Of a stretch of DNA of 64,000 nt, positions 1 through 64,000 are shown one piece after another. Origin of the DNA: Perna viridis (taxonomy: Eukaryota); the NCBI GenBank assembly GCA_037379345.1, contig CM074513.1, forward strand, positions 25,730,001 to 25,794,000, given 5' to 3'. The translations under genes and the position numbers were made by a program. A model generated the notes under the pieces. That model was not told where the DNA came from, did no database searches, and worked only from the letters and a program-made list of their open reading frames with translations. The first letter of the stretch is position 1. Each line of letters opens with the position of its first letter.

Positions 1-66
1 GGATGGAATGATGGACAGACAGGGTGATTCCAATATACCAACCACTCTTTCAGTATGGGTGTAATT
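1..66 (+). mobile_element. 3' end of a Helentron/Pearl-like element
   Basis: ggacagacagggtgattccaatatacc...: microsatellite followed by the same ggtgattcc motif seen in the 26.1 kb and 27.7 kb copies. Confidence 0.38.
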
Positions 67-189
67 AAATAACTCATTCTGGAACTTTTTTAGAAATTGA
101 CTCAACCATTCTGGCCATTCTGATTGGAACCCCACAAAAAAATCACTAGCTTTGCAGTAAAAAGAAATGTACTAATGTCTTCTACTCAC

Positions 190-828
190 CAATAACAAAA
201 CCCACAGCTATCAGGATTTCCCTGGAAGCAAGAAGTATATGCCAATTCTCCAAAACCATGTCACCATATCTGCCATCCCCATTAGGATTTCCTACAAACA
301 GATCACAGTCTTTGGGATTGGGTACATCTCTCCAAAGATAGTCTGTCGATGCTACAGCTCTCTTGAAATCAACATAAACATTGACACCAAACTGGATACT
401 CCATGACATCATAATATCATAGTAACGATTGGTTTCCAGGTCTGTGACATAAACTGTCCACTCACGGTCTTTTGTACTGATTTTAAAATACATTCTCTCG
501 TCACGGTAGTAAATAGCATAGCCTGTTGAATCAGGATGATCACCACAGTTTGTGTAAATGTACGAGTTGTCTTTGAGTGAATTAAACTTGATTGTAAATG
601 ATATGGAGATACCAAGTGAACAGGAATCTGGATGGTAAAGACATGGGTTATCATCTTTATTCCCAACTTTCAGGTACTGATCCTGGCCATTAAACCCTAA
701 GGATAGTTTATCATTTTCGTTCTTTAATAGTTTCATCCCTCCATAAGTAGCAATAGTACCAGCTTGTACATATAATTTACTTCCTTCTATCCTTATGAAG
801 AACAATCTGTACTCATAGATTCTGTCCA
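190..828 (-). CDS. LamG / concanavalin-A-like domain exon (639 nt, phase 1-1); gene continues beyond the window start
   Basis: LGFNGQDQYLKVG...CLYHPDSCSLGISISF...GYAIYY...MSWSIQFGVNVYVD; ends at a gtgag donor, not at a true stop. Confidence 0.87.
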
Positions 829-3800
829 CTATAAAGTAAAATTACTTTTATAAGCAGTAATATACTATAATTGTGTATAGAAAGCAATATAAGTTCATTA
901 ATTGTACAAAAATGGAACCTTTCTCATGAAATATAATATAAACATCTCTTACAGTACATTTTAAACATCTTTGTAGAGCTTCACATCTTGCTTCATCAGG
1001 TTAACTTTGATGCTTTCTATCATGCCTTCAACAGGACTACCCAGCTTTTAAGATGTAAATGTGTGCGGTATGGCAAAAGTTGGAAAGATCAAAGAGAAAA
1101 ACCAATAGATCAAAAGTAAATGCAGACAAATCAGCTTCAAAGTGTGTGAATCTCAGGCAAAATGATTGAGAGTTGGCTCTTTCGCTATCATTATTCTGTA
1201 TGTATAAAATTGGACCAATCCATTACTAGTCGACCTTGTTATACTATGGAGAAACATATAGACTGATTTCATCAGTTACAATATGTACACCCAGAACAAA
1301 AGTTGTATTAAATTCAATCCAGCACTTTAAAAAAAGCGGTAAATTAATGAAAGAGATATCAACAACACAAATATGGAAACATGACAAAACCTATGCAGCT
1401 AAATACCAGACAATTAACCTTGCATGTCCCATTCAACTTCAGTGGTTAAGGATATACAATGACCACTACTTACCACTAATAACTGTCCAGTCAATCTTGG
1501 ATATTTCAGTTCTACATTCCAGTTGTGGATTTGTAGGATTAGCAAACCCATGCTGGTAGCATGTGTCATCAATAATACAAATGTCATCCTAAAAGAAATA
1601 CCAGAAACATATCAAGAGTGTGTATAAACCTATAAACTGTTTCCATAGAGTAGTCTGACTGATTTATTAAATGTATTTATTTAGAGAAATTTTGCAAAAA
1701 TAAATATACATGAGTTTAAATTTAAGTATAAATAAATACAGAGCATACTGGGGCAAAAAACTTGCAAATGATGCCTGTCCTATGACATGCCATTTCTATA
1801 ATATTGAGTTAATAGAATAATCTATAGTAAATTTATCTTTACCATGCATTTTACAAATCCTGAGTCCATTCTATAAAACAGAAAGATAAACCCAGGTTGG
1901 TTAGGCTTAACATGTATCTTGAAAAATAATATTTGTCCACGGGTATTGATAATACATACCCTTTTAGAACATCCGTCTGTGATATTAACATCACAAGTAT
2001 CACAGTAACCATTATATACTAAATATGGTAACCAATCACCATAGTCTATACCATTGTTGCTAACGGTAACATTATAGATGGCAATCTTTGGCAGTAGACA
2101 AGAAACACTGTCAATATCTATATATTCAGCTTTGACTGTTCCTATCTCCCCAGTGGTTGTAAGATTTTGCTGGAAAATAAAATTGAACAAATAAATATGA
2201 TGAATAGCCTTGACAGAGAACATGATATGCAAAATGTGTCCTTAGCTGCCAATCCATAGCTCTGAAGGTTGTTTTATTTACATTTGGAAAGATAAACCTT
2301 CAGAGCTACATATTCCTGGCTAGATTAATATTATTCTTGTCTATATCTCAAACAAAAATAGGAAACCAAAAAAGAAAACATTCAATTATTAAGAAATATC
2401 ATACAGAACACTACTGTAATACCTTAAACATGATAAGAAAATAGGGAAAGACAGACAAATAGGCAGGCAGATAGATATACCATAATATCTCTGCAAAATT
2501 ACAGGTGTAATCAAATTGAAAATTCTCTGTGAAACTTTATTCCAGAATAGGAATTGAAAGTTGAAAAACACCATTTTTGTAAAAGTGAAAACAAATGTAT
2601 GAATTACGACCAACTATGGGAAAATCATCCATGGACAAGGAATCCTAGCCAGGAAGACAAAAGACAATAGACAAAGAAAGATTTACACACCTTAAAAGAA
2701 CTAAAAAATACACTGTACATACAAAACATCTCTAAAAACCTTGATAACTCAGGTACTCCAGAAGAGTAAAAGACATCCTAAATCTGAGCAACATTAAACT
2801 CAAAATTTTACCTGCATTTTATAGTCTAAGTTAAGAGGTCCTAGTTGAGAAAACACCAATATGCCTCAGACAGTCCTGAGGCTAAACAGAGCAGACATTT
2901 ATAGGTAGAAAATTGTGGACTGTTTATACAAACAGCTATTTAACTTACATATAAGACTTCATAATGACAAGTCAAATTATCTGTATCTGCAAAGTTTTCT
3001 CCCTCTATTGTGACTTTCAGACAATGCAGACGTTTTAGATTGTTATCACACGGGTTTGTGGAACCAATCTCAATGACCTCTGGAGGAATGGTGCTATCAA
3101 TGGAACAATCATCACCAATCCATTTACCTGTACAGTGACATTCACCTGAAGAAGGAAGATAATTGTCAACATGATCAGAGGAAAAAGTAAGACAAATATC
3201 TTTTTCTTATACATTTGACCTACTGAGTGCAAAATGTATATTGGAACGAGTTTTGTATCTTGTGTGTACTTCTTTTCCCATGAAATGGAATATTCTTTTT
3301 TTCCCAGTCTAGTAAAACTAACACAAAAATTAAATTAAAGCCATGCATTATAGAAGTAAGGTAATATGTTGCATGCACCCTTTATAACAATAGTAATAAT
3401 GAAACACCCAAGTAATCATCATAAAAATATATGAAAATCTATTTTTTTTTTTTTTGCAATGACAAAGAGGCAACATTATTGCCAAATTCTAAACTTTCCT
3501 GGCTAAATCAATAAATGATATGCTATTAACTTAGATGCTTGAATCAAAATCCAATGCATACTTTCTATACATGTTCCATGATCACTACATTCATTCGGAC
3601 ATAGGTTATCTACAATCTCAGGTAGTGGTTCAGGATCATCAGTTCCTGCTACCGTAATCCAGAACTCTACATCAACAGTAACAAAGATCTCAGCCAACTC
3701 TAACAAGTCTTCAAACTGCTCTTTAGCCCAGGTAACATCATCTGTAATCTAAAATTCACATGATTCGTTAAGTTTGACGTCGATAAATAAACAAACTTAT

Positions 3801-6800
3801 TTTGACCTCTGCATTCTCTATATCAACACCATTATTGAAAAAAGTGGTAGTTGCACCACATTTAATTTGTTGTAGCACAGTCAGTTTGCTTGTATACCCT
3901 GTTTATTCTGACAGTAAATAATGCAAAAGGTAATCCATTAAGAAAGCTACAAACTAACAGTATTCAAAAATATGATTATAAGAAATGCCTATGAGAGACG
4001 AACCTATTCCTACTCAAACAAACTGCAAATAGCAGTTTTGTTGATCGTGCACTACCATGTTGATACAGGTGATGTCTTGACCAATGATAATATGCAAGCC
4101 TTCCTAGACCTGTGTTAAAGTGAAAAAATCACTTCTCAATTAAGTTTAAAAAATCGCTTCTCAATTACCTATGTCATTTATGATAGAACAATTTTCAGTA
4201 TGTTTCAAGCCTTTTAAATATATAAGACATCACTGACACTATCCCAATTATTATATTACCTGAATATCTTCAATACAACTTTCCAGCATCAGCTGGTACT
4301 CCACATCCATTCCCTTTAAAGCTTTACATTTCTTGCCGACCTCTCTCGAATCTACATAAGTCAAACATGTCTGTCTGGCAAATTCTAGAGTTATACCCCC
4401 TGGAGTAGGCCAGGACAGTTCCTAGAAACAAAAAAAGTGTTTTTTCCCTTAATTTATTCATACCAATATACAATAAACTCACAACCTTTTACCATTTGGA
4501 TTTTTTATTAACAGGATTATAAGTTGCTTATATTGGCAATCCATATCAGGAATTTTCACATGTTCATTATGAAGGTCATTATATACTGTTTGATTAACAG
4601 AATCCTGTTTCAAAATTTAGAATTATTAAAACATTGCCATGATCTTGGACTTAACCTCATACAACAATAATCCATAGCTTCTCAGCAGATATAAATCTTC
4701 AACATTAAAGTAGTTTATGGATTAAACTTACAAATTATTTAACATACTGACCAAAGCAAGGACATTTTAAGTGTATTTGTGTTAAGAATTGAATGTTTCA
4801 TTTTTGATGTTTCATTAGCGTGTAAAGCATTGACCATAGCACTTCAAACCTAAAATGTGTGATTGGTCAACCCTTTCACATGCTGATGAAACATTCTATT
4901 TTTATGATCACATTTCATATATTTCTCATTTTTATTTCTATTATACTTTAGAAATATATAAAAAGTACACAATACACAGGGATCAATAAAAGCAGTCCAC
5001 TTAACTGTGGGTGTGGCTGATATAAATTGTTTGAAGATGAATTTCATCAACTCATGCACATCCAGTGTAAAGTCAATTATCCAATGAGATTAGCATATTT
5101 TAATGAGATGCACAGTAAATGTAATTATTAAGGCTAGAAGTAATGTCCCAAAATGGTGTATACAATTTAAGATACATCAGCAATTAAGTAGAACTCCAGC
5201 TAAGAATCATGCAAAATGTGATTCATGGGTTAAAAGCCTGCATATTTATATTTTTGATATTTTGTTTGAACAGCCACAGTAAACAGAAATAAACACTCAA
5301 TTTTTCATATAACCCGTGTTCTTAGAAGATAAAAATTATATACAATGCACTGTAGATTTCAAAATTTAGGGAGATAACTCTGTAAAAGACAGTCAAATAC
5401 AATAGAATCTATTGGACTTTCAATGTTGATTATCACCTAAGAGAAGCAGATTTGAATGAATAATTACACATTTCATAGTATACACCCATAAAACAACTTA
5501 ATTTCAAAAATAAAAATATGTAGCCTTTTTTGGGGTGTATCACATTTTTCAGATTTTGCATGATTCTTACAAAGACAGCTACTTAAGACTATAAAAACTT
5601 ACAGGTTGGTTGTAGTTATGATCATACTGAAATTGACCTATAACTGACGTTGTCAAACATTTAGCTACAGGACTTTCTGCTGTCTCAAGTAATCTTTCTG
5701 TAACATCCTTCAAACCTTTAAAAAGATAAGGGAATAAATACTACAAACCAACAAGATTAAATATACAACAATGCAGGTCTATGATATATTAATTAGGTTT
5801 AATGTAAATTATCCATCTTCCGCTCTTAACCAACTTTTTTTTATCTAGTTTTATTTCCGATTTTTATTTTGAACTCTACAATTTGTACCTTTCTTTTTCT
5901 TATATTTTTTCTTCCTTTTCTCAATTTCTTCACAGACTTGATAATCCAGTCCTACGTCACATTCCGTTTGCTCATCCTCCTGACAGTTACAGTATGAAAC
6001 CAGTTCTACTGTTTTAGCCTTTGTGGGACAATATCCTCGCCATAAACTTTCTTCTGTAGTTGTTACCCTGGTAACAAAGAATATGAATATTTGTTTTAAT
6101 CACCTTAAGATACACCTATAACTATGTAACATAATTTCCACTATTGGATCATTCAAACTAAGCGAAAAACAACACATCCCTTTGTTGTGAGGATCCAATA
6201 GCCTAGGTCCATATTCTCTTTCAAATGCCTACAACCACTTAGAGAATCAATAACATTGATATCAAACATTGATGATTTCTTGTACATGGTACAGCCCTTG
6301 TACTAACAAAAAATATTCGGAATTATTTCATTAACAAATAACTTTTGAAAAAGCATAGCCTGAAAACTTTACAACTAATGCAAACCAAAATGCAGATCAA
6401 AGGGGGCCCCTATCAATTTGCAAATATGAAAAAGCCTCTTTTTGTGTGTAAATGCATGCATTAAAATCTGTTTATCAAGGATTGTGTTTGGGGCCCTGTT
6501 GCCAGCCCCCTCAAATGGTTCTCTAGATCTGCCACTGAAAGAGCCTCTTTTATTTTAATATGTCCATCATTTCTTCCTCAAACACTGAAACCCCATAAAA
6601 GATCCTGTTAAACTCCTTGTGTAAACTCTATTGCAGTTTTTTTTAAATCAAGATACTATACTGTATATAAATTTACCTCCAATCTGCAGAGAAGTGATCA
6701 GGTTTTTTCTCCTTACTTCCATATATTTCACCATTCCTCAAGGTTAAATCATTAGTTTTGTCATCATCAAATACTCCACAAAGTCCTGATATTCAAAACA

Positions 6801-9800
6801 AAAGTGATATCAGAGATACCCTTATATGCTTCAGAAATCAAACATGATAAGATAATATGTTGAAACAACACCATCACCTTTGTCTCAGCCAAAATCACAC
6901 TATATCAAAATAAGTGTAAACTTTTCTGTTCAAAACATTGCTTCATCTTAGTGACGACAGATGTTTTCATGTTTTAGAAATATAAGAAATCAACCCAACA
7001 AAAAGATCAGGACCATTTTTTCATTAAAATTTGTAAAAAGATCCTCAAATATTATATTCATTATATACTCAATATTTGAATTGAGGATTGGTTTAACAAT
7101 TTCTACATTCCAAGAATTTTAATGAAACCAAGCTTATAGTTGAAAGTGCAATTAACTTATCAGGCAGATCTTGACAGATAGAATGTTATAGGGTTGTCAT
7201 GAACACAAACTAAAGGACCATAAGCACAAACTTTCCAGATCAGTACAAACCTTCTGTCATTCCAAAGTCAGAGGAAGATGATTTGAATTTAACATTGATA
7301 AATTGACTGGTTCTTCTCTTTCCTTTATTCACCATGACATAGGCACCAGTTGGTAGGTAAATCTGGAGTGAATATAAAAAATATGACAAGTACAGAACTA
7401 TACATGTATACAAAGAATGTTTTTGAAAGACGAAAACTGATAGATTTGTCAATCAATTAGATTACCAGTAATTAAAAATTAATCTAAAGATTAGTGTAGG
7501 GTAAAGAGAAAATGTTAATTTGGACTGATGTAAAAGAGCTATTAGACTAATGTCCAGTTTATTCAGGGCTAATTTAGACAGGTTTTTCTATATATCTCAC
7601 CCTATACTGTTTGCCTCCTCCTCGTCTCATAACTCTGGTACCAGGTGTCAGTTCACCATTCACAAACATTTTAACGTCAAATTTCTTGAACTTTTTCTTC
7701 TTTTTATTCTTGAATCTCTCATTATTATCAATCTGTTCACAGACATCGACTAGAATGACATCATCCCCTGACCTAACTGCTACACCACAGTTACATGAGG
7801 CTTTACCATTACAACTTCTGTAGAATGTATGGACCTGTAATCAGCCAAATAGAGTTCCATAAAAACCATAGTAGAAAAACAGCAGATATTCATGGTAAAA
7901 GAATATGTGCAGCTTTTGTTGTACATGTGTGTCTTAACAAAAATAAAGTATCAGATAAAAATCAACAAAAAGGGTTATATAAATACATAAATATCACTCA
8001 GATTAATAGTATCAATTCCAGTATGCTGTACACATGTTAAAAGGAGTAACCTCACATCAGCAGCATTAGAAACAAATACATAGGAAGATCTAAATCCAAA
8101 CATTCGTCGTACACAAGAAGTACTAAAACCCAAAAATTTGAATTAAGAAGCCAAATCCAATATGGAGAAGTTGTAGGAAGTGGAATACTGGGAATGAAGC
8201 CTAAGTGTTTTAGCACTTTAGAATTTTATCAGACTAAAAATTTCTGTATATAAACTACAATATAAATCAGGTAACACAGTCTGGCTATTAGGCTGGTGAT
8301 TACCCTCAGCAACATTTGATCCACTGGCAAGGCATCAACCCAGCAGATGATAGATCTGAGCCTTCAAACTTGGTTTATTCAAACATTCACCATACTAAAT
8401 AGCTTCATCAATGTACCAAACTAAAAAAAAAACCCTGTATCATCTACACCCAAACAATTCTTGTGTAATAACAATGGTAGAACTTACAGCATATGGTAGG
8501 GTCTTGTGTCTGTACAGGACAAATTCTCCCTCATAGAAGTTATTGTATCTCCTGTAAAAAACATCAAAACAATTAAAGCACTCTACAGACTAAGAATTTG
8601 ATTATTTAAATTATGCTAAAACATGCAGCTAGTGGTACAATTAACTCAAATTATTTTATTGAGGATTTTGAAATATTGTGAAAGTACTTTATTTTGTGGA
8701 TACCAATTTTGTGGATCTGGGAAGAAAAACAATTGCGTGGATTCTTCAATTCATGGTTTTAAAGTTTTCAGTATACACATCAATGAGAATCTACCATTCG
8801 TTCAAAACCAAATTTCGTGGTTTGACCTGAGCACGAAAACCACGAAAATTGGTACCCCACGAAGAATAGCTCTTTCACAGTACAGTACAAGAGTAGGATT
8901 TTTTCTCAATAATTTCAAAAAAACAATAGTTTTTGGCAGCATTAGCTCTGCCTGGTATACTTAATCAAGAAAATATATTCATTAATGCCTGAGTCTGAAG
9001 TATAAAATGGGACAAAGGTCAATTTCTAAAAATAAACAGAAACAGGCTAATTTACAATTAAGTTTCATGTACATGAAACACAGTGAACTAATCTTAAAAG
9101 TATTGAATGGGAAACTAAATATATGTTTATAAGAATACCAAACACTTCATTGAATTCTTTATTAAAAGATTCCATACCTGCCATCAAATGTCGTCAAATG
9201 AGGATCGTTTATAGACTTGCAGGTAGAAGATTTGTCTCTGTCTTTTACTTCAAGCTGAAATATATAACATTATAAGCTTTATAAAACCTATAACCATTCT
9301 ATACAATAAAATGCAACACAGGAATTAACTAGATAAAGTGATGCCCCCGCATTTAACCTTCATACAGCTATATCATAACTCATAATTGTAAAAAGCACTT
9401 TGTCAGATGTGTTATTGTGTCTGTGAGACACAAATGATGCCCCGCATGTGGTTTTGAGTAAAACTCAGCATAGCTGAACGAAACTGAAACTCAACCTGTA
9501 ACTAACCATGACAGACTCACATACCAAAAAGCAGTTCAATATCTTCAAGGGTTTACAAATAAAGTGCAGAAAACTGTTATTTCCATGAAATTTTTAAAGT
9601 CCAGGGCCCATATTTTTGGTGAAACTCAGCATAGCGGAACAAACCTTTAACTCATTCTGTAACTAATCATGAAAGACTCACATACAAAAAATCAGTTCAA
9701 TATCTTCAAGAATTTTCCAAAAAAGTGTAGAAAACTTATGGGACGGACAGAATTACGGACAGAATTACAGACGGACGGACAGGGGTAAAACAATATGCCC

Positions 9801-12800
9801 CCAACTTATCATTGTGGGGACATAAAAAAAGCATTTACAGCAACTAACATAAATGTCTTCATGAAATAGAGTTGGTCTTCCCCTGACTGAATGACCATTA
9901 CTGAGGATATATATATAAGGTAGTTACTAAATAAGTGACCCGGAGATTTAAACTTTCTATCATTCTGATAGGTATTTTAATTTGTGTCTGGTAGAAAGTT
10001 TAAATTTCTTTTCTGATTGTGCAGCTAACTACCTAAAGCAATTCATAAGAAGACCTTCTATTCTGTGAAGTTATAGCTATGTAAGCCACTATAAAAAGTT
10101 TACCTCAACAAAACCAAAATAATGTAATAATACAACTCAATTTATAATGCAATAACAATAGCTGCTATCTAAAACCATAGATTATCATTTATAATTTAAT
10201 ATCCATGCAAAAATTAAACATCTAAAAAAATTACCTCAACAACACCAAGACGAGAGGTGTAAGCTACAACTGATGAACGGTAGATGAACAAATCAACTTC
10301 AATATCCCTCTTCTGGTTTTTGTCTTTCAAACCATCAATGGATGCTTTCACTGGAATCATTACCATTGTCTTCCAGTTATTGATGGTTATTCTGTATTCA
10401 CATGGATGTTTAGCATCAGATTCATCCCAAACTCCAAACACAGCTTGAGTTATCTCCACTTTTGTTTTTGGGCATTTCCTTTCCTTCTTTATCCTGAGTA
10501 GTTTTGTTTTAATGACAATGTCACAGTATTTTTCTCTGTCATCAGGGAGACAGAAGAGATATGGAGGGACTGTGACGCTAACCTCAATATGACCAGGTAC
10601 CATACCCTCATATACAGTAAGTTTATTTGTCATAATCTGAAATAATAATCAACAAATATTTTAAGCCATTGTGTAGGAGTATCCATAAAGTTAAAGCTTT
10701 GCCTCTTGCACGTGATATATGAACACCATTTACATTTGATTTCAAAATATCTGACTTCTTCTAAAAACAACCAATAATCAAGAAGAAATTAAGTGTAAAT
10801 GGTTCTTTGAAACAGAAAGTAAAAAATTAGGTAATTAGGTACCTTTGAATGAGCCTTGCAAAACAATTTAAATATATCTTAATCTTAACATTAAATACAA
10901 TGAGCATTGAGTTCACCAACATCTCCTTAAAATAACATTTGAACGACAAAAAAAATATTCCAGGAATGTTTCAAATATAATAATAATGTACCTTGATATC
11001 AGCTGTGATGACATTACTTCTCCTCCATGGGGAACAGTCATTATTGGAGGGTCTACAGGCTTGTACATAACAGGATAGCTGTCGATATAAATAAAGAAGA
11101 CATTGTACAAACACTCATGCTGAAAAATAGTAGTAATAGATGAATTTTGAAAAACAGAATTTTTAGAAAGTGGAAATGGGGAAAATTGTGTCAAAGAAAA
11201 AACAACCCCACCAGACTCTAAATCAGCCTAACACAGTGTATGCTTGTTAGTCATGATGCTAAAGTATGAGTGCTAGCCAACTGGCATTACAGATATCACA
11301 GCATTTTTGTATCTGAGATTTTATAAAATGTAACACAGTTAACGAAGTATATTTTAGTGAAAAATAAACTGATATCTTAAAATATTTAACAAAAATTTAA
11401 AACAGGGGGTATAATAAATATGTTGAAATCTCACCTCATCTTTGAAATTCAGTTGTTGAATATCTCTGTCTAATAATTCATCTTCAAACTGATTAGCTGC
11501 TAAGCTTTTCCTTTTAATTGACTGGTCATTAATAGCCCAGTATACAGAATATGACAAACCATCTTCCTCAAGTTTATCAAATTTACAAACAAAGACTGAA
11601 GAAGTTCCATTCCTATCTTCAATATCAACATCAGGCCTTGTTTTGATTTCAGGAGACTGTACAACTACATCAAGGTCTTTTGTCATTTCCTTAGTTCCTT
11701 CAGCCAGGTCCCAACCATCTATGATCATTCTGCAGAATCCACCTGTTTCAATGCGTCTACCCAAATAGAAAAGGCGTGACAGAACAGCAGTGGTTCTGCG
11801 GTAAAACTCAACTGTTCTAGCTACACGTATACCATCAAAGTACAATGACAAACCTCCCTGAATACTCCAGGAGTATTCAATGTTGACAAAAGTGTTCAAA
11901 TATTTCTTAAATGGTACATAAACAGTCCAGATTTTAGTCCTAGTGCTGACGGTCAAATAAAGCCTTTTTCTGGAATACCACATGGACATACCATATTTAC
12001 CTGGGCTATCGCCACCACTGGAAAAAATGTACATCTTTTCCTTCAGTTCCAAAACTTTCAGGTTGAATTTTACTGACAGACCAAATTTGCATTTTTCTGG
12101 ATCTCCAAGGCAACCAGCAGTTTGGTCTCCAAGGTCAACAAAGTCATCAATACCATTCAGCTGTAGGGCCTTTCCTCCAGTTGGACCATTGGTAAATTTT
12201 GGGTTTCCAGACAAAGTGAAGTTGTAAGACTTTGTAATAAGTAAGTTGACAATGATTTGAATGAAGGTGTATCGTCTCACAATAATATCTGTGTTTGTAA
12301 GGATGGACCATGTGATCTTAGACTTGCCAGGAACACACACTTGACTGACATTGGCAATGTCAACAAAGCCAGCAGCATAACATAGCCCACCAATTCTACA
12401 TACATCATTCTGTAAAAAAAAGTTTAAAAATTTAGTTGTTATCATTCATTTTGTGCATGAAAGCATTTCATAATTGCAAAAAAAAAGACTGGCCCCTTAT
12501 TGGATTTAACTCAATTTTATTTTAAAAATTATGAAAAATATAAAAATAAGTTTAGTAGGACTGTATACAAAATAGTTTAAACATGATGGCAACTCACTTT
12601 TTAATTCTCAAAAACTTCTTGTAAACAGTTCAAGAAGGAATGTGAAAGTTGAAAGCTTGAATAACTATGTGCAACTATCTGCAATAGGTAACTACTTTAA
12701 TCTAACATGGCTTCTTAGATACAACTTACCCTGGCTGTACATTTATCTTCAGTACAAACATCACATAGGGAGTCGTACTTGACAAAAGGTTTAGAGTTTC

Positions 12801-15800
12801 CAGGGTTGATACCATCAATACTGATAGACAACTGGTAAATACCTAATCCTGGTGTTGGACAGATTACTGAATCCTTTCCGCCAAATAAAGCCATAGTTGT
12901 AACAGTAGTACCCTGAAGTTACAGTGACACATGATAAAATTAAACGGAATCAAAAATGTCATTGTACACTATAAATACAGGTTACTTTTGACAACTGTCT
13001 TATAAGAGTCCATAATAAAAGGCATGATGAAATGTAGCAAACTGTAAGATAAGTATATGTATAATATGTCAAAGTTTGTACATAGTATATTCTCATTTAA
13101 CAATCATTTCAGGTAGAACCATGTCAAGTATTATAAGCCATGTATCAACTAGCATGATAACATTACCATATTTCTATTTCACATCAAAGGTGGAAATGAT
13201 GTGATTCTACATAACACCATATCTCTTCTTCATTATTTACAGAGTTCAGATAAACTTTCCTTCATTTTTTTCTTCTAATCAGACTTTAAATTATCAAATT
13301 TTATAACTGCAGGAAAAAGACTTTATTTAGTCCTTGTAATAAAAATTGAAATTATTTGAGCTGGAAATAAACACGCAAAATAGGCATGTTGAAGCTGCAT
13401 TTTTCCAATGTTTCTAAAAGCCTGCCAAAATACATTTTCTATTTTTTGACCAAGTATTGTATATGTATATTAGAAACTAACAGCTTTTGTCCAGTGACAT
13501 GTGAGGGTGTCTTCATCAACAAAGTTTTCTCCATAAACAGTGATGTTGTCACATTTATCAGCCTGTACATCACACAATTTGACAGATATGTATGATATCT
13601 CTGGTTTGTCTGACTCAGCTATATCACATTCATCACCCTGGAAACCATTATTACACTGACATACACCTGAAGTATAAAGAATCCATAGCTTATTGGATGT
13701 TAACTTGAAGTATATTCACAACAATATCCAGGCAAGCTTGATTTAAAACTGATTTTATAATTGACATATTGATCAAGATACAATGTATCAATTGTATTTA
13801 GGATGAAGTCAGGAGAAAGTGTTAGCATTTCTTTTCATGTAAAATTAATAGCTTAAAATGCACAAATCAGAGCCTAATCTAGAGGAAGCAAAAGCTTCTG
13901 CTTATTTGTGCTCACTTCTTCTGTTAACATTTGTCTGACAAGGAGAAGTTTTTGTAATAGATAACATAGAAAAATATGTCCATATTGTTATTTTTCAAAC
14001 AAAATTTACTTTTCCCTGTCATCAATGTCTAGGTTAAGCCCTGCAAATCTGTAATTTTTTTCTAATATGAAAACAGCAACAAAGTAAGGAGACAAAAACT
14101 AACCTTCATCACAGATACCATTACCACTGCAACCATTAGGACAGATAGCTTCAAACAATGTTGGTGGGCTGATTACACCATTTATCCTTATGAACAGGGT
14201 GATGTTAAATGAAAGGGTCAACACACACTGTTCATCAAATCTTCCTACCATCTCCTTGGCCCATGATATATCATCAGTAACCTAAAATAACAAGTTTTGC
14301 ATCAGTAATTTTGATAATTTATTGAAAGCTGAAATGTTTTGTTATACTCAAAATATATTAAGGTCAGCTTTACTTTCTGCAGTTGACTTTTCATTACTCA
14401 ATGTAATGAAGAGTTTTAAAATAATTGATTTAAATGATGCAAAAATTTTAAACAACAACTTGCATTTCATTTTAAAAGTATGTACATTTTATATGAATGG
14501 CTCAGGTTCAAATTCTGGGTCATATGAATGGCAAAGAGTTAAACACTGATAACTACCTGTATGTCCTCCATACAGCCTTCTATATTGGTATCTGATAAAA
14601 CTCCAGGTATATCACGGCATCCATTGCCTTTAATTTCCAACTCACATAATTGTTTGGCACCATCTTCAGTTATACCATTGGGTGTTGGCCAGGAAATGAT
14701 CTATATCAGAATTATTAATCAATTAAAATTCTCAAAGCAAAAGATTCATTGTATCATATTGATATTTTAAAGTTCTTACACTTCAAACTTATTTCTTTGT
14801 AAATCAAATTGGAAGTGCATTTAGTGGGAACAGTATTGATAATTTTTTTTTAAATTAAAAGGTTATTAAAGAACTTTATCTATAACTTACAGGTTGGATG
14901 TAGTCCTTGTCAAACTCAAATTCTGTTTGTGGTTCTTGGATGTAACACTTGGTAGCACGATATCTATTGTATCTCAACAGATCATCTGTTATCTCTTTAC
15001 CTGAAATTTTGTACAAAAACCATACATAGTTGCTACTATTCTTCGAAATTTTGTTGAACTCCCATTAGTCTTCACAGTAGTTCATATTCTATTCTATATT
15101 CAAGGTCCAATATCATTTTTGACAGAAAGGTTTTTATTATTTAAATGCATTATTTGCCTTTGATTTCAGTATTTTCTTCTTAAAATTCCTTATTGTAATG
15201 AAAAAATTCATAACATAATATATTCACCATCTTCCACAACAAATTCTTACCTCTTCTCTTTCCTTTTTTGTTTTTCAAGGGAGGCGAGCAGTCAACATAG
15301 TTGTTATAAGGTCCACAGTTGTCTCCCCTGCCTAACTGACATTGACAGTAGGTTGTAATTGAAGCTTCTTCAACATCTTCTGGACAGTAACCATTATAAT
15401 ATGTGTCTTCAATATTTACTCTAAATACAGAAATCATATTTCTTTGTTAACATTCCCACTATTATAAACATTCTTGCTATTTTTGCAGTGGACAGAAAAG
15501 CTATAAATATAGTACACACAAAATTGATATTTAACACTATATGATGCTTATCATTTTTTTGAAATAAGAAAAATTGATATCCGTGATTGTATTCACTTGA
15601 CAGAATATGAATGTGTTTACAGTATATACATGTTTTACAGTTGAATTTTCAAACTAAATAACTTTCGCGTGTTGTCATGTAGTTCAGTGATGTTTTTTTT
15701 TTCCATTTAAAGTTGTATAGCAAATACATAAAAAAAAAATGTGGTAGTATTGAACAAAAAGTAAGTAACAAATATTCAGAAATAAGAGATGAATTATTAA

Positions 15801-18800
15801 AAAAAAAAAAAATATTAGAGGAGGGATTTTTTTACTTTGTATTTCACTTCTTTGATAATAAAAAACCCTGGTATGGCTCAAGAAAACCAAATCAACAGAT
15901 AATACCTCCAACTCTTAGAGAAGTCCACTGGTCGTTTGAGTTTTCCTGTGTACATATTACCATCTGACATCACTCTGTCATTGTCTTTATCTCCGTCAAA
16001 GTTTCCACATAGACCTATAATTAATCATACTCAACTATATAATACGTATATCCAAATGACTAATTAAAGGCAGGTAATTCTTAATGGAATGTAAGTTCAA
16101 GGCATATTGTGGTTTTACTCCATGAGGCAGTATATTCTTGCATTATTTTAAGTACTTCTCTGTCTAAGAATTAGGCAAAATGTGTATAAGGTGTGGCACA
16201 TAAAGAAAAAATACACAGACATTTTATTGCATAATCCAAGTATTTATACCTCATAACCTCAAGAAATTACTGTCAAAGTGTTTGAAAAGTTTGCCTTTTT
16301 AAGATATTGATAGGTCAAATTCAGTTGAAATGCACTGTGGAAAAATGGCAGGAAAATTTTCCCGAACTTTTTCCTTATATAAGCAGTCAAAAAATATCTA
16401 CATCACCGATGCTTCAGGATAAATTTAAATAGCTGTTCAGATGTTTTCTAGATGTATTGAATGTATTTGAGGTAAAAAAGACCAAACTGAGAAATATGAT
16501 GTGCCACCCATTGCCTGATTCTTACACAGAATGGTACTTAAGCTTTTCAAGGGAGCTAATTGATCCTTAAATAACTTATTACAAATAACAAGAAGTAAAA
16601 TAATTGAGACAATCAATGTTCAATATGAAAATTGGACAAAATGACAATATAACAAAAAAATAGCAACAGACAATTGACCCACCTTGTACATTACTGTAAT
16701 CAGCCGATGATGACTTTATTTGGACATTGATGAACTCTGGAGTTTTGCCTTTTCCTTTGGTGATCTTGACAATAGCACCATGTGGTAGATAAACCTTAAA
16801 AAAGTCATGTGATCTTCAATCAATACAACAGTGCTGATACTTGTAGTATCAATTTACATATTTGGATAAATTTGTTGTAGTCATGGATTTATCTAAATTA
16901 AATTTGAACAATGATGCTTTGTAAATGCATGTATTATTTGGTATAAAACTAAACAATTTATCTTTTATTTTACTTAAAACAGTATCAATGACTCTAAACT
17001 CTAAATGATTGCAGGAAATTAACACCTCCCAAAGGTAGAACAATAACCTTTCAGGATTATCAGTAAATACAATGTGTCACAGATAAGAATGTTTGATTAA
17101 CAATCCATCTACCTGGTATTTTTTGCCTCCACCATATCTGAATATCTTAGTGCCTGGTGTTAGTTCACCATTTAGGATCAGTTGGATATCCAATGGTCGC
17201 CTTGAACCACGTTTGGAACCACACTTGTCGAAAAGGATGATATCATCATCAACTTTGATGGCAACGGCACAGTTACAGGAGGCCTTACCATTACAACTTC
17301 TATAGAATGTTCGTACCTGTAAACAATTAGTAAAAAAATGCTTTTGTATAAATGATTCTACCTTTACAATATGAATTTGTTCTTCCATATTATCTGATGA
17401 TCAAAATGCCAATATAAATATGTCTGAAGCTCTATACACAAATTTCAGATAAATATTCAGAGATAGTGTGTATAAATAAAACTTTAAAGTACAACAATAC
17501 GAGAAAAATAGTGTATTATAATGAAACATAAGTCAAACTTATTTTTCAAGTAAGAAAACAATAAATTTAAAGACAAAATATGAATTATTTCATCAAAATG
17601 AAACAATGAACAGAACCAAAATTGGACATAAAATAAAAAAGTTTTTTTAAGTTCTGAAAATTGGTATGATTATCCTAAAATTGGTATGATTATCCTAAAA
17701 TTGGTATGATTATCCTAAAATTGTTGTTTATTATATTGTTTATTTGCCAATCTGACACTCAATGAGATACAATATGACATCACTAATGAGACTGTCGAAC
17801 TCTCCCATAGTCAGGTTATGGAAATGAAAAAAGTCTATTTAAAAAGCAAAACTTCCTATAGCATAATATCTAAAATATATATAAGGAATTCCCAAATAAT
17901 TTTAATAAATCAATCTAATCATTACCCTGAGTCAAAAGTGAAAATTGTAATAAACTGAGACCTCTGACCCATAACTAATTTCTACATACCTCATACGGGA
18001 GTACAGTATGTTTATAGAAAATAAATTCTCCCTCTAAGTAATTGTTGTACTTCCTATAATATAAAGAAATAAGGTGTATACTACCATAGATCTTAAAGAG
18101 ATTTGCAACTAACTGAAATCTCACATTATCACGCGGCGGGGAACGAGATCTCGTACTTAATTGACAATGAGAACTTGACTTTAAATGATCACAATTAAAA
18201 AAGTATTGCTATTATCAAAATAAAACCTTCAGGTTTCTATTCTACGATATCTAACCTTCATATGCATACTAAATTTTTCTTTCAACCAAAACAAACAAAA
18301 ATGGAAACAATTGAAAACAATTTACCTACCCCAATTTTTATGGAAATGAACCTATCACAACTCCTTTGTATTTAAGATAATTGAATAAAATCTCCAGTTT
18401 CCCATTATTACATCTTCAATCATTTCAGATCATTTCATCAATCAAAAGGGGAAAAAGTAGTTTACTAAATAAGTGGAAAGGTCAGGGAATCTCGTTCTCC
18501 GCCGCATGATTATCTTGCCTACAAACTGGCTAATCAACGAGTTTCTTATCTCTTTTATTATAGGTCTCTAATACTACTTCTAACTTCTTATGATACTATA
18601 AATTTAAATGTCTTCCCATATTGAAATGATTTTTTTTCAATGAGCTTAAAATGGCAATATATAACTTAATCATATGTAATTCTCTTACCATCCATCAAAG
18701 GTCCGCATGTGAGGGTCATTGTGGGATTCACAAATGGCAGGTTTATCTCCATCTTCTACAGTAACCTGTAAAATATTTTTGATACTAGCAGGTCACTTGG

Positions 18801-21800
18801 TGAATATTATATTGCATAACTTGCTAACTGTACACTTTTATTTATTTTAAAGGCCTGGGTTTAAAAAATAAATCTCAAATTCCTTGAGTTTTTCCTTAAA
18901 TCTTCAATTTCAAGCAATTTGTTTGGTCAAATTCTCTGTTCAAGAAGGTTTTGAGGAAAATCTCAATTTGAGTATTTTAATGAAACTGGGCTCAGATTAT
19001 GTAAATACTATTCATGAGCTGAGTTTTGTTTTGCTTTCATACCAGAATGGCATTCTTCATTACTTTTACTACCATAATTTTCTAAGTCTGCTAGGGGCAT
19101 GAATTATTCCTACATTGTTTTCTCCTTATTCATAGCTTTTCAAGAAGGTGATAAATTAAGCAGGCATGTATGAACTTCTCAAAGAATCGTGCCACTACTA
19201 AAATTTTTCAACTTTGAAAAACATGTATTAATCACCTTCACACTACTATAAGTGTAGTTGTAAGTAACAGTTTCTTCGCAAATGGTAGAAATCTCTACAT
19301 CAAGTTCCTTGATAACATCTCCATCAAATACCAAATCTGTTGTAGCCATTACAGGAATAGATAACTCCATGTCCCAGTTATCAAGGGAGATAACTCCTCC
19401 ACAAAAGGCATTTTCAGCACCTTCTCCACTACAGTAACAAGTTAAGTCATTACAATGTATTCCTCAAGTAAATTTAAACAATTTAAATCGGCATATATTC
19501 ATTTATTATAGGATTAAACACATTTTTAAGGAACTATTTGTGTAAATCTTTACACTCAAAAAATAATAAATGATACTGGACCAATAATTCCTTTAAAATT
19601 AGAGAAAGGGAACTTAATTTACCACCCTTTATCTCTATCATACATTAGCTGTGAATTTGAGACTTTAAGTTATGACAAATTCATTCATTCAAAAGTAAAC
19701 AACTTCAAGAACTGGAACTGGAGGCCTTCTCCTCCAATTAAATGAACATATCCTCTAATTTTGAAATCATATAAGAATTTCTGTAAAAAAGTAAATTACA
19801 AGGCCAACACGAAGTGTCTATTATACCTGTACATGACTACAGCCTGCCAATGTGTCAGATCATTGGTACAGCTCTCTTCAACTCCACGGAAATGTGTTGT
19901 GACTCTAACTAGACATGTACCATTAGGAACTCTCTGACTTGGAGGGCAGAATAGTGCTGGTGGTACTGATGACTTGATTTTGACATTACCAGCAGGTCCT
20001 CCTTCTCTGATCGTCAATTTACTTGTTATTACCTAAACACAGTAATATACAACAATATCAACTTTCTTACCATATAATGAACTTTAGTTCTACGAGCTCT
20101 GTGGATGTAATCCATAAAACTTGAGTTCTATGAGCTCTGTGGATGTAATCCATAAAACTTGAGTTCTACGAGATCCGTGGACGTAATCCATAAAACTTTA
20201 GCTCTATGAGCTCTGTGGATGTAATCCATAAAACTTTAAATTAATAATTATATCAAGAATTTAAGGAATTTTTAAAACTGTTGCAGAAGTCAATTCTGTA
20301 AATGGCCTTTTCTGAGTTGAGACAACCTGTATAAGACGAGGCCAAAAGTGCTTGTCTTAACTCATTCTCTTGTTACTTAAGTAATGTCTCAAAAGTGGCC
20401 AGTTATAGATATTATTCAAAACAAAAGTAAGAGCTTTGAGATATGGTGTAGCTCTCCAGGAGAAGTCAACAAAATATTTGTTTTCACAGAAGAAACAGGT
20501 ACTTATTCACTTTGCATATCAAAGATTGGTTATCTTTTACTCATTAGAGTAGTTCTTGGTCTTTTCACTCGTTCCACTACACTCCACTAATGAAATAGAC
20601 TTGAATTTCTCAAGCTGATAAAAGATAACCCACTCTTTAATGTTCTTTCATGTAAAAACCTATTAATCTTATATCCTGAACTTAAATCTTGTTCAACATA
20701 ACGAATACATCACTTCCCTCAATAATATATCCATCATACTAGTATAACTTACAGTGACTTCAGCAGTTATTGTGTTACTCTTCCTCAATGGACCTCTGGT
20801 GTTATCACAGTCGTACGAGAAACATGGGGTCACCATACACTTGGTCTAAATATAAACATAGAAATGCATATAGCGGTTATTTTAACATAGAAAACTTTGT
20901 TAAAATGATATCTTTTTTTTTTTGGTAAAAGTTAAATGCTATAGTTGGAAAATTCAGGTATTTAGTTTATTAATTGAAAACATTGCATTTATTCTCCTTA
21001 TAATTTTGTCTTGACATTTCTTTAATATTTCAAAGGCAATAGTGTTTGACAACTAAGTGGCAATTAAAATTGCTGTCCTTATTAACAGGGAATTTTCAAA
21101 AGAAATTACTAAAAATTATAAATGGCAAGTGAATAATTTGGCAGAATCTGCAAATAATCAAAGTTATCAACCTATGATGTGAATATTGATAAACATGTTC
21201 TGACCTTGACTCCATATCCACCGTCACCATAAAGATCTTCTGTGAGTTCACTTTCATCCATAGTTGTGACCTCTGACCTCACTATGACATCATCAACTGA
21301 CCAATCAATCAAGTACTTTACATCAGCTCGAGGCAGCTTGTCAAATTTACACATGAAAGTAGATGTTTTGTTCTCCTTTTCGAACTCTACTGTTACTCTA
21401 GGCTGGGATGTCAGCTCAGGTACCTCTGCAAAATTATGAAGATACTGTAAAATTTTAATGACTATCCATATTTCTATCATTACTTGTCTAATTTGCCAAT
21501 TAAACAAATTTACCAACTATCAAATTTTGTAGTTGTTAATAAGATTTCTTTAGCATTATATTGAGCAATTAGTAATCTATTATTTCCACCCAATATGGTG
21601 TGCCTCTACAAGCACAAAAAATATAAGTTTGACATGTGTCTCCTTAAACATGAAGATATGAAAAGGTTACAAATAACTCTAACTTATTACCTCGAAGTTA
21701 TACCTGCCAATGCATAAATAACATACTTAGGAAAAACTTTTTTACTATTTTCCTTTATAGTATGCAAAGATTTTTCTTTCCCAAAAATCCAATTAAAAAT

Positions 21801-24800
21801 GAAAGTTAAACTAGTGAAAGAATTTTACAATTATTATTGTTATGACTATACAACGCACTGCAAATGCCTTAAACCTTACCTGAGAGTACTCCTACAGCAT
21901 CTTTGATGGATATTGTAGCTGTCCAAGTCTGCCAAGTTCCTACTGTACATTTGGCATAATACCCACGGAAGTTTGGAATAGGAGCACCAAATCTCCATTT
22001 GTACTTCAACAATCCCTTTATTTTCCTCCTGATATACCTTGTACGTCTACCAACTCTCTCACCATCAATGAAAAGGTCAAGGCCATCAATACTCCAGGAA
22101 AATTCAAGGTCAAAGAAAAGATTGATCTTTGTGAACTTTGTTTTGATAGTCCATTCTTTGTCAGTGGTGGAGATTGTGAGGTATAAATACTTCTTATAGT
22201 AATACAATGCTATTCCCCTAGATCCAGGCAAGTCTCCACCAGAGTTCAGGATATACATATTGTCCTTCAACGCTCCAAGACGTAATGATATTTTGTACGT
22301 AAGCCCCGCAAAAAGACAGTTCTCAGGGTCACTGAGACAGTCATTGTCATCAGAGGATTCTATCATTTGAGTCTTTCCATCTAACTCAACTGCAAAGCCT
22401 CCTTTCCATCCATCCACTAGAACTGGATTACCAACCAGGGAGAAGTTTGACTTAGTGGTTACCAGTAGAGTATCAATTATTGTAAGGAAGTTCACCTGTA
22501 TCCATGTTATGCTGGTAGCTAAAATACCAACAACAAAAAATGATTTGAAAAGAATGCTTTGACATCATACATTTATAAAAGGCATTGGACAAAAATAGAG
22601 CAATTTAATTACTATCACAGCAAGTACTTAAATTCAAAACATGAAAAGTTTTTTTTTTTCGTAACTATTACCAGCAAAATAATTATCATCAAGTTAAATA
22701 CTAAAATTAAAATTAAAGAGTTGGTTAAGAAAACACTAAATGAGAATAAACAAGTTTTTACTTTATAATATAAGTATGATTTGATGTGTAACTATTAAGA
22801 TACCTTGTATTTTTGTCCACACAGTAGTATTAGTAGTTGGATCACAAACTCGTGTAGAATCTTGAGGAAAAACTTGTCCTTTTTCATAACAAACTCCATC
22901 AATAATGCATCCATCACTCTAGAAAGTTATATAATACAATATTTTTTTTATTTCAAGTACATGTATTTCCACCTACATTACAGCTTCATGTAAAAAGTGT
23001 TGGACTAATCTAAAAAATCTGATAGATCATAGAATCAGTTTATTATGGTATTGGAACAAAATTGAACTGTACCAAGTTTCATCAAGATGTCCAATCTTCA
23101 TTGGAAAAATCTTTAACACAAACCATTGTTTAAAGAGTGGTTGATAAATGAACAGACAGAGACACATGCATTTTACTTAAAATATGCCTTCACCTACTTG
23201 ACAATATATCAAATTACTACTAACCCTGGTCTGACAATTTACACTTTGACCATCCTGTTCACAGGAATCACATCTTGAGTTGTAGATGTAATAGTCTATT
23301 TGGTTGCTCTTCAGTGCTCCATTGTTACTCAGGGAGACTTTAACAGTGGTAGTTGAGTTCAGATCACAAAGAACAATGGCAAAGGACACAAACCTAGCTC
23401 TAACATTGTAAGTCAGGGAAGTCTGTGGAAATACAATAATAAGATTCTAGAATCAAGTTTATGTATTCTATAGCATCGACAATAAACTGTGGATTTCCTG
23501 TCTTGACTTTGTTATGAAAGTCTTGCTTGTGATGGCACTCATCATTTAACTTTCTTACTTGGATAATTACATATACTGTACAATATTGTTTAAAATTTAA
23601 ACATAATTAATATAAGTAATACATACAGTCTTTAAGAGCATTCCTATTGCATTCCTTCACTAGGAAAAGTAAAATCGTGGACTCAGTTATGTTCATTAGG
23701 ACTGATGTAGCTTATCAGAAATTTAGCTTTAGAATTTAGATTGATAAAAAGTCTTTAAACTGCATATCAAAGCTAGTGAGGAAATATAATACTGAAGAAA
23801 ATACATAATAATCAATAAACATAAAATTGACTGAAAACTCATTTTCAATAACAAAGCAACAGTTTAAATACTGAAATGATATTAGCGGCTTACCCCAATT
23901 TCAGTCACATGACAAGTCAGCTGATCATTTTCATAGAAATTGTTGCCATAAAAATAGAACATATTACACTGTTTCTCAGTAGAATCACACAGAGGACTGG
24001 CTATTGTTCCTCTTAAGACTGGAGGTTTGCTTTTATCAACTGTACAATCTATTCCAGCATACCCTGAACTACAGGCACAACTTCCTGTTTCAATAGATGA
24101 AAGATAAGCAAGGGAAAAAAGGTTAACAGGAATATTTCATAAACATTTTTCATCTGACAAGATATTTCATCCCCCATGATTCTATTACACCTTGGGGTTT
24201 TGTCTATACGAGTTTACACACCTAAAAATGAATACAATAAATGGATAAGTGGAAAATATGAATAAAATCATTGAAAGCCAGTATTATGGAAAAATCAAAA
24301 CTAAACAGTAAATATTCTTTTACTGAATTATATTTTAGTTGTAAAAACTCTAATCTTATTTTCCAACAGCTGTAAAAAGTAGAAGATGAAGACAGTCTTC
24401 CTAAAACTGACATTCACAAATCAACATTGGGATAAACAGCGCCAGTTTGGCTGCCCAAAATTGGGATCACGCTCATGCAAGCTTTGACATTTTCCAGTTG
24501 AAAATTTTAGTTTATAAGCTAGATCTCGTCTATAAGTGGAACCCTTCCCAGCATTAAAAAATTAGACTTTTAAGTGAATACATACGGTATATTTCAAACG
24601 CAGAGTGTGATAACTTTTACTAGAAGTGAATACCTTTATAATAGAACTTACCAAATCCATCACAACTGCCCTTATCACCACAACCACTGTTACAAAACTT
24701 GTTCAATATATCAAGATTTAATGAAAAACGTCCCATTGATGATGTCCATAGCTTAACATTGTACGAGAGTGTCAAAAAACATCTCATCCTAAATCTGACC

Positions 24801-27800
24801 ATAGCAACCATTGTCCAACTACTGTCATCTGTAAACTATATAAAAAATTCAATCTATTAGAAAGATAAGAAATATTATAATGGAAAGAAACAAATTTTAC
24901 AGTTTCTCCTTTTGAATTAATAATCACAGGGCATGGAAATATCCTTACATTTTTTCAGTGAATATTTCTCAGGTTACAGATGCTATATGGTAAAACCTGC
25001 CTAAATCCTTAAAATTTGTTCAGGTGCTTGGTTTATTCAGGTTTAACATACATTTAAACTTCTACACTAAGAATTTAGACAAGTTTTGTTTTTTCATGAC
25101 AAGGTTTTTTTCATAGATTGGTTTAAATATGTTTCAAAGCAAAACCATTAGGATTAAAAGAAAAACAGAATCAAAGATATGAATGGCCCAATCAAATACA
25201 ACTATTTTTTCATCTTTAACTCACGTCTCGCTTTATCTTATTGCGCATGATAAATATTTAATGCAATAAGAACTAGATGATATGGCACCACTAAAAGAGA
25301 ACACATTATACATGAACTTTTAGAAGGAAGTAATTTTTCAATATCTAACTTACACCAACATCATTCACACATTTTTGTACTACAGCATCAAAGACGGCAG
25401 GAATAAAATTACGACATGTTTGTCCAATTTCTCCAGATACTGTGGCATTCACACACATTTCCCTAACTTCAGTTTTATTCATTCCAGATTGTGTTGGCCA
25501 AGATACAGCCTACAAAAAAGAAATTATATGAAATAAAAACCTAAAACTTATTTTAGCCAAGTTAATATGCATACTCAGATCTCAAACCTTCAAACTTAAT
25601 GAAGGCATGAAATAACAAATAAGAAACAACCATGAAAATAATATGTCACAAATGACGATCTTATCCATATTAACTTGAAAGGTAAAGTAAAAAGATAAGG
25701 GCAAATTTCCATGAGAAAATCATCCAAGCAGCCATGAACTAATAAAACAAAAAACAAAAAACAAGTGGGACCCAGATACCTTTCAATAAGGAGACAACTT
25801 AAACTCAATTTTAACCTCTAAAGGACCCCTATAAAAATGTTAACAAAACAGTACAAATCCAGCTAATGCATGTCAATATGAACAAACACTATACTCTAAT
25901 AAGAAGGTATAATGTACCCATGAAAACAAGATAATGTACAAAAGATAGTTTATATATTGTACATCAGAAAATTTTCACAAAATTTCAGGGTTCTTATAAT
26001 TTATCTCTCCCTTAAAAAGCTAAAAATTTATGATAAGTATGGCAAGTACTTTTTTATGAAACTTGAGCAGTTTAGGAGAAGTTGTGCTTACAAGAAATGC
26101 AAACAGACAGATATGGTGATTCCTACATGGACTGCAAAAACTAGATTTAGCAAATCTAATTATATTTTCAGGACATAAAACTGCATTAATTTCATTCTGT
26201 GAAAATTACCAGTTGCATTCATTCATATAGCAAAGAAAAAAAACTTCTTTCAACCTTGTTAGGATACTAGTAATTAGGATGAAGGATATGGTGCATGTAT
26301 GATCTTCACTGTTTAATCAAGTTATTATAGATATTTGGATTAAAATCAGGAAGATAAGTTTACAGCTATTACTTACAGTAGCAGTAAAATTACCATCAAA
26401 ACCAAACAAGGTTTGTGGTTGTCTTGTCAGACATTTCTCTGGAGGGCTGGAAGCTGTGGATTTAAGACTTTCGGTGATATCCTTGACTGAAAGAAAGCAT
26501 GGTAATGGTTTATTAGATAATATTAACAGATTAAATCTCCTTTACCTCAAAAATCAATTGTAAACTCACAAACACTTAATAAACGTTCAATTAAATATAC
26601 ATATAGGATATTTTAGAGTCTGTTTGAAAAGACCACTTTTTGATCTCTGCATCAATGGATTTGTTCAGAAAATTTTTAATTGAATAATAGAAAAAAGAGG
26701 TTTATGACAGTTATTTGCCCTTGAAATGCTCATTTTCACTGCATTTCAATGAAATTATAACTCAATTTACCAAAATGATCTGAAAAATCATGTTTTTTTT
26801 TTCCTTGATTGTGCTGGTGCAAATAGTTAAATTACACTTTCAAAACAGTGTTTTTTCCAAACCAAGTTTCACCCACAGCCTGATTTTAACAGAGACTGAC
26901 ACTTAAACAATGAATGTTTCCTCACAGTAGTATCATTTATGAACTGACTGCAAAAATGCATTGCATGAAAATAAAAGTTCCTTATTAAATAACCAATCCA
27001 TGAAATTTTATAACAGCGAAACATCTGCAGATTCAAAAGCAACTATATGCATTTATCACTGCAGTTTTGTCATCTTCAAACCAAATGCAATTTTCACTTT
27101 TCAGATATCCTGATCATTGGTATACAAAAACCAGACTTCAAAATATTGCAACTTTTGCATTTTTTTCACATGAATTTATGAAATTACAGAAGTTGGTAAA
27201 ATCAAAGAAATTACCTTGTGCCACCGCACAATTGAACATCTTACTGTTCTGTCCACATGTATTGTTCTTGAAACAATCACACATTGTGTCTTCTAAATCA
27301 GCTGGTTGATCTTCCTCTATAGTACAGTAGCCATTGTATAATGTTTCTTCCACTGATACTCTAAACATAGAATAAAAAAATTAACCCAGGATTCAACTAG
27401 AAATACTGAGAGGAAGCTTACTAATAGAATTACCCTTGCTTCAGATGAAGTTAAATATATAAACCATTGTTCAATGATCTCCATTTAAAGTCCTCCGACA
27501 GTAACTATATCTTTCATGCACATCTACATGATACCCAACCTTCCTTTAAAATTTCAAGAAAATTCCTTGAACAGTTTACGAGGAGTTGCAGGTACAAGGT
27601 TTAACATGTAAAACCCTGATGTTGGATTATCTCCCTTTAGAGTCCTATGACAGTAACTATAGTCCTTCATGCACAGCTACATATGATGCTCAAACTTTTT
27701 ACGAAACTTGAGCGGTTAAGGAGGAGTTGTGCTTACAAGAAATGCAAACAGACAGCTATGGTGATTCCTACACGTATATACACATCTAAATTTGTATTGG

Positions 27801-30800
27801 TTTCTATTTTTTTGGGTGGGGAGATAGTATTCCCCTTTAATAGAAATTTACCATGTCAAAACTATGTAAGTAGAAACGATATGCATATTGCAAAAGTAAT
27901 TTGAAAATTCTAAAAGAAATGTATAACTATGCAGAAATGTTTAAAAAGCTAAGTCGCTATTTTTTTAAAAATAACAGTTAACTTCACAAAACAAACAACA
28001 AACCTCCAACTATCAGTGAATTCATCATCATCTTTCTGCATGTTATCATTAGAACCATCACCATCAAATGATCCACACAAGCCTAAATCATAGAGATAAT
28101 ACTTCCATCACATAAAGGAAAATATTTTGCAGGAAAAATGCTATACTTCCATCATGTAAAGGAAAATATTTTGCAGGAAAAATGCTATACTTCCATCATG
28201 CAAAGGAAAATATTTTGCAGGAAAAATGCTTATCAACACGGCAAAAATTAAAAAAACCTTAATACTGCAACATATGAGTTTTGTTTTTAAAGAATATAAC
28301 TAGAAAAACTATGAGCAAAGCTCCTGTTGAAGAGAAAACTAACAAAAAAGATGCAGACAGACAAACAGACAACTATTATGATCACTATCTACCTCCCACA
28401 AAGTGGGGGAAATAAATATTCACAAAAATTGAGTGGATTATACTAGATATAATAAGTCTTAATTGTAACATATGAAATTCTTTTTACATCAAAAGTTACT
28501 AATTATTATAACTTGCAGATTAACAAAAACTAGCTGTACGTATTGTAATGTACCTTGTGTATTTTTAAAGTCCAATGGTGAAGCTACTAAAACAACCTTG
28601 AGAAAACTGTATGATGGGTGATGGTCATTCCTTGCCAGAATATAGGCTCCAGATGGAAGATTTACCTACAGTAGAAATTATTATTCATAAAAAAAAAAGT
28701 AATTCCAGTCTTGGTCTCAAATGAGAAATAGGGCATTAAAGGAACATTAAGTGATATCCAACCACATAAACTACAAAAAAAGTTTATAACAAATCCACTG
28801 ATCCTTTCTCAAGATATTATTTGGAAACAGTTGAGGAAGGACAGAAGAACAAGCAACTTTCTGGAAGGTATCATGTAATACTTCCGCACTTCATGTGGCA
28901 CTGTATCAAAAGTTAACTCTACCTGTATTTTATGGTAAAAAACAACTATGCAAAGTTTAAAAAAAAAATCATTGATAAAAAATTTTAAAAATCAATTTGT
29001 GTATCTAGCAATCTTAACCTTATAAGCATGTCCATCTTCTATTTGTTCTACACTGGTTCCCTGTGTAAAATCCCCATTATTGTACATGTTAACACCAATA
29101 TACTCCTGGGTGGAGTTAGCATTTGCACCACACCTGTCAATCACAACAACATCATCACCTGACCTGACAGCCATGGCACAGGTACACACAATGTTAGCAT
29201 TGTCACCACACTCACGTCTGAAGATGTGTACCTAGAAATATAAAAGATGGGCCCTTTGAGAAAAAGTTCATTTGTTACATTTAGTTCTATAATGATATTG
29301 TTTCTTTAGTCTTCTTTGTAATTTTAGTCTTATTTCTGATTCTGGGGAACTATGAGGATTTATACATGGAGATTTCAATCTATGTGATAAAAAACATTTA
29401 TATTTCAATGTCATACTGGTAAAGATCATTACACATCAAACAAATGTGGTCTCAAATTGAGACAAATTCATAAGTAATGTGTATGTATAAAAAAAAAAGA
29501 AACAGACCAAAACGTACGAAGAATTTTCACCAAACTAGATAGGTCCCTAGTAATGAAATCAGTAATATATTTTTACATTGACCATGTATATACAATATAT
29601 ATTACACAAGACCTGGTCCCTAAAAAGATTGAAAATTTTACTGAGTTTAAACAGATGTTTTGTTTACCTATTATTGAAGTTGCTTTTTATGCTATGTTTT
29701 GTTTAGAAAATTTCCTGTTCAGATTTGGCAGTTTTTCTTTTTACAACTTATACTGGTAATTACCTCAGCTTTGGGAGTCTTGTATAGAACAAACTCTCCT
29801 GTCTGTTGACTGCTGAAATCCCTGTTTTCAAAAATAAAAAAAAAATAAACATTAAATAGTCAGCACTATATCATGTACAAGAGAATGGGCAAGTCAATAC
29901 CATAGTCATAATTCAGAAAATCATTATTGTTTTTCTGTGGACACCTTTGAACAGCTCACTACAGAGGATACAAAATTTGGAAATTGTTTCACTAGGTCAT
30001 TTTCTTGAAAAGAAATCATGAGACGTGACATGTATGAACATACCTATTGTCAAATGTCCAAGTATGTGCATTGTCAGAATAGCATGTTGCATATCTGTCC
30101 TGGACTGTTACCTAGAATATAGATACAAATACTCATTATAGAATGTACATCCTAACTTCTGGTATTTAGAAACTTTCTTTTTAAAACTGCTTCAGTTCAT
30201 CTGATTAAATATGTCTAAAGCATATTTTCTATTGTTAATATGGTATATATGTTTGTAAATAGGTATTTTCTATATCCAAATGCATACTACTGTTTTTCCA
30301 CTTTCACATAAATGTATTTATCAAGAACCAAAGCTATTTTAAACGAGAACAAGTTTTACTTAAATTACAAAGCAATAGTTATTAGTCCAGTATCATACTC
30401 AATATGGCTCATAGCCAACAAATCATAATTTGAAATATGCTAGAAAATAAACATTTCAAAATGACATTTAGGTTTTACCTTGACACCTTCTTCATCCATG
30501 AACACTTCACTATAGCTCATGTTACCACTGGTTGCTTCAGACTCTATCTCTACAACAGCTGTTTGTTCACCGTCCTTTATAGAATCCATGACAGCAAAGA
30601 CAGAAATTTCCATCTCCTCTCTCCAGTTCTCCATAGTGAACCGGGCATCACAGCTAGATTTTGAGCTTTTTTGTTCCAGAACAATCTGTGGAACATCAAC
30701 CCCACTACAAGTTAAGTCCTGGGTGTTGTTGACCTTGAATCCTACTCTGACCTCACAGTCATCTGCTGTACAGAAAATATTTGGTGGGAAATCAAGTGAA

Positions 30801-33800
30801 AGTTTTATCTCTGCCATCTCTCCTCCTTCTACTAGTTCAAGTTCTTCAGTTACAACCTATCAAAGAGAAATATGAGAATATCAAGTATTCTTAAGATCAT
30901 AGAAGCATTTTAATTTCCTATGAAATCCGTTTCGGATCTTCTACAAATATATCCTTATTTTTATAGCCTATAGAGTGTACCTTGTTTATATTTATTCATT
31001 TGTACAAAATTTGTATAATCAAATATGTGCCAAACCATCTAAAAGTATAACTTAAACTGTTAAAAATTTCACCATTTATTAGTTTTCACCATTTTGTGAT
31101 GAAATGAATATGAAATTTAATATCAGTGAAATTGATTTTATTTTGCAATAAAACCCAATTTATTTTTCAAATTTATGAAAATTTATACCCACAAATATGT
31201 TCATGTGAAGGAATCCACAAAAATAATGTTTACAGTATTTTGGTGAAGATAATTATTCAAAAGTGAAAAAAATTGAAACTCTGTCTTACCTTAACTAAAG
31301 CCTGGATACTGTTGCTAGGGTTCAAAGGGCTGGTAGTGTTACCACAGTCATCACTGTAACACACATAAAGGCCACACTGAACCTGTAAGTAAAAAGGAAG
31401 TCCATTTCTATATCATTTAATGTCAATGACATGCAAGGGCATATAAGTATGAGTCTTAAAATGAACAACATTTCAATGAATAAATGAACAAATATGATTA
31501 ATGAGACCTGGTAGGCAAAGAAAAGTAATAAAGTATCCTATAAAAAATTACTAGAATGCAAATCACAATCAATTAAGGATGCTATGTTTAAGAATAACAA
31601 TGATTTCAAAGAGTTGCAAAATATTTTAAGATCTTTCATGCTAAACTGATGGGACAGTTTTCTTGTTTTGAGATAAAAGCATTTCAAATTTTTAAGAAAA
31701 TTCTCTTGATTTTCTTTCAATTTTGTTTTAGTAGGTTTCATATCTATTAAAAATACCAAAGAAATAATAAGGATTTCATAATAACTTCTCAAAACACATT
31801 GTAAGGTGTGTTTATCAAAATTATGACGAGAAGTGGGGGTCACTAGGCAAAAAAAAAAAACCTAACCAGAGGAGTCGGAAAATCATACAAAAATAAATGA
31901 ATATGAGCAGCAAAACGTCCTTAACCCACTTTTCATCCAATGTTTTCACATGCATTTCATCCTTAACCCACTTTTCATCCAATGTTTTCACATGCATTTC
32001 AACAGATGATAATAATCAAATTATTTATTTTCTCAAATCCAGCCTAAGGAAATAAAATACAGCAAAATGATGTTCTTAGTACCTTTGAACCATATGTGAA
32101 GTTCTTAAGCATCTCGTGATTGATTTTTCTCATTCCTTTCAAATCCATGACATCCATCCATTCACCACCAGATTCCATGGTTCTCCATACAATGGAGTAT
32201 TCTGTATCATTGTCAGTAGGTTTGTCATAGTCACATGTGAGTATCATTTGTTCTGATGTTTTATTATATTGCATCTTTAGGTCTGGTAGTTGTTCCAAGA
32301 TAGGATAGACTACAAATGGATGTCAATGTGTGATGAAAAACACAACACTACAACCACAAACACATACATAATGCAAAAGGTTTTCTTTTTTTTTCATGTA
32401 AGCAATTAAGTAGCACTCCACCTAAGAATCAAGCAAAATGTAATTTATGGTTGGAAAGCTTACATTTTGATATTTTTATAAAAATGTTATAGTAAACAGA
32501 AATTAACATGTGACTTTTCATATAACCCTTGTTCTTAGGAGATAAAAAATAGAATGTACCGTAAATTTCAAAATTAAGGGAGATAACTCTGTAAATGACA
32601 CTTAAGTACAATAGAAACTTGGATTTCCAATGTGGATTATCTCCTACCAGCAGACAGATTGGAATTAATAATTAAACATTTCATCATATAGACCTACAAA
32701 GCAACTTGATATCAAAAATAAAACTGTGTAGCCTTTTTGGGGGTATCACATTTTACAGAATTTGCATGGTTCTTACAACGACTACAGTGGATTCCGCTTA
32801 ATTGCATAGCCTATTTGCCAGTAAAAATTATGCAAATAACCGGGCTATTCTTATAACCGAAATTACGATTTTACCGGAAGTGTGAGTTCAGGTAAGACGA
32901 TGATACTGTGGATCAACCAGGGATATCACTGTTCAACATTTCTGATCTGGTATTTAATTGTTATAGACCTTCTCATTGTATTGTTCTTTTATCAATAAAT
33001 AATAATATATATTGTGTTTGTCTTGTTTATTGACCTTCTTTACGTTGTGTGTATTTATAAGTAAAACCACGTGTTTCTCATCTATAAATAGTCAATTAAT
33101 TTCCTGACCTTTCTACGAAAGCAAATCCCATATTTCATATTTCAGCCAGGATTCAGTGTAATATTCATCAATGTTTGCAGTTTGTGGGCTTTTGAAATGG
33201 TCTGTGTGTTTTTATTCCTCTGTTCATTGTACACTGATAGTTGTGTATTATACGCGTCATTGACCTCGATATATTCCTATGAAGTGTGGATAGTATGGGG
33301 CACCTTAGGGTAGTTGAATTTCATTAGACATTGTACTGAATGAATGACTTTTCGTATAATATTTATTCCTAGTAACCCAAGCTCACTCAAAACTGTTCAG
33401 CTCATTAAAGAAAATTAAATTTACATTGATAATCATTTGTAGTCGGAAGAATTTAAATAGGGAGAAAAAATACCCCAAGCCGAACCTCAAGCCGCATCAT
33501 AAGGTGATGTTCGGCATGTCGTCAGAAGTCATTGTTCACCTAGGTGCTTGTTTATTTTAATGTAATTAGAAATCATTTATATTGTCTTTTATGTCCATGA
33601 TTTTTTTAATCCATTATTAACACCTCCTGATTGATGATAATCTAGTTTTTACAACAATAAAACAATAAATATGATTGACATATTTATGACCCGAAGGCTT
33701 AAAATAGAATTTGGGAAAACCTGTCTTTACCTGGACGAGGCAAAATTCTCTATGCAATAAACCGAAATGCACCTCCAAGGCCTATGCAAATAAGCCATTT

Positions 33801-36800
33801 TTTCCCTAATAGAATAATAGGAAATGGTTTTGTGCAGGAGAAAATTATGCTAATAACCGAAATATGCAATAAAGCGATATGCGATTAAGTGGAGTCGACT
33901 GTACTACTAAAAAATGCCAGGAATGTCAAATTATATTTTAACTATACATCAGACCTTTTTCTGCTACAAAATGACAATCCATATATTAGTCATATCATAT
34001 GAAAATGATTTATATGAATCCAGAATGTTTTTACTTTTATCATAGGTACTACTGATATTCACAATCTGTTTAGATAAATTTGCAACCAAAATTTGTGAAA
34101 CTACAGAGAACCTGTAAAGGTTTACACATCTGGACATGTGATGTTCATATCGCCATAATTCAATTTTGGAACAACAACAAAAATACATGTATTAATTTAT
34201 AAGACTTAATCTGAATGATTATATAAACTCAACAATAGCTGCATTTTCACATGATGACTTACCCTTTGTTAGGCTCCATCTATAGGACTACAAATATAAG
34301 TTTTAGATATAAGTTTTATTTTGTGGGTTCCACATGACTTACCCTTTGTTAGACTCCATCTATAGGACTACAAATATAAGTTTTAGATATAAGTTTTATT
34401 TTGTGGGTTCCACATGACTTACCCTTTGTTAGACTCCATCTATAGGACTACAAATATAAGTTTTAGATATAAGTTTTATTTTGTGGGTTCCACATGACTT
34501 ACCCTTTGTTAGGCTCCACATATTGGACTACAGATTTAAGTTCTGTTTTGTGGGTTCCTCATGACTTACCCTTGTTAATTCCATTCATTGTAGGATTCTA
34601 TAGGACTACAGATATAAATTCTGTTTTGTGGGTTCCTCATGACTTACCCTTTGTGAGACTCCACTCACTGTAGGATTCTATAGGACTACAGATATAAGTT
34701 TTGTTTTGTGGGTTCCTCGTGACTATAGCTGAAATATTGCTGCTCGGACATTAAACCCCAACAAACAAACAATCCTTATGACTTACCCTTTGTAAGACTC
34801 CATTCACTGTAAGATTCTATAGGACTACAGATATAAGTTCTGTTTTGTGGGTTCCTCTCAAGGGCTTCATAACATTTCCAGTCAATAAAACAAGTCTTCT
34901 CCTAAATAATAGAAGACAATATATCATATGATGTTCTACTTTTCTGCATCAACTTTGTATAAAAATTTTAACAACTTATATTTTAATTTACATAAAATGT
35001 ATCATAAGATCATTCAGAAGGCGGCATAACAATTATTTAAAGCTTAAGTTTTCCCAAAAGTCATGTTTATTTCATTATTATGGAATCAATTACAAATCAC
35101 ATTTAAAAATATAACATAGCATACATTTTTTGTTTCTCTTTATATAAATCTACCTACCTTAAAGTCACATTTCCCAGGTATTTTACAGGTGTGACATTCA
35201 TCATCAAAAACTGTAAAGATTTTCTCCTCTGTATACAGATCACCACCATTTGTCACTCGTACAATGTAACTTCCTGTTTTGGGAGTTGGACAGATCACTT
35301 CATTGTAAGTCATAAAAACTGCTTTTACAATTGTTTTGTTCTCACTGACTACCATGTATTCTTCATCAGACAGCTAAAAATAGATGTAATACAAAACATT
35401 CACTAAGACATAGCATGAAATGAAATAAAGACAGACAGACAGACAGTAACAGCTGCTGATTTCAATCTAATATGTAGCCGTGTGAGAAGAAGTTCTGCTT
35501 GCCAAGATATACCAATCAAATACATGTACCAACATAATATATCCAGAATATATTGTAAGTTTTTTTTTTGAGGGACCAAGCAAAAGCCGAGTAATTATGG
35601 AATTTTAAACTTGACAAAAATTACCAAGCAAAAAAGTATTCATTTCACTTCAAATTTGTTATATGGTTATTTGACTACTAGCCCATTCACCTCGATTCTT
35701 TGAAGTTCACATTCTAGGTCATCAGATTTATAGAAGTATTCTCCATACACAACAATCTCATCACAAGATTCCTCAGATATGTCACAGAACCCATCTTTCT
35801 TTAATCTCCATACTTTAGGTGGTTCAGTAATATTGACAGAACAATCTGCACCACCAAAGCCTTGGTCACACACACAATGTCCTGAAAGAAAATACAACAC
35901 AATCTTGGTGGCACATAGAAAAGTTAATTTGTGTTTACAATAAGGTTTAAATTGGTACACAGTTGAAGTTTATTTTCAATTAAGAAAAGTTATACAATTA
36001 GAAAATGTTAACTGTACTGAAACTCATTTTTCATTCCTTCAACAATAAAATCAGGTCTGAGTACCACAATCTACACATTTTTTACCCTGACAATATCATA
36101 AGTTAACATTAACATACCTGGTACTGGGAATTTCCATACTGCAGCTGAATCTCCACTTGACAAGCCTATGTCTGTCACCTTAGTGGACTCTGGGTCTTTC
36201 CACATAGCAATACCCTGAGTATTACCAAGAGTTCCCTCCCCTATTTCAACCACTCCGCCATCCCAACGTAACCAGAATGACTGATACTGATCACAGCCAG
36301 TAGTATTAGCCACAGTCATGGTGAATTTCTCCACACCATCCTGAGATATGGTATACATGGTGTCATTCTCTCCACCAATGGTGATCATTGTAATGTTGTC
36401 TCCCTTCAGAATGATGGAAACGTCTTTACAAGTTTTTGTCATAAATGTGATAAATTGGTTCCTTACTGCCATCTCCACATCTTGAAGCATGGTGTAAGAT
36501 GGTTGTTTAGCTGCTGTTTGAAGCATTTTCTCTGTTAAAAAAATAACCATGAATATAGTAATGTAATCTAAAACTTATCAAAAAGAATGTTTCTAATTAG
36601 CCAACCCCTATCTTGCTTTCTGTGAAAATGACAGATAAAATTAGACCAGAATATCATTATTTGTTTACTGGATGCTTTTTTCAGAGGAAGGATTACATTT
36701 TTTAATTTTTCATTCTCATTATAATTTTTAAATACTTTGATTTCATCAATCATTTTGCACAACAGAATCATCCATGCCAGTTTCATTAAAAGTGAAGAAA

Positions 36801-39800
36801 CATCATTAATTCAGGACTGCACATAGTTGGCTTGTTATGCAAGCTATTTGATATGAATGATCCTGATACTTCAAAGTATTAAAGGAAAAGAAAAGTATCA
36901 GTGATCAACTGAATAAAAGTCTTAATTTGTAAAATTGATTGTAAGTTATGACGTCCTAGTCAATAATATCATTGTGACTTCATTAATTATGATTAATTTT
37001 ACATTTCTGACCTCTTGTAAAATTAACAACTGACTTATTCAGAATGCTGTTTAGACAAGTCTCATTTCTTATACATCCCAGATGAATCAAGTTTTCTTAC
37101 ATACCATATTGGCACATGCCATGCTCTCCACATTGATTATAACAGAACTGCTGAGCTTTGCTATAGTCGGACCATAGTGCTACAGTCCTCTGGATCTGTA
37201 TGGCACATTTCTGCTTCAGTGTCGTAAGAGAAAGTTTGGCAGCGTCTAAATCATCCAGTATCTGGAAAATATAAGTCAAAACTTATATTAAAACATATAT
37301 ACCTACTTAGGATATGAATACAGGTTCAACTAGCTTGTAAAGAGCCAAAAGAGAATTAACATACAAATTACTTCTTTGCTCATATCTATCCTGTCATGCT
37401 TGTACATATTTTTTTGTAGATACTCAAGTTTTGACATGTGGATTCTCCTCCAGTAATGAAAGGTTCAAATTATTTCTCCACTTGAGATGATAAACTTAAA
37501 TATTTCAACATGTAAATTTTAGAAAGCTTACTTAAATCTTAGTGTAACCATAGAGAGGGGGACTTAGTTTAAATCAAGAATAGGATTACAGAGAATCAGT
37601 TTTCTTCATGAAATCCGTAGAAAACTGGGAAAATCTAAAATGGTGGGAAACCTCTCCAGAAAATTTATTCACAGCTCTGTGGTTAAAAAGTCATGTGAAT
37701 TTTTAATCACGAATTCAGAATAAGAGAACATATAATAACCATTTATATATGATTCAATCACGGGTAATTAACAATAACAATTAACTACAAATCACATACT
37801 AGTAGCATTAAAGAAGACACAACACATATGAATATTTTAGATGGCCTGAGATCTTCATTTTTATAGACACATTATTTAAACTTTCAAGTAAAACTATGTT
37901 TATTTTCAGAAATTGTAATTTGAAAAATGAGTAAGATTTCAAAACAGTTGATAATGACCTGAATGTTTTCTATACATCTCTGTGTAATCTGAGCCAGCTG
38001 TACATTAGGTATATCTTTACACATTTGCCCCTCTGTACCATTAGTTATAACTGCTTCACAGGCCTTACTGGCATCCTCTTGTGTGATATTAGATGGAGTT
38101 GGAAAATCAGTTCCCTGTCAAAATGTCATAGATCATTAGTAAAATTAGTAAATGAGCTGTGATACTTCCTTCTAATGTTTTTTATTCACAATAATTAAAT
38201 GTACATTTTCAAAAGCCACTTTGGAAAAACTTTTAAAATTTTAATCATGTTAAGTCCTGGAACTTTAAACAGAAACAAAATAGTTTGGTTTGAAGGAAGG
38301 TTTATAAGACAGAATTGCATGAATCTTTGCAGTATTATTTGGAGGTATTGTAAGTTTATTGAATCTATGCAAAAGTAACAAAATGACTTTACCTCAGCTT
38401 TAAAATCAGCATCAAACTCAAACTGGTACATTTCATCACCACAATACATGGGCTTGGATGATCTTTTCTCTAAATCATCATTTATTTCATCTGTAAAAGA
38501 TACATCTGTTCATATCCTTAAGAAATCTATGCTACACAACTGTAAGAAATTCATTTTGTGAAAATATTTAAGCAATTAATTTTATAATTTTAATATATAA
38601 CTTCAAACATTTTCAATGTCTATGCATTATTTTCTTAAAACTGGCCCCTCAATATAGAATTGCAAAATAAATGCACAGTAAGGGGTGACTTCTCCTAGTG
38701 TATAAAAGAACGACTTTATGACCTTGACTATCCACTGAAATGTTCAACCTTGAAAATTATTGGTTCTACATTTTCATAAGGACATAAAAGTACCAAGTTT
38801 TGTTAAAATCTGTTGAAGATTGGTGATTCAAGTTTTGTAAAAATCAGTTAAAATTTTGTTAAAATCAATACAAGGTTGTTTAAAAGGATATTACAGACAG
38901 ACCGACTTAAGAAAGAGGATACAAAGGTGATTTGTACTCAAATTACTTTATCCATATCATATTACGTGTGACTGAAAGGGGACCTTGTTCTATAACCTAC
39001 CAAACTGTTGTCCAATAAGGGAGCACTGTCCTCTGATTTGGTCACTATCACACTCCCCATCCTGTTTACCTGGACAAGTACAATAAACCATGGACTCCAT
39101 GTCAGCCATATTAGTACATAGACCTGTCAGTAAACTCTGGTTCCTTGGAACTCTGCAAGTAAACAAAACCATAATTATATAGAATTAATCATATCTTCAT
39201 TAACTGATATTTATCCTTCGAAAGATGATTCCAAAATACCACCCACTTGTTAATTGAGGTTATGATTAAGAACTTTATCTTTTTTAATAAGGCAACACAA
39301 ATAAGAGATATCCTTAAAAAGATTGGGATGGGGTTTTGAGCCAAACAAGTTATTTAAGCTAAGATTGGAATTATATAAAGTTAAACAAATTACCTCCAAG
39401 AGTTGGAGAACTTTTCTTTCAGTAGCCCAGGTACTTCATACAGCTGTCCGTCAGCCATCATAAGGTCATTACTCCTCATGCCATCAAACATTCCACATAG
39501 TCCTTTAGTACTAGAAAGGTCATTAACTGACCCTTGAACCCACACATTTAGATATGGCATGGATGTCGTCATAGCAACCATAGCAGTTACCATGGTTCCA
39601 GATGGTAATGTTACCTAGTGTATCAAAGGAAAATATTTAGATAAAAGAAAAAAAATCATAAAGGTCCTGTTCTATTTCAAATTCAGTATGACAATAGGAA
39701 CAATAAGCAATATATTCTATGTTCTCACTACAACAGGTGGAGCTGAGGAACAGCTGGTAACTGGGCAATATAGCTTGTCTACTTCTCTTCGAAACATTAC

Positions 39801-42800
39801 GATTAAGTATAAACCAGTATTCTAAAAGAAATTAAAAAAAAACAATATTGCAACAAATTTTATAACACTATTGTCATAATACTGGTATACATGTACCAGT
39901 ATTGTGATCACTTAATACAGGAAATCTCAATATTGTACATATATGAAAATGTATATAAACTAGTCTAAGGTAGAAAAAAACTCACCTTGAATACTTTCCC
40001 ATCTACTGCCCTGTAGATATCTGTTCCATCAGCCATATCTTTATTTTTGTACATCTTGACCATAAGGGGCCATGGTTTTGTTGGATTGGCCTTAGGGCCA
40101 CATAAATCAATGACAACAACAGTACCAGCTGATCGAATGGCTACAGTGCACACTCTGGATGCTTTATCCATGTACCTTCTGTAGAATGCTTGAACCTATA
40201 AGCATAATAAAATTCATATATGTATTCAGCTCCCCATTAATAGCTCCATTATCAACTAGTTCTTTATAAAAAAAATCTCAGCTTGTATGTTTTAAAAACA
40301 GAAAATGTGTATACCACCTCAATACCCAGTATTCCAGAGTTAAAATATTTTGAGTACTGACCACATTAAACTTTTTTATTATAGTTACAAATCAAACCTT
40401 TGCAACTGAATCACTGCAGAAAAAAATATATACTTAAATGCAGCCTTAAATAATGTTATTACCTCATAAGGTTTAGTTACATGCTTGTATAAAATAAAAT
40501 TTCCTTCCAGGAAATTATTCAGTTGGCTGAAAGAAGAAAACATTTATAAATAGATATGGATATTTGATACCATAAAATTAACAAATGTGTTGTGGTTTTT
40601 GTGTAATTGTTAATATCATATAAACTTAGTTGCAAATCCTTAAATATCTTCTATATTTAGAATATCTCATTGTTGGGTTTATAAAATGAAAACTACAAAC
40701 ATTATGAATCAATGCATTTGATAAATGCAAAATCCTTACAATCCCAGCAAATGTACAGGTATTTTCTATCATAGCATCTCCCTTTGTAACATAAAATAAA
40801 AAGTTTTACCTTCCATCAAATGTAGAAACATGTCCGAGATTAACAGATTCACAGAAGGAAACGTGGTCTTGGTCTTCAACATAGGCCTGAAAGTATACAT
40901 TAAAATTTCTAGAATGAATAATTAGAATTTTTGGTTCCATTCCTTAATTTCAAATTGAATGACTGTCTATGGTAAACTCAGGCAAGAGCAGTGGACTGAT
41001 TAAACAATAACATGCATGGGCCACAGAATGAAACAAATACCTCTGCCTTCAAGTTCAGATATATTATTCTTTTCTTTTATAACACAAGAAATAATCTTCA
41101 AAATAATCCTCTAATCAATTCATAATCTCTTGGGCATAGGGATTAAAAATGCTATATTTACCTCAACTGTGAAGAAGTGATGTTCTGGAGCTGAGACTGA
41201 ACCAGATGTAATAATTCCAGAGACCTCAACTTCTCTTGTCTGATCACCATCCATCAATCCATCAACTTTAGCAGACACTGAAAATTCAAATTCTTTGTCC
41301 CAATTCTCATTAGTTATCTCAATGTCACATGACTTTCCTCCATCTTTAGCCATTGGTCCAACAACAAGCTGAGAAGCTTTACCACTGACACAGTAATCTC
41401 CATAACGTTCAATGACAGTCTTAGTTTTCAGCTTGATTTGACAATTATCTTTGGTGTCATCAAGGCCACAGAAGAAACTAGGTGGTGACATTGCTCTGAA
41501 TTTGATAGTCTCACTGTCTCCTCCTTCAGTGATATTAATTTGTTGCCCTGAGATTAACTGTAAAAAATAATGTAGCTCGGAAATCATTTTGAAATATTTC
41601 TGTTCATTTCCAACAATTTCTATTCCAGTAATGTTTATTTACTGAACATAAGCACAGTAAGTCTAGTATCCACTTGATTATCAAAGAAACATGTATCGTC
41701 ATAAACAATAATAGCTAAATATTGAAATTGATTGGATATTGTAAGAGATACTCAGTTTATAGTGGCATTCACTAATTCCTAGTTCAAGTATTTTAAATCA
41801 TTAGAACTTTACACATGATGCTCTACATATTTCTAATATGACTTTCAACTGACCTTGATATTAGCCTCTATCTCATTACTCTGTCTGAATGGTCCTGTAG
41901 TCTGATTACATATGTCCTGGAGACATGTTACAACACCACAATGGATCTGAAATAAAATATCAGCAAGTATTCATTGAAAATTCCTTTTTCTGACTTAAAC
42001 AGCAACTCAAAGAAACTTAAATTAAGAAATTTTTATGACAAAGGTTTTTTTTAAAACAAATTTTCGTTCTGCCTTACATAAACCTCTCTACCCACCTTAG
42101 TTCCAAACTTCAGATCAGCCACATGTTTCCTGTCCAGTAGCACTTTGATTTCTTTTGTTGTATCATTGAGGACTTTGGTGTCAATTACAACTGAGTCCTT
42201 TACCCAATAGACATGGTACTCTAAGGTGTCATTCGAGTCCTGTACCGTTGAGAATTCACATGACAGTGTCAAGTTACCGTCCATTGTTTTGTCTGTGACC
42301 TCTACCTCTGGGTTGCTAGGAACCAATGGGAAATCTCCTTCTATAAAACAATTAGCGAAAACATAGAATTATCTGATTTATTGAATTTTTAACCATCATC
42401 TTAACCAATCAAAAAGACTGCATAAAACATATTATAAAACTTGATCTTTTACTTTCTCAAATCATTATAGACAAACATATATACTACAAACCTTTGTCAC
42501 AAGTCCAATCCTCATACACATATCCAGGATATCGGACAAATTGTCCCATGTAATCAGCAGCTACAGACTTAGACAAATAACAGATTCCTAGAGCTGGGAT
42601 GATCTCAAATGATCGGCAGATAAAGTCTGTCTCCTGTAAACACAGTCTACGACATTCTGTCTGGTAGTTCACATTTGAAATCTCTTTGTCATTATGCTCC
42701 AGTAAGGAGTATCCAGAATGTCTGGTCCAAGTAATACCTCTCTTTCCACATGGGTCTGGAAATTGGAAAAATTAGAATAATGTGAGTCAGGAACAAGTTA

Positions 42801-45800
42801 CATTAAAACACATACATGTAACTTATATTAGTGTTTTGGACTGTCCCACAGTATACTTTTAAAGATGTAAAATTAAAATGCTTTATCTTAAAATAAACAT
42901 TGATTATTTAAATCGTAACTCAACTCAATTAGAGTTCAATTAAAGTTCAGATGTAAATTAAGGAACTATTGCAATGTGTTCATTATTTGGAAAAATGTGA
43001 CTGAAAATCAATATCTCAAAAATGAGTAATATCATAGAATTCTTAACAACAGTAATATGGAATAATTCTCAAAAACACAAAAAGAATGAAATTAAAGTTT
43101 TTACTAAAATGATAAAATTAAATTTATGAATTACTGCATGCTATTTCTGAATTTACTTTATTTTTTCCACAGTACCTCCACTGCAGCATTGGTAATTTTT
43201 GTGTGTAATTAGTCCTGGTATCTTTTTTAAGGTAATGGTAGAAAATATCTTAGTACATTTTCTGCTTTGAGGAGGCCAAAATAAAAACATAATAAAAACC
43301 TACTGTTAACACAAAGCCATTCCTGGTGATCAAAGTTCTGATTCTCTGACATTTCAACACTGCCTGAGAAAGAATCACCAGTAAACAGGGAACAGTTCTG
43401 TGTGACAGTCTCAAGGTCAAATCCATCACATACTGGAGCTTCCATTTGAGCCAAGCAGGCACCTCTACATGTGGATACATCACCGTTGCTAGGGATTGTT
43501 GATATGGCATTACCCATTACAGCCTGGTTTTTCTGTTCATACCAAGCAATATCCAAAATTCCACAAGAATCTTTTCAAGAAAAGCAATAAAATTAAACAA
43601 TATTAGCAAAAGCACATTGAAATTCATATGAAATAACACACAGAAAATAATTTATCATAGTAAGTTATCCTGATAGAAAAAAACATTTTGAAAACAGATA
43701 AATTTTGGTATTGAAGATACTTTTGTTTGAGCAAACAAGGTGTCCTTATCAGTTGCTTTTGATTTTGAACTACCTTATAAAAAAAACTGTATACTCTTTT
43801 GAGGTAGATACAACCTCTTTTCATTTGTCCTATTTTGTTAAAGCGTTTGTATCCTGTATCGATTCCAAGGTTTAAATCCAAATTTAACAGATTTTTATAG
43901 TTTTTTTTCATTGTATTTTCCCACCACTGTACCTGGTTAGGGGAGGTTTAACCCTGCTATATACTTTATGTGTCTGTCCCAAGCCAGGAACCTGTTGCCC
44001 CGCTATATACTTTATGTGTCTGTCCCAAGCCAGAAACCTGTTGCCCCGCTATATACTTTATGTGTCTGTCCCAAGCCAGGAACCTGTTGTCCCGCTATAT
44101 ACTTTATGTGTCTGTCCCAAACCAGAAAACTGTTGTCCCAATATATACTTTATGTGTCTGTCCCAAGCCAGGAACCTGTTGTCCAGTGGTTGTTATTCTT
44201 TTTTATGTTGTTGTTTTTTTTCTTTCTACATTTTTTCTATAGAACAGTCAATTTTCTTCCTTTATGAATAGTTTCACTTCATTTATTTTGGGGCCTTTCA
44301 CAGCTTGCTTTTTATGTTATGTGTTTTGTCCATCGCAGAAGATCGTGTGGTGACCTGTAGAAGTTTAATTGTTCATTGCCTGACTTTTGGTGGACGACTC
44401 CATCATTGGCAATCATACCACATCCCCTATTTTTAATATTGCTCAATACTAAATGAACAGAGTAAATCAGGCATAATTCTAATTGTGAAAATAACTTTTA
44501 AAAAATTATAGGAGATTTAAGCCAATACCCTGGTTTCTTTCAGACAGTCTAGTTGTTAATGAATAAATATTTGGGCAAATTCAAGTTTTGCCTATTACAC
44601 TCGCCAGTGTTCAGTTAATTTAAAATCATTATGGACGTCCACATGCATGAACAACATTTTGATTCTAAATTTTCATCTTAATATAAATAAACATGTATTG
44701 TATGCACTTGTGAATCCATGTTTGAGTTAATGCATACCATCAGCTGTTTGCCACTGTGTATAGTTGGTTTTAGGATCACAATATTGGTGTATATTGTTTG
44801 GGTTAAATTCTCCAGGTTCATAACACACATTATCTATCAGACAGGCACTAGTCTGGAAATACATGTAAAAATAATATCAGTAAGTGAAGGAAAACTAGAA
44901 TTGATTGACAAAAAATGAAAAAAACAATGTGTTCCGCATCCAGGGTGCTCATTTACTTTTGTTCATTGTTATTTTATGTTCTTTGTTGTGTGTCATTCTC
45001 TTTATCTTGTTGTTATCCCTGGATTGTGTTCTTTCTTTCTTAACATATCAATCCAAGTTCCCTTGATTTCCACCAAAAACTTCAGTTGAGGAGCCAAACA
45101 TCAATATGATAGCAATATTATTGTTTAAATCAGAGACATAGTCTTATGGAGAAACAATGTTTTTCATTTCAGAAAAGAAGAGCAGTGGTAATTTTTCAAC
45201 AAACTTTGGTTGCACAATGTAATTGCAAAAGCAAATTTGCATACTAGAAAGACAACTGTGCATAACTCCTGTAAATAAACACTCTTCAAAAAGCTAGGCT
45301 TGTGTATTCAAGTTATCAAAAATAAAAGCTAAAAGTTTAATGATGAATTGCATAGAACTACTTGTACAAAGACAAACCATGCCTACAGATTGTAAGCTTG
45401 AGCTCAATGTTATTGAGGAGAAAACATGTCTAAAAATTAGAGACTGCTATCAGAGATCATTATTTCCTTAGTAAGTAATAAAAACATATTACTGATAATC
45501 AATTTCACCGTGTAACTGTTAATTCCAGGGGCGGATCCAGGATTTCAGTTTAGGGGGGCATTGATTGAATTAAATGCCGTGCAAAGCAAGGCAGAAAAAT
45601 ATTATGAGGTGAAACTTGTGGTGAAAATTTTTTTTCTTACTGATTTAGGGAGCGTACGCCCAGCATGCCAGTCCTTGGATCCGCGCCTGAATTCTATATA
45701 CCAATACATTTAACTTCATCAAGAATGAATACAGACTTATTCAAAGTTATAAAAAATGGAATATGGAATATATACATATTTCAGTTCATGCATTTGTGAA

Positions 45801-48800
45801 TAATTTTAGTACACACTGATTTATGTTATAAAATCAATTTATTATGTGAAGCATTCATAATGTCAAAGCATGTGATTAAGCATTAAAAATCACACTGACA
45901 ACACAATTCTTTTATTTTGCTTTAAACAGGTCAATTCAAAATTATCATTTGAAACGAGATGCAATACAATGTACTATAATTGTTAATTGATTATCTACAA
46001 CAAATGATTTTTTATCTGACCAAAATATTGGACTTTAAATTAATACGGCTCTGTAACCAAAAAGCTTTTGTTAAGCAAGATCTTTTGCTGATTTGTAGCT
46101 GCATGCAAAATTACTTTCAATGAATCAATGACCATTACAAACAATGTTACATTAAAATCCATGATTTTAATTGACATGAATATAAATACATGTAGCTGCC
46201 AAGTGAAGTCAAAATTACCTGTATGGTTGACTGTAAACAAAAAGAAGGATTACTATGTAATTGGAAATTATCTATCAAGAAAAAGCAATGGACAAAAAGG
46301 AACTAATAAAAATAAATGTGTATACTATAAGTGAAGTATAAAGAAATATATTTGCTAATAGAATATCAATAGGTAGTTGAAATAAAGTACAATCTACAAA
46401 ATTGAAAGTACTGCCATGACAACTGAAAAATAAGTAAAATAGGAAACTAGAACTTTCAAATTATTACAGGTGAAAAAAATAACAAGTGTTTTATCAAAGG
46501 TAGACATGTCTTTCACAGAACAGAGACCATATGACTATTCCTTACCTTTTCTGTACAGGTGAGAGTTTCTACATTACAGGTGAAACACAGAGAATCGTAG
46601 ACCATGTAGCTAGCAGGTTGACTGACTATCTCTCCTGTGTTGCTATTACTGATTTTAATCTTGTAACTACCTTTAGATGGAGGTAAACATTCTAATTCAT
46701 TGTATGTGACAAATGTAGCGTTTACTCTGACATCCCCTCCAACTTCTTGGAATGTATTACCACTTTGCTGTAAAAACAGACTTAAGGTTAGGAATTTCTT
46801 TGATTGCAAGATGGCATATATAATGAATACAATGATACTTTGTTTTGATTCTATGGTACTTCTCTTTAATGAACAATGTTGTTTTGATTCTATGATACTT
46901 CTCTTTAATGAACAATGTTGTTTTGATTCTATGATACTTCTCTTTAATGAACAATGTGGAATGACTGAGATTCAAGATGTTTATTTCCATTTAAGCAAGC
47001 CGGGCTGACTTGCTTTTGAAATCAGAACCAAATGAATGAATGACAGTCCTGATATCATTGGGAATTTGTCAGACCCTCTAAACTGACGTTATCTTCCATG
47101 TATCAATTTAATCCAATGGAACAGTGTAGCAAATAAGAGTTGTCACATTTTGAGACGTATACTGTCAATGTATTAATATTCACGACAGCTAATTTTTGCG
47201 GTTTTGAAAAGTCGACATTTTCGTGGATATTAATTTTCGCAGTTCTTAAGGTTGAAGAAATTAAGTTTTTCAATAGTCTCGGCATTGTGTGATCTCTCAT
47301 TTGATCAGTTATTTTACCATTAATATTTCAATGAAATTAATGACGGCCATTAATACGACAATAACAAATTGATGAGTCCACATAGTTTCCTATGGCCATT
47401 TTAATCTAACATTGTATTCTATTTAAAACTAAAAAAGAACTCACTTAATTGCCCAAGCCGCAGCTAATTGTAGGGATTAACTTTTGACACTTTAATTGCA
47501 TGTTTACGCATCAACTTTTACCTGAAAGTTATCAGCGTGTGTAAAATGGAATATTTTATCGGTAGCATGTGTTTAATTCTAACATTTTGTTCTTTTTATG
47601 AATAAAAAGCTTGTACAGTATTGATTTCTATTCATTGTACTGTATGGCCATTGATACAAATATGTAAACAAGATCATGAATTTAGAAATTATAACTCACG
47701 TGCTTTTACCATATATGTTTTTGTAATAGACTTAGTATAAGTTCATACTTGATTGCATTGAATAATACGATCCTTACTCAAAAACGACATTTCTATTTAA
47801 AATTGTGGAAACCATGATTAGAACAGTCAAAAGACATAGTAATATGAATATTTTTTCGCTGGTTCTAATTTTCGCGTGCTTGACTCAACAGCGAAAAAGT
47901 GAAAATTAGTACACCATGAAAATTAATACGTTGACAGTATATATATCAACAACTGTAAAAAAAAAATTATTTTGATTTCAGTAAGATATACACTTCAACA
48001 GTACCTCTAGTTTAGTAAAATAGCAGCTGAGAGTGTCCAAATCAATAATTTTTGATGTAAAAAGATTGATGACATCACATGTACTAGTTCTGAGATCACA
48101 AAGTCCATCCCCATCTATAAATAGTATCTTTGGAACATCTGTGTCACTGATGCCACAATCTACTCCTAGTTGACCGGTGTCACACTGGCAGACTCCTGAA
48201 AAACATCAATCAATAAGGAATCCCTGATAACTTTCCATTATGCAAAATCTATCAAAAAATTTACATAATTCTTGCTGTTTTAATTGTTTAATTGCCTAAA
48301 AAAAGAATGAGGTCACTTTTTACATTGTTTGTTGCCATAAAAAGGAAGGAACTATTTTTTTTATCTAATTGATATGGCAGTAAATATTGGTAATGAAGCA
48401 TCCTCAAAATAGATTAAGGAGAGAATCTGAACCAAGAAACAAACTTAACATGGCCTACACATGAAGATAATAATGGTAAAGAAATGAAATTCACATTCTT
48501 TAATATTTAAACATATAAAGAAATAAAATTAAAGCTCCTTCATCAACCAAATATTTTTGACTACCTTGCACTACCTCAAATCTTTCTAATACTTAAGTAC
48601 CAGTCCACATAAAATTCAGACACTGCCGATTCATGGGTCAGAAAAACCCACCAAACAAACAATGCTTTTTTTAGTCTACATATGCTATACTTTCACATAA
48701 CAACCATCTTTTCTGCATTAAAATCTGCACTTTTAAGAAAATCATATATTCATCTCAATCTGAAATCAACCAAATCAAGCCAAATCAAGAACGATAACTC

Positions 48801-51800
48801 TTCTACAGTGTAAATTTCATGTACAATCTGTATGATTTTTATCTCAAAAGTGCATCAACCTAATAAAAAACTAAGACTGGTTATGTGATCGGTAACTGTT
48901 TCTGAACAAGAAATAAAACTGAATTTGGTGGGTTTTTAACATGCATAAATCACCTTCTGTCTGATTTTTATAAAGACTGCTACTTAATTAACCTAACAAA
49001 AAAACAAATTCATTACAATTCATGGAATAATGATAACGTACCATCTACGCACTTTCCTGCATTTGTACAATCAGCAAGACACAACTGTCCAAGAATTTCC
49101 TCAGGTGGGCCTGGATTTGGGCATGTTTGAGTGGCTGTTGTCCATGTACTCATGTTGTAAGGTAACAGTATCTGTGCTTGCTGTTTCATGTTTTCTATCA
49201 CAGTTTGATACCATAGGGAGGAGTCAGTTATCTGATGCCAAATTTAAATATTCAAATTACCAGTACATATACATCATAGATTGCATAAAAAATGAAAATA
49301 AATCACAAGTACATTCAGGCAACTCCCATTATTGTTTCAATAATACTTATTTAGTTTATATTCTATTTGAATGCATTAAAGCACATAATGAAATGTGGGA
49401 AAAAAGAATTAATCATAAACAATGAAACTACAAAATGATTCCTTTTTAAGGCTTATAAAATAATAATTGACAGGATGAAATGTTAACCAAAATGTAACTT
49501 TTTGGGAACATAAATTTGACATCCCCAAGTAGAAACAAATCTTTTTTTCCTTTGAGAATAAAATAACTGAAGACAAAAGAGACAGTCGTGAAAAAAGTTT
49601 GCTGCATATGGTTCCAATGGAATCATTGTCTTACCTGTATGTCCTGTACACAGTTCTGGAAAGCCTCATCAAACATGACACCTGGAACAGTCTTCAGTAT
49701 TTTATAAGAAGAAGATAAGCGAACCTGATTGCATTGGTATATAGCCTGCGGCTCACTCAATCCTCCATCAGATGGCCACTTGGGAAGCTACATTGTACAG
49801 CATTGTAAAAGCAAGTGCTTATTGATACTTATTAAAATACACTTATACAGAGAGAAGATATGCTAGTGCCTAAATCAATACATGTAGATAGTGAAGTCTT
49901 ACATACTACATTTCTTTGTCATTGAATGGACACATATTTCTCTATTTTAGTTCTTGAATATAATATCATTAATTCATTCTTTGTCATAACACAGTTGTTA
50001 CACCTGGAAAAACCATAAAGGACTGCAATCGACAAAAATAGAATGATCTAAAGCATGTTAAGATGGCTACTACATCTGATGCAGCATTCAATATAAACTT
50101 ACAGGTTCAGAGTGACTGGCGTCATATTCAAAGTCAGGGTACTGGAATTGTCCCACATCAGATGTACATTTTGTTGGAAACAATGACTTGTTAACTAGAT
50201 TCTGTGTGATATCAACACTACCTGTAATACACAAATTACTTGTTTATTAAAAATACAAATTGCAAATGAAATGGAAATTTAACAATGGGATGACTTAATC
50301 ATTACTAATTATTTCTCCAACATAATGATTGCAATCCAGTAATTTGGTCTAAAATTACTTATTGTTGTGTTTGAGGTTATGGTTATAATTCTTACAAGTT
50401 TAGTCAGCTAAAACCATGACTGTAATTATTGTTTTTTGCAGTATAAGATTTTCAACTTATTTTTAAGTAGCAGTCTTTGTAAGAATCATGAAAATTCTGT
50501 AAAATTTTATACACCCCAAAAAAGGCTACACATTTTTATTTTTGTTATTAAGTTGCTTTATAGGTCTGTATGATGAAATGTATAATTATTCATTCCAATC
50601 TGTGTGCTCTTAGAAGATAATCCACATTGAAAATCCAACAGTTTCTATTGCATTTCAGTGTCATTCACAGATTTATCTCTCTTAATTTTGAATTATACAG
50701 TGCATTCTACATAATATTTATTTCTTATGAAAAAGGGTTCTATTAAAAGCTACATAATATTTTCCGTTTACTTAAGCAAGTTAAACAAAATATCAAAAAT
50801 AAAAATATGCAGGCTTTCCAACCAGGTATCACACTTTGCATGATTCTTAGCTGGAATGCTACTTAAGTACAAATAACTATCATCGCCTTCCACTTACCAT
50901 CATTTTCAAAAGGGCAGGTAATTCTGTCAAACTGTTCTCCACAAGTCTGATTTTCCTTACAGAAACAGAAGGAATCAGGTTTAGAGTTCTTGAGGTCTGC
51001 TAATGGACAGACTCCAGTGTACAAAGTCTCTGCTTGTTGAACTCTACAAACAAACACAGAAATTTAGGATGAGAAGACTTGTTTTTTTTCCTATAACAAG
51101 AATAAAAAAAAAACAAAATCCAGGGAAGTAAGTACTTCAACTGAAATCTTAAATTTATTTATCAATAAAAACTGAAAGAAATATAATATTAGGAAGCCAT
51201 TTGCCTTAAATGGATTTCATGTCATTAACCATTTTTGTTAAATTTGATTTACAATAAATTCATCTGTGGGAGCCATCAAAAGACAGTCCAAATATTTGTG
51301 ATATTATTGGTCAAACAGTTCAAGGATTGGCAAAGAATGCCTTGTTTTACCACAAATGCTAGAAGTTTTCTTTCAAAAATATCTGAGGAGTTCCAATCAA
51401 ATAACATATGGGTCTTCCAAACGTTTTGTCCAGCAGGTGTTTTGAGTACATTTCAAAGCTTTTACTTGACAAATGTTTCTAAAGTGGACAATATGATAAA
51501 TTTTTAGACAAATTTCAATACATTTCAGTGCAAGTTTTACTCACTTCTTTAATTTAATATACCTCAACAATTTGCTATTTTAAGTTTGTTCACCTCATAA
51601 AAATTGCAATATTATCTGTAATGAACTATACACTTACCTCCAACTAAGAGAAAATGTTTCAGCTCGGGTGTTTACAATCTTGCCTAAGACACCATCAGAA
51701 CCCATGATGTCATCTGAAGGATCATCATTAAAGTTTCCACACAAACCTACAAAGAAAAAAAAACAATGAGAAATCTATAGAACTATGACCACCTAAACAG

Positions 51801-54800
51801 AGAGAAGTTTGAAGTTTCCATGAGAAAAACTATTTCTCCATATAAATGTACAAGTCTACTAATATAGTTCATAAGTCAGGTCATCTACTTATTAATATAT
51901 TTTATATTATAAAATAATTTTCTAAATGATCATTTGCAAAATAGAGGTACATGTAATATTTTTTTTCTTTCTCATTTAAACCTACAATATTACAGTGTAT
52001 GAATTGGAAAAGGTAAAACGTCAATTTATTTTAAAGTAAGACAAATTCACAGTTCATTCACAAAGCAGGTTAGCAAACAGCTTAATTTTACACATATACA
52101 TACTGATTCTCCTCAAATTTATGAATATTCATATCTTTTGACCAATTTAACAGGATATAATCAAAATTACCTGAGGTCTGGCCAAAGTCTGCTGCAGAGG
52201 CTTTCAACCAAACATTTAACAAGTTATAACTTGGTACAGCACTTCTCATGATGGTGACAACAGTGCCAGTCGGGAAAACAGCCTAAAATAATCATATATA
52301 TATATAAATACATGTAAATCACATTTCATTTCTGTTTTCTAGTTTCTCAAGTTCTGTATTGGAATAAATTTAATATGAATTTATCATAGCTTTTGCCAAA
52401 ATATTAAATCATAAGGAATGTTACTAATATCAGAATATATTATCTTGTATAAAGAACTTTGGTTTGATTTACACATAACATAAACCGCTTTACTGTTTAT
52501 TCTGTATAAATTGTACCAAATCTCTTTATACAAGATATCATTGACTAATGTTCGAATATTGGCCTAAATATGATCAAAACTGCTAATACAATACAAAATA
52601 TAAAAGTGTGCCAGTACAGGAATTAGCCGTCTAATAGATTTTACCCATTCAAAACGTCATATTGGCCTGGTTAAAATTCATATTAGGCTAGTTAGTCAAT
52701 AAAGGTATAATTGTGTAAGGTTTTCCACATTGGCTGAGTTATTGGTCCGAGGCTAGCCATATCGAACTGAGGCATAGACAAACTTCTATTTGAATTCAAA
52801 TATGTCATTACAATATGTAATCATCATAGAGAAAATTTTATATTCAAATTAAAACATTGCAACAATATTTTACCATTCAGGAAATAACTAATGCTTTTGA
52901 TTATGTGGTTTCTTCAGATACAGATCGTGGTCGGCGGATCACTTTGTACTTTCGGTATTTGATAGCATAAATATTAATAAAATATTATTTTGTGTTCCAC
53001 CACAGATTCATGTTCAATTATTGGTTCGTACCAAGTGGTACATTTCAGCTGATATCCCAGATAAACCAAAAATAGAATTAATGGAAGTTGGTTTGTATTA
53101 ATAAACAAGGTAATTTAAAAATCTAAGTAAAACCTACCTTAACCATCCTCCCTTGGAAGTACTGGTAAACTTTAAATCCAGGATGAAGTTTACCATTCCT
53201 GAAGAGTTTAACCTTAATTGGGTATGTAGCTGTACTGGATGCAGCAGATGGACCACATTTATCAACAACCAAGACATCATCTTCAATTCTGACTGCCACA
53301 GCACAGTTACAGGAAGCACCTCCTGGACATTGACGATACATGGCATGAACACTGTACGGTAGGGTCTTGTGACGATACAATACAAATTCACCTTCACGGT
53401 ACAAGTTATAGTAACTGTAAAAAAACATAAGTGATTATAAGTACAAACAAAAACAGTGAAAAACCTAAACCTTTTTATCTAAACTGCAAAAAAGAATAAA
53501 TATTCCAGTTTCAAACTGAAAACCACACCTTGTTACATAAATGATGAAAATACAATTGTAGTTTTTGGTTAGTACTGCTTGGCTGTTTTCGGTTCCTTTT
53601 TTGTGTGCATTATTTTTTGTTATTTTTTGTTACCTTTCTTCTGTATTTTTTATTTACTTACGTCTGGTCGAATGTTGTGATATGTGGATCATTGATAGAT
53701 ATACATAATGCTCTTCTATCTCTGTCAATCACATTCAACTGTAATAGAAAAACCTTATTTTAGTACTGATACATAAAATATCTTAAAATAATCTTGATCA
53801 TGCTGTTTATATTTTAAATAAGACTCTATAAACCAATAGGTTAGGTTACAATACAAAATAAATATACTATTCAACCATTTTTGTTATGGATTTAATGGCT
53901 GTTTAAAAGTACATAATCGCTTAATATCAATATCAAAATCATATTAATCTCAGAAATTTAACTTCCTGTTGGAGGCTATAATGACAGGGTATGGGTGATG
54001 GCCTTGAGCCATTTTTTCCACAAATTCCTTTTTCAATCTATATATTGATGTTAAAATGAAGAAATTAAACATTTTTTTAGTAATCATGGAAATACCTTCA
54101 TGTATTTTTTGTTGATATTGGACTGTTCTGTCATTCCATTGACCATATAATCCACACTGACATTTAAACCTCTTTCTTGGTCTCCATCAATCTTGTTATC
54201 TAAAGTAGCCTTGATCTTCAACATGTACTTGGCATCCATCCAATTCTCATTGGTTACCATGGCACCACATACTGGTTCCTTGTCCATTTGAACTAATTGA
54301 CTGGTGACTTGTTCTATCACACTGTCACAAGGACATTTAAGCTCATCACCAACTGTGGGTTGTAAAAGTTTGATAGAGAAAGAGCAGTTGTCTGACACTG
54401 AAAGACCTCTGTTCCTGCAGAGGACATAAGGAGGAGCTGTAACAGTAACCTTGAACTCTGAGGCATCCTCACCTTCTGCAATATCATGGCTGTCTGGAGC
54501 TTCAATCTAAATAGGTAGAAGGTTTGAAAAAATAAGTAATTCCGGTTTAGACTAAAAATAATTAAAAACATGTTGTACCAAATATACATCTCCATAGTTT
54601 CTCTAGTGAGCATGTGACCTGAATCAGTTAGCATGGCAGGTGTCCTGTAAGAAGCAGGAACAGTTCATCATTTCAGAGCACCGGGGTTCACTCCCATTTT
54701 AGTGCTGAAGTTTTTGGTGCACATTAACTGTGTGTTACTTGCTTTTTTTTCAGCTAATGTGTTCTCAAACATGTTTTTGTCAATTGGTTTTCCCTCTTTG

Positions 54801-57800
54801 ATATTTCTCTTTTCATTGGCACTTCAGTTGTTTATAGACCCATGATTGTGATTGATCACCAGTTTCTACCAACAATGAATCTTTGTCTATTTCAAAATAA
54901 TCAAATTAAAATCAATTCATATGACTTCTTTAAAATATGAACCAATACACATTTAATGATTTTTTGGTAATTCCTGCAACCATTGTTTTAATTGATCTGT
55001 TGTGATAATTTCAGCCAATATCCTTACCTTGATAGTAGCTGTATACATATCAGACATGGAGAATTCTGCTCTATTGTTGTCACAGTCCTCAGCATTACAT
55101 ACAGTTACTCCACATTCAACCTACAGATATAAACCACAGACAAGTTTTTACAAATATAAAACAAATACAAAACTAATTCTTAATCGTCACAAAACATCAA
55201 ACTAAGTTACTAATTCACTCCACAGGAGTGAATGTGAAAGTTCTTATCAGTTTTTTTAATAGTGAGTTTAAATTCAAATGATAGCAGAAAAGTTACTATC
55301 ATAGAGATGCACACTTAATAGCAATACTTTAATACCCAATACATGAAGTAGTAACCACAATAAGATTGAAATCATTTGTTGACCATTCCAAAACTTGAAG
55401 GATAATTTTGTATCATATATAACTGGAACTAACAAACAAGACACCAGAAAATTCTCAACTGTTTGGGATGTCATCAACTTCAAGAACTTTTTTTGGAATT
55501 ACCATGGAAGTATTCTTAGACTTAAGTTTAAAGTTTGGTGGCATTGGGGCCTGGGCTTTAAATACATTTGTACATGTAATCAAGCAACAAGTTTTTTTTT
55601 ACAAATACATACTTCTACTGCAGACTCCGAAAACTCTAAAACTAATAAAAAAATGACTATACATGTACTTACAGTTGACCCATCCTGAATCTCATTAGCA
55701 AGCATGTCATCTAGATAGAAGTCAGTATAGTTCACTGATGGTGTTGTTACTGTCAAGAACTTCCCGTCAACCTTCCATAGGACACTATACATTAATGGCG
55801 TGTTACTCTCCACTTTATCAAACTGACATTTAAAGCTATCATTACCAGGTCCATAGAATGTTGGCATCACATGGATATCTGAAGCTTTGGGTGGTCTCTG
55901 TGCGCCAGACTCTATACCTAGAAACAGTTAACAGTTGTGTAGATTTTGCTATTTTCAAATACCATCACCATGGTTTTGCTTCAAATACTGAATAAGGATT
56001 GCCAAGGACTGCCAAGGAAAATGTTGACTGATTCAACCTTGACCTGAGTCTCTTGGTAGGTCCTGACAAGCTAGTATCTTATTTCAATTTTATTAATTTA
56101 TTAATTTGTTGCCATATATATAATATGTAAAAACAAGAAAATTAAGAAAATAATTTAGGAAATAAATTCCATCTGCTTGGATTAGTAAAATTAACATTTT
56201 TAATTACCTTAATATAACAATAATCATTAGCTTAAATATATCTTAATGTCATGAATGTGTTCTTTTTTAAATGAATTTCCATCTTTAACATTCTTGTGAA
56301 CTTAATTTTGAAGATCTTCCTTAGAAACATCAAAAAGAACAATCTATCTAAAACAAATAGCTTCTCAAAGTCTTCTAACTTTCTATTCAACTTTGACCTA
56401 GATGAGCAACTATAACTTCTATTAATATCTTTAAAATCATTTTAATAAAAAAAACTCCAATGTCATTGAATTCTTTTCTCCTAAAATGAAAACACTTTTC
56501 ATTACCAACTAGTGATACACTATAATACTAGTACAGACTTCTACGATTCTATTCTATCCCAATGTTAACTATAATAATCTATCCCAATGTTAACTATAAT
56601 ATTCTATCCCAATATTAACTATAATAATCTATCCCAATGTTAACTATGATATTCTATCCCAATGTTAACTATAATATTCTATCCCAATGTTAACTTTAAT
56701 ATTTTATCATGATGTTAACCTATATCAAAAACACCAATATACTTATTATCATAAATAATTGCATTCATATAGTACTTGTGAATCATTCCATCAGTAAACA
56801 AATTGGTTATATCAACATTATACTTTAGTTGTAGTTATGACACATTTTTAATTCAAGGTACCCAAATTTCTCTTTTTTTTTCAATATATAAATAGAACAA
56901 GATATCAGTACAATGATTACTTTAACAAACAAAACCAGTAGAAATACACTGGAAGAATTTATTTTGTATCAATATTTTTGTGGTTTTGTAAAAAAATTAA
57001 AAAGTTCTAGAAGATTAGATTTCTTTTTTTCTTTTCATCATCACTGTTTAAAACATAACTGACAATTCAATTTGGAATTTAAAGTTGTGGTTCAATCTGC
57101 CCCGGAAAATCAAGAAATTATTGTGACCGTATTAATTTTGAAGGTTGCTAATTTTCACAGATTCTGTCAAGTGAACATATTTGTTATCAATTTTGGCAGT
57201 TTAAAAAAATGATAAGTGTTATATAAAGTGATTAAACAATCAATTTGTGAGTACTATCTTTCACGCTTTCTCTCCACTGTGAAAACAGTAAAAACTGGTA
57301 TATCATGAAAATTGATACAGTCACAGTAAGTGTCCAACCTAAACAATACTTTCACCACTATCCATTGAATTCTTTTATCAATATGGTACATTGAATCAAC
57401 AACTTAACCTTAGAAATGGAGTTTTACATTGGTATTACTGTCTACATGCATATTGATAACCCAGTGCTCAATTTACCTGTATCATTTTTAGTGATATTGT
57501 TAGTAAAATATTCCCCTGTAACATCATTAAAACATGAGTAATACTAGTTCATAAAGTATTGTATAATAATGGCACAATGAAATAATTATTGACCCTTTGA
57601 GAGCTTATATCTTTAATTACCATCCATCCACACCCCCAAAGGAGGGCATCCTCTTGCCTATATTGTGGTGCAGTTATAATTAGGTTAAAACGGAAAAAGT
57701 TTGTGTAAATATTGGTTTCCGACAACTTAAACATGCATATGCACAAATACAGGAGATGGGAAATGATGGTCTGTCTAAAAAAATAATTACTATAAAAATT

Positions 57801-60800
57801 TGTGTTATTAAATATATGTCTAAAAGGATGGGCATTTTCTTAAATAAAATAATATCAACAAAAGATATTGTTTTATTTATAACAGAAAAGTTATAAAACT
57901 ACAGTATTAAACATAATTATCACTATCTATAAAAACACATACCTTCTACACATGTATAATAATGATACTCCCAGTCTCTATAGTAACCAAATGACCCTGA
58001 ACTTTGATCTACTTTCTTCAGGTTGCCATCTGCTAGTATACAGATACCAGACTTGGAGTCAAACTTGACAGCCTTACACCCAGGGATTGGTTCACAAAGC
58101 TGTTTACATCGACTCAAAGTCCAGACATTCTCTTCCATTTTAAGGTGTGTGTCATTTGAGAAGTAGCCACTGAATTGGGCCATTTTTGTCCATTCAACAT
58201 TCTTTCCAGGACAGGCAGCTATAGTGAAAGTCATAACTTTAAACTTTACACACATATTAGCAATACCTTCTTTGAAGATTTGAATCCAATACAAGAAATA
58301 TTGTCTGTTTCAAATTAAAACTTAAAATGAGGCTGCTATGATGAAATGATGACCAAAAGTGACCATTCTAAGTCAAATCAATATTATAAATTTATTGTCA
58401 TTATATCTTTAAACTCTCCATGACATCAGAAACCCATTAACTTATAAAGAAACACAAAATAATTCATTACCATTATCGCAATTCCATTCTGCATATGTCC
58501 AGTTAGAGTGAACTGTTTGATTAGCTATGTAGGATCCAGCATCTGCTGAGCTATATGTAGACATGAAGCAACTACCCATACCACTGTCATAATCAAAAGA
58601 AGAGCAAACAAACTCAGATTCAACCTCACACGCTTTCTCACAGTCTTCTATTGATGTTTCTGATGTTTCCTTGGAATCATGGAACAGTAGGGCACTAGAG
58701 AGATCCCTGCTCCAGACAATGTTAGAGTCAGGGTAACATTGATCTGAAATGGAGATAGTATAACAGAAAACCTAGCATTTGTTTAAAGGAAATGAATCAA
58801 AACCATACAAAACAGTTCCAAATAAGGCCCTTTGCATTTACCGAGAAGCTCTTGTTTTTGGAGGAAATTAATTGGTTACATGCAATATGAGGGATATTGT
58901 CCCTCAAGAAGACGAAAACAAATTTAGTGATTTTTCAATTTTTTAGAAATTGAGCACTTAATTTCAACCAAAAACATATTAGTTCAGCAGCTACTGTGAA
59001 AGGCTCTATTATACATTATTGTTCAATCTTGATAAAGTTCTGACTATGAAAATACAAAATCATTTTGCAAAACATTGAGTATTAATATAAAGTTTTATAC
59101 AACTTTTGCATTTTAGAGTAATTCTAGTAATTTTACACAGTTTTACAAATACTGTTGAGGGGGACTGGAATTTGATAAATTTCCTTATTACAACCCTGAT
59201 CTTGATATGGCACTACCTTTGTCAACAAGCGCACTCCATTCAGTAGTATTAGGTGCTAAACAGCCTTGTTGATGGTTCGTAGGGTTACGATCTCCTTCAT
59301 GAAAACATTTTCCGTCAATGTAACAGACACCATCCTAAAAAGATTGAAAATAATATCAGTGGAAATAAAGATGATAACAAAGCTTTTTTTTCTGAACTTT
59401 GGATTACATTTTGTATTGTCATTTGTTTTAATTTTTACTGAAACCAATTTTCCCTTCATAATATAACAGACAGATCAAGTCTTATCAATGATTCTACATG
59501 GTAGTTTATGCAAGTCACTTTGAGAAATCCATTTTTAAAATATGGTTTTTAATTTAACTTTCCAGTTTTGTAGCTAAGCTGCCATGTTCTCACAGTGCTG
59601 AATTAATTAGCAAATTAAATACCATTCTAATTATAACACCTACTAAAGGACTAAGTACTTTTCATATTAATTTCAAAACTTATATACAATTAGGTATATA
59701 TGTTTAATAATTACTTTTAATTTACAGAAAACTGGGTCAGTAGAACAGTTGTAACATTCTGGGTTGTAAGAGATGGTGACCATTGGATTAGCAACAACCT
59801 CTGTTGTGTTTACATTGCTGACTGTCACTTCGTAGCGCCCTCTAGTGGGCAATGTACATGTAACATGGCCACTGCTGATGAACATGACATTTGCTTCCAT
59901 CCAATTGGAAGTAGACCAATAACCTGTTTCATTTATCTATTGGAGGAATTTAAAAAAAAATACAATTACAAATTCAGAAGAAACAAATTCAGGCATATTT
60001 TAAGTCACAAAATGAGCATTGCAAGTAGTGCATTCAGTTTTCTGTACAATGTACACCATGTATAATTGATTTGTATTAAATTTACTTTGAAGATCTTAGC
60101 AAGAGTAAATTTTATCAACATTCTATGTGTTTTTTGTTTTGTCTGTCTTGTTTTTTGCTTTGTTTTTCTCTACTGAATTTTAAGTCTTCAATGTTATTCA
60201 AATTGCAAGTTCCATTAAAGTTACTTTTATATGAAAAACCTTCCAAAATTCAATCTGATAAATGATTTATCAACTATCTACACTCACATCTATATTTCTT
60301 AGATAACATCTTAGTTCATTACTCTTGACAAAATCCTGACCGTAAACATCAAGTTTCATATCAGCATTCATGGTCAACTCATTGAAGAGTTCCTTATCAA
60401 GGGAAGTAATCACAGGTGGTACTGTGGCATTCACACTACAGTCCATACCAATAAAACCAGCAGCACAGTCACATATTCCTAAAAATAATGTATTTTATTG
60501 TTCATACCAACCCTATATGAAACATGTTATAACATACACTGGTACATATCAAAGGTTATTTCTTGGTTCAGTCAAAGCATATTTTTTCTTGCCACCATAT
60601 TTAACATGTAGTGCTTTCCCTGTAAATTTGAAAAGAAGTTACTCAATATAAAATAACACATTTCCCCCTTTGTTTTACTTTTGGTAGACCTTCAATTAAG
60701 ACGACATGAGTTGCTTCATTTTTTCTCACAAGACGATAAATCTCACTACAGAACTGACCAATTACTGTAACCAAGGAAAATTTACTACTCGTAGACCTGA

Positions 60801-63800
60801 AATCCTTACCTTCATTACACTGGCCATTTCCCCTACACCCATATGGACAGAGTTTTGTAAGGATGTCATCGGCTGATATAGATATATCCCTCCTAATAGT
60901 TTGTCTACAGTCTTCTTCTAATATCTCATCTACATCTGAGGCAAACACATCCTTCCCAGTGAACTGTTCAAAAAATTAAATAGGAAACCACTTAAAACAA
61001 GGTATTATTTGAATTTGGAATTATTTTGGATTTAAGAAAATAAGTCAAAAAAAATATTTGTAGAACTTAAACCTACTAAAGGTTTTAGTCATGACTTTTG
61101 TTATCCAACTAACCTTACTCCTTAGCCATGTTGTATGACTTACCCCCTTATTTTTGGTTATTTTCATAAAAATATTCCAAAATAATTCGAAATTCAAACA
61201 ATACCTTGTTTTCAAGCTTTTTAATAGAAAAGACTTGTATCCTAATAACACAAAACTTTCACTATATCCCTTAGCAATAGTTATAAGTTCTACTGAACAT
61301 TAGTTCCTCAGTAGTAAAATAAATATTCTTTTTAAGGCATAACTTATCTATTAAACAAGCTTGTTATATTTGTAAACACATAAAAATATTCTTTAAACCA
61401 ACAGGTTCAAAATAGCATAGTAAAGATTAAGGGATTTCTACATCAGGATGACCAAAAAGAAAAAAATTATATATAAATCAGAAAAAATTATAAATCAGAC
61501 TACAAACTTGCAATGAAATGAAATTTACCTTGATGTTGTAAACACAGTTGTTGACGTCCCTAACATCAATGTCAATGAGGTCTTTACAGATACCCTTAAC
61601 TCTGTCTGTTTTGTTCTGACAGTAGGATCTAGCTGTCTCCTCTGTCCAATCTCCTGACCATGTCGCTGTCTATAAAATAAAAAACAAAAACAAAAACAAC
61701 AATAGAACACACCTTACTTAGAAATTGTAAAAATTACTTTACATGTATCTTAAACTGATTCATCATTAAATTTGATTTTGGCCATTTTCCAGGTCAACAG
61801 TTGTCAAAAGAAAAACATTGAACTAGCCTTACTTCAACATTCCTAGCAATAATATACTTTCTAAGAACTAGACAACTAGTCTTATTTGATATGGACAAGT
61901 TCTACAGTACTCCATACCTTTTCAACAGTCTTATCACAGTCCTGAAAGACCTTTGGTCTAGGTGTGGCTGAATCAGGATCACAGTACTGAGGGAACATTC
62001 CATGATTCTTAAAGTAGTCAGTCTTATCCATTCCTAAAATAAAGAGAAAAGTTCCTTAGATATCATCTGGTACCTTAACTAACTGATACTGATTATATAT
62101 GAAAGCTAAAACATGACAGGGAATCTTAATAAAGGAAGCACAAGAATTTGCATAAATATAAGTTTTATTTCATGTTTTACAAGATGTTTTACAAGATTTT
62201 AACACATTTAAGAAGTGGATACTGCAGTTGTGTTACAGTTAAAACAAAATGAATAAGTAAATATTAAAAAGAAAGTAATTTTAATGCTCAACAATTATAC
62301 AAAACTCATTATAAAGCTAAATAATTCAAGTCTGTATACAGACTTCAACAACATTTTCCAAATTCAACATTAAAACTCAATCTACAGATTTACAAAAAAG
62401 TTAAATACTAACCTCTAGTGAAATCTTTTGCTTTAGCACATGTTTGTACATCGCCATAGAAACCACATTCAGCCGAGGAAGAAGAACAATCACACACATC
62501 TTTATCTGTTGGTGTTGCCATGGCAGGTGAATCTGGACACTTGCCAAGATAAATGGATTCTTCTACTGGTACACTGAAAATCATAAGTGATACAATGTAT
62601 CATACTGGTACTTCAAATCAGGGAGGAAAATATAAATTTGCAACAATTCCAGGATTTACTGTGTGACAGCACATTTCACAAAATAATATGTTGTTAAGAT
62701 AAATCTCCTTTCAATTACCATATACATTTAGCAGGCTAGATATTAAGTCACAAACCTGGTAGTCCAGGTTATTACAATTATCGTAATGGTTGTTAAATTC
62801 ATTCAAAACTGGTAATTACAGACCAGCGTATATGTATGCATGTAGAAATGGTTAAAACGTTCATTTTGGGTTTGGACTTTAAACATAAGTATGGTAATAA
62901 GTTTATAACCTTAAAAAAAAGAAGTAAACAAAATGAGTGATATTAAAGATCAATCTCATTCATACATTTCATTTGCATTTGTAAATGTTATAGTTAGTTT
63001 TATCTATCCAAGATTCAATACTATACCTCCATGATTTTACAAAATCTTCCGGATACTGGCCTACTATGTCACTGACATTTCCATTCTTTATCATAAAATC
63101 ATTGTCAGCTTTGTTGTCATAGGTACCACATAATCCTACAAAATATTGAAGAATTTATTTCATAAACAAATTTACAATTTGTTCAACACTGAATATATTC
63201 CACATAAAAAATGTTTTGGTTAAGTTTTTTTTTGTTTGTTTGTTTGTTTGGTTTTTTTTTTCGTTTGGGTTTCCCGATTTTGTTTGTACCATACAACAAA
63301 TAAAACAAAAAACTTTACAAAATTTAAATCTTTAAAAACATTTTCAAATACATTTCTTAAAAGAAACAAAAATATCCGACATGACCAGTTCATTTTGTAT
63401 GGTAATATAACTAGCAAATTATGATTTATGAAATATTGAAAATTCCTTTCTATAAAAACAAGGTTTGAAGTTAACAGGCATGTAACTACCTTCAGTTTTT
63501 CCCATATCCATTAATGAGGGGTAAAACCAGACATTCAGGTACCCACTAGCACTGGTCTGTACTCTTAGTTCTCCACCAGATGGTAAGAAAATCTAATAAA
63601 AAAATAATCACTCACAATGCATTTTTAACATTAAATTAAATAAGAAAACCCTGTTTATTTCAGATAAACACAATTTTGTGATATTTACAAAAAGCCACTT
63701 TACAAGATTGACATGAAAAACACCCTCTCTTAAAAAAAAATCACAAATAATCTGTAAGTATAATAATGTACCAATATCACAATTAAATTCCTGAATTTTT

Positions 63801-64000
63801 TAGTGCGAGCATGGATTATATGGGTATTTTTTCAGATATTTTGGATCTATTTTTCAAAGAACCATTAATCAGTTGTATTAGAATGGGGAGATATAAAGTG
63901 TATATTGACCTCGTTAAATGACCTTTGAACACAATGCTGTGATTTTTACCTCATACTGAGTTCCTACATTGATTGAAGTTATCCTAAAACCATCATTGAT
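190..64000 (-). CDS. Giant multi-exon gene (internal portion, 90 exons, ~5,600 aa visible): tandem VWDE-like (von Willebrand factor D and EGF domain) extracellular protein with PAN, LamG and FAMeT accessory domains
   Basis: Exons traced by GT/AG boundaries and translation. Summed length is 16,789 nt (5,596 codons + 1), with phases matching at every junction. Recurrent VWD motifs (DPHxxTFDG, GEFVLY, GLCGxFDxxxxND...FxxSW), WPTPxG...CxxDI, EGF (CxxxCxxxGxCxxGxCxCxxGxxGxDC) and CxIDGxCY...W. Open at both window edges. Confidence 0.92.
1474..11655 (-). CDS. Super-module R6
   Basis: Last 221 nt of exon 11435-12409, then exons 10992-11078, 10235-10636, 9178-9254 (CKSINDPHLTTFDG), 8488-8551, 7601-7834, 7251-7362, 6677-6785 (GLCGVFDDDKTND), 5889-6067, 5603-5715, 4260-4421 (WPTPGG), 3562-3748, 2949-3145, 1960-2169, 1474-1588. 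Confidence 0.9.
5188..5582. mobile_element. TTAA-flanked ~395-bp non-autonomous element (family copy A)
   Basis: ttaa|gtag...taagaatcatgcaaaat ... attttgcatgattctta...ctac|ttaa; homologous along its length to 32410-32784 and, inverted, to 50467-50862. Confidence 0.78.
8676..8880. mobile_element. Short MITE of the CTGT...ACAG type
   Basis: Inverted ends tattgtgaaag / ctttcacagta, internal ttt(c/t)gtgg and cacgaa repeats. Confidence 0.6.
9327..9828 (+). mobile_element. Helentron-associated / Pearl-like non-autonomous element
   Basis: Two ~160-bp internal tandem units (aactcagcatagc...gttcaatatcttcaag at about 9462 and 9623), then a GACG/GACA microsatellite and a 3' palindrome (tatgccccca...tggggacata) before an A-run. 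Confidence 0.62.
11435..12409 (-). CDS. Fused 975-nt exon: end of R5 (CRIGGLCY), LamG-like domain, first Ig-like segment of R6
   Basis: Continuous ORF NDVCRIGGLCY...GKALQLNGIDDFVDLG...CLGDPEKC...YSWSIQGGLSLYFDG...FVCKFDKL...YSVYW; cag acceptor and gtgag donor. Confidence 0.9.
12295..21425 (-). CDS. Super-module R5
   Basis: Exons 21205-21425, 20753-20845, 19827-20032, 19236-19428, 18689-18765 (CESHNDPHMRTFDG), 17990-18053, 17113-17316, 16683-16794, 15906-16014 (GLCGNFDGDKDND), 15251-15420, 14891-15000, 14557-14700 (WPTPNG), 14104-14281, 13482-13666, 12730-12912, plus the first 115 nt of exon 11435-12409. Confidence 0.9.
16152..16537. mobile_element. TTAA-flanked ~386-bp element, divergent relative
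   Basis: ttaa|gtacttctctgtctaagaattaggcaa ... ttgcctgattcttacacagaatggtac|ttaa. Confidence 0.65.
17657..17723. repeat. Minisatellite, 20 bp x3.3
   Basis: Unit aaaattggtatgattatcct. Confidence 0.9.
18129..18509. mobile_element. MITE with GC-rich TIRs and a 3-bp TTA duplication (PIF/Harbinger-type target)
   Basis: tta|tcacgcggcggggaacgagat ... atctcgttctccgccgcatga|tta. Confidence 0.72.
20080..20237. repeat. Minisatellite, 38 bp x4
   Basis: Unit aaacttgagttctatgagctctgtggatgtaatccata. Confidence 0.9.
21880..22518 (-). CDS. LamG / concanavalin-A-like domain exon (639 nt, phase 1-1)
   Basis: GNPVLVDGWKGGFAVELDGKTQMI...CLSDPENC...YILNSGG...GIALYY...LEFSWSIDGLDLFIDG is a Laminin_G_3-like pattern; paralogous to 190-828 and 11656-12294. 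Confidence 0.85.
22804..32309 (-). CDS. Super-module R4 (15 exons, ~776 aa)
   Basis: Exons 32083-32309, 31290-31382, 30479-30856, 30044-30111 (CYSDNAHTWTFDN), 29764-29821, 29019-29231, 28554-28665, 28004-28082 (GLCGSFDGDGSND), 27215-27360, 26377-26486, 25354-25509, 24652-24835, 23894-24084, 23225-23422, 22804-22918. Confidence 0.9.
25920..26130 (+). mobile_element. Truncated copy related to the 27405-27830 element
   Basis: Near-identical ~70-bp segment shared with about 27705-27772; boundaries approximate. Confidence 0.4.
27405..27830 (+). mobile_element. Helentron/Pearl-like element remnant
   Basis: ~152-bp internal repeat (gtcct..gacagtaactata at about 27490 and 27643). The 3' segment aaacttgagc...caaacagacag.tatggtgattcctaca is shared with about 26060-26128. 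Boundaries approximate. Confidence 0.45.
28099..28230. repeat. Minisatellite, 44 bp x3
   Basis: Unit atacttccatcatgtaaaggaaaatattttgcaggaaaaatgct. Confidence 0.9.
31918..32000. repeat. Tandem duplication, 42 bp x2
   Basis: Unit tccttaacccacttttcatccaatgttttcacatgcatttca. Confidence 0.9.
32410..33907. mobile_element. TTAA-flanked element (copy B), right end interrupted by the 32785-33901 transposon
   Basis: Starts ttaa|gtagcactccacctaagaatcaagcaaaatg and shares gggagataactctgtaaa and tgtagcctttttggggg with copy A; the terminal ctac resumes after the nested insertion. Confidence 0.72.
32785..33901. mobile_element. Non-autonomous Tc1/mariner/pogo-like DNA transposon (~1.1 kb)
   Basis: Imperfect 24-bp TIRs cagtggattccgcttaattgcata / tatgcgattaagtggagtcgactg (20/24 match), TA on both sides, subterminal atgcaa(a)taaccg repeats, no transposase ORF. 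Confidence 0.8.
34254..34858. repeat. Tandem array (~67-80-bp units, 7 copies including the real exon end) derived from the 3' part of exon 34787-34901 plus its splice donor
   Basis: Unit catgacttaccctttgt(t/g/a)agactcca...taggactaca.atataagtt...ttgtgggttcc; cttac (gtaag on the minus strand) ends at 34262, 34342, 34422, 34502, 34569, 34647 and 34786. Confidence 0.92.
34725..34772 (+). mobile_element. Very short retroposon (SINE/LINE) 3' tail
   Basis: atagctgaaatattgctgctcggacattaaaccccaacaaacaaacaa with a (caaa)n tail, flanked by imperfect 11-bp direct repeats tcctcgtgact / tccttatgact. Confidence 0.55.
34787..42340 (-). CDS. Super-module R3, including the FAMeT exon inside its EGF domain
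   Basis: Exons 42096-42340, 41854-41946, 41162-41557, 40810-40886 (CESVNLGHVSTFDG), 40463-40526, 39986-40195, 39394-39614, 39001-39152, 38393-38490, 37959-38114, 37105-37261, 36118-36531, 35691-35881, 35158-35373, 34787-34901. Confidence 0.9.
36118..36531 (-). CDS. Farnesoic acid O-methyltransferase-like (Methyltransf_FA / FAMeT) domain exon (414 nt, phase 1-1)
   Basis: FITFMTKTCKDVSIIL...ITIGGENDT...GCDQYQSFWLRWDGGVVEIGEG...MWKDPE...DIGLSSG...VW matches the FAMeT pattern FxxxxCxDxxIxL / IGGxxN / CxxxxxFWxxWxxGxIxxGxG / WxDP / IGxS...W. Clean cag/gtatg boundaries. Confidence 0.82.
42492..42755 (-). CDS. PAN/Apple domain exon (264 nt, phase 1-1)
   Basis: PCGKRGITWTRHSGYSL...TECRRLCLQETDFICRSFEIIPALGICYLSKS...YEDWTCDK is a canonical PAN pattern. 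Confidence 0.88.
43304..43570 (-). CDS. PAN/Apple domain exon (267 nt, phase 1-1)
   Basis: SCGILDIAW...VSTCRGACLAQMEAPVCDGFDLETVTQNCSLF...HQEWLCVN; AAG acceptor, gtagg donor. Confidence 0.8.
43920..44434 (+). mobile_element. Interspersed repeat carrying an expanded 46-bp tandem array
   Basis: Contains tgtcccaagccaggaacctgt...cagtggttgt and ends cattggcaatcataccacatc, motifs I recognise from abundant mussel-type repeats (recollection, not searched). Confidence 0.5.
43956..44184. repeat. Minisatellite, 46 bp x5
   Basis: Unit gctatatactttatgtgtctgtcccaagccaggaacctgttgcccc. Confidence 0.92.
44738..55917 (-). CDS. Super-module R2 (14 exons, ~820 aa)
   Basis: Exons 55673-55917, 55028-55120, 54096-54506, 53662-53738 (CISINDPHITTFDQ), 53138-53414, 52171-52282, 51638-51746 (GLCGNFNDD), 50898-51043, 50103-50221, 49635-49787, 49042-49231, 48005-48195, 46546-46767, 44738-44852. 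Confidence 0.9.
45526..45689. mobile_element. Small MITE with CAGGGGCGGATCCA termini
   Basis: aattc|caggggcggatcca ... tggatccgcgcctg|aattc; a degenerate relative lies at about 6390-6536. Confidence 0.7.
46840..46957. repeat. Minisatellite, 39 bp x3
   Basis: Unit ttgttttgattctatgatacttctctttaatgaacaatg. Confidence 0.9.
47162..47937. mobile_element. MITE-like element with (TA)CTGT...ACAG(TA) ends
   Basis: TIRs tactgtcaatgtattaatattca / tgaaaattaatacgttgacagta, with subterminal aattttcgc repeats. Confidence 0.78.
48597..48983. mobile_element. TTAA-flanked ~387-bp element, divergent relative
   Basis: ttaa|gtaccagtccacataaaattcagaca ... tgtctgatttttataaagactgctac|ttaa. Confidence 0.62.
50467..50862. 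mobile_element. TTAA-flanked ~396-bp element (copy C, inverted relative to A)
   Basis: ttaa|gtagcagtctttgtaagaatcatg ... gcatgattcttagctggaatgctac|ttaa. Confidence 0.78.
52441..52537. repeat. Short inverted repeat / miniature hairpin element
   Basis: tatcttgtataaaga ... tctttatacaagata perfect 15-bp arms, extended imperfectly by tttggt / accaaa. Confidence 0.55.
56547..56718. repeat. Minisatellite, 25-26 bp x6-7
   Basis: Unit attctatcccaatgttaactataat. Confidence 0.9.
57121..57326. mobile_element. Short MITE of the CTGT...ACAG type
   Basis: Inverted ends tattgtgaccgtattaattttga / tgaaaattgatacagtcacagta. Confidence 0.6.
57943..58218 (-). CDS. PAN/Apple domain exon (276 nt, phase 1-1)
   Basis: ACPGKNVEW...TLSRCKQLCEPIPGCKAVKFDSKSGICILAD...YYTCVE; tag acceptor, gtatg donor. 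Confidence 0.85.
58471..58743 (-). CDS. PAN/Apple domain exon (273 nt, phase 1-1), absent from the ORF track
   Basis: QCYPDSNIVWSRD...SIEDCEKACEVESEFVCSSFDYDSGMGSCFMS...WTYAEWNCDN has the PAN pattern CxxxC...CxSFxY...CxL. cag acceptor and gtaat donor. Confidence 0.85.
59217..64000 (-). CDS. Super-module R1 (partial): C-terminal VWD, C8-like, EGF, IPT/Ig-like, CxIDGxC
   Basis: Exons 63950-64000 (partial), 63490-63592, 63027-63135 (GLCGTYDNKADND...FVKSW), 62413-62573, 61918-62033, 61529-61669, 60810-60963 (LCPYGCRGNGQCNE), 60288-60478 (GICDCAAGFIGMDCS), 59715-59936, 59217-59334 (CYIDGKCF). Confidence 0.9.

Follow-up and report, generated by a model that had tools for sequence, protein, structure and literature searches.

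The 64,000-nucleotide stretch of Perna viridis DNA analysed here (the window, in whose numbering all positions are given) covers the central part of one very large mollusc gene, which is expressed, lies on the minus strand and runs beyond the window at both ends. Our full model of the gene covers about 129 kb (G000:C3:25684710-25814013) in about 146 exons, and its 9,785 codons contain only the terminal stop; we put the protein at about 9,000-9,800 aa. The locus is probably a single gene for a type I membrane glycoprotein of ~9,000-9,800 residues with nine tandem VWDE-type modules, A to I. In the model, a signal peptide and a discoidin-like domain precede the nine modules with their phase-1 linkers, module I follows a Thr-rich mucin-like stretch, and a TM helix and tail come last. 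Each module (~730 aa) consists of Ig-like, VWD, Cys-rich/helical, single teneurin-type EGF, IPT-like and small Cys-rich end parts, in that order. The linker exons encode two PAN/Apple domains after A and after B, nothing follows C, and one LamG-like domain follows each of D-H. The parts outside the window (5' end, modules G-I, mucin-like exons and TM/tail) were modelled from sequence alone.

In all-against-all BLASTP of stop-free stretches, six copies of one ordered minus-strand exon set emerged in the window, with a period of 10-12.5 kb; the locus holds nine such sets. Copies of the exon encoding EGF/IPT, for instance, lie in minus-strand stop-free stretches at 60273-60494, 47981-48205, 35670-35969, 23885-24136, 13473-13715 and 2943-3206. 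A paralogue-guided splice model joined 93 exons, from 71118 to -1084 and all with GT-AG ends, into 5,788 codons without a stop. A sequence-only reading of this DNA had proposed at least six tandem ~800-aa VWD-EGF super-modules in one frame, with 90 exons and more than 5,600 aa. The six in-frame copies were confirmed, with 88 exons and 5,481 open codons in the window, while the whole array has nine. With its linker a module measures about 800-1,050 aa, and the unit is not simply VWD-EGF, since it also has Ig-like and IPT-like parts, PAN or LamG-like linkers and a single EGF. Over the nine modules, exons of 77, 64 and 109 nt each recur seven times, 191 nt six times, 115 nt five times (118 nt four times) and 112 nt four times, and exon phases are conserved, with every module/linker boundary in phase 1-1. 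The sizes noted earlier (77, 64, 112, 109, 191 and 115 nt) are thus recurrent and keep their phases, but module D deviates, its counterparts of the 77-, 64- and 109-nt exons being modelled from sequence as 68, 58 and 100 nt, and exons are fused in B (277 nt), C (221 nt) and E (975 nt). Since about 7% of random codons would be stops at the local base composition, and 29 cysteines are invariant among modules only 24-39% identical to one another, chance can be ruled out. Exon-wise Pfam matches in the window were weak because the domains are spread across many short exons.

Module A occupies 59217..64000 within the window, on the minus strand like all features below, and was delimited by BLASTP of stop-free stretches and the splice model. 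Its exons are 63923-64159 (crossing the window edge), 63490-63592, 63027-63135, 62413-62573, 61529-61665, 60810-60963, 60288-60478 (EGF/IPT, 191 nt), 59715-59936 and 59217-59334, and the module tree places it with the first module of Biomphalaria P0024 (SH-aLRT 98). Two PAN/Apple exons follow in phase 1-1 (57943..58743: 58471-58743 and 57943-58218), with in-frame junctions 59217/58743 and 58471/58218 in the splice model; both matched Pfam PAN_1 above cut-off (E 3.8e-9 and 1.4e-7), and the pair is collinear with residues 306-481 of Pecten P0003. Module B opens with an Ig_VWDE-type exon (55613..55917; phase 1>0, modelled junctions) that matches Pfam Ig_VWDE weakly (E 0.0064) and is collinear with P0003 residues 485-562. 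The splice model gives the B core 13 exons (44738..55120) of 93, 411, 77, 277 (64+213 fused), 112, 109, 146, 119, 153, 190, 191, 222 and 115 nt. This core is 43% identical to P0003 558-1315; the two pair with SH-aLRT 92 within a three-row clade of module B, Pecten and Biomphalaria (SH-aLRT 100). The two PAN/Apple exons after B (42492..43570: 43304-43570 and 42492-42755; phase 1-1) are paralogous to the first pair (31% over 94 aa) and collinear with P0003 residues 1316-1492. The Ig_VWDE-type exon that starts module C (42096..42340) matches Pfam Ig_VWDE just below threshold (E 4.4e-6; 27.0 bits, cut-off 28.1). The 13 exons of the modelled C core (34787..41946) measure 93, 438, 77, 64, 210, 221 (112+109 fused), 152, 98, 156, 157, 191, 216 and 115 nt, and exon 39394-39614 matches the C-terminal end of Pfam VWD over cut-off (E 7.9e-6, 26.7 bits). 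Module C is sister to P0003 1577-2295 (SH-aLRT 99), and no PAN or LamG linker follows either of them.

A 2.5-kb intron leads in phase 1 from 34787 to the Ig_VWDE-type exon of module D (32083..32309). The splice model gives the D core 14 exons (22804..31382) of 93, 378, 68, 58, 213, 112, 100, 146, 110, 156, 184, 191, 198 and 115 nt, and a 639-nt LamG-like linker of Laminin_G_3 type follows at 21880..22518 (phase 1-1), which aligns with the Pfam Laminin_G_3 regions of Ylistrum P0046 and Tubulanus P0031. Module E begins with a 221-nt Ig_VWDE-type exon (21205..21425), a weak Pfam Ig_VWDE match, and continues with exons e1-e13 (12730..20845; sizes as listed 93, 206, 193, 77, 64, 204, 112, 109, 170, 110, 144, 178, 185 and 183 nt), the first four joined in RNA contigs and the rest by the splice model. 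The fused 975-nt exon at 11435..12409, with an open 363-aa frame, combines the last exon of E (115 nt), the LamG-like linker (639 nt) and the Ig exon of F (221 nt), and these part sizes equal those of separate RNA-verified exons of module D. In the splice model the F core has 14 exons (1474..11078) of 87, 402, 77, 64, 234, 112, 109, 179, 113, 162, 187, 197, 249 and 115 nt. The 639-nt LamG-like linker after it (190..828; splice model and alignment) ends in a phase-1 donor at 190, and the exon that this donor reaches, the Ig exon of module G, lies 1 kb outside the window; an own-genome search found two further copies of this linker downstream.

RNA contigs from four runs, belonging to four studies, contain exons only, with GT..AG ends, and splice module D to E in frame. 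On the D side they join 23894-24084, 23225-23422 and 22804-22918, the last three exons of the module, to 21880-22518 and 21205-21425, and on the E side they continue to 20753-20845, 19827-20032, 19236-19428 and an exon with upper coordinate 18765, so that linker joints 22804/22518 and 21880/21425 occur in all four runs and 21205/20845 follows. The joined exons form one open frame of 619 aa spanning both modules. One of the contigs is 15,128 nt long, with its positions 11532-13390 mapping here; by length arithmetic it would start in the Ig exon of D and reach roughly the end of module H. D/E is the one module boundary with direct RNA support, from runs whose type is recorded as 'RNA? (a guess)', and contigs are no proof of one full-length molecule. 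In the best RNA-type runs, 22-26% of the sampled words were present, to be compared with the 28.7% that the model assigns to exons. Junctions 59217/58743, 34787/32309 and 22804/22518, which the sequence-only reading had singled out, were all reproduced in phase 1, the last now RNA-confirmed.

Upstream of the window, the model has a single signal-peptide-like first exon with a strong donor (84013); the discoidin part may miss one exon. Downstream, the Thr-rich mucin-like (PTS) part measures about 830 aa, with an ambiguous PTS1 acceptor (-24867 to -24987), and Pfam support was sought for the Ig exon of module I and not obtained. A single TM exon (-44534..-44663) precedes a short Tyr-rich tail, and all complete homologues likewise end in one TM helix and a short tail. 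We therefore predict a type I membrane protein rather than the simply secreted matrix or mucus scaffold proposed before.

The earlier impression that this architecture was unrecognised is right to the extent that our searches of the literature found no paper describing it, but public databases hold it as fragmented automatic 'uncharacterized protein' predictions from many molluscs (Pecten, Tegillarca, Aplysia, Elysia, Bulinus, Biomphalaria, Argonauta and Liolophura) and a nemertean. Predicted orthologues include Pecten maximus XP_033756293.1, Aplysia californica LOC106014199 and LOC101855535, Tegillarca granosa KUTeg_004694 and Biomphalaria pfeifferi Bpfe_013183. These automatic models, mostly truncated or split and named 'uncharacterized' or 'hypothetical', are ~30-46% identical to the window's modules, share modules, order and linkers, and have modules that pair one-to-one with the window's in the tree. 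Pecten P0003 is collinear from the end of A through B and C to the start of D, including the linker pattern (PAN, PAN, none); Biomphalaria P0024 has the order SP, F5/8C, Ig_VWDE, module, PAN, module; and in Aplysia the locus is divided between two neighbouring models, of 1,554 and 4,956 aa, with 735 bp between them. In the tree, modules A, B, C, D and I find their partners in other species and not in one another. Individual modules pair with those at the same position in scallop and snail proteins, so the array is older than the bivalve/gastropod split. Together with the low identity and the invariant cysteines, this position-specific orthology upholds the earlier suggestion of old duplications under constraint.

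One locus might still yield mainly shorter products, which we consider rather unlikely. With all boundaries in phase 1, splicing could leave out entire modules or linkers without breaking the frame, or an alternative 3' end after H, before the mucin-like and TM exons, could give a secreted form. The 15.1-kb RNA contig would, by the same length arithmetic, stop no more than about 40 nt from where the LamG exon of module H ends, and reading through the donor there meets a stop 50 nt on; the weakly supported Ig exon of module I would also fit such an end. However, the following exon is repetitive Thr-rich sequence, which breaks short-read assembly anyway, and the contig would have no 3' UTR. Moreover, the partner of module I in the tree is the TM-linked last module of Tubulanus, likewise preceded by a LamG and an Ig domain, and Aplysia P0158 combines many modules and a TM in one model.

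A tandem cluster of separate VWDE-like genes of about 10-12 kb, each with its own start and stop, is very improbable, and for D/E it is already largely refuted by the in-frame splicing in four runs. Many VWDE-like loci do exist in this genome (at least 51 matches of the EGF/IPT exon), and single-module TM relatives, named 'VWDE-like' at NCBI, occur in scallops, annelids and hemichordates. Between the modules, however, the model frame and a boundary scan revealed neither a stop nor any ATG/signal-peptide or TM exon; every module begins with an AG-preceded internal exon, and orthologous multi-module models exist in other species. The continuous frame, the D-to-E splicing and the collinear orthologues instead agree with the single giant protein and transcript unit first proposed. 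An expressed but decaying array, its protein free of selection, is scarcely credible: the DPH motif (below) is gone from modules A, C and D and the VWD region of D has odd modelled exon sizes, but 9,785 codons are stop-free, the cysteines are invariant, module-by-module orthology persists across mollusc classes and all modelled splice sites are canonical.

The model of an annelid homologue (P0083, mean pLDDT 59) has a VWD that matches MUC2 D3 (Z 21.7, rmsd 2.0 Å, 165 residues), as well as Ig-like and IPT-like parts. An Asp-Pro-His motif is present in six of the nine VWD domains, as GDPH in H and I and most commonly as NDPH. FCGBP, in which Asp-Pro cleavage at GDPH has been described (PMC8267560, PMC10880436), similarly carries many tandem VWD-containing assemblies in one chain, with GDPH/DPH in most VWDs, and its chains score Z 17-18 against the homologue model (mean pLDDT 59). 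It differs in repeating VWD-C8-TIL, in being secreted and in lacking Ig_VWDE, IPT-like, PAN and LamG parts; the homologues scanned here gave no Pfam hit to C8 or TIL. The earlier contrast with FCGBP and zonadhesin thus holds for accessory domains but not in principle, since the VWD superposes closely on that of mucin and VWF D-assemblies. Among the Pfam domains in homologues of the window's modules are VWD, Ig_VWDE (PF25776), Vwde (PF26129) and teneurin-type EGF. VWDE itself, described as secreted, has one VWD region and then an EGF array, whereas here the whole VWD-containing unit occurs nine times with one EGF each, and PAN, LamG-like, discoidin and mucin-like parts and a TM anchor are added. 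Zonadhesin, sperm-specific in vertebrates, is a type I membrane protein with MAM domains, several tandem D assemblies (VWD-C8-TIL units), a mucin-like stretch, EGF, one TM helix and a short tail; we saw no MAM domain here. Membrane-tethered mucins of the MUC4 type, with an apical barrier or adhesion role, combine a Thr/Ser-rich stretch, VWD, EGF and a single TM helix. In MUC4 a single VWD is accompanied by NIDO and AMOP domains and the PTS domain makes up most of the protein, whereas the bulk here is nine folded Cys-rich modules, with a PTS part of ~830 aa. We place the architecture, a repeated VWD-containing unit on a single membrane anchor, both in the VWDE family and with the poly-D-assembly design of FCGBP and zonadhesin.

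By analogy with FCGBP and mucins, the DPH motifs suggest a putative autocatalytic Asp-Pro cleavage, after which disulfides would keep the fragments together. The protein may act at the cell surface as a long glycosylated scaffold rich in disulfides, in the manner of a membrane-tethered mucin or adhesion protein, and would hold discoidin, PAN and LamG-like carbohydrate- or protein-binding domains at set distances from an epithelial or other cell surface. The conservation of module order points to partners specific to each position. Altogether, the design is old and common to molluscs.

The genome is AT-rich (723 Mb, ~32% G+C), the window contains no N runs, and every feature below is on the minus strand unless another is given; positions below 1 or above 64000 are window-relative positions in flanking DNA. 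An all-against-all BLASTP comparison of stop-free minus-strand stretches recovered one ordered set six times, with a period of 10–12.5 kb, and the same comparison extended to 164 kb defined nine tandem VWDE-type modules, A to I. Aligned over six copies, the EGF/IPT exons share 24–39% identity, with G, C, C, G, C, P, L and C invariant. When this alignment was searched against the whole genome, it found nine consecutive copies on the contig; the window contains six of them, and the other three lie farther downstream. The array of at least six modules proposed by the sequence-only reading is therefore real and, if anything, was understated.

Splice sites were placed in two steps, with a pairwise solver between homology cores that required GT-AG ends and frame continuity, and with a paralogue-guided search for each exon family with phases fixed. 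The window and its edges yielded 93 exons, all GT-AG, which join into 5,788 codons without a stop; the window proper accounts for 88 exons and 5,481 codons. The exon sizes noted earlier recurred over the nine modules (77, 64 and 109 nt in seven each, 191 nt in six, 115 nt in five with 118 nt in four, and 112 nt in four), and the three junctions proposed with them (59217/58743, 34787/32309 and 22804/22518) were recovered in the splice model, all in phase 1. In the complete model, which includes two threonine-rich exons between modules H and I, 146 exons supply 29,358 coding bases and read through 9,785 codons without an internal stop; leaving out those two exons gives ~8,950 codons. Its RNA-backed part is 18600-24200, and the remainder is a sequence-based model.

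Paralogous modules show exact intron losses. Single exons correspond to fusions in module E (11435-12409; 975 = 115+639+221 nt), module C (39394-39614; 221 = 112+109), module B (53138-53414; 277 = 64+213), module G (-3253 to -3725; 473 = ~396+77) and module H (-19885 to -20141; 257 nt, the sum of core exons e9 and e10). The opposite is seen in two modules: the second exon, of ~400 nt, is divided in A (172+230) and in E (206+193), with the break differing in place and phase between them. Intronic repeat families common to the modules occur in both orientations at 5094-5598, 32337-32810 and 50412-50893 (both strands), with 60–80% protein-level identity, and a local tandem array lies at 43888-44268 on the plus strand; these look like transposon remnants rather than exons.

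Next to a single giant gene, the reading to be weighed was a cluster of separate genes, with transcripts terminating and restarting between modules. The RNA data came from runs whose RNA type was guessed, none being recorded as RNA. The best of them, which were many, held 22–26% of the sampled words from 14500-24400, where the modelled exonic share is 28.7%. Four such runs, from four studies, were mapped to 18600-24200. In all four, contig depth fell on modelled exons only and was zero in introns, with one intronic stretch, described below, standing apart. Eight joints with CT..AC ends (GT..AG on the minus strand) connect the last three exons of module D, through the 639-nt linker exon and the 221-nt Ig exon that opens the next module, to the first four exons of module E. 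The joined exons keep an open frame of 619 aa, while the remaining two frames contain 45 and 68 stops. Transcripts thus run from D into E, spliced in frame in four runs, at a boundary where a gene cluster would have them restart.

One contig is 15,128 nt long, and its positions 11532–13390 map to 18600-24200. Judged by model lengths, which is arithmetic and not alignment, it reaches from the Ig exon of module D to a point no more than ~40 nt from the end of the module H linker exon. Near the first of these points, 34254-34901 carries tandem near-identical copies of the 3’ end and donor of the last exon of module C, and the open stretches 34272-34527 and 34578-34901 share 77–100% identity in BLASTP; this copy array might be the cause of the contig's end in the nearby Ig exon. 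Within the mapped region, the intronic stretch 18787-18973 had a summed contig depth of 34–66 in all four runs, against 2–26 in exons, and several contigs continue from it into unrelated sequence; a transcribed repeat or a piece of a transposon is the probable source.

The module boundaries point the same way as the D-to-E joints. The opening exon of every module is of the internal type, with a pyrimidine tract and AG ahead of it. A 136-kb scan for an ATG with a hydrophobic first exon and a good donor found one convincing case, at 84013, upstream of all modules, and no convincing signal-peptide-type first exon at module boundaries. The entire model has one TM-like segment. Separate genes are disfavoured by these internal-type openings, the sole first exon and the sole TM-like segment, and we regard a single giant gene as well supported. 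Since module and linker boundaries are all in phase 1, in-frame skipping of entire modules or linkers is possible.

Both ends of this gene lie outside the window, the modelled 5’ end at C3:25814013 and the 3’ end near C3:25684710. Module A starts at 72119 and is preceded by an Ig exon at 73669-73895, upstream of which are two exons with a weak F5/8 type C match. Both can be aligned with the discoidin domain at the N-terminus of homologues from snail and scallop, and one discoidin exon may still be missing from the model. The signal-peptide-like first exon, at 84013-83941, is hydrophobic and its donor, GTAAG, is in phase 1. On the downstream side, modules G to I repeat the exon pattern seen in the window. 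The 7-kb interval between H and I was considered as an intron or as the end of the gene and rejected, as it contains two large open threonine-rich exons with repeats (G000:C3:25701726-25705061, window-relative -24939 to -28274; ~1,740 and 762 nt). They encode 579 and 253 codons with 33–40% T and 45–53% T+S+P in TEGTT-like repeated units, and they fit phase 1 on both sides. Their sequence predicts a long Pro/Thr/Ser-rich tandem-repeat domain of the membrane-tethered mucin type, and such repeats would account for the end of the RNA contig there. Module I is followed by a 130-nt exon for a hydrophobic helix with YRR behind it, and the last exon, with a TGA at -45290, encodes a Tyr-rich tail. The only hydrophobic 21-mer in a hydropathy scan lay at residue 8848 of 8951, ahead of YRR. 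We therefore predict a type I single-pass membrane protein, on the strength of simple hydropathy scans with both ends outside the window. The giant secreted protein proposed earlier thus holds as a giant single chain but not as a simply secreted one, since the model ends in a TM helix and tail.

The domains of each module are cut into many short exons, and for this reason we relied on homologues for their identities; Pfam scans of the large exons were mostly blank. For the VWD domain (PF00094), the C-terminal end of the profile matched the fused exon 39394-39614 at 26.7 bits (cut-off 22.9), and full matches were found in the collinear homologues P0003 (Pecten maximus XP_033756293.1; E 3e-24) and P0002 (1.4e-49). 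A VWD domain is thus predicted in each module, with the per-module assignment resting on homology. A PF00094 scan of the mussel's own genome flagged one exon of this locus, in module G, because the VWD domain is divided among five short exons. An Asp-Pro-His motif on the first VWD exon reads GDPH in H and I and NDPH in B, E, F and G, and is lost in A, C and D. EGF_Teneurin matched exon 13473-13715 just below threshold (E 8e-5, 23.1 bits, cut-off 24.3); the CxCxxGxxGxxC pattern is invariant in six of six EGF copies and the homologues exceed the cut-off, which indicates a teneurin-type EGF after the VWD region. Against six Ig exons, Ig_VWDE (PF25776), whose profile spans two exons, scored 27.0 bits at best and 16–20 for the rest (cut-off 28.1), and the orthologue P0003 passed it at 33.4 bits. 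Vwde (PF26129) appears in the precomputed Pfam annotation of the homologues only and is absent from the hmmscan outputs. In the linkers between modules, exon-wise Pfam scans placed PAN_1 above cut-off in both pairs. The 639-nt linker exons, which have no Pfam match of their own, are called LamG-like because they align to the Laminin_G_3 regions of Ylistrum (P0046) and Tubulanus (P0031) proteins. The model totals ~406 cysteines and 85 N-glycosylation sequons.

An AlphaFold model of the full chain of a single-module annelid homologue (P0083) had low confidence (pLDDT 59, pTM 0.34), so that domain-level matches alone were used, and a helical region and a likeness to C8 were left aside. The VWD part, model residues ~186–380, was the only part to superpose well, matching MUC2 D3 with Z 21.7 and rmsd 2.0 Å over 165 residues, and it also matched MUC5AC, VWF, FCGBP, vitellogenin and RGM. 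An N-terminal Ig-like sandwich (Z ~8.6) and an IPT/Rel-type sandwich after the EGF (Z ~8.4) were also found.

A search of 1.84 billion proteins with a profile built on the six EGF/IPT exons matched 379 at E <1e-10, among them long proteins with three to four matched stretches. The closest relatives are molluscan. The long homologues are molluscan entries named ‘uncharacterized’ or ‘hypothetical’, with two to four Pfam VWD domains, PAN, Ig_VWDE and teneurin EGF, and a local HMM of the nine module cores matched them end to end, several times per protein. The cores share 24–39% identity and 53 invariant columns, 29 of them Cys. The Pecten protein runs collinear with the array from the end of A through B and C to the start of D, and its linkers follow suit, with PAN pairs after A and B and none after C, as in the window. 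In a maximum likelihood tree of 34 modules (quick search, LG+G4, SH-aLRT support only), module B grouped with Pecten 558–1315 and the second Biomphalaria (P0024) module (support 100), C with Pecten 1577–2295 (99), A with the first Biomphalaria module (98), D with a Bulinus module (95, a pair that joins long branches) and I with the terminal module of the nemertean Tubulanus (93), while E, F and H clustered with weaker support. This position-wise pairing, together with the Pecten collinearity, indicates that the array and its order predate the bivalve/gastropod split; the LamG-linked middle modules may be younger. The identities, invariant cysteines and cross-species pairing also bear out the suggestion that the duplications are old and under constraint. 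The Aplysia annotation splits the orthologous locus into two neighbouring models, of 1,554 and 4,956 aa with 735 bp between them, the first ending within a VWD domain, so automatic annotation tends to break this gene. A protein-database search with the Pecten protein returned none of the mussel genome's own annotated proteins in the 1,421–4,522-aa range.

By its domains the protein is a member of the VWDE family. Vertebrate VWDE has one VWD region and an EGF array; the mussel model instead has nine VWD regions, one EGF per module and a C-terminal TM helix with a tail, and so its sequence argues against the vertebrate-type architecture with a C-terminal EGF array. FCGBP and zonadhesin are alike in design, with many VWD assemblies per chain, and zonadhesin resembles the mussel model further in its mucin stretch and TM anchor. 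Their C8-TIL units are absent from the scanned homologues: neither family was among the Pfam matches of P0001–P0011, P0024, P0031, P0046 and P0151, so that C8 and TIL after each VWD, as in mucins, VWF and FCGBP, are not predicted here. The VWDE literature concerns vertebrate blastemas (PMC7390686) and a planarian comparison (PMC9117669). In our literature search, ‘Vwde’ in molluscs was incidental only, in lists of regulated genes, and no paper describing such a multi-module protein was found. The architecture is thus undescribed in the literature we searched, as first suggested, but it already sits in databases as ‘uncharacterized’ mollusc predictions: an undescribed member of a known family, built on a known design principle.

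The signal peptide, ~406 Cys, 85 sequons, threonine-rich stretch, one TM helix and short tail suggest a very long, rigidified, glycosylated ectodomain that would be anchored at the cell surface. Domains of the discoidin, PAN/Apple and LamG-like types typically bind carbohydrates or proteins. Here they would be held at fixed places between VWD modules, and their fixed, conserved order is better matched by a scaffold whose partners differ by position than by a uniform polymer. In FCGBP and mucins, GDPH is cut autocatalytically between Asp and Pro, and disulfides keep the pieces joined (PMC8267560, PMC10880436). By analogy, the DPH motifs may be cleaved at Asp-Pro with the fragments held by disulfides, and such self-cleaving sites might yield a disulfide-held chain. 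We tentatively propose, as a possibility somewhat short of probable, a molluscan and possibly lophotrochozoan-wide membrane-tethered giant whose nine modules have kept identity and order since before the bivalve/gastropod split, and which serves as a position-coded adhesive or barrier scaffold with its own partner for each module or linker, independent of but analogous to vertebrate FCGBP and zonadhesin.

Related sequences occur elsewhere in the genome. Beyond the nine at this locus, the EGF/IPT exon has at least 40 copies; its matches, at least 51 on at least 11 contigs (C1, C3–C7, C9, C10, C12–C14), are often locally clustered, for example at C5:4.93-5.14 Mb, C7:19.9-20.0 Mb and C10:20.97-21.05 Mb, so this genome has a strongly expanded VWDE-like family. 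Other tandem arrays of LamG-like exons lie at G000:C3:37593399-37603361, C13:32386985-32396392 and C13:32782910-32790477; given their identical scores, the two on C13 are probably a recent duplication. Two inverted copies at G000:C1:25700110-25706016 (+) and C1:25782059-25787965 (-) each carry an unbroken ~2,600-codon frame with four VWD matches; these are intronless multi-VWD genes, in contrast to the heavily spliced locus on C3.

At ~1 MDa before glycosylation, the protein is among the largest of this genome, as is its gene, which is expressed but has no name, no paper and, in most annotations, no intact model. Alone it opens no long-standing question, and invertebrate genomes commonly encode giant modular surface proteins. 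The order of its modules has persisted in different mollusc classes for some half a billion years, and it provides a second and independently built case of a chain that carries many VWD assemblies, to set beside FCGBP, zonadhesin and the mucins. With a correct full-length model, the fragments that appear as ‘uncharacterized’ or ‘VWDE-like’ in lists of mollusc expression and proteome data could be merged and read, and the protein becomes a concrete candidate for the biology of mollusc epithelial surfaces, mucus or attachment.

Follow-up and report, generated by a model that had tools for sequence, protein, structure and literature searches.

A FAMeT-like exon spliced between the two halves of an EGF domain in a giant VWDE-like gene of the mussel Perna viridis

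Introduction

In laminins, an LE domain is interrupted between its third and fourth cysteines by the L4 domain, a CBM-like beta-sandwich (PMC5338690). The same topology, with a beta-sandwich of about 140-200 residues between Cys3 and Cys4, occurs in perlecan domain III, and the two parts of the interrupted domain are expected to come together around the insert (PMC5338690). In class 1-1 exon shuffling, as described by Patthy's rule, a symmetrical phase-1 exon coding for a whole domain is put into a phase-1 intron. Usually, the recipient intron lies at a domain boundary and the resulting arrangement is serial.

A second point of comparison is provided by the sea star Asterias rubens. Its footprint proteins Sfp1, Sfp3, Sfp4a, Sfp5, Sfp7 and Sfp8 combine FAMeT with EGF-like domains, and Sfp1, whose domains are comparable to those of Sfp2, also has vWD-type domains (PMC9382459). 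Like the mussel protein described below, these are secreted, Cys-rich, multi-domain proteins. The description drawn on here does not place FAMeT within an EGF domain (PMC9382459), and orthology with the mussel protein is not indicated.

In this study, we analysed a window of 64,000 nucleotides from Perna viridis (assembly GCA_037379345.1, contig CM074513.1, positions 25,730,001 to 25,794,000). A preliminary description of this window had noticed a FAMeT-like exon inside an EGF domain and had pointed, correctly, to sea star footprint proteins as a case in which FAMeT occurs together with EGF and vWD domains. It had also stated that shuffling normally avoids the inside of a disulfide knot. This is overstated: since L4 already interrupts an LE domain between Cys3 and Cys4 (PMC5338690), the mussel arrangement has a textbook precedent.

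Results

The host gene is of the VWD+EGF (VWDE-like) kind, comprises at least nine modules and codes for a giant secreted protein. Its protein context is extracellular, Cys-rich and rich in N-glycosylation sequons. Pfam VWD (PF00094) matched the exon at 39393-39614 (E 7.9e-6, 26.7 bits, cut-off 22.9) and, more weakly, modules 1 and 5; a VWD start motif of the CxxxNDPHxxTFDG type was seen in the ORFs. Ig_VWDE (PF25776) matched the exon at 32044-32298 weakly (E 0.012, 15.9 bits, below the cut-off of 28.1). The gene resembles the VWDE family in having a VWD followed by a tenascin-type EGF, together with a weak Ig_VWDE signal, and differs from it in that this signal is sub-threshold, that there are at least nine modules in tandem and that the accessory domains vary by module. 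These comprise PAN, FAMeT-like and LamG_3-like domains, the last being a lead only.

The features of module 3 are given below. Their RNA evidence consists of assembled spliced contigs from three independent studies (runs X1, X2/X17 and X18; X17 looks like the same data as X2).

39393..39614, minus strand: exon with the VWD C-terminal end of module 3 (GLCG...D motif); Pfam VWD.
37959..38116, minus strand: upstream neighbour of the exon with EGF half A; joint 37261|37959 in X1, X2/X17 and X18 contigs.
37105..37261, minus strand: exon terminating in EGF half A (Cys1-Cys3, C-x3-C-x3-G-x-C-Q-Y plus the first base of a Gly codon); sequence, RNA joints on both sides.
36532..37104, minus strand: intron, 573 nt, GT-AG, phase 1; 573-nt skip joint in four RNA runs.
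36118..36531, minus strand: inserted FAMeT-like exon (Pfam PF12248), 414 nt, phase 1-1, predicted ConA/galectin-like beta-sandwich; Pfam, AF2, fold matches, RNA inclusion.
35882..36117, minus strand: intron, 236 nt, GT-AG, phase 1; 236-nt skip joint (cut +1) in X1, X2 and X17.
35691..35881, minus strand: exon opening with EGF half B (G-H-Cys4-V-Cys5-...-Cys6), then running into the next Cys-containing domain; sequence, weak EGF_Teneurin match, RNA joints.
35157..35373, minus strand: next downstream exon; RNA joints, paralogous exons in other modules.
34787..34900, minus strand: exon following 35157..35373; it is spliced from its donor at 34787 to an exon starting at 32309, as a 21-nt loose end of a contig maps to 32289-32309.

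The exon at 37261-37105 ends in ...C-x3-C-x3-G-x-C-Q-Y-G|gtatgt; its donor splits the Gly codon behind the first base. The FAMeT-like exon follows an acceptor ttttaacag, is open throughout, and ends in CCA G|gtatgt, in phase 1 at both ends. The exon at 35881-35691 follows an acceptor ttctttcag and begins (G)GA CAT TGT, which reads G-H-C-V-C-D-Q-G-F-G-G-A-D-C. All six cysteines of the module 3 EGF are present, three on each side of the insert. We find, then, a whole domain on a single exon, in phase 1 at both ends and within a phase-1 intron, as in a class 1-1 module. The preliminary description had likewise read the exon of this module (R3) as intact and frame-preserving, and the EGF cysteines as kept on the two sides.

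The FAMeT-like exon is real, and in mature RNA it is joined to the EGF half-exon on either side. The contigs of X1, X2/X17 and X18 contain the joints 37261|37959, 37105|36531, 36118|35881, 35691|35373 and 35157|34900, all GT-AG; among them are the two inclusion joints that the preliminary description had proposed looking for. A single X1 contig of 3069 nt spans 38116-37959, 37261-37105, 36531-36118, 35881-35691, 35373-35157 and 34900-34787. The joint 36118|35881 is present in X1 and X2/X17 and was not seen in X18, which holds 37105|36531 (33 nt on the shorter side) and a separate contig within the exon. RNA-like runs gave word shares of 0.30-0.42, which are compatible with all three exons. Together with the sequence, splicing within the same contig to both half-exons bears out the earlier reading of a domain inserted in the EGF turn between Cys3 and Cys4.

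The earlier assignment to the FAMeT family also stood up to a profile search. The exon matched Pfam Methyltransf_FA (PF12248) with an E-value of 2.1e-12 and 47.4 bits, against a curated cut-off of 24.2 bits, over profile positions 13-136 of 140. PF12248 was the sole above-threshold match in the Pfam scan, which returned no laminin B. Residues W86, W89, G97, G99 and W132, invariant or nearly so in a 63-sequence family alignment, are retained, and the two cysteines, C34 and C79, occupy both consensus Cys positions of the family.

Modelled alone with AF2, the exon product is confidently predicted to be a ConA/galectin-like jelly roll (pLDDT 92.6, 11 strands). The first strand begins 2 residues past one junction and the last stops 4 residues short of the other. 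Over its whole length, the model matched the structure of CBM66 with a Z-score of 12.3 and those of galectin CRDs with Z-scores of 10-12. Foldseek matched jelly rolls, circular permutants among them. Searching PDB sequences with the family profile returned no solved relative, the best match being a CBM32 (E 0.27). The name of the Methyltransf_FA family is historical, and we know of no FAMeT-like domain whose ligand has been established. The modelled fold suggests that the domain is a putative binding or structural module rather than a methyltransferase.

With the insert taken out, the module 3 EGF reads C-x3-C-x5-C-x4-C-x-C-x8-C with a G-[FWY]-x-G motif, which is the tenascin/teneurin type. 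EGF half B alone matched Pfam EGF_Teneurin weakly (E 0.007, 16.9 bits, below the cut-off of 24.3), and both halves retain every consensus position of the other five modules of the window. As the preliminary description had claimed, a phase-1 intron splits the EGF in all modules of the window, at the same Gly codon in six of six; in R6 the split codon begins with A and not G, and R4 is longer by two residues. Elsewhere in the genome, 17 paralogous modules, counted as those with a readable first EGF half, have the intron after the third residue past Cys3, in most of them a Gly. By eye, no domain-like ORF was seen in this intron in any of the 17; among these and the six modules of the window, only module 3 has an exon inside it. 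Because it is common to both sets, the Cys3-Cys4 intron is old and predates the insertion.

The genome holds at least 32 FAMeT-like exons. At the 12 loci examined, the acceptor is in phase 1 in 10 and the donor in 8. Since the other FAMeT-like domains are mostly single phase 1-1 exons, the insert looks to have originated by classical exon shuffling. A metagenome contig from another organism (L013) has a counterpart exon with the same phases, 50% amino-acid identity and both cysteines retained; it stops short of the EGF halves, so that the comparison speaks to the exon and not to its nesting. Third-position identity between the two is 35% (saturated) and dN is 0.43; with dS saturated, dN and codon-position identities are given in place of dN/dS. 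Judging from this counterpart, its shared phases and the saturated synonymous sites, the exon is old and constrained.

Other searches concerned further relatives. A metagenome scan with the two-species alignment gave no match, and the contigs of P0071 and P0061 were rejected as orthologues, being unrelated FAMeT arrays or genes. A word-based protein search with the exon, run among length-filtered proteins (longer annotated ones fall outside), returned only the window's own ORF. A search of representative proteins returned 267 FAMeT-like proteins; a full-length protein of the host gene was absent among them, and a regex found tenascin-type EGF halves flanking FAMeT in none of the best 150 of the 267. 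In the literature on FAMeT and EGF in molluscs and on VWDE in mussels, we did not find the nested arrangement described.

Discussion

Our results indicate that the EGF domain of module 3 in this giant VWDE-like protein carries a complete FAMeT-like domain of 138 residues between Cys3 and Cys4, probably brought in by exon shuffling. All VWDE-like EGF domains of this genome that were read have an old phase-1 intron, which splits a Gly codon where the Cys3-Cys4 hairpin has its tip. One FAMeT exon of the 1-1 class would have entered this intron in module 3 and would then have been retained. The two EGF halves may still pair across the insert, with disulfides 1-3, 2-4 and 5-6, and the jelly roll, its termini side by side, would jut from the hairpin tip as a putative lectin-like binding module, by analogy with laminin L4.

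This analogy has limits. The mussel insert belongs to PF12248, and no sequence relation to laminin B/L4 was found, which makes it an analogue of L4 and not a member of that family. Moreover, the host is a six-cysteine tenascin-type EGF in a VWDE-like protein, whereas LE domains have eight cysteines, and of its modules, which number at least nine and are otherwise uninterrupted, only one contains the insert. Unlike in laminin, the mussel gene still shows the footprint of the exon, which is of the 1-1 class and lies in a phase-1 intron that preceded it. Patthy's rule applies here with one difference: the recipient intron is intradomain, at the EGF hairpin tip, and the outcome is nested.

On the other hand, the exon could be a regulated cassette that toggles the protein between an ordinary EGF (C-Q-Y-G-H-C) and one displaying a lectin-like domain, perhaps by tissue or stage. 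We regard this as rather unlikely, although it is compatible with the shuffled insertion that we favour. Cassette splicing usually acts on symmetrical exons, and removal of this one would keep the frame and rebuild C-Q-Y-G-H-C-V-C, that is, a perfect EGF. However, the exon is included in all spliced contigs of the three independent studies and all four of its flanking splice sites look strong. No skipping joint 37105|35881 is listed among these contigs, which drop minor isoforms, so that a rare one could escape them, and which carry no information on tissue or level.

It is more doubtful still that the EGF has been functionally destroyed, with its halves persisting merely as Cys-containing linkers that flank the FAMeT domain. 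The point in favour of such a loss is that, in a tenascin-type EGF, Cys3 and Cys4 are only 4 residues apart. Nevertheless, despite the apparently old insertion, the consensus C-x3-C-x3-G-x-C and G-x-C-x-C-x2-G-F-x-G-x-D-C is as intact as in the five uninterrupted modules. In addition, the cysteine count, with an even number contributed by the insert, remains even, and laminin L4 in LE demonstrates that the topology is viable.

A catalytic farnesoic acid O-methyltransferase tethered to a matrix protein, suggested by the Pfam family name alone, is very improbable and was rejected, as the model is all-beta and lacks a Rossmann-type SAM-binding fold, and the setting is a secreted, Cys-rich, sequon-rich extracellular protein; this counts against an enzyme and not against membership of PF12248. 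We likewise rejected, as next to impossible, a separate nested transcript, an unspliced intronic pseudo-exon or an annotation artefact: nothing besides the intronic position speaks for it, and single contigs, such as that of 3069 nt in X1, run through the exon and both neighbouring EGF half-exons.

Beyond the shuffled insertion in module 3, we would raise only as a long shot that old intradomain phase-1 introns at the hairpin tips of EGF-like domains may be general docking sites for module exons of the 1-1 class. In that case, laminin and perlecan (L4 in LE) and the VWDE-like protein would have acquired their nested lectin-like domains independently, and the mussel exon may also be a regulated cassette that turns its EGF from a plain spacer into a ligand-displaying form and back.

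Altogether, this is a neat and real case in which exon shuffling has placed one domain in the middle of another, and it introduces no new principle. The mechanism of a nested insertion is still readable from the gene, as at least 23 paralogous modules have the phase-1 intron, 6 of them within the window and 17 outside it, and one has the 1-1 exon. An EGF domain of 30 residues, knotted by disulfides, apparently accommodates a jelly roll of 138 residues in the turn from Cys3 to Cys4, the site that laminins use for L4. This may be of use to protein engineers who graft binding domains into EGF scaffolds, and to annotation pipelines, which would otherwise call two broken EGF domains. Finally, for the "FAMeT" domains found in matrix and adhesive proteins of marine invertebrates, the case adds evidence of a lectin-like fold and against an enzyme.

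Results

We found that module 3 of the host gene carries a FAMeT-like exon within its EGF domain. On the minus strand, exon 37261-37105 ends with C-Y-N-Q-C-G-E-H-G-M-C-Q-Y, followed by a single G and the donor gtatgt (phase 1). A 573-nt intron separates it from an open exon of 414 nt (36531-36118; acceptor ttttaacag, end CCA G before the donor gtatgt, phase 1), and a 236-nt intron then leads to exon 35881-35691 (acceptor ttctttcag), which completes a Gly codon and continues with H-C-V-C-D-Q-G-F-G-G-A-D-C-S. Hence, the coordinates, phases and peptide of the preliminary description are all correct. The 138-codon insert is flanked by three plus three cysteines of a tenascin/teneurin-type EGF domain (C-x3-C-x5-C-x4-C-x-C-x8-C), whose disulfides would form across it. 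The FAMeT-like identity was also borne out: in a Pfam search, the exon product scored 47.4 bits with PF12248 (Methyltransf_FA), for which the curated cut-off is 24.2 bits (E 2.1e-12; profile positions 13-136 of 140). When 1.84 billion representative proteins were searched with HMMER, 267 relatives were returned. The exon product retains every near-invariant Trp and Gly position of an alignment of 63 of these relatives, and both of its cysteines occupy family consensus positions.

Between 0.30 and 0.42 of the sampled words from the 1571-nt stretch are present in RNA-like public runs, a share consistent with all three exons together (762 of 1571 nt) but not with two. RNA contigs were placed on 34000-38300 of the window. 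Spliced contigs join 38116-37959, 37261-37105, 36531-36118, 35881-35691, 35373-35157 and 34900-34787 through GT-AG joints. The full chain from 38116 to 34787 is present in runs X1 (study P1, a 3069-nt contig) and X2 (P2); contigs of X17 (P8) are identical to those of X2, and these two runs were counted as one data set. Run X18 (P9) provides the joint 37105 to 36531, plus a contig within the inserted exon. Contigs running through this exon and both neighbours rule out a separate nested transcript. The preliminary description had also raised a cassette exon; inclusion joints are found, and the skipping joint 37105 to 35881 is not listed among the contigs placed on 34000-38300. A minor skipping isoform may have escaped this comparison, since assembled contigs drop rare variants. 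The mRNA contig uses donor 34787, joined directly to an exon starting at 32309 with a weak, below-threshold Ig_VWDE match. Within a duplicated-donor array, just downstream of exon 34900-34787, a 48-nt piece (34720-34772) is matched, with one to two mismatches, by a great number of deeply covered RNA contigs (summed depth ~30,000-50,000) and resembles a short repeat that is abundant in other transcripts.

The recipient intron splits the EGF domain into a first half with Cys1-Cys3 and a second half with Cys4-Cys6. In all six modules of the window, the donor follows the first base of the codon after C3-x-x (C3-x-x-x-x in module 4) and the acceptor precedes G[A/T]-x-C4. A search of the same genome with the second-half exon gave 33 places, nine of which, the query's own included, lie on the same strand and contig (C3:25689076 to C3:25790473). 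The sixth module of the window fell below the search threshold, so the host gene has at least nine modules. Twenty of the 33 places were fetched, two of them being further modules of the host gene, and the intron point is identical in 17 of the 17 with a recognisable first half: after the third residue beyond Cys3, mostly Gly. Intron lengths in the fetched paralogous modules range from ~230 to 1900 nt. No domain-like open frame was seen by eye in the EGF introns of these 17 modules, and no other VWDE-like module coincides with any of the genome's 32 FAMeT-like places. On these genomic comparisons, the recipient phase-1 intron is old and general, and the FAMeT insert is unique to module 3. Of note, the ~1.2-kb EGF intron of module 9 (L019, G000:C3:25688876-25695252, reverse strand) holds a decayed second copy of the first half with an in-frame stop, ~45 nt beyond the real one (L019 positions 4780-4889), as if the exon end had been duplicated locally.

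The host gene fills the whole window with six VWD+EGF modules of ~11-12 kb each, and at least three more lie downstream. Pfam PF00094 (VWD) matches exon 39393-39614 with 26.7 bits (cut-off 22.9), weaker matches occur in modules 1 and 5, and NDPH..TFDG and GLCG..D..D motifs are present in the open frames of the gene.

Host gene and accessory domains
185-63592 (G000:C3:25689076-25790473), minus: giant host gene
58771-58445, minus: PAN domain after EGF, module 1
42771-42487, minus: PAN domain after EGF, module 2
22564-21872, minus: ~230-residue LamG_3/ConA-like candidate domain after EGF, module 4
within 12445-11357, minus: the same candidate domain after EGF, module 5
841-185, minus: the same candidate domain after EGF, module 6

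The grouping of the ~230-residue domain with LamG_3/ConA-like proteins comes from ESM Atlas and is a lead only. Behind the EGF of module 3 there is neither a PAN nor a LamG_3-like domain. Thus, with PAN in modules 1-2, the LamG_3-like domain in modules 4-6 and FAMeT in module 3, the accessory domain differs by module, and module 3 has its own within the EGF and not after it. In module 5, one open frame of 363 codons (11357-12445) corresponds to three exons of module 4 (22918-22766, 22564-21872 and 21516-21175), which agrees with an exact double intron loss. On either strand, intronic tandem repeats at 43888-44268 and 28087-28300 can be read through in several frames; they are probably noncoding.

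An AlphaFold2 model of the exon product alone, built from the 63-sequence alignment (pLDDT 92.6, pTM 0.87), contains 11 strands, from the first (residues 2-5) to the last (residues 130-133). By sequence, no solved relative was found in the PDB. In Foldseek and VIA-align comparisons, the model as a whole matched jelly rolls of the ConA-like lectin/glucanase type, including CBM66 (Z 12.3, with an rmsd of 2.8 Å across 125 residues), galectin CRDs (full-length matches at Z 10-12) and GH16 glucanases, circular permutants among them. This predicted fold argues against a methyltransferase reading of the domain and favours a lectin-like module with a binding or structural role. In galectin/ConA-type jelly rolls, the N and C termini are neighbours, so that circular permutants can fold; insertion into a hairpin turn requires this same geometry.

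An ENA metagenome contig of 1282 nt (L013) contains a counterpart of the exon, and protein P0005 from this contig is 57% identical to the exon product over the matched part. The counterpart is complete (417 nt, acceptor tcag, donor gtaaac after a G) and has the same phases. Its flanks of 82 nt upstream and 780 nt downstream are too short for EGF halves, so that the comparison concerns the exon and not the nesting. The two exons align over 137 codons with 50% amino-acid identity; identity at the three codon positions is 64%, 72% and 35%, dN is 0.43 and dS is saturated. Hence, the exon is old and subject to purifying selection.

Discussion

Our results indicate that the nested exon is real, expressed and old, and the shuffling of an exon into a phase-1 intron within a domain explains it well. 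The genome contains at least 32 FAMeT-like exons, and the best paralogue of the inserted exon is only 28% identical, which leaves no recent donor. Among 12 fetched FAMeT-like loci, the window's own exon included, a phase-1 acceptor lies close to where the open frame begins in 10, and a phase-1 donor sits right behind the terminal W-x-F motif in eight. Hence, the domain is present in the genome as a class 1-1 module, a kind known to move via intronic recombination. From this anatomy, we infer that such a FAMeT module moved by intronic recombination into the compatible phase-1 intron of the module 3 EGF. In other invertebrate assemblies, single-exon-sized FAMeT-like open frames form tandem arrays (L035, ENA contig ctg33071l; L034, GCA_000328365.1 KB295566.1), which fits a mobile 1-1 module. 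A MAM-domain open frame adjoins one of these two arrays.

The co-occurrence of FAMeT with EGF and VWD mentioned in the preliminary description is indeed reported: sea star footprint proteins combine FAMeT with EGF-like and other adhesive-protein domains, with vWD-type domains in the Sfp1/Sfp2 group (PMC9382459). For mollusc shell-related proteins, FAMeT domains are reported as well (PMC9382459; PMC8194122). Our literature search found no published description of FAMeT inside an EGF domain. In laminin, the L4 domain, a CBM35-like beta-sandwich, lies between Cys3 and Cys4 of an LE domain (PMC5338690). The FAMeT domain of module 3 shares this insert position and broad fold class but belongs to another family, and the EGF subtype and host protein differ too. 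Module 3 is therefore a new instance of a known arrangement, a beta-sandwich nested in an EGF-like domain.
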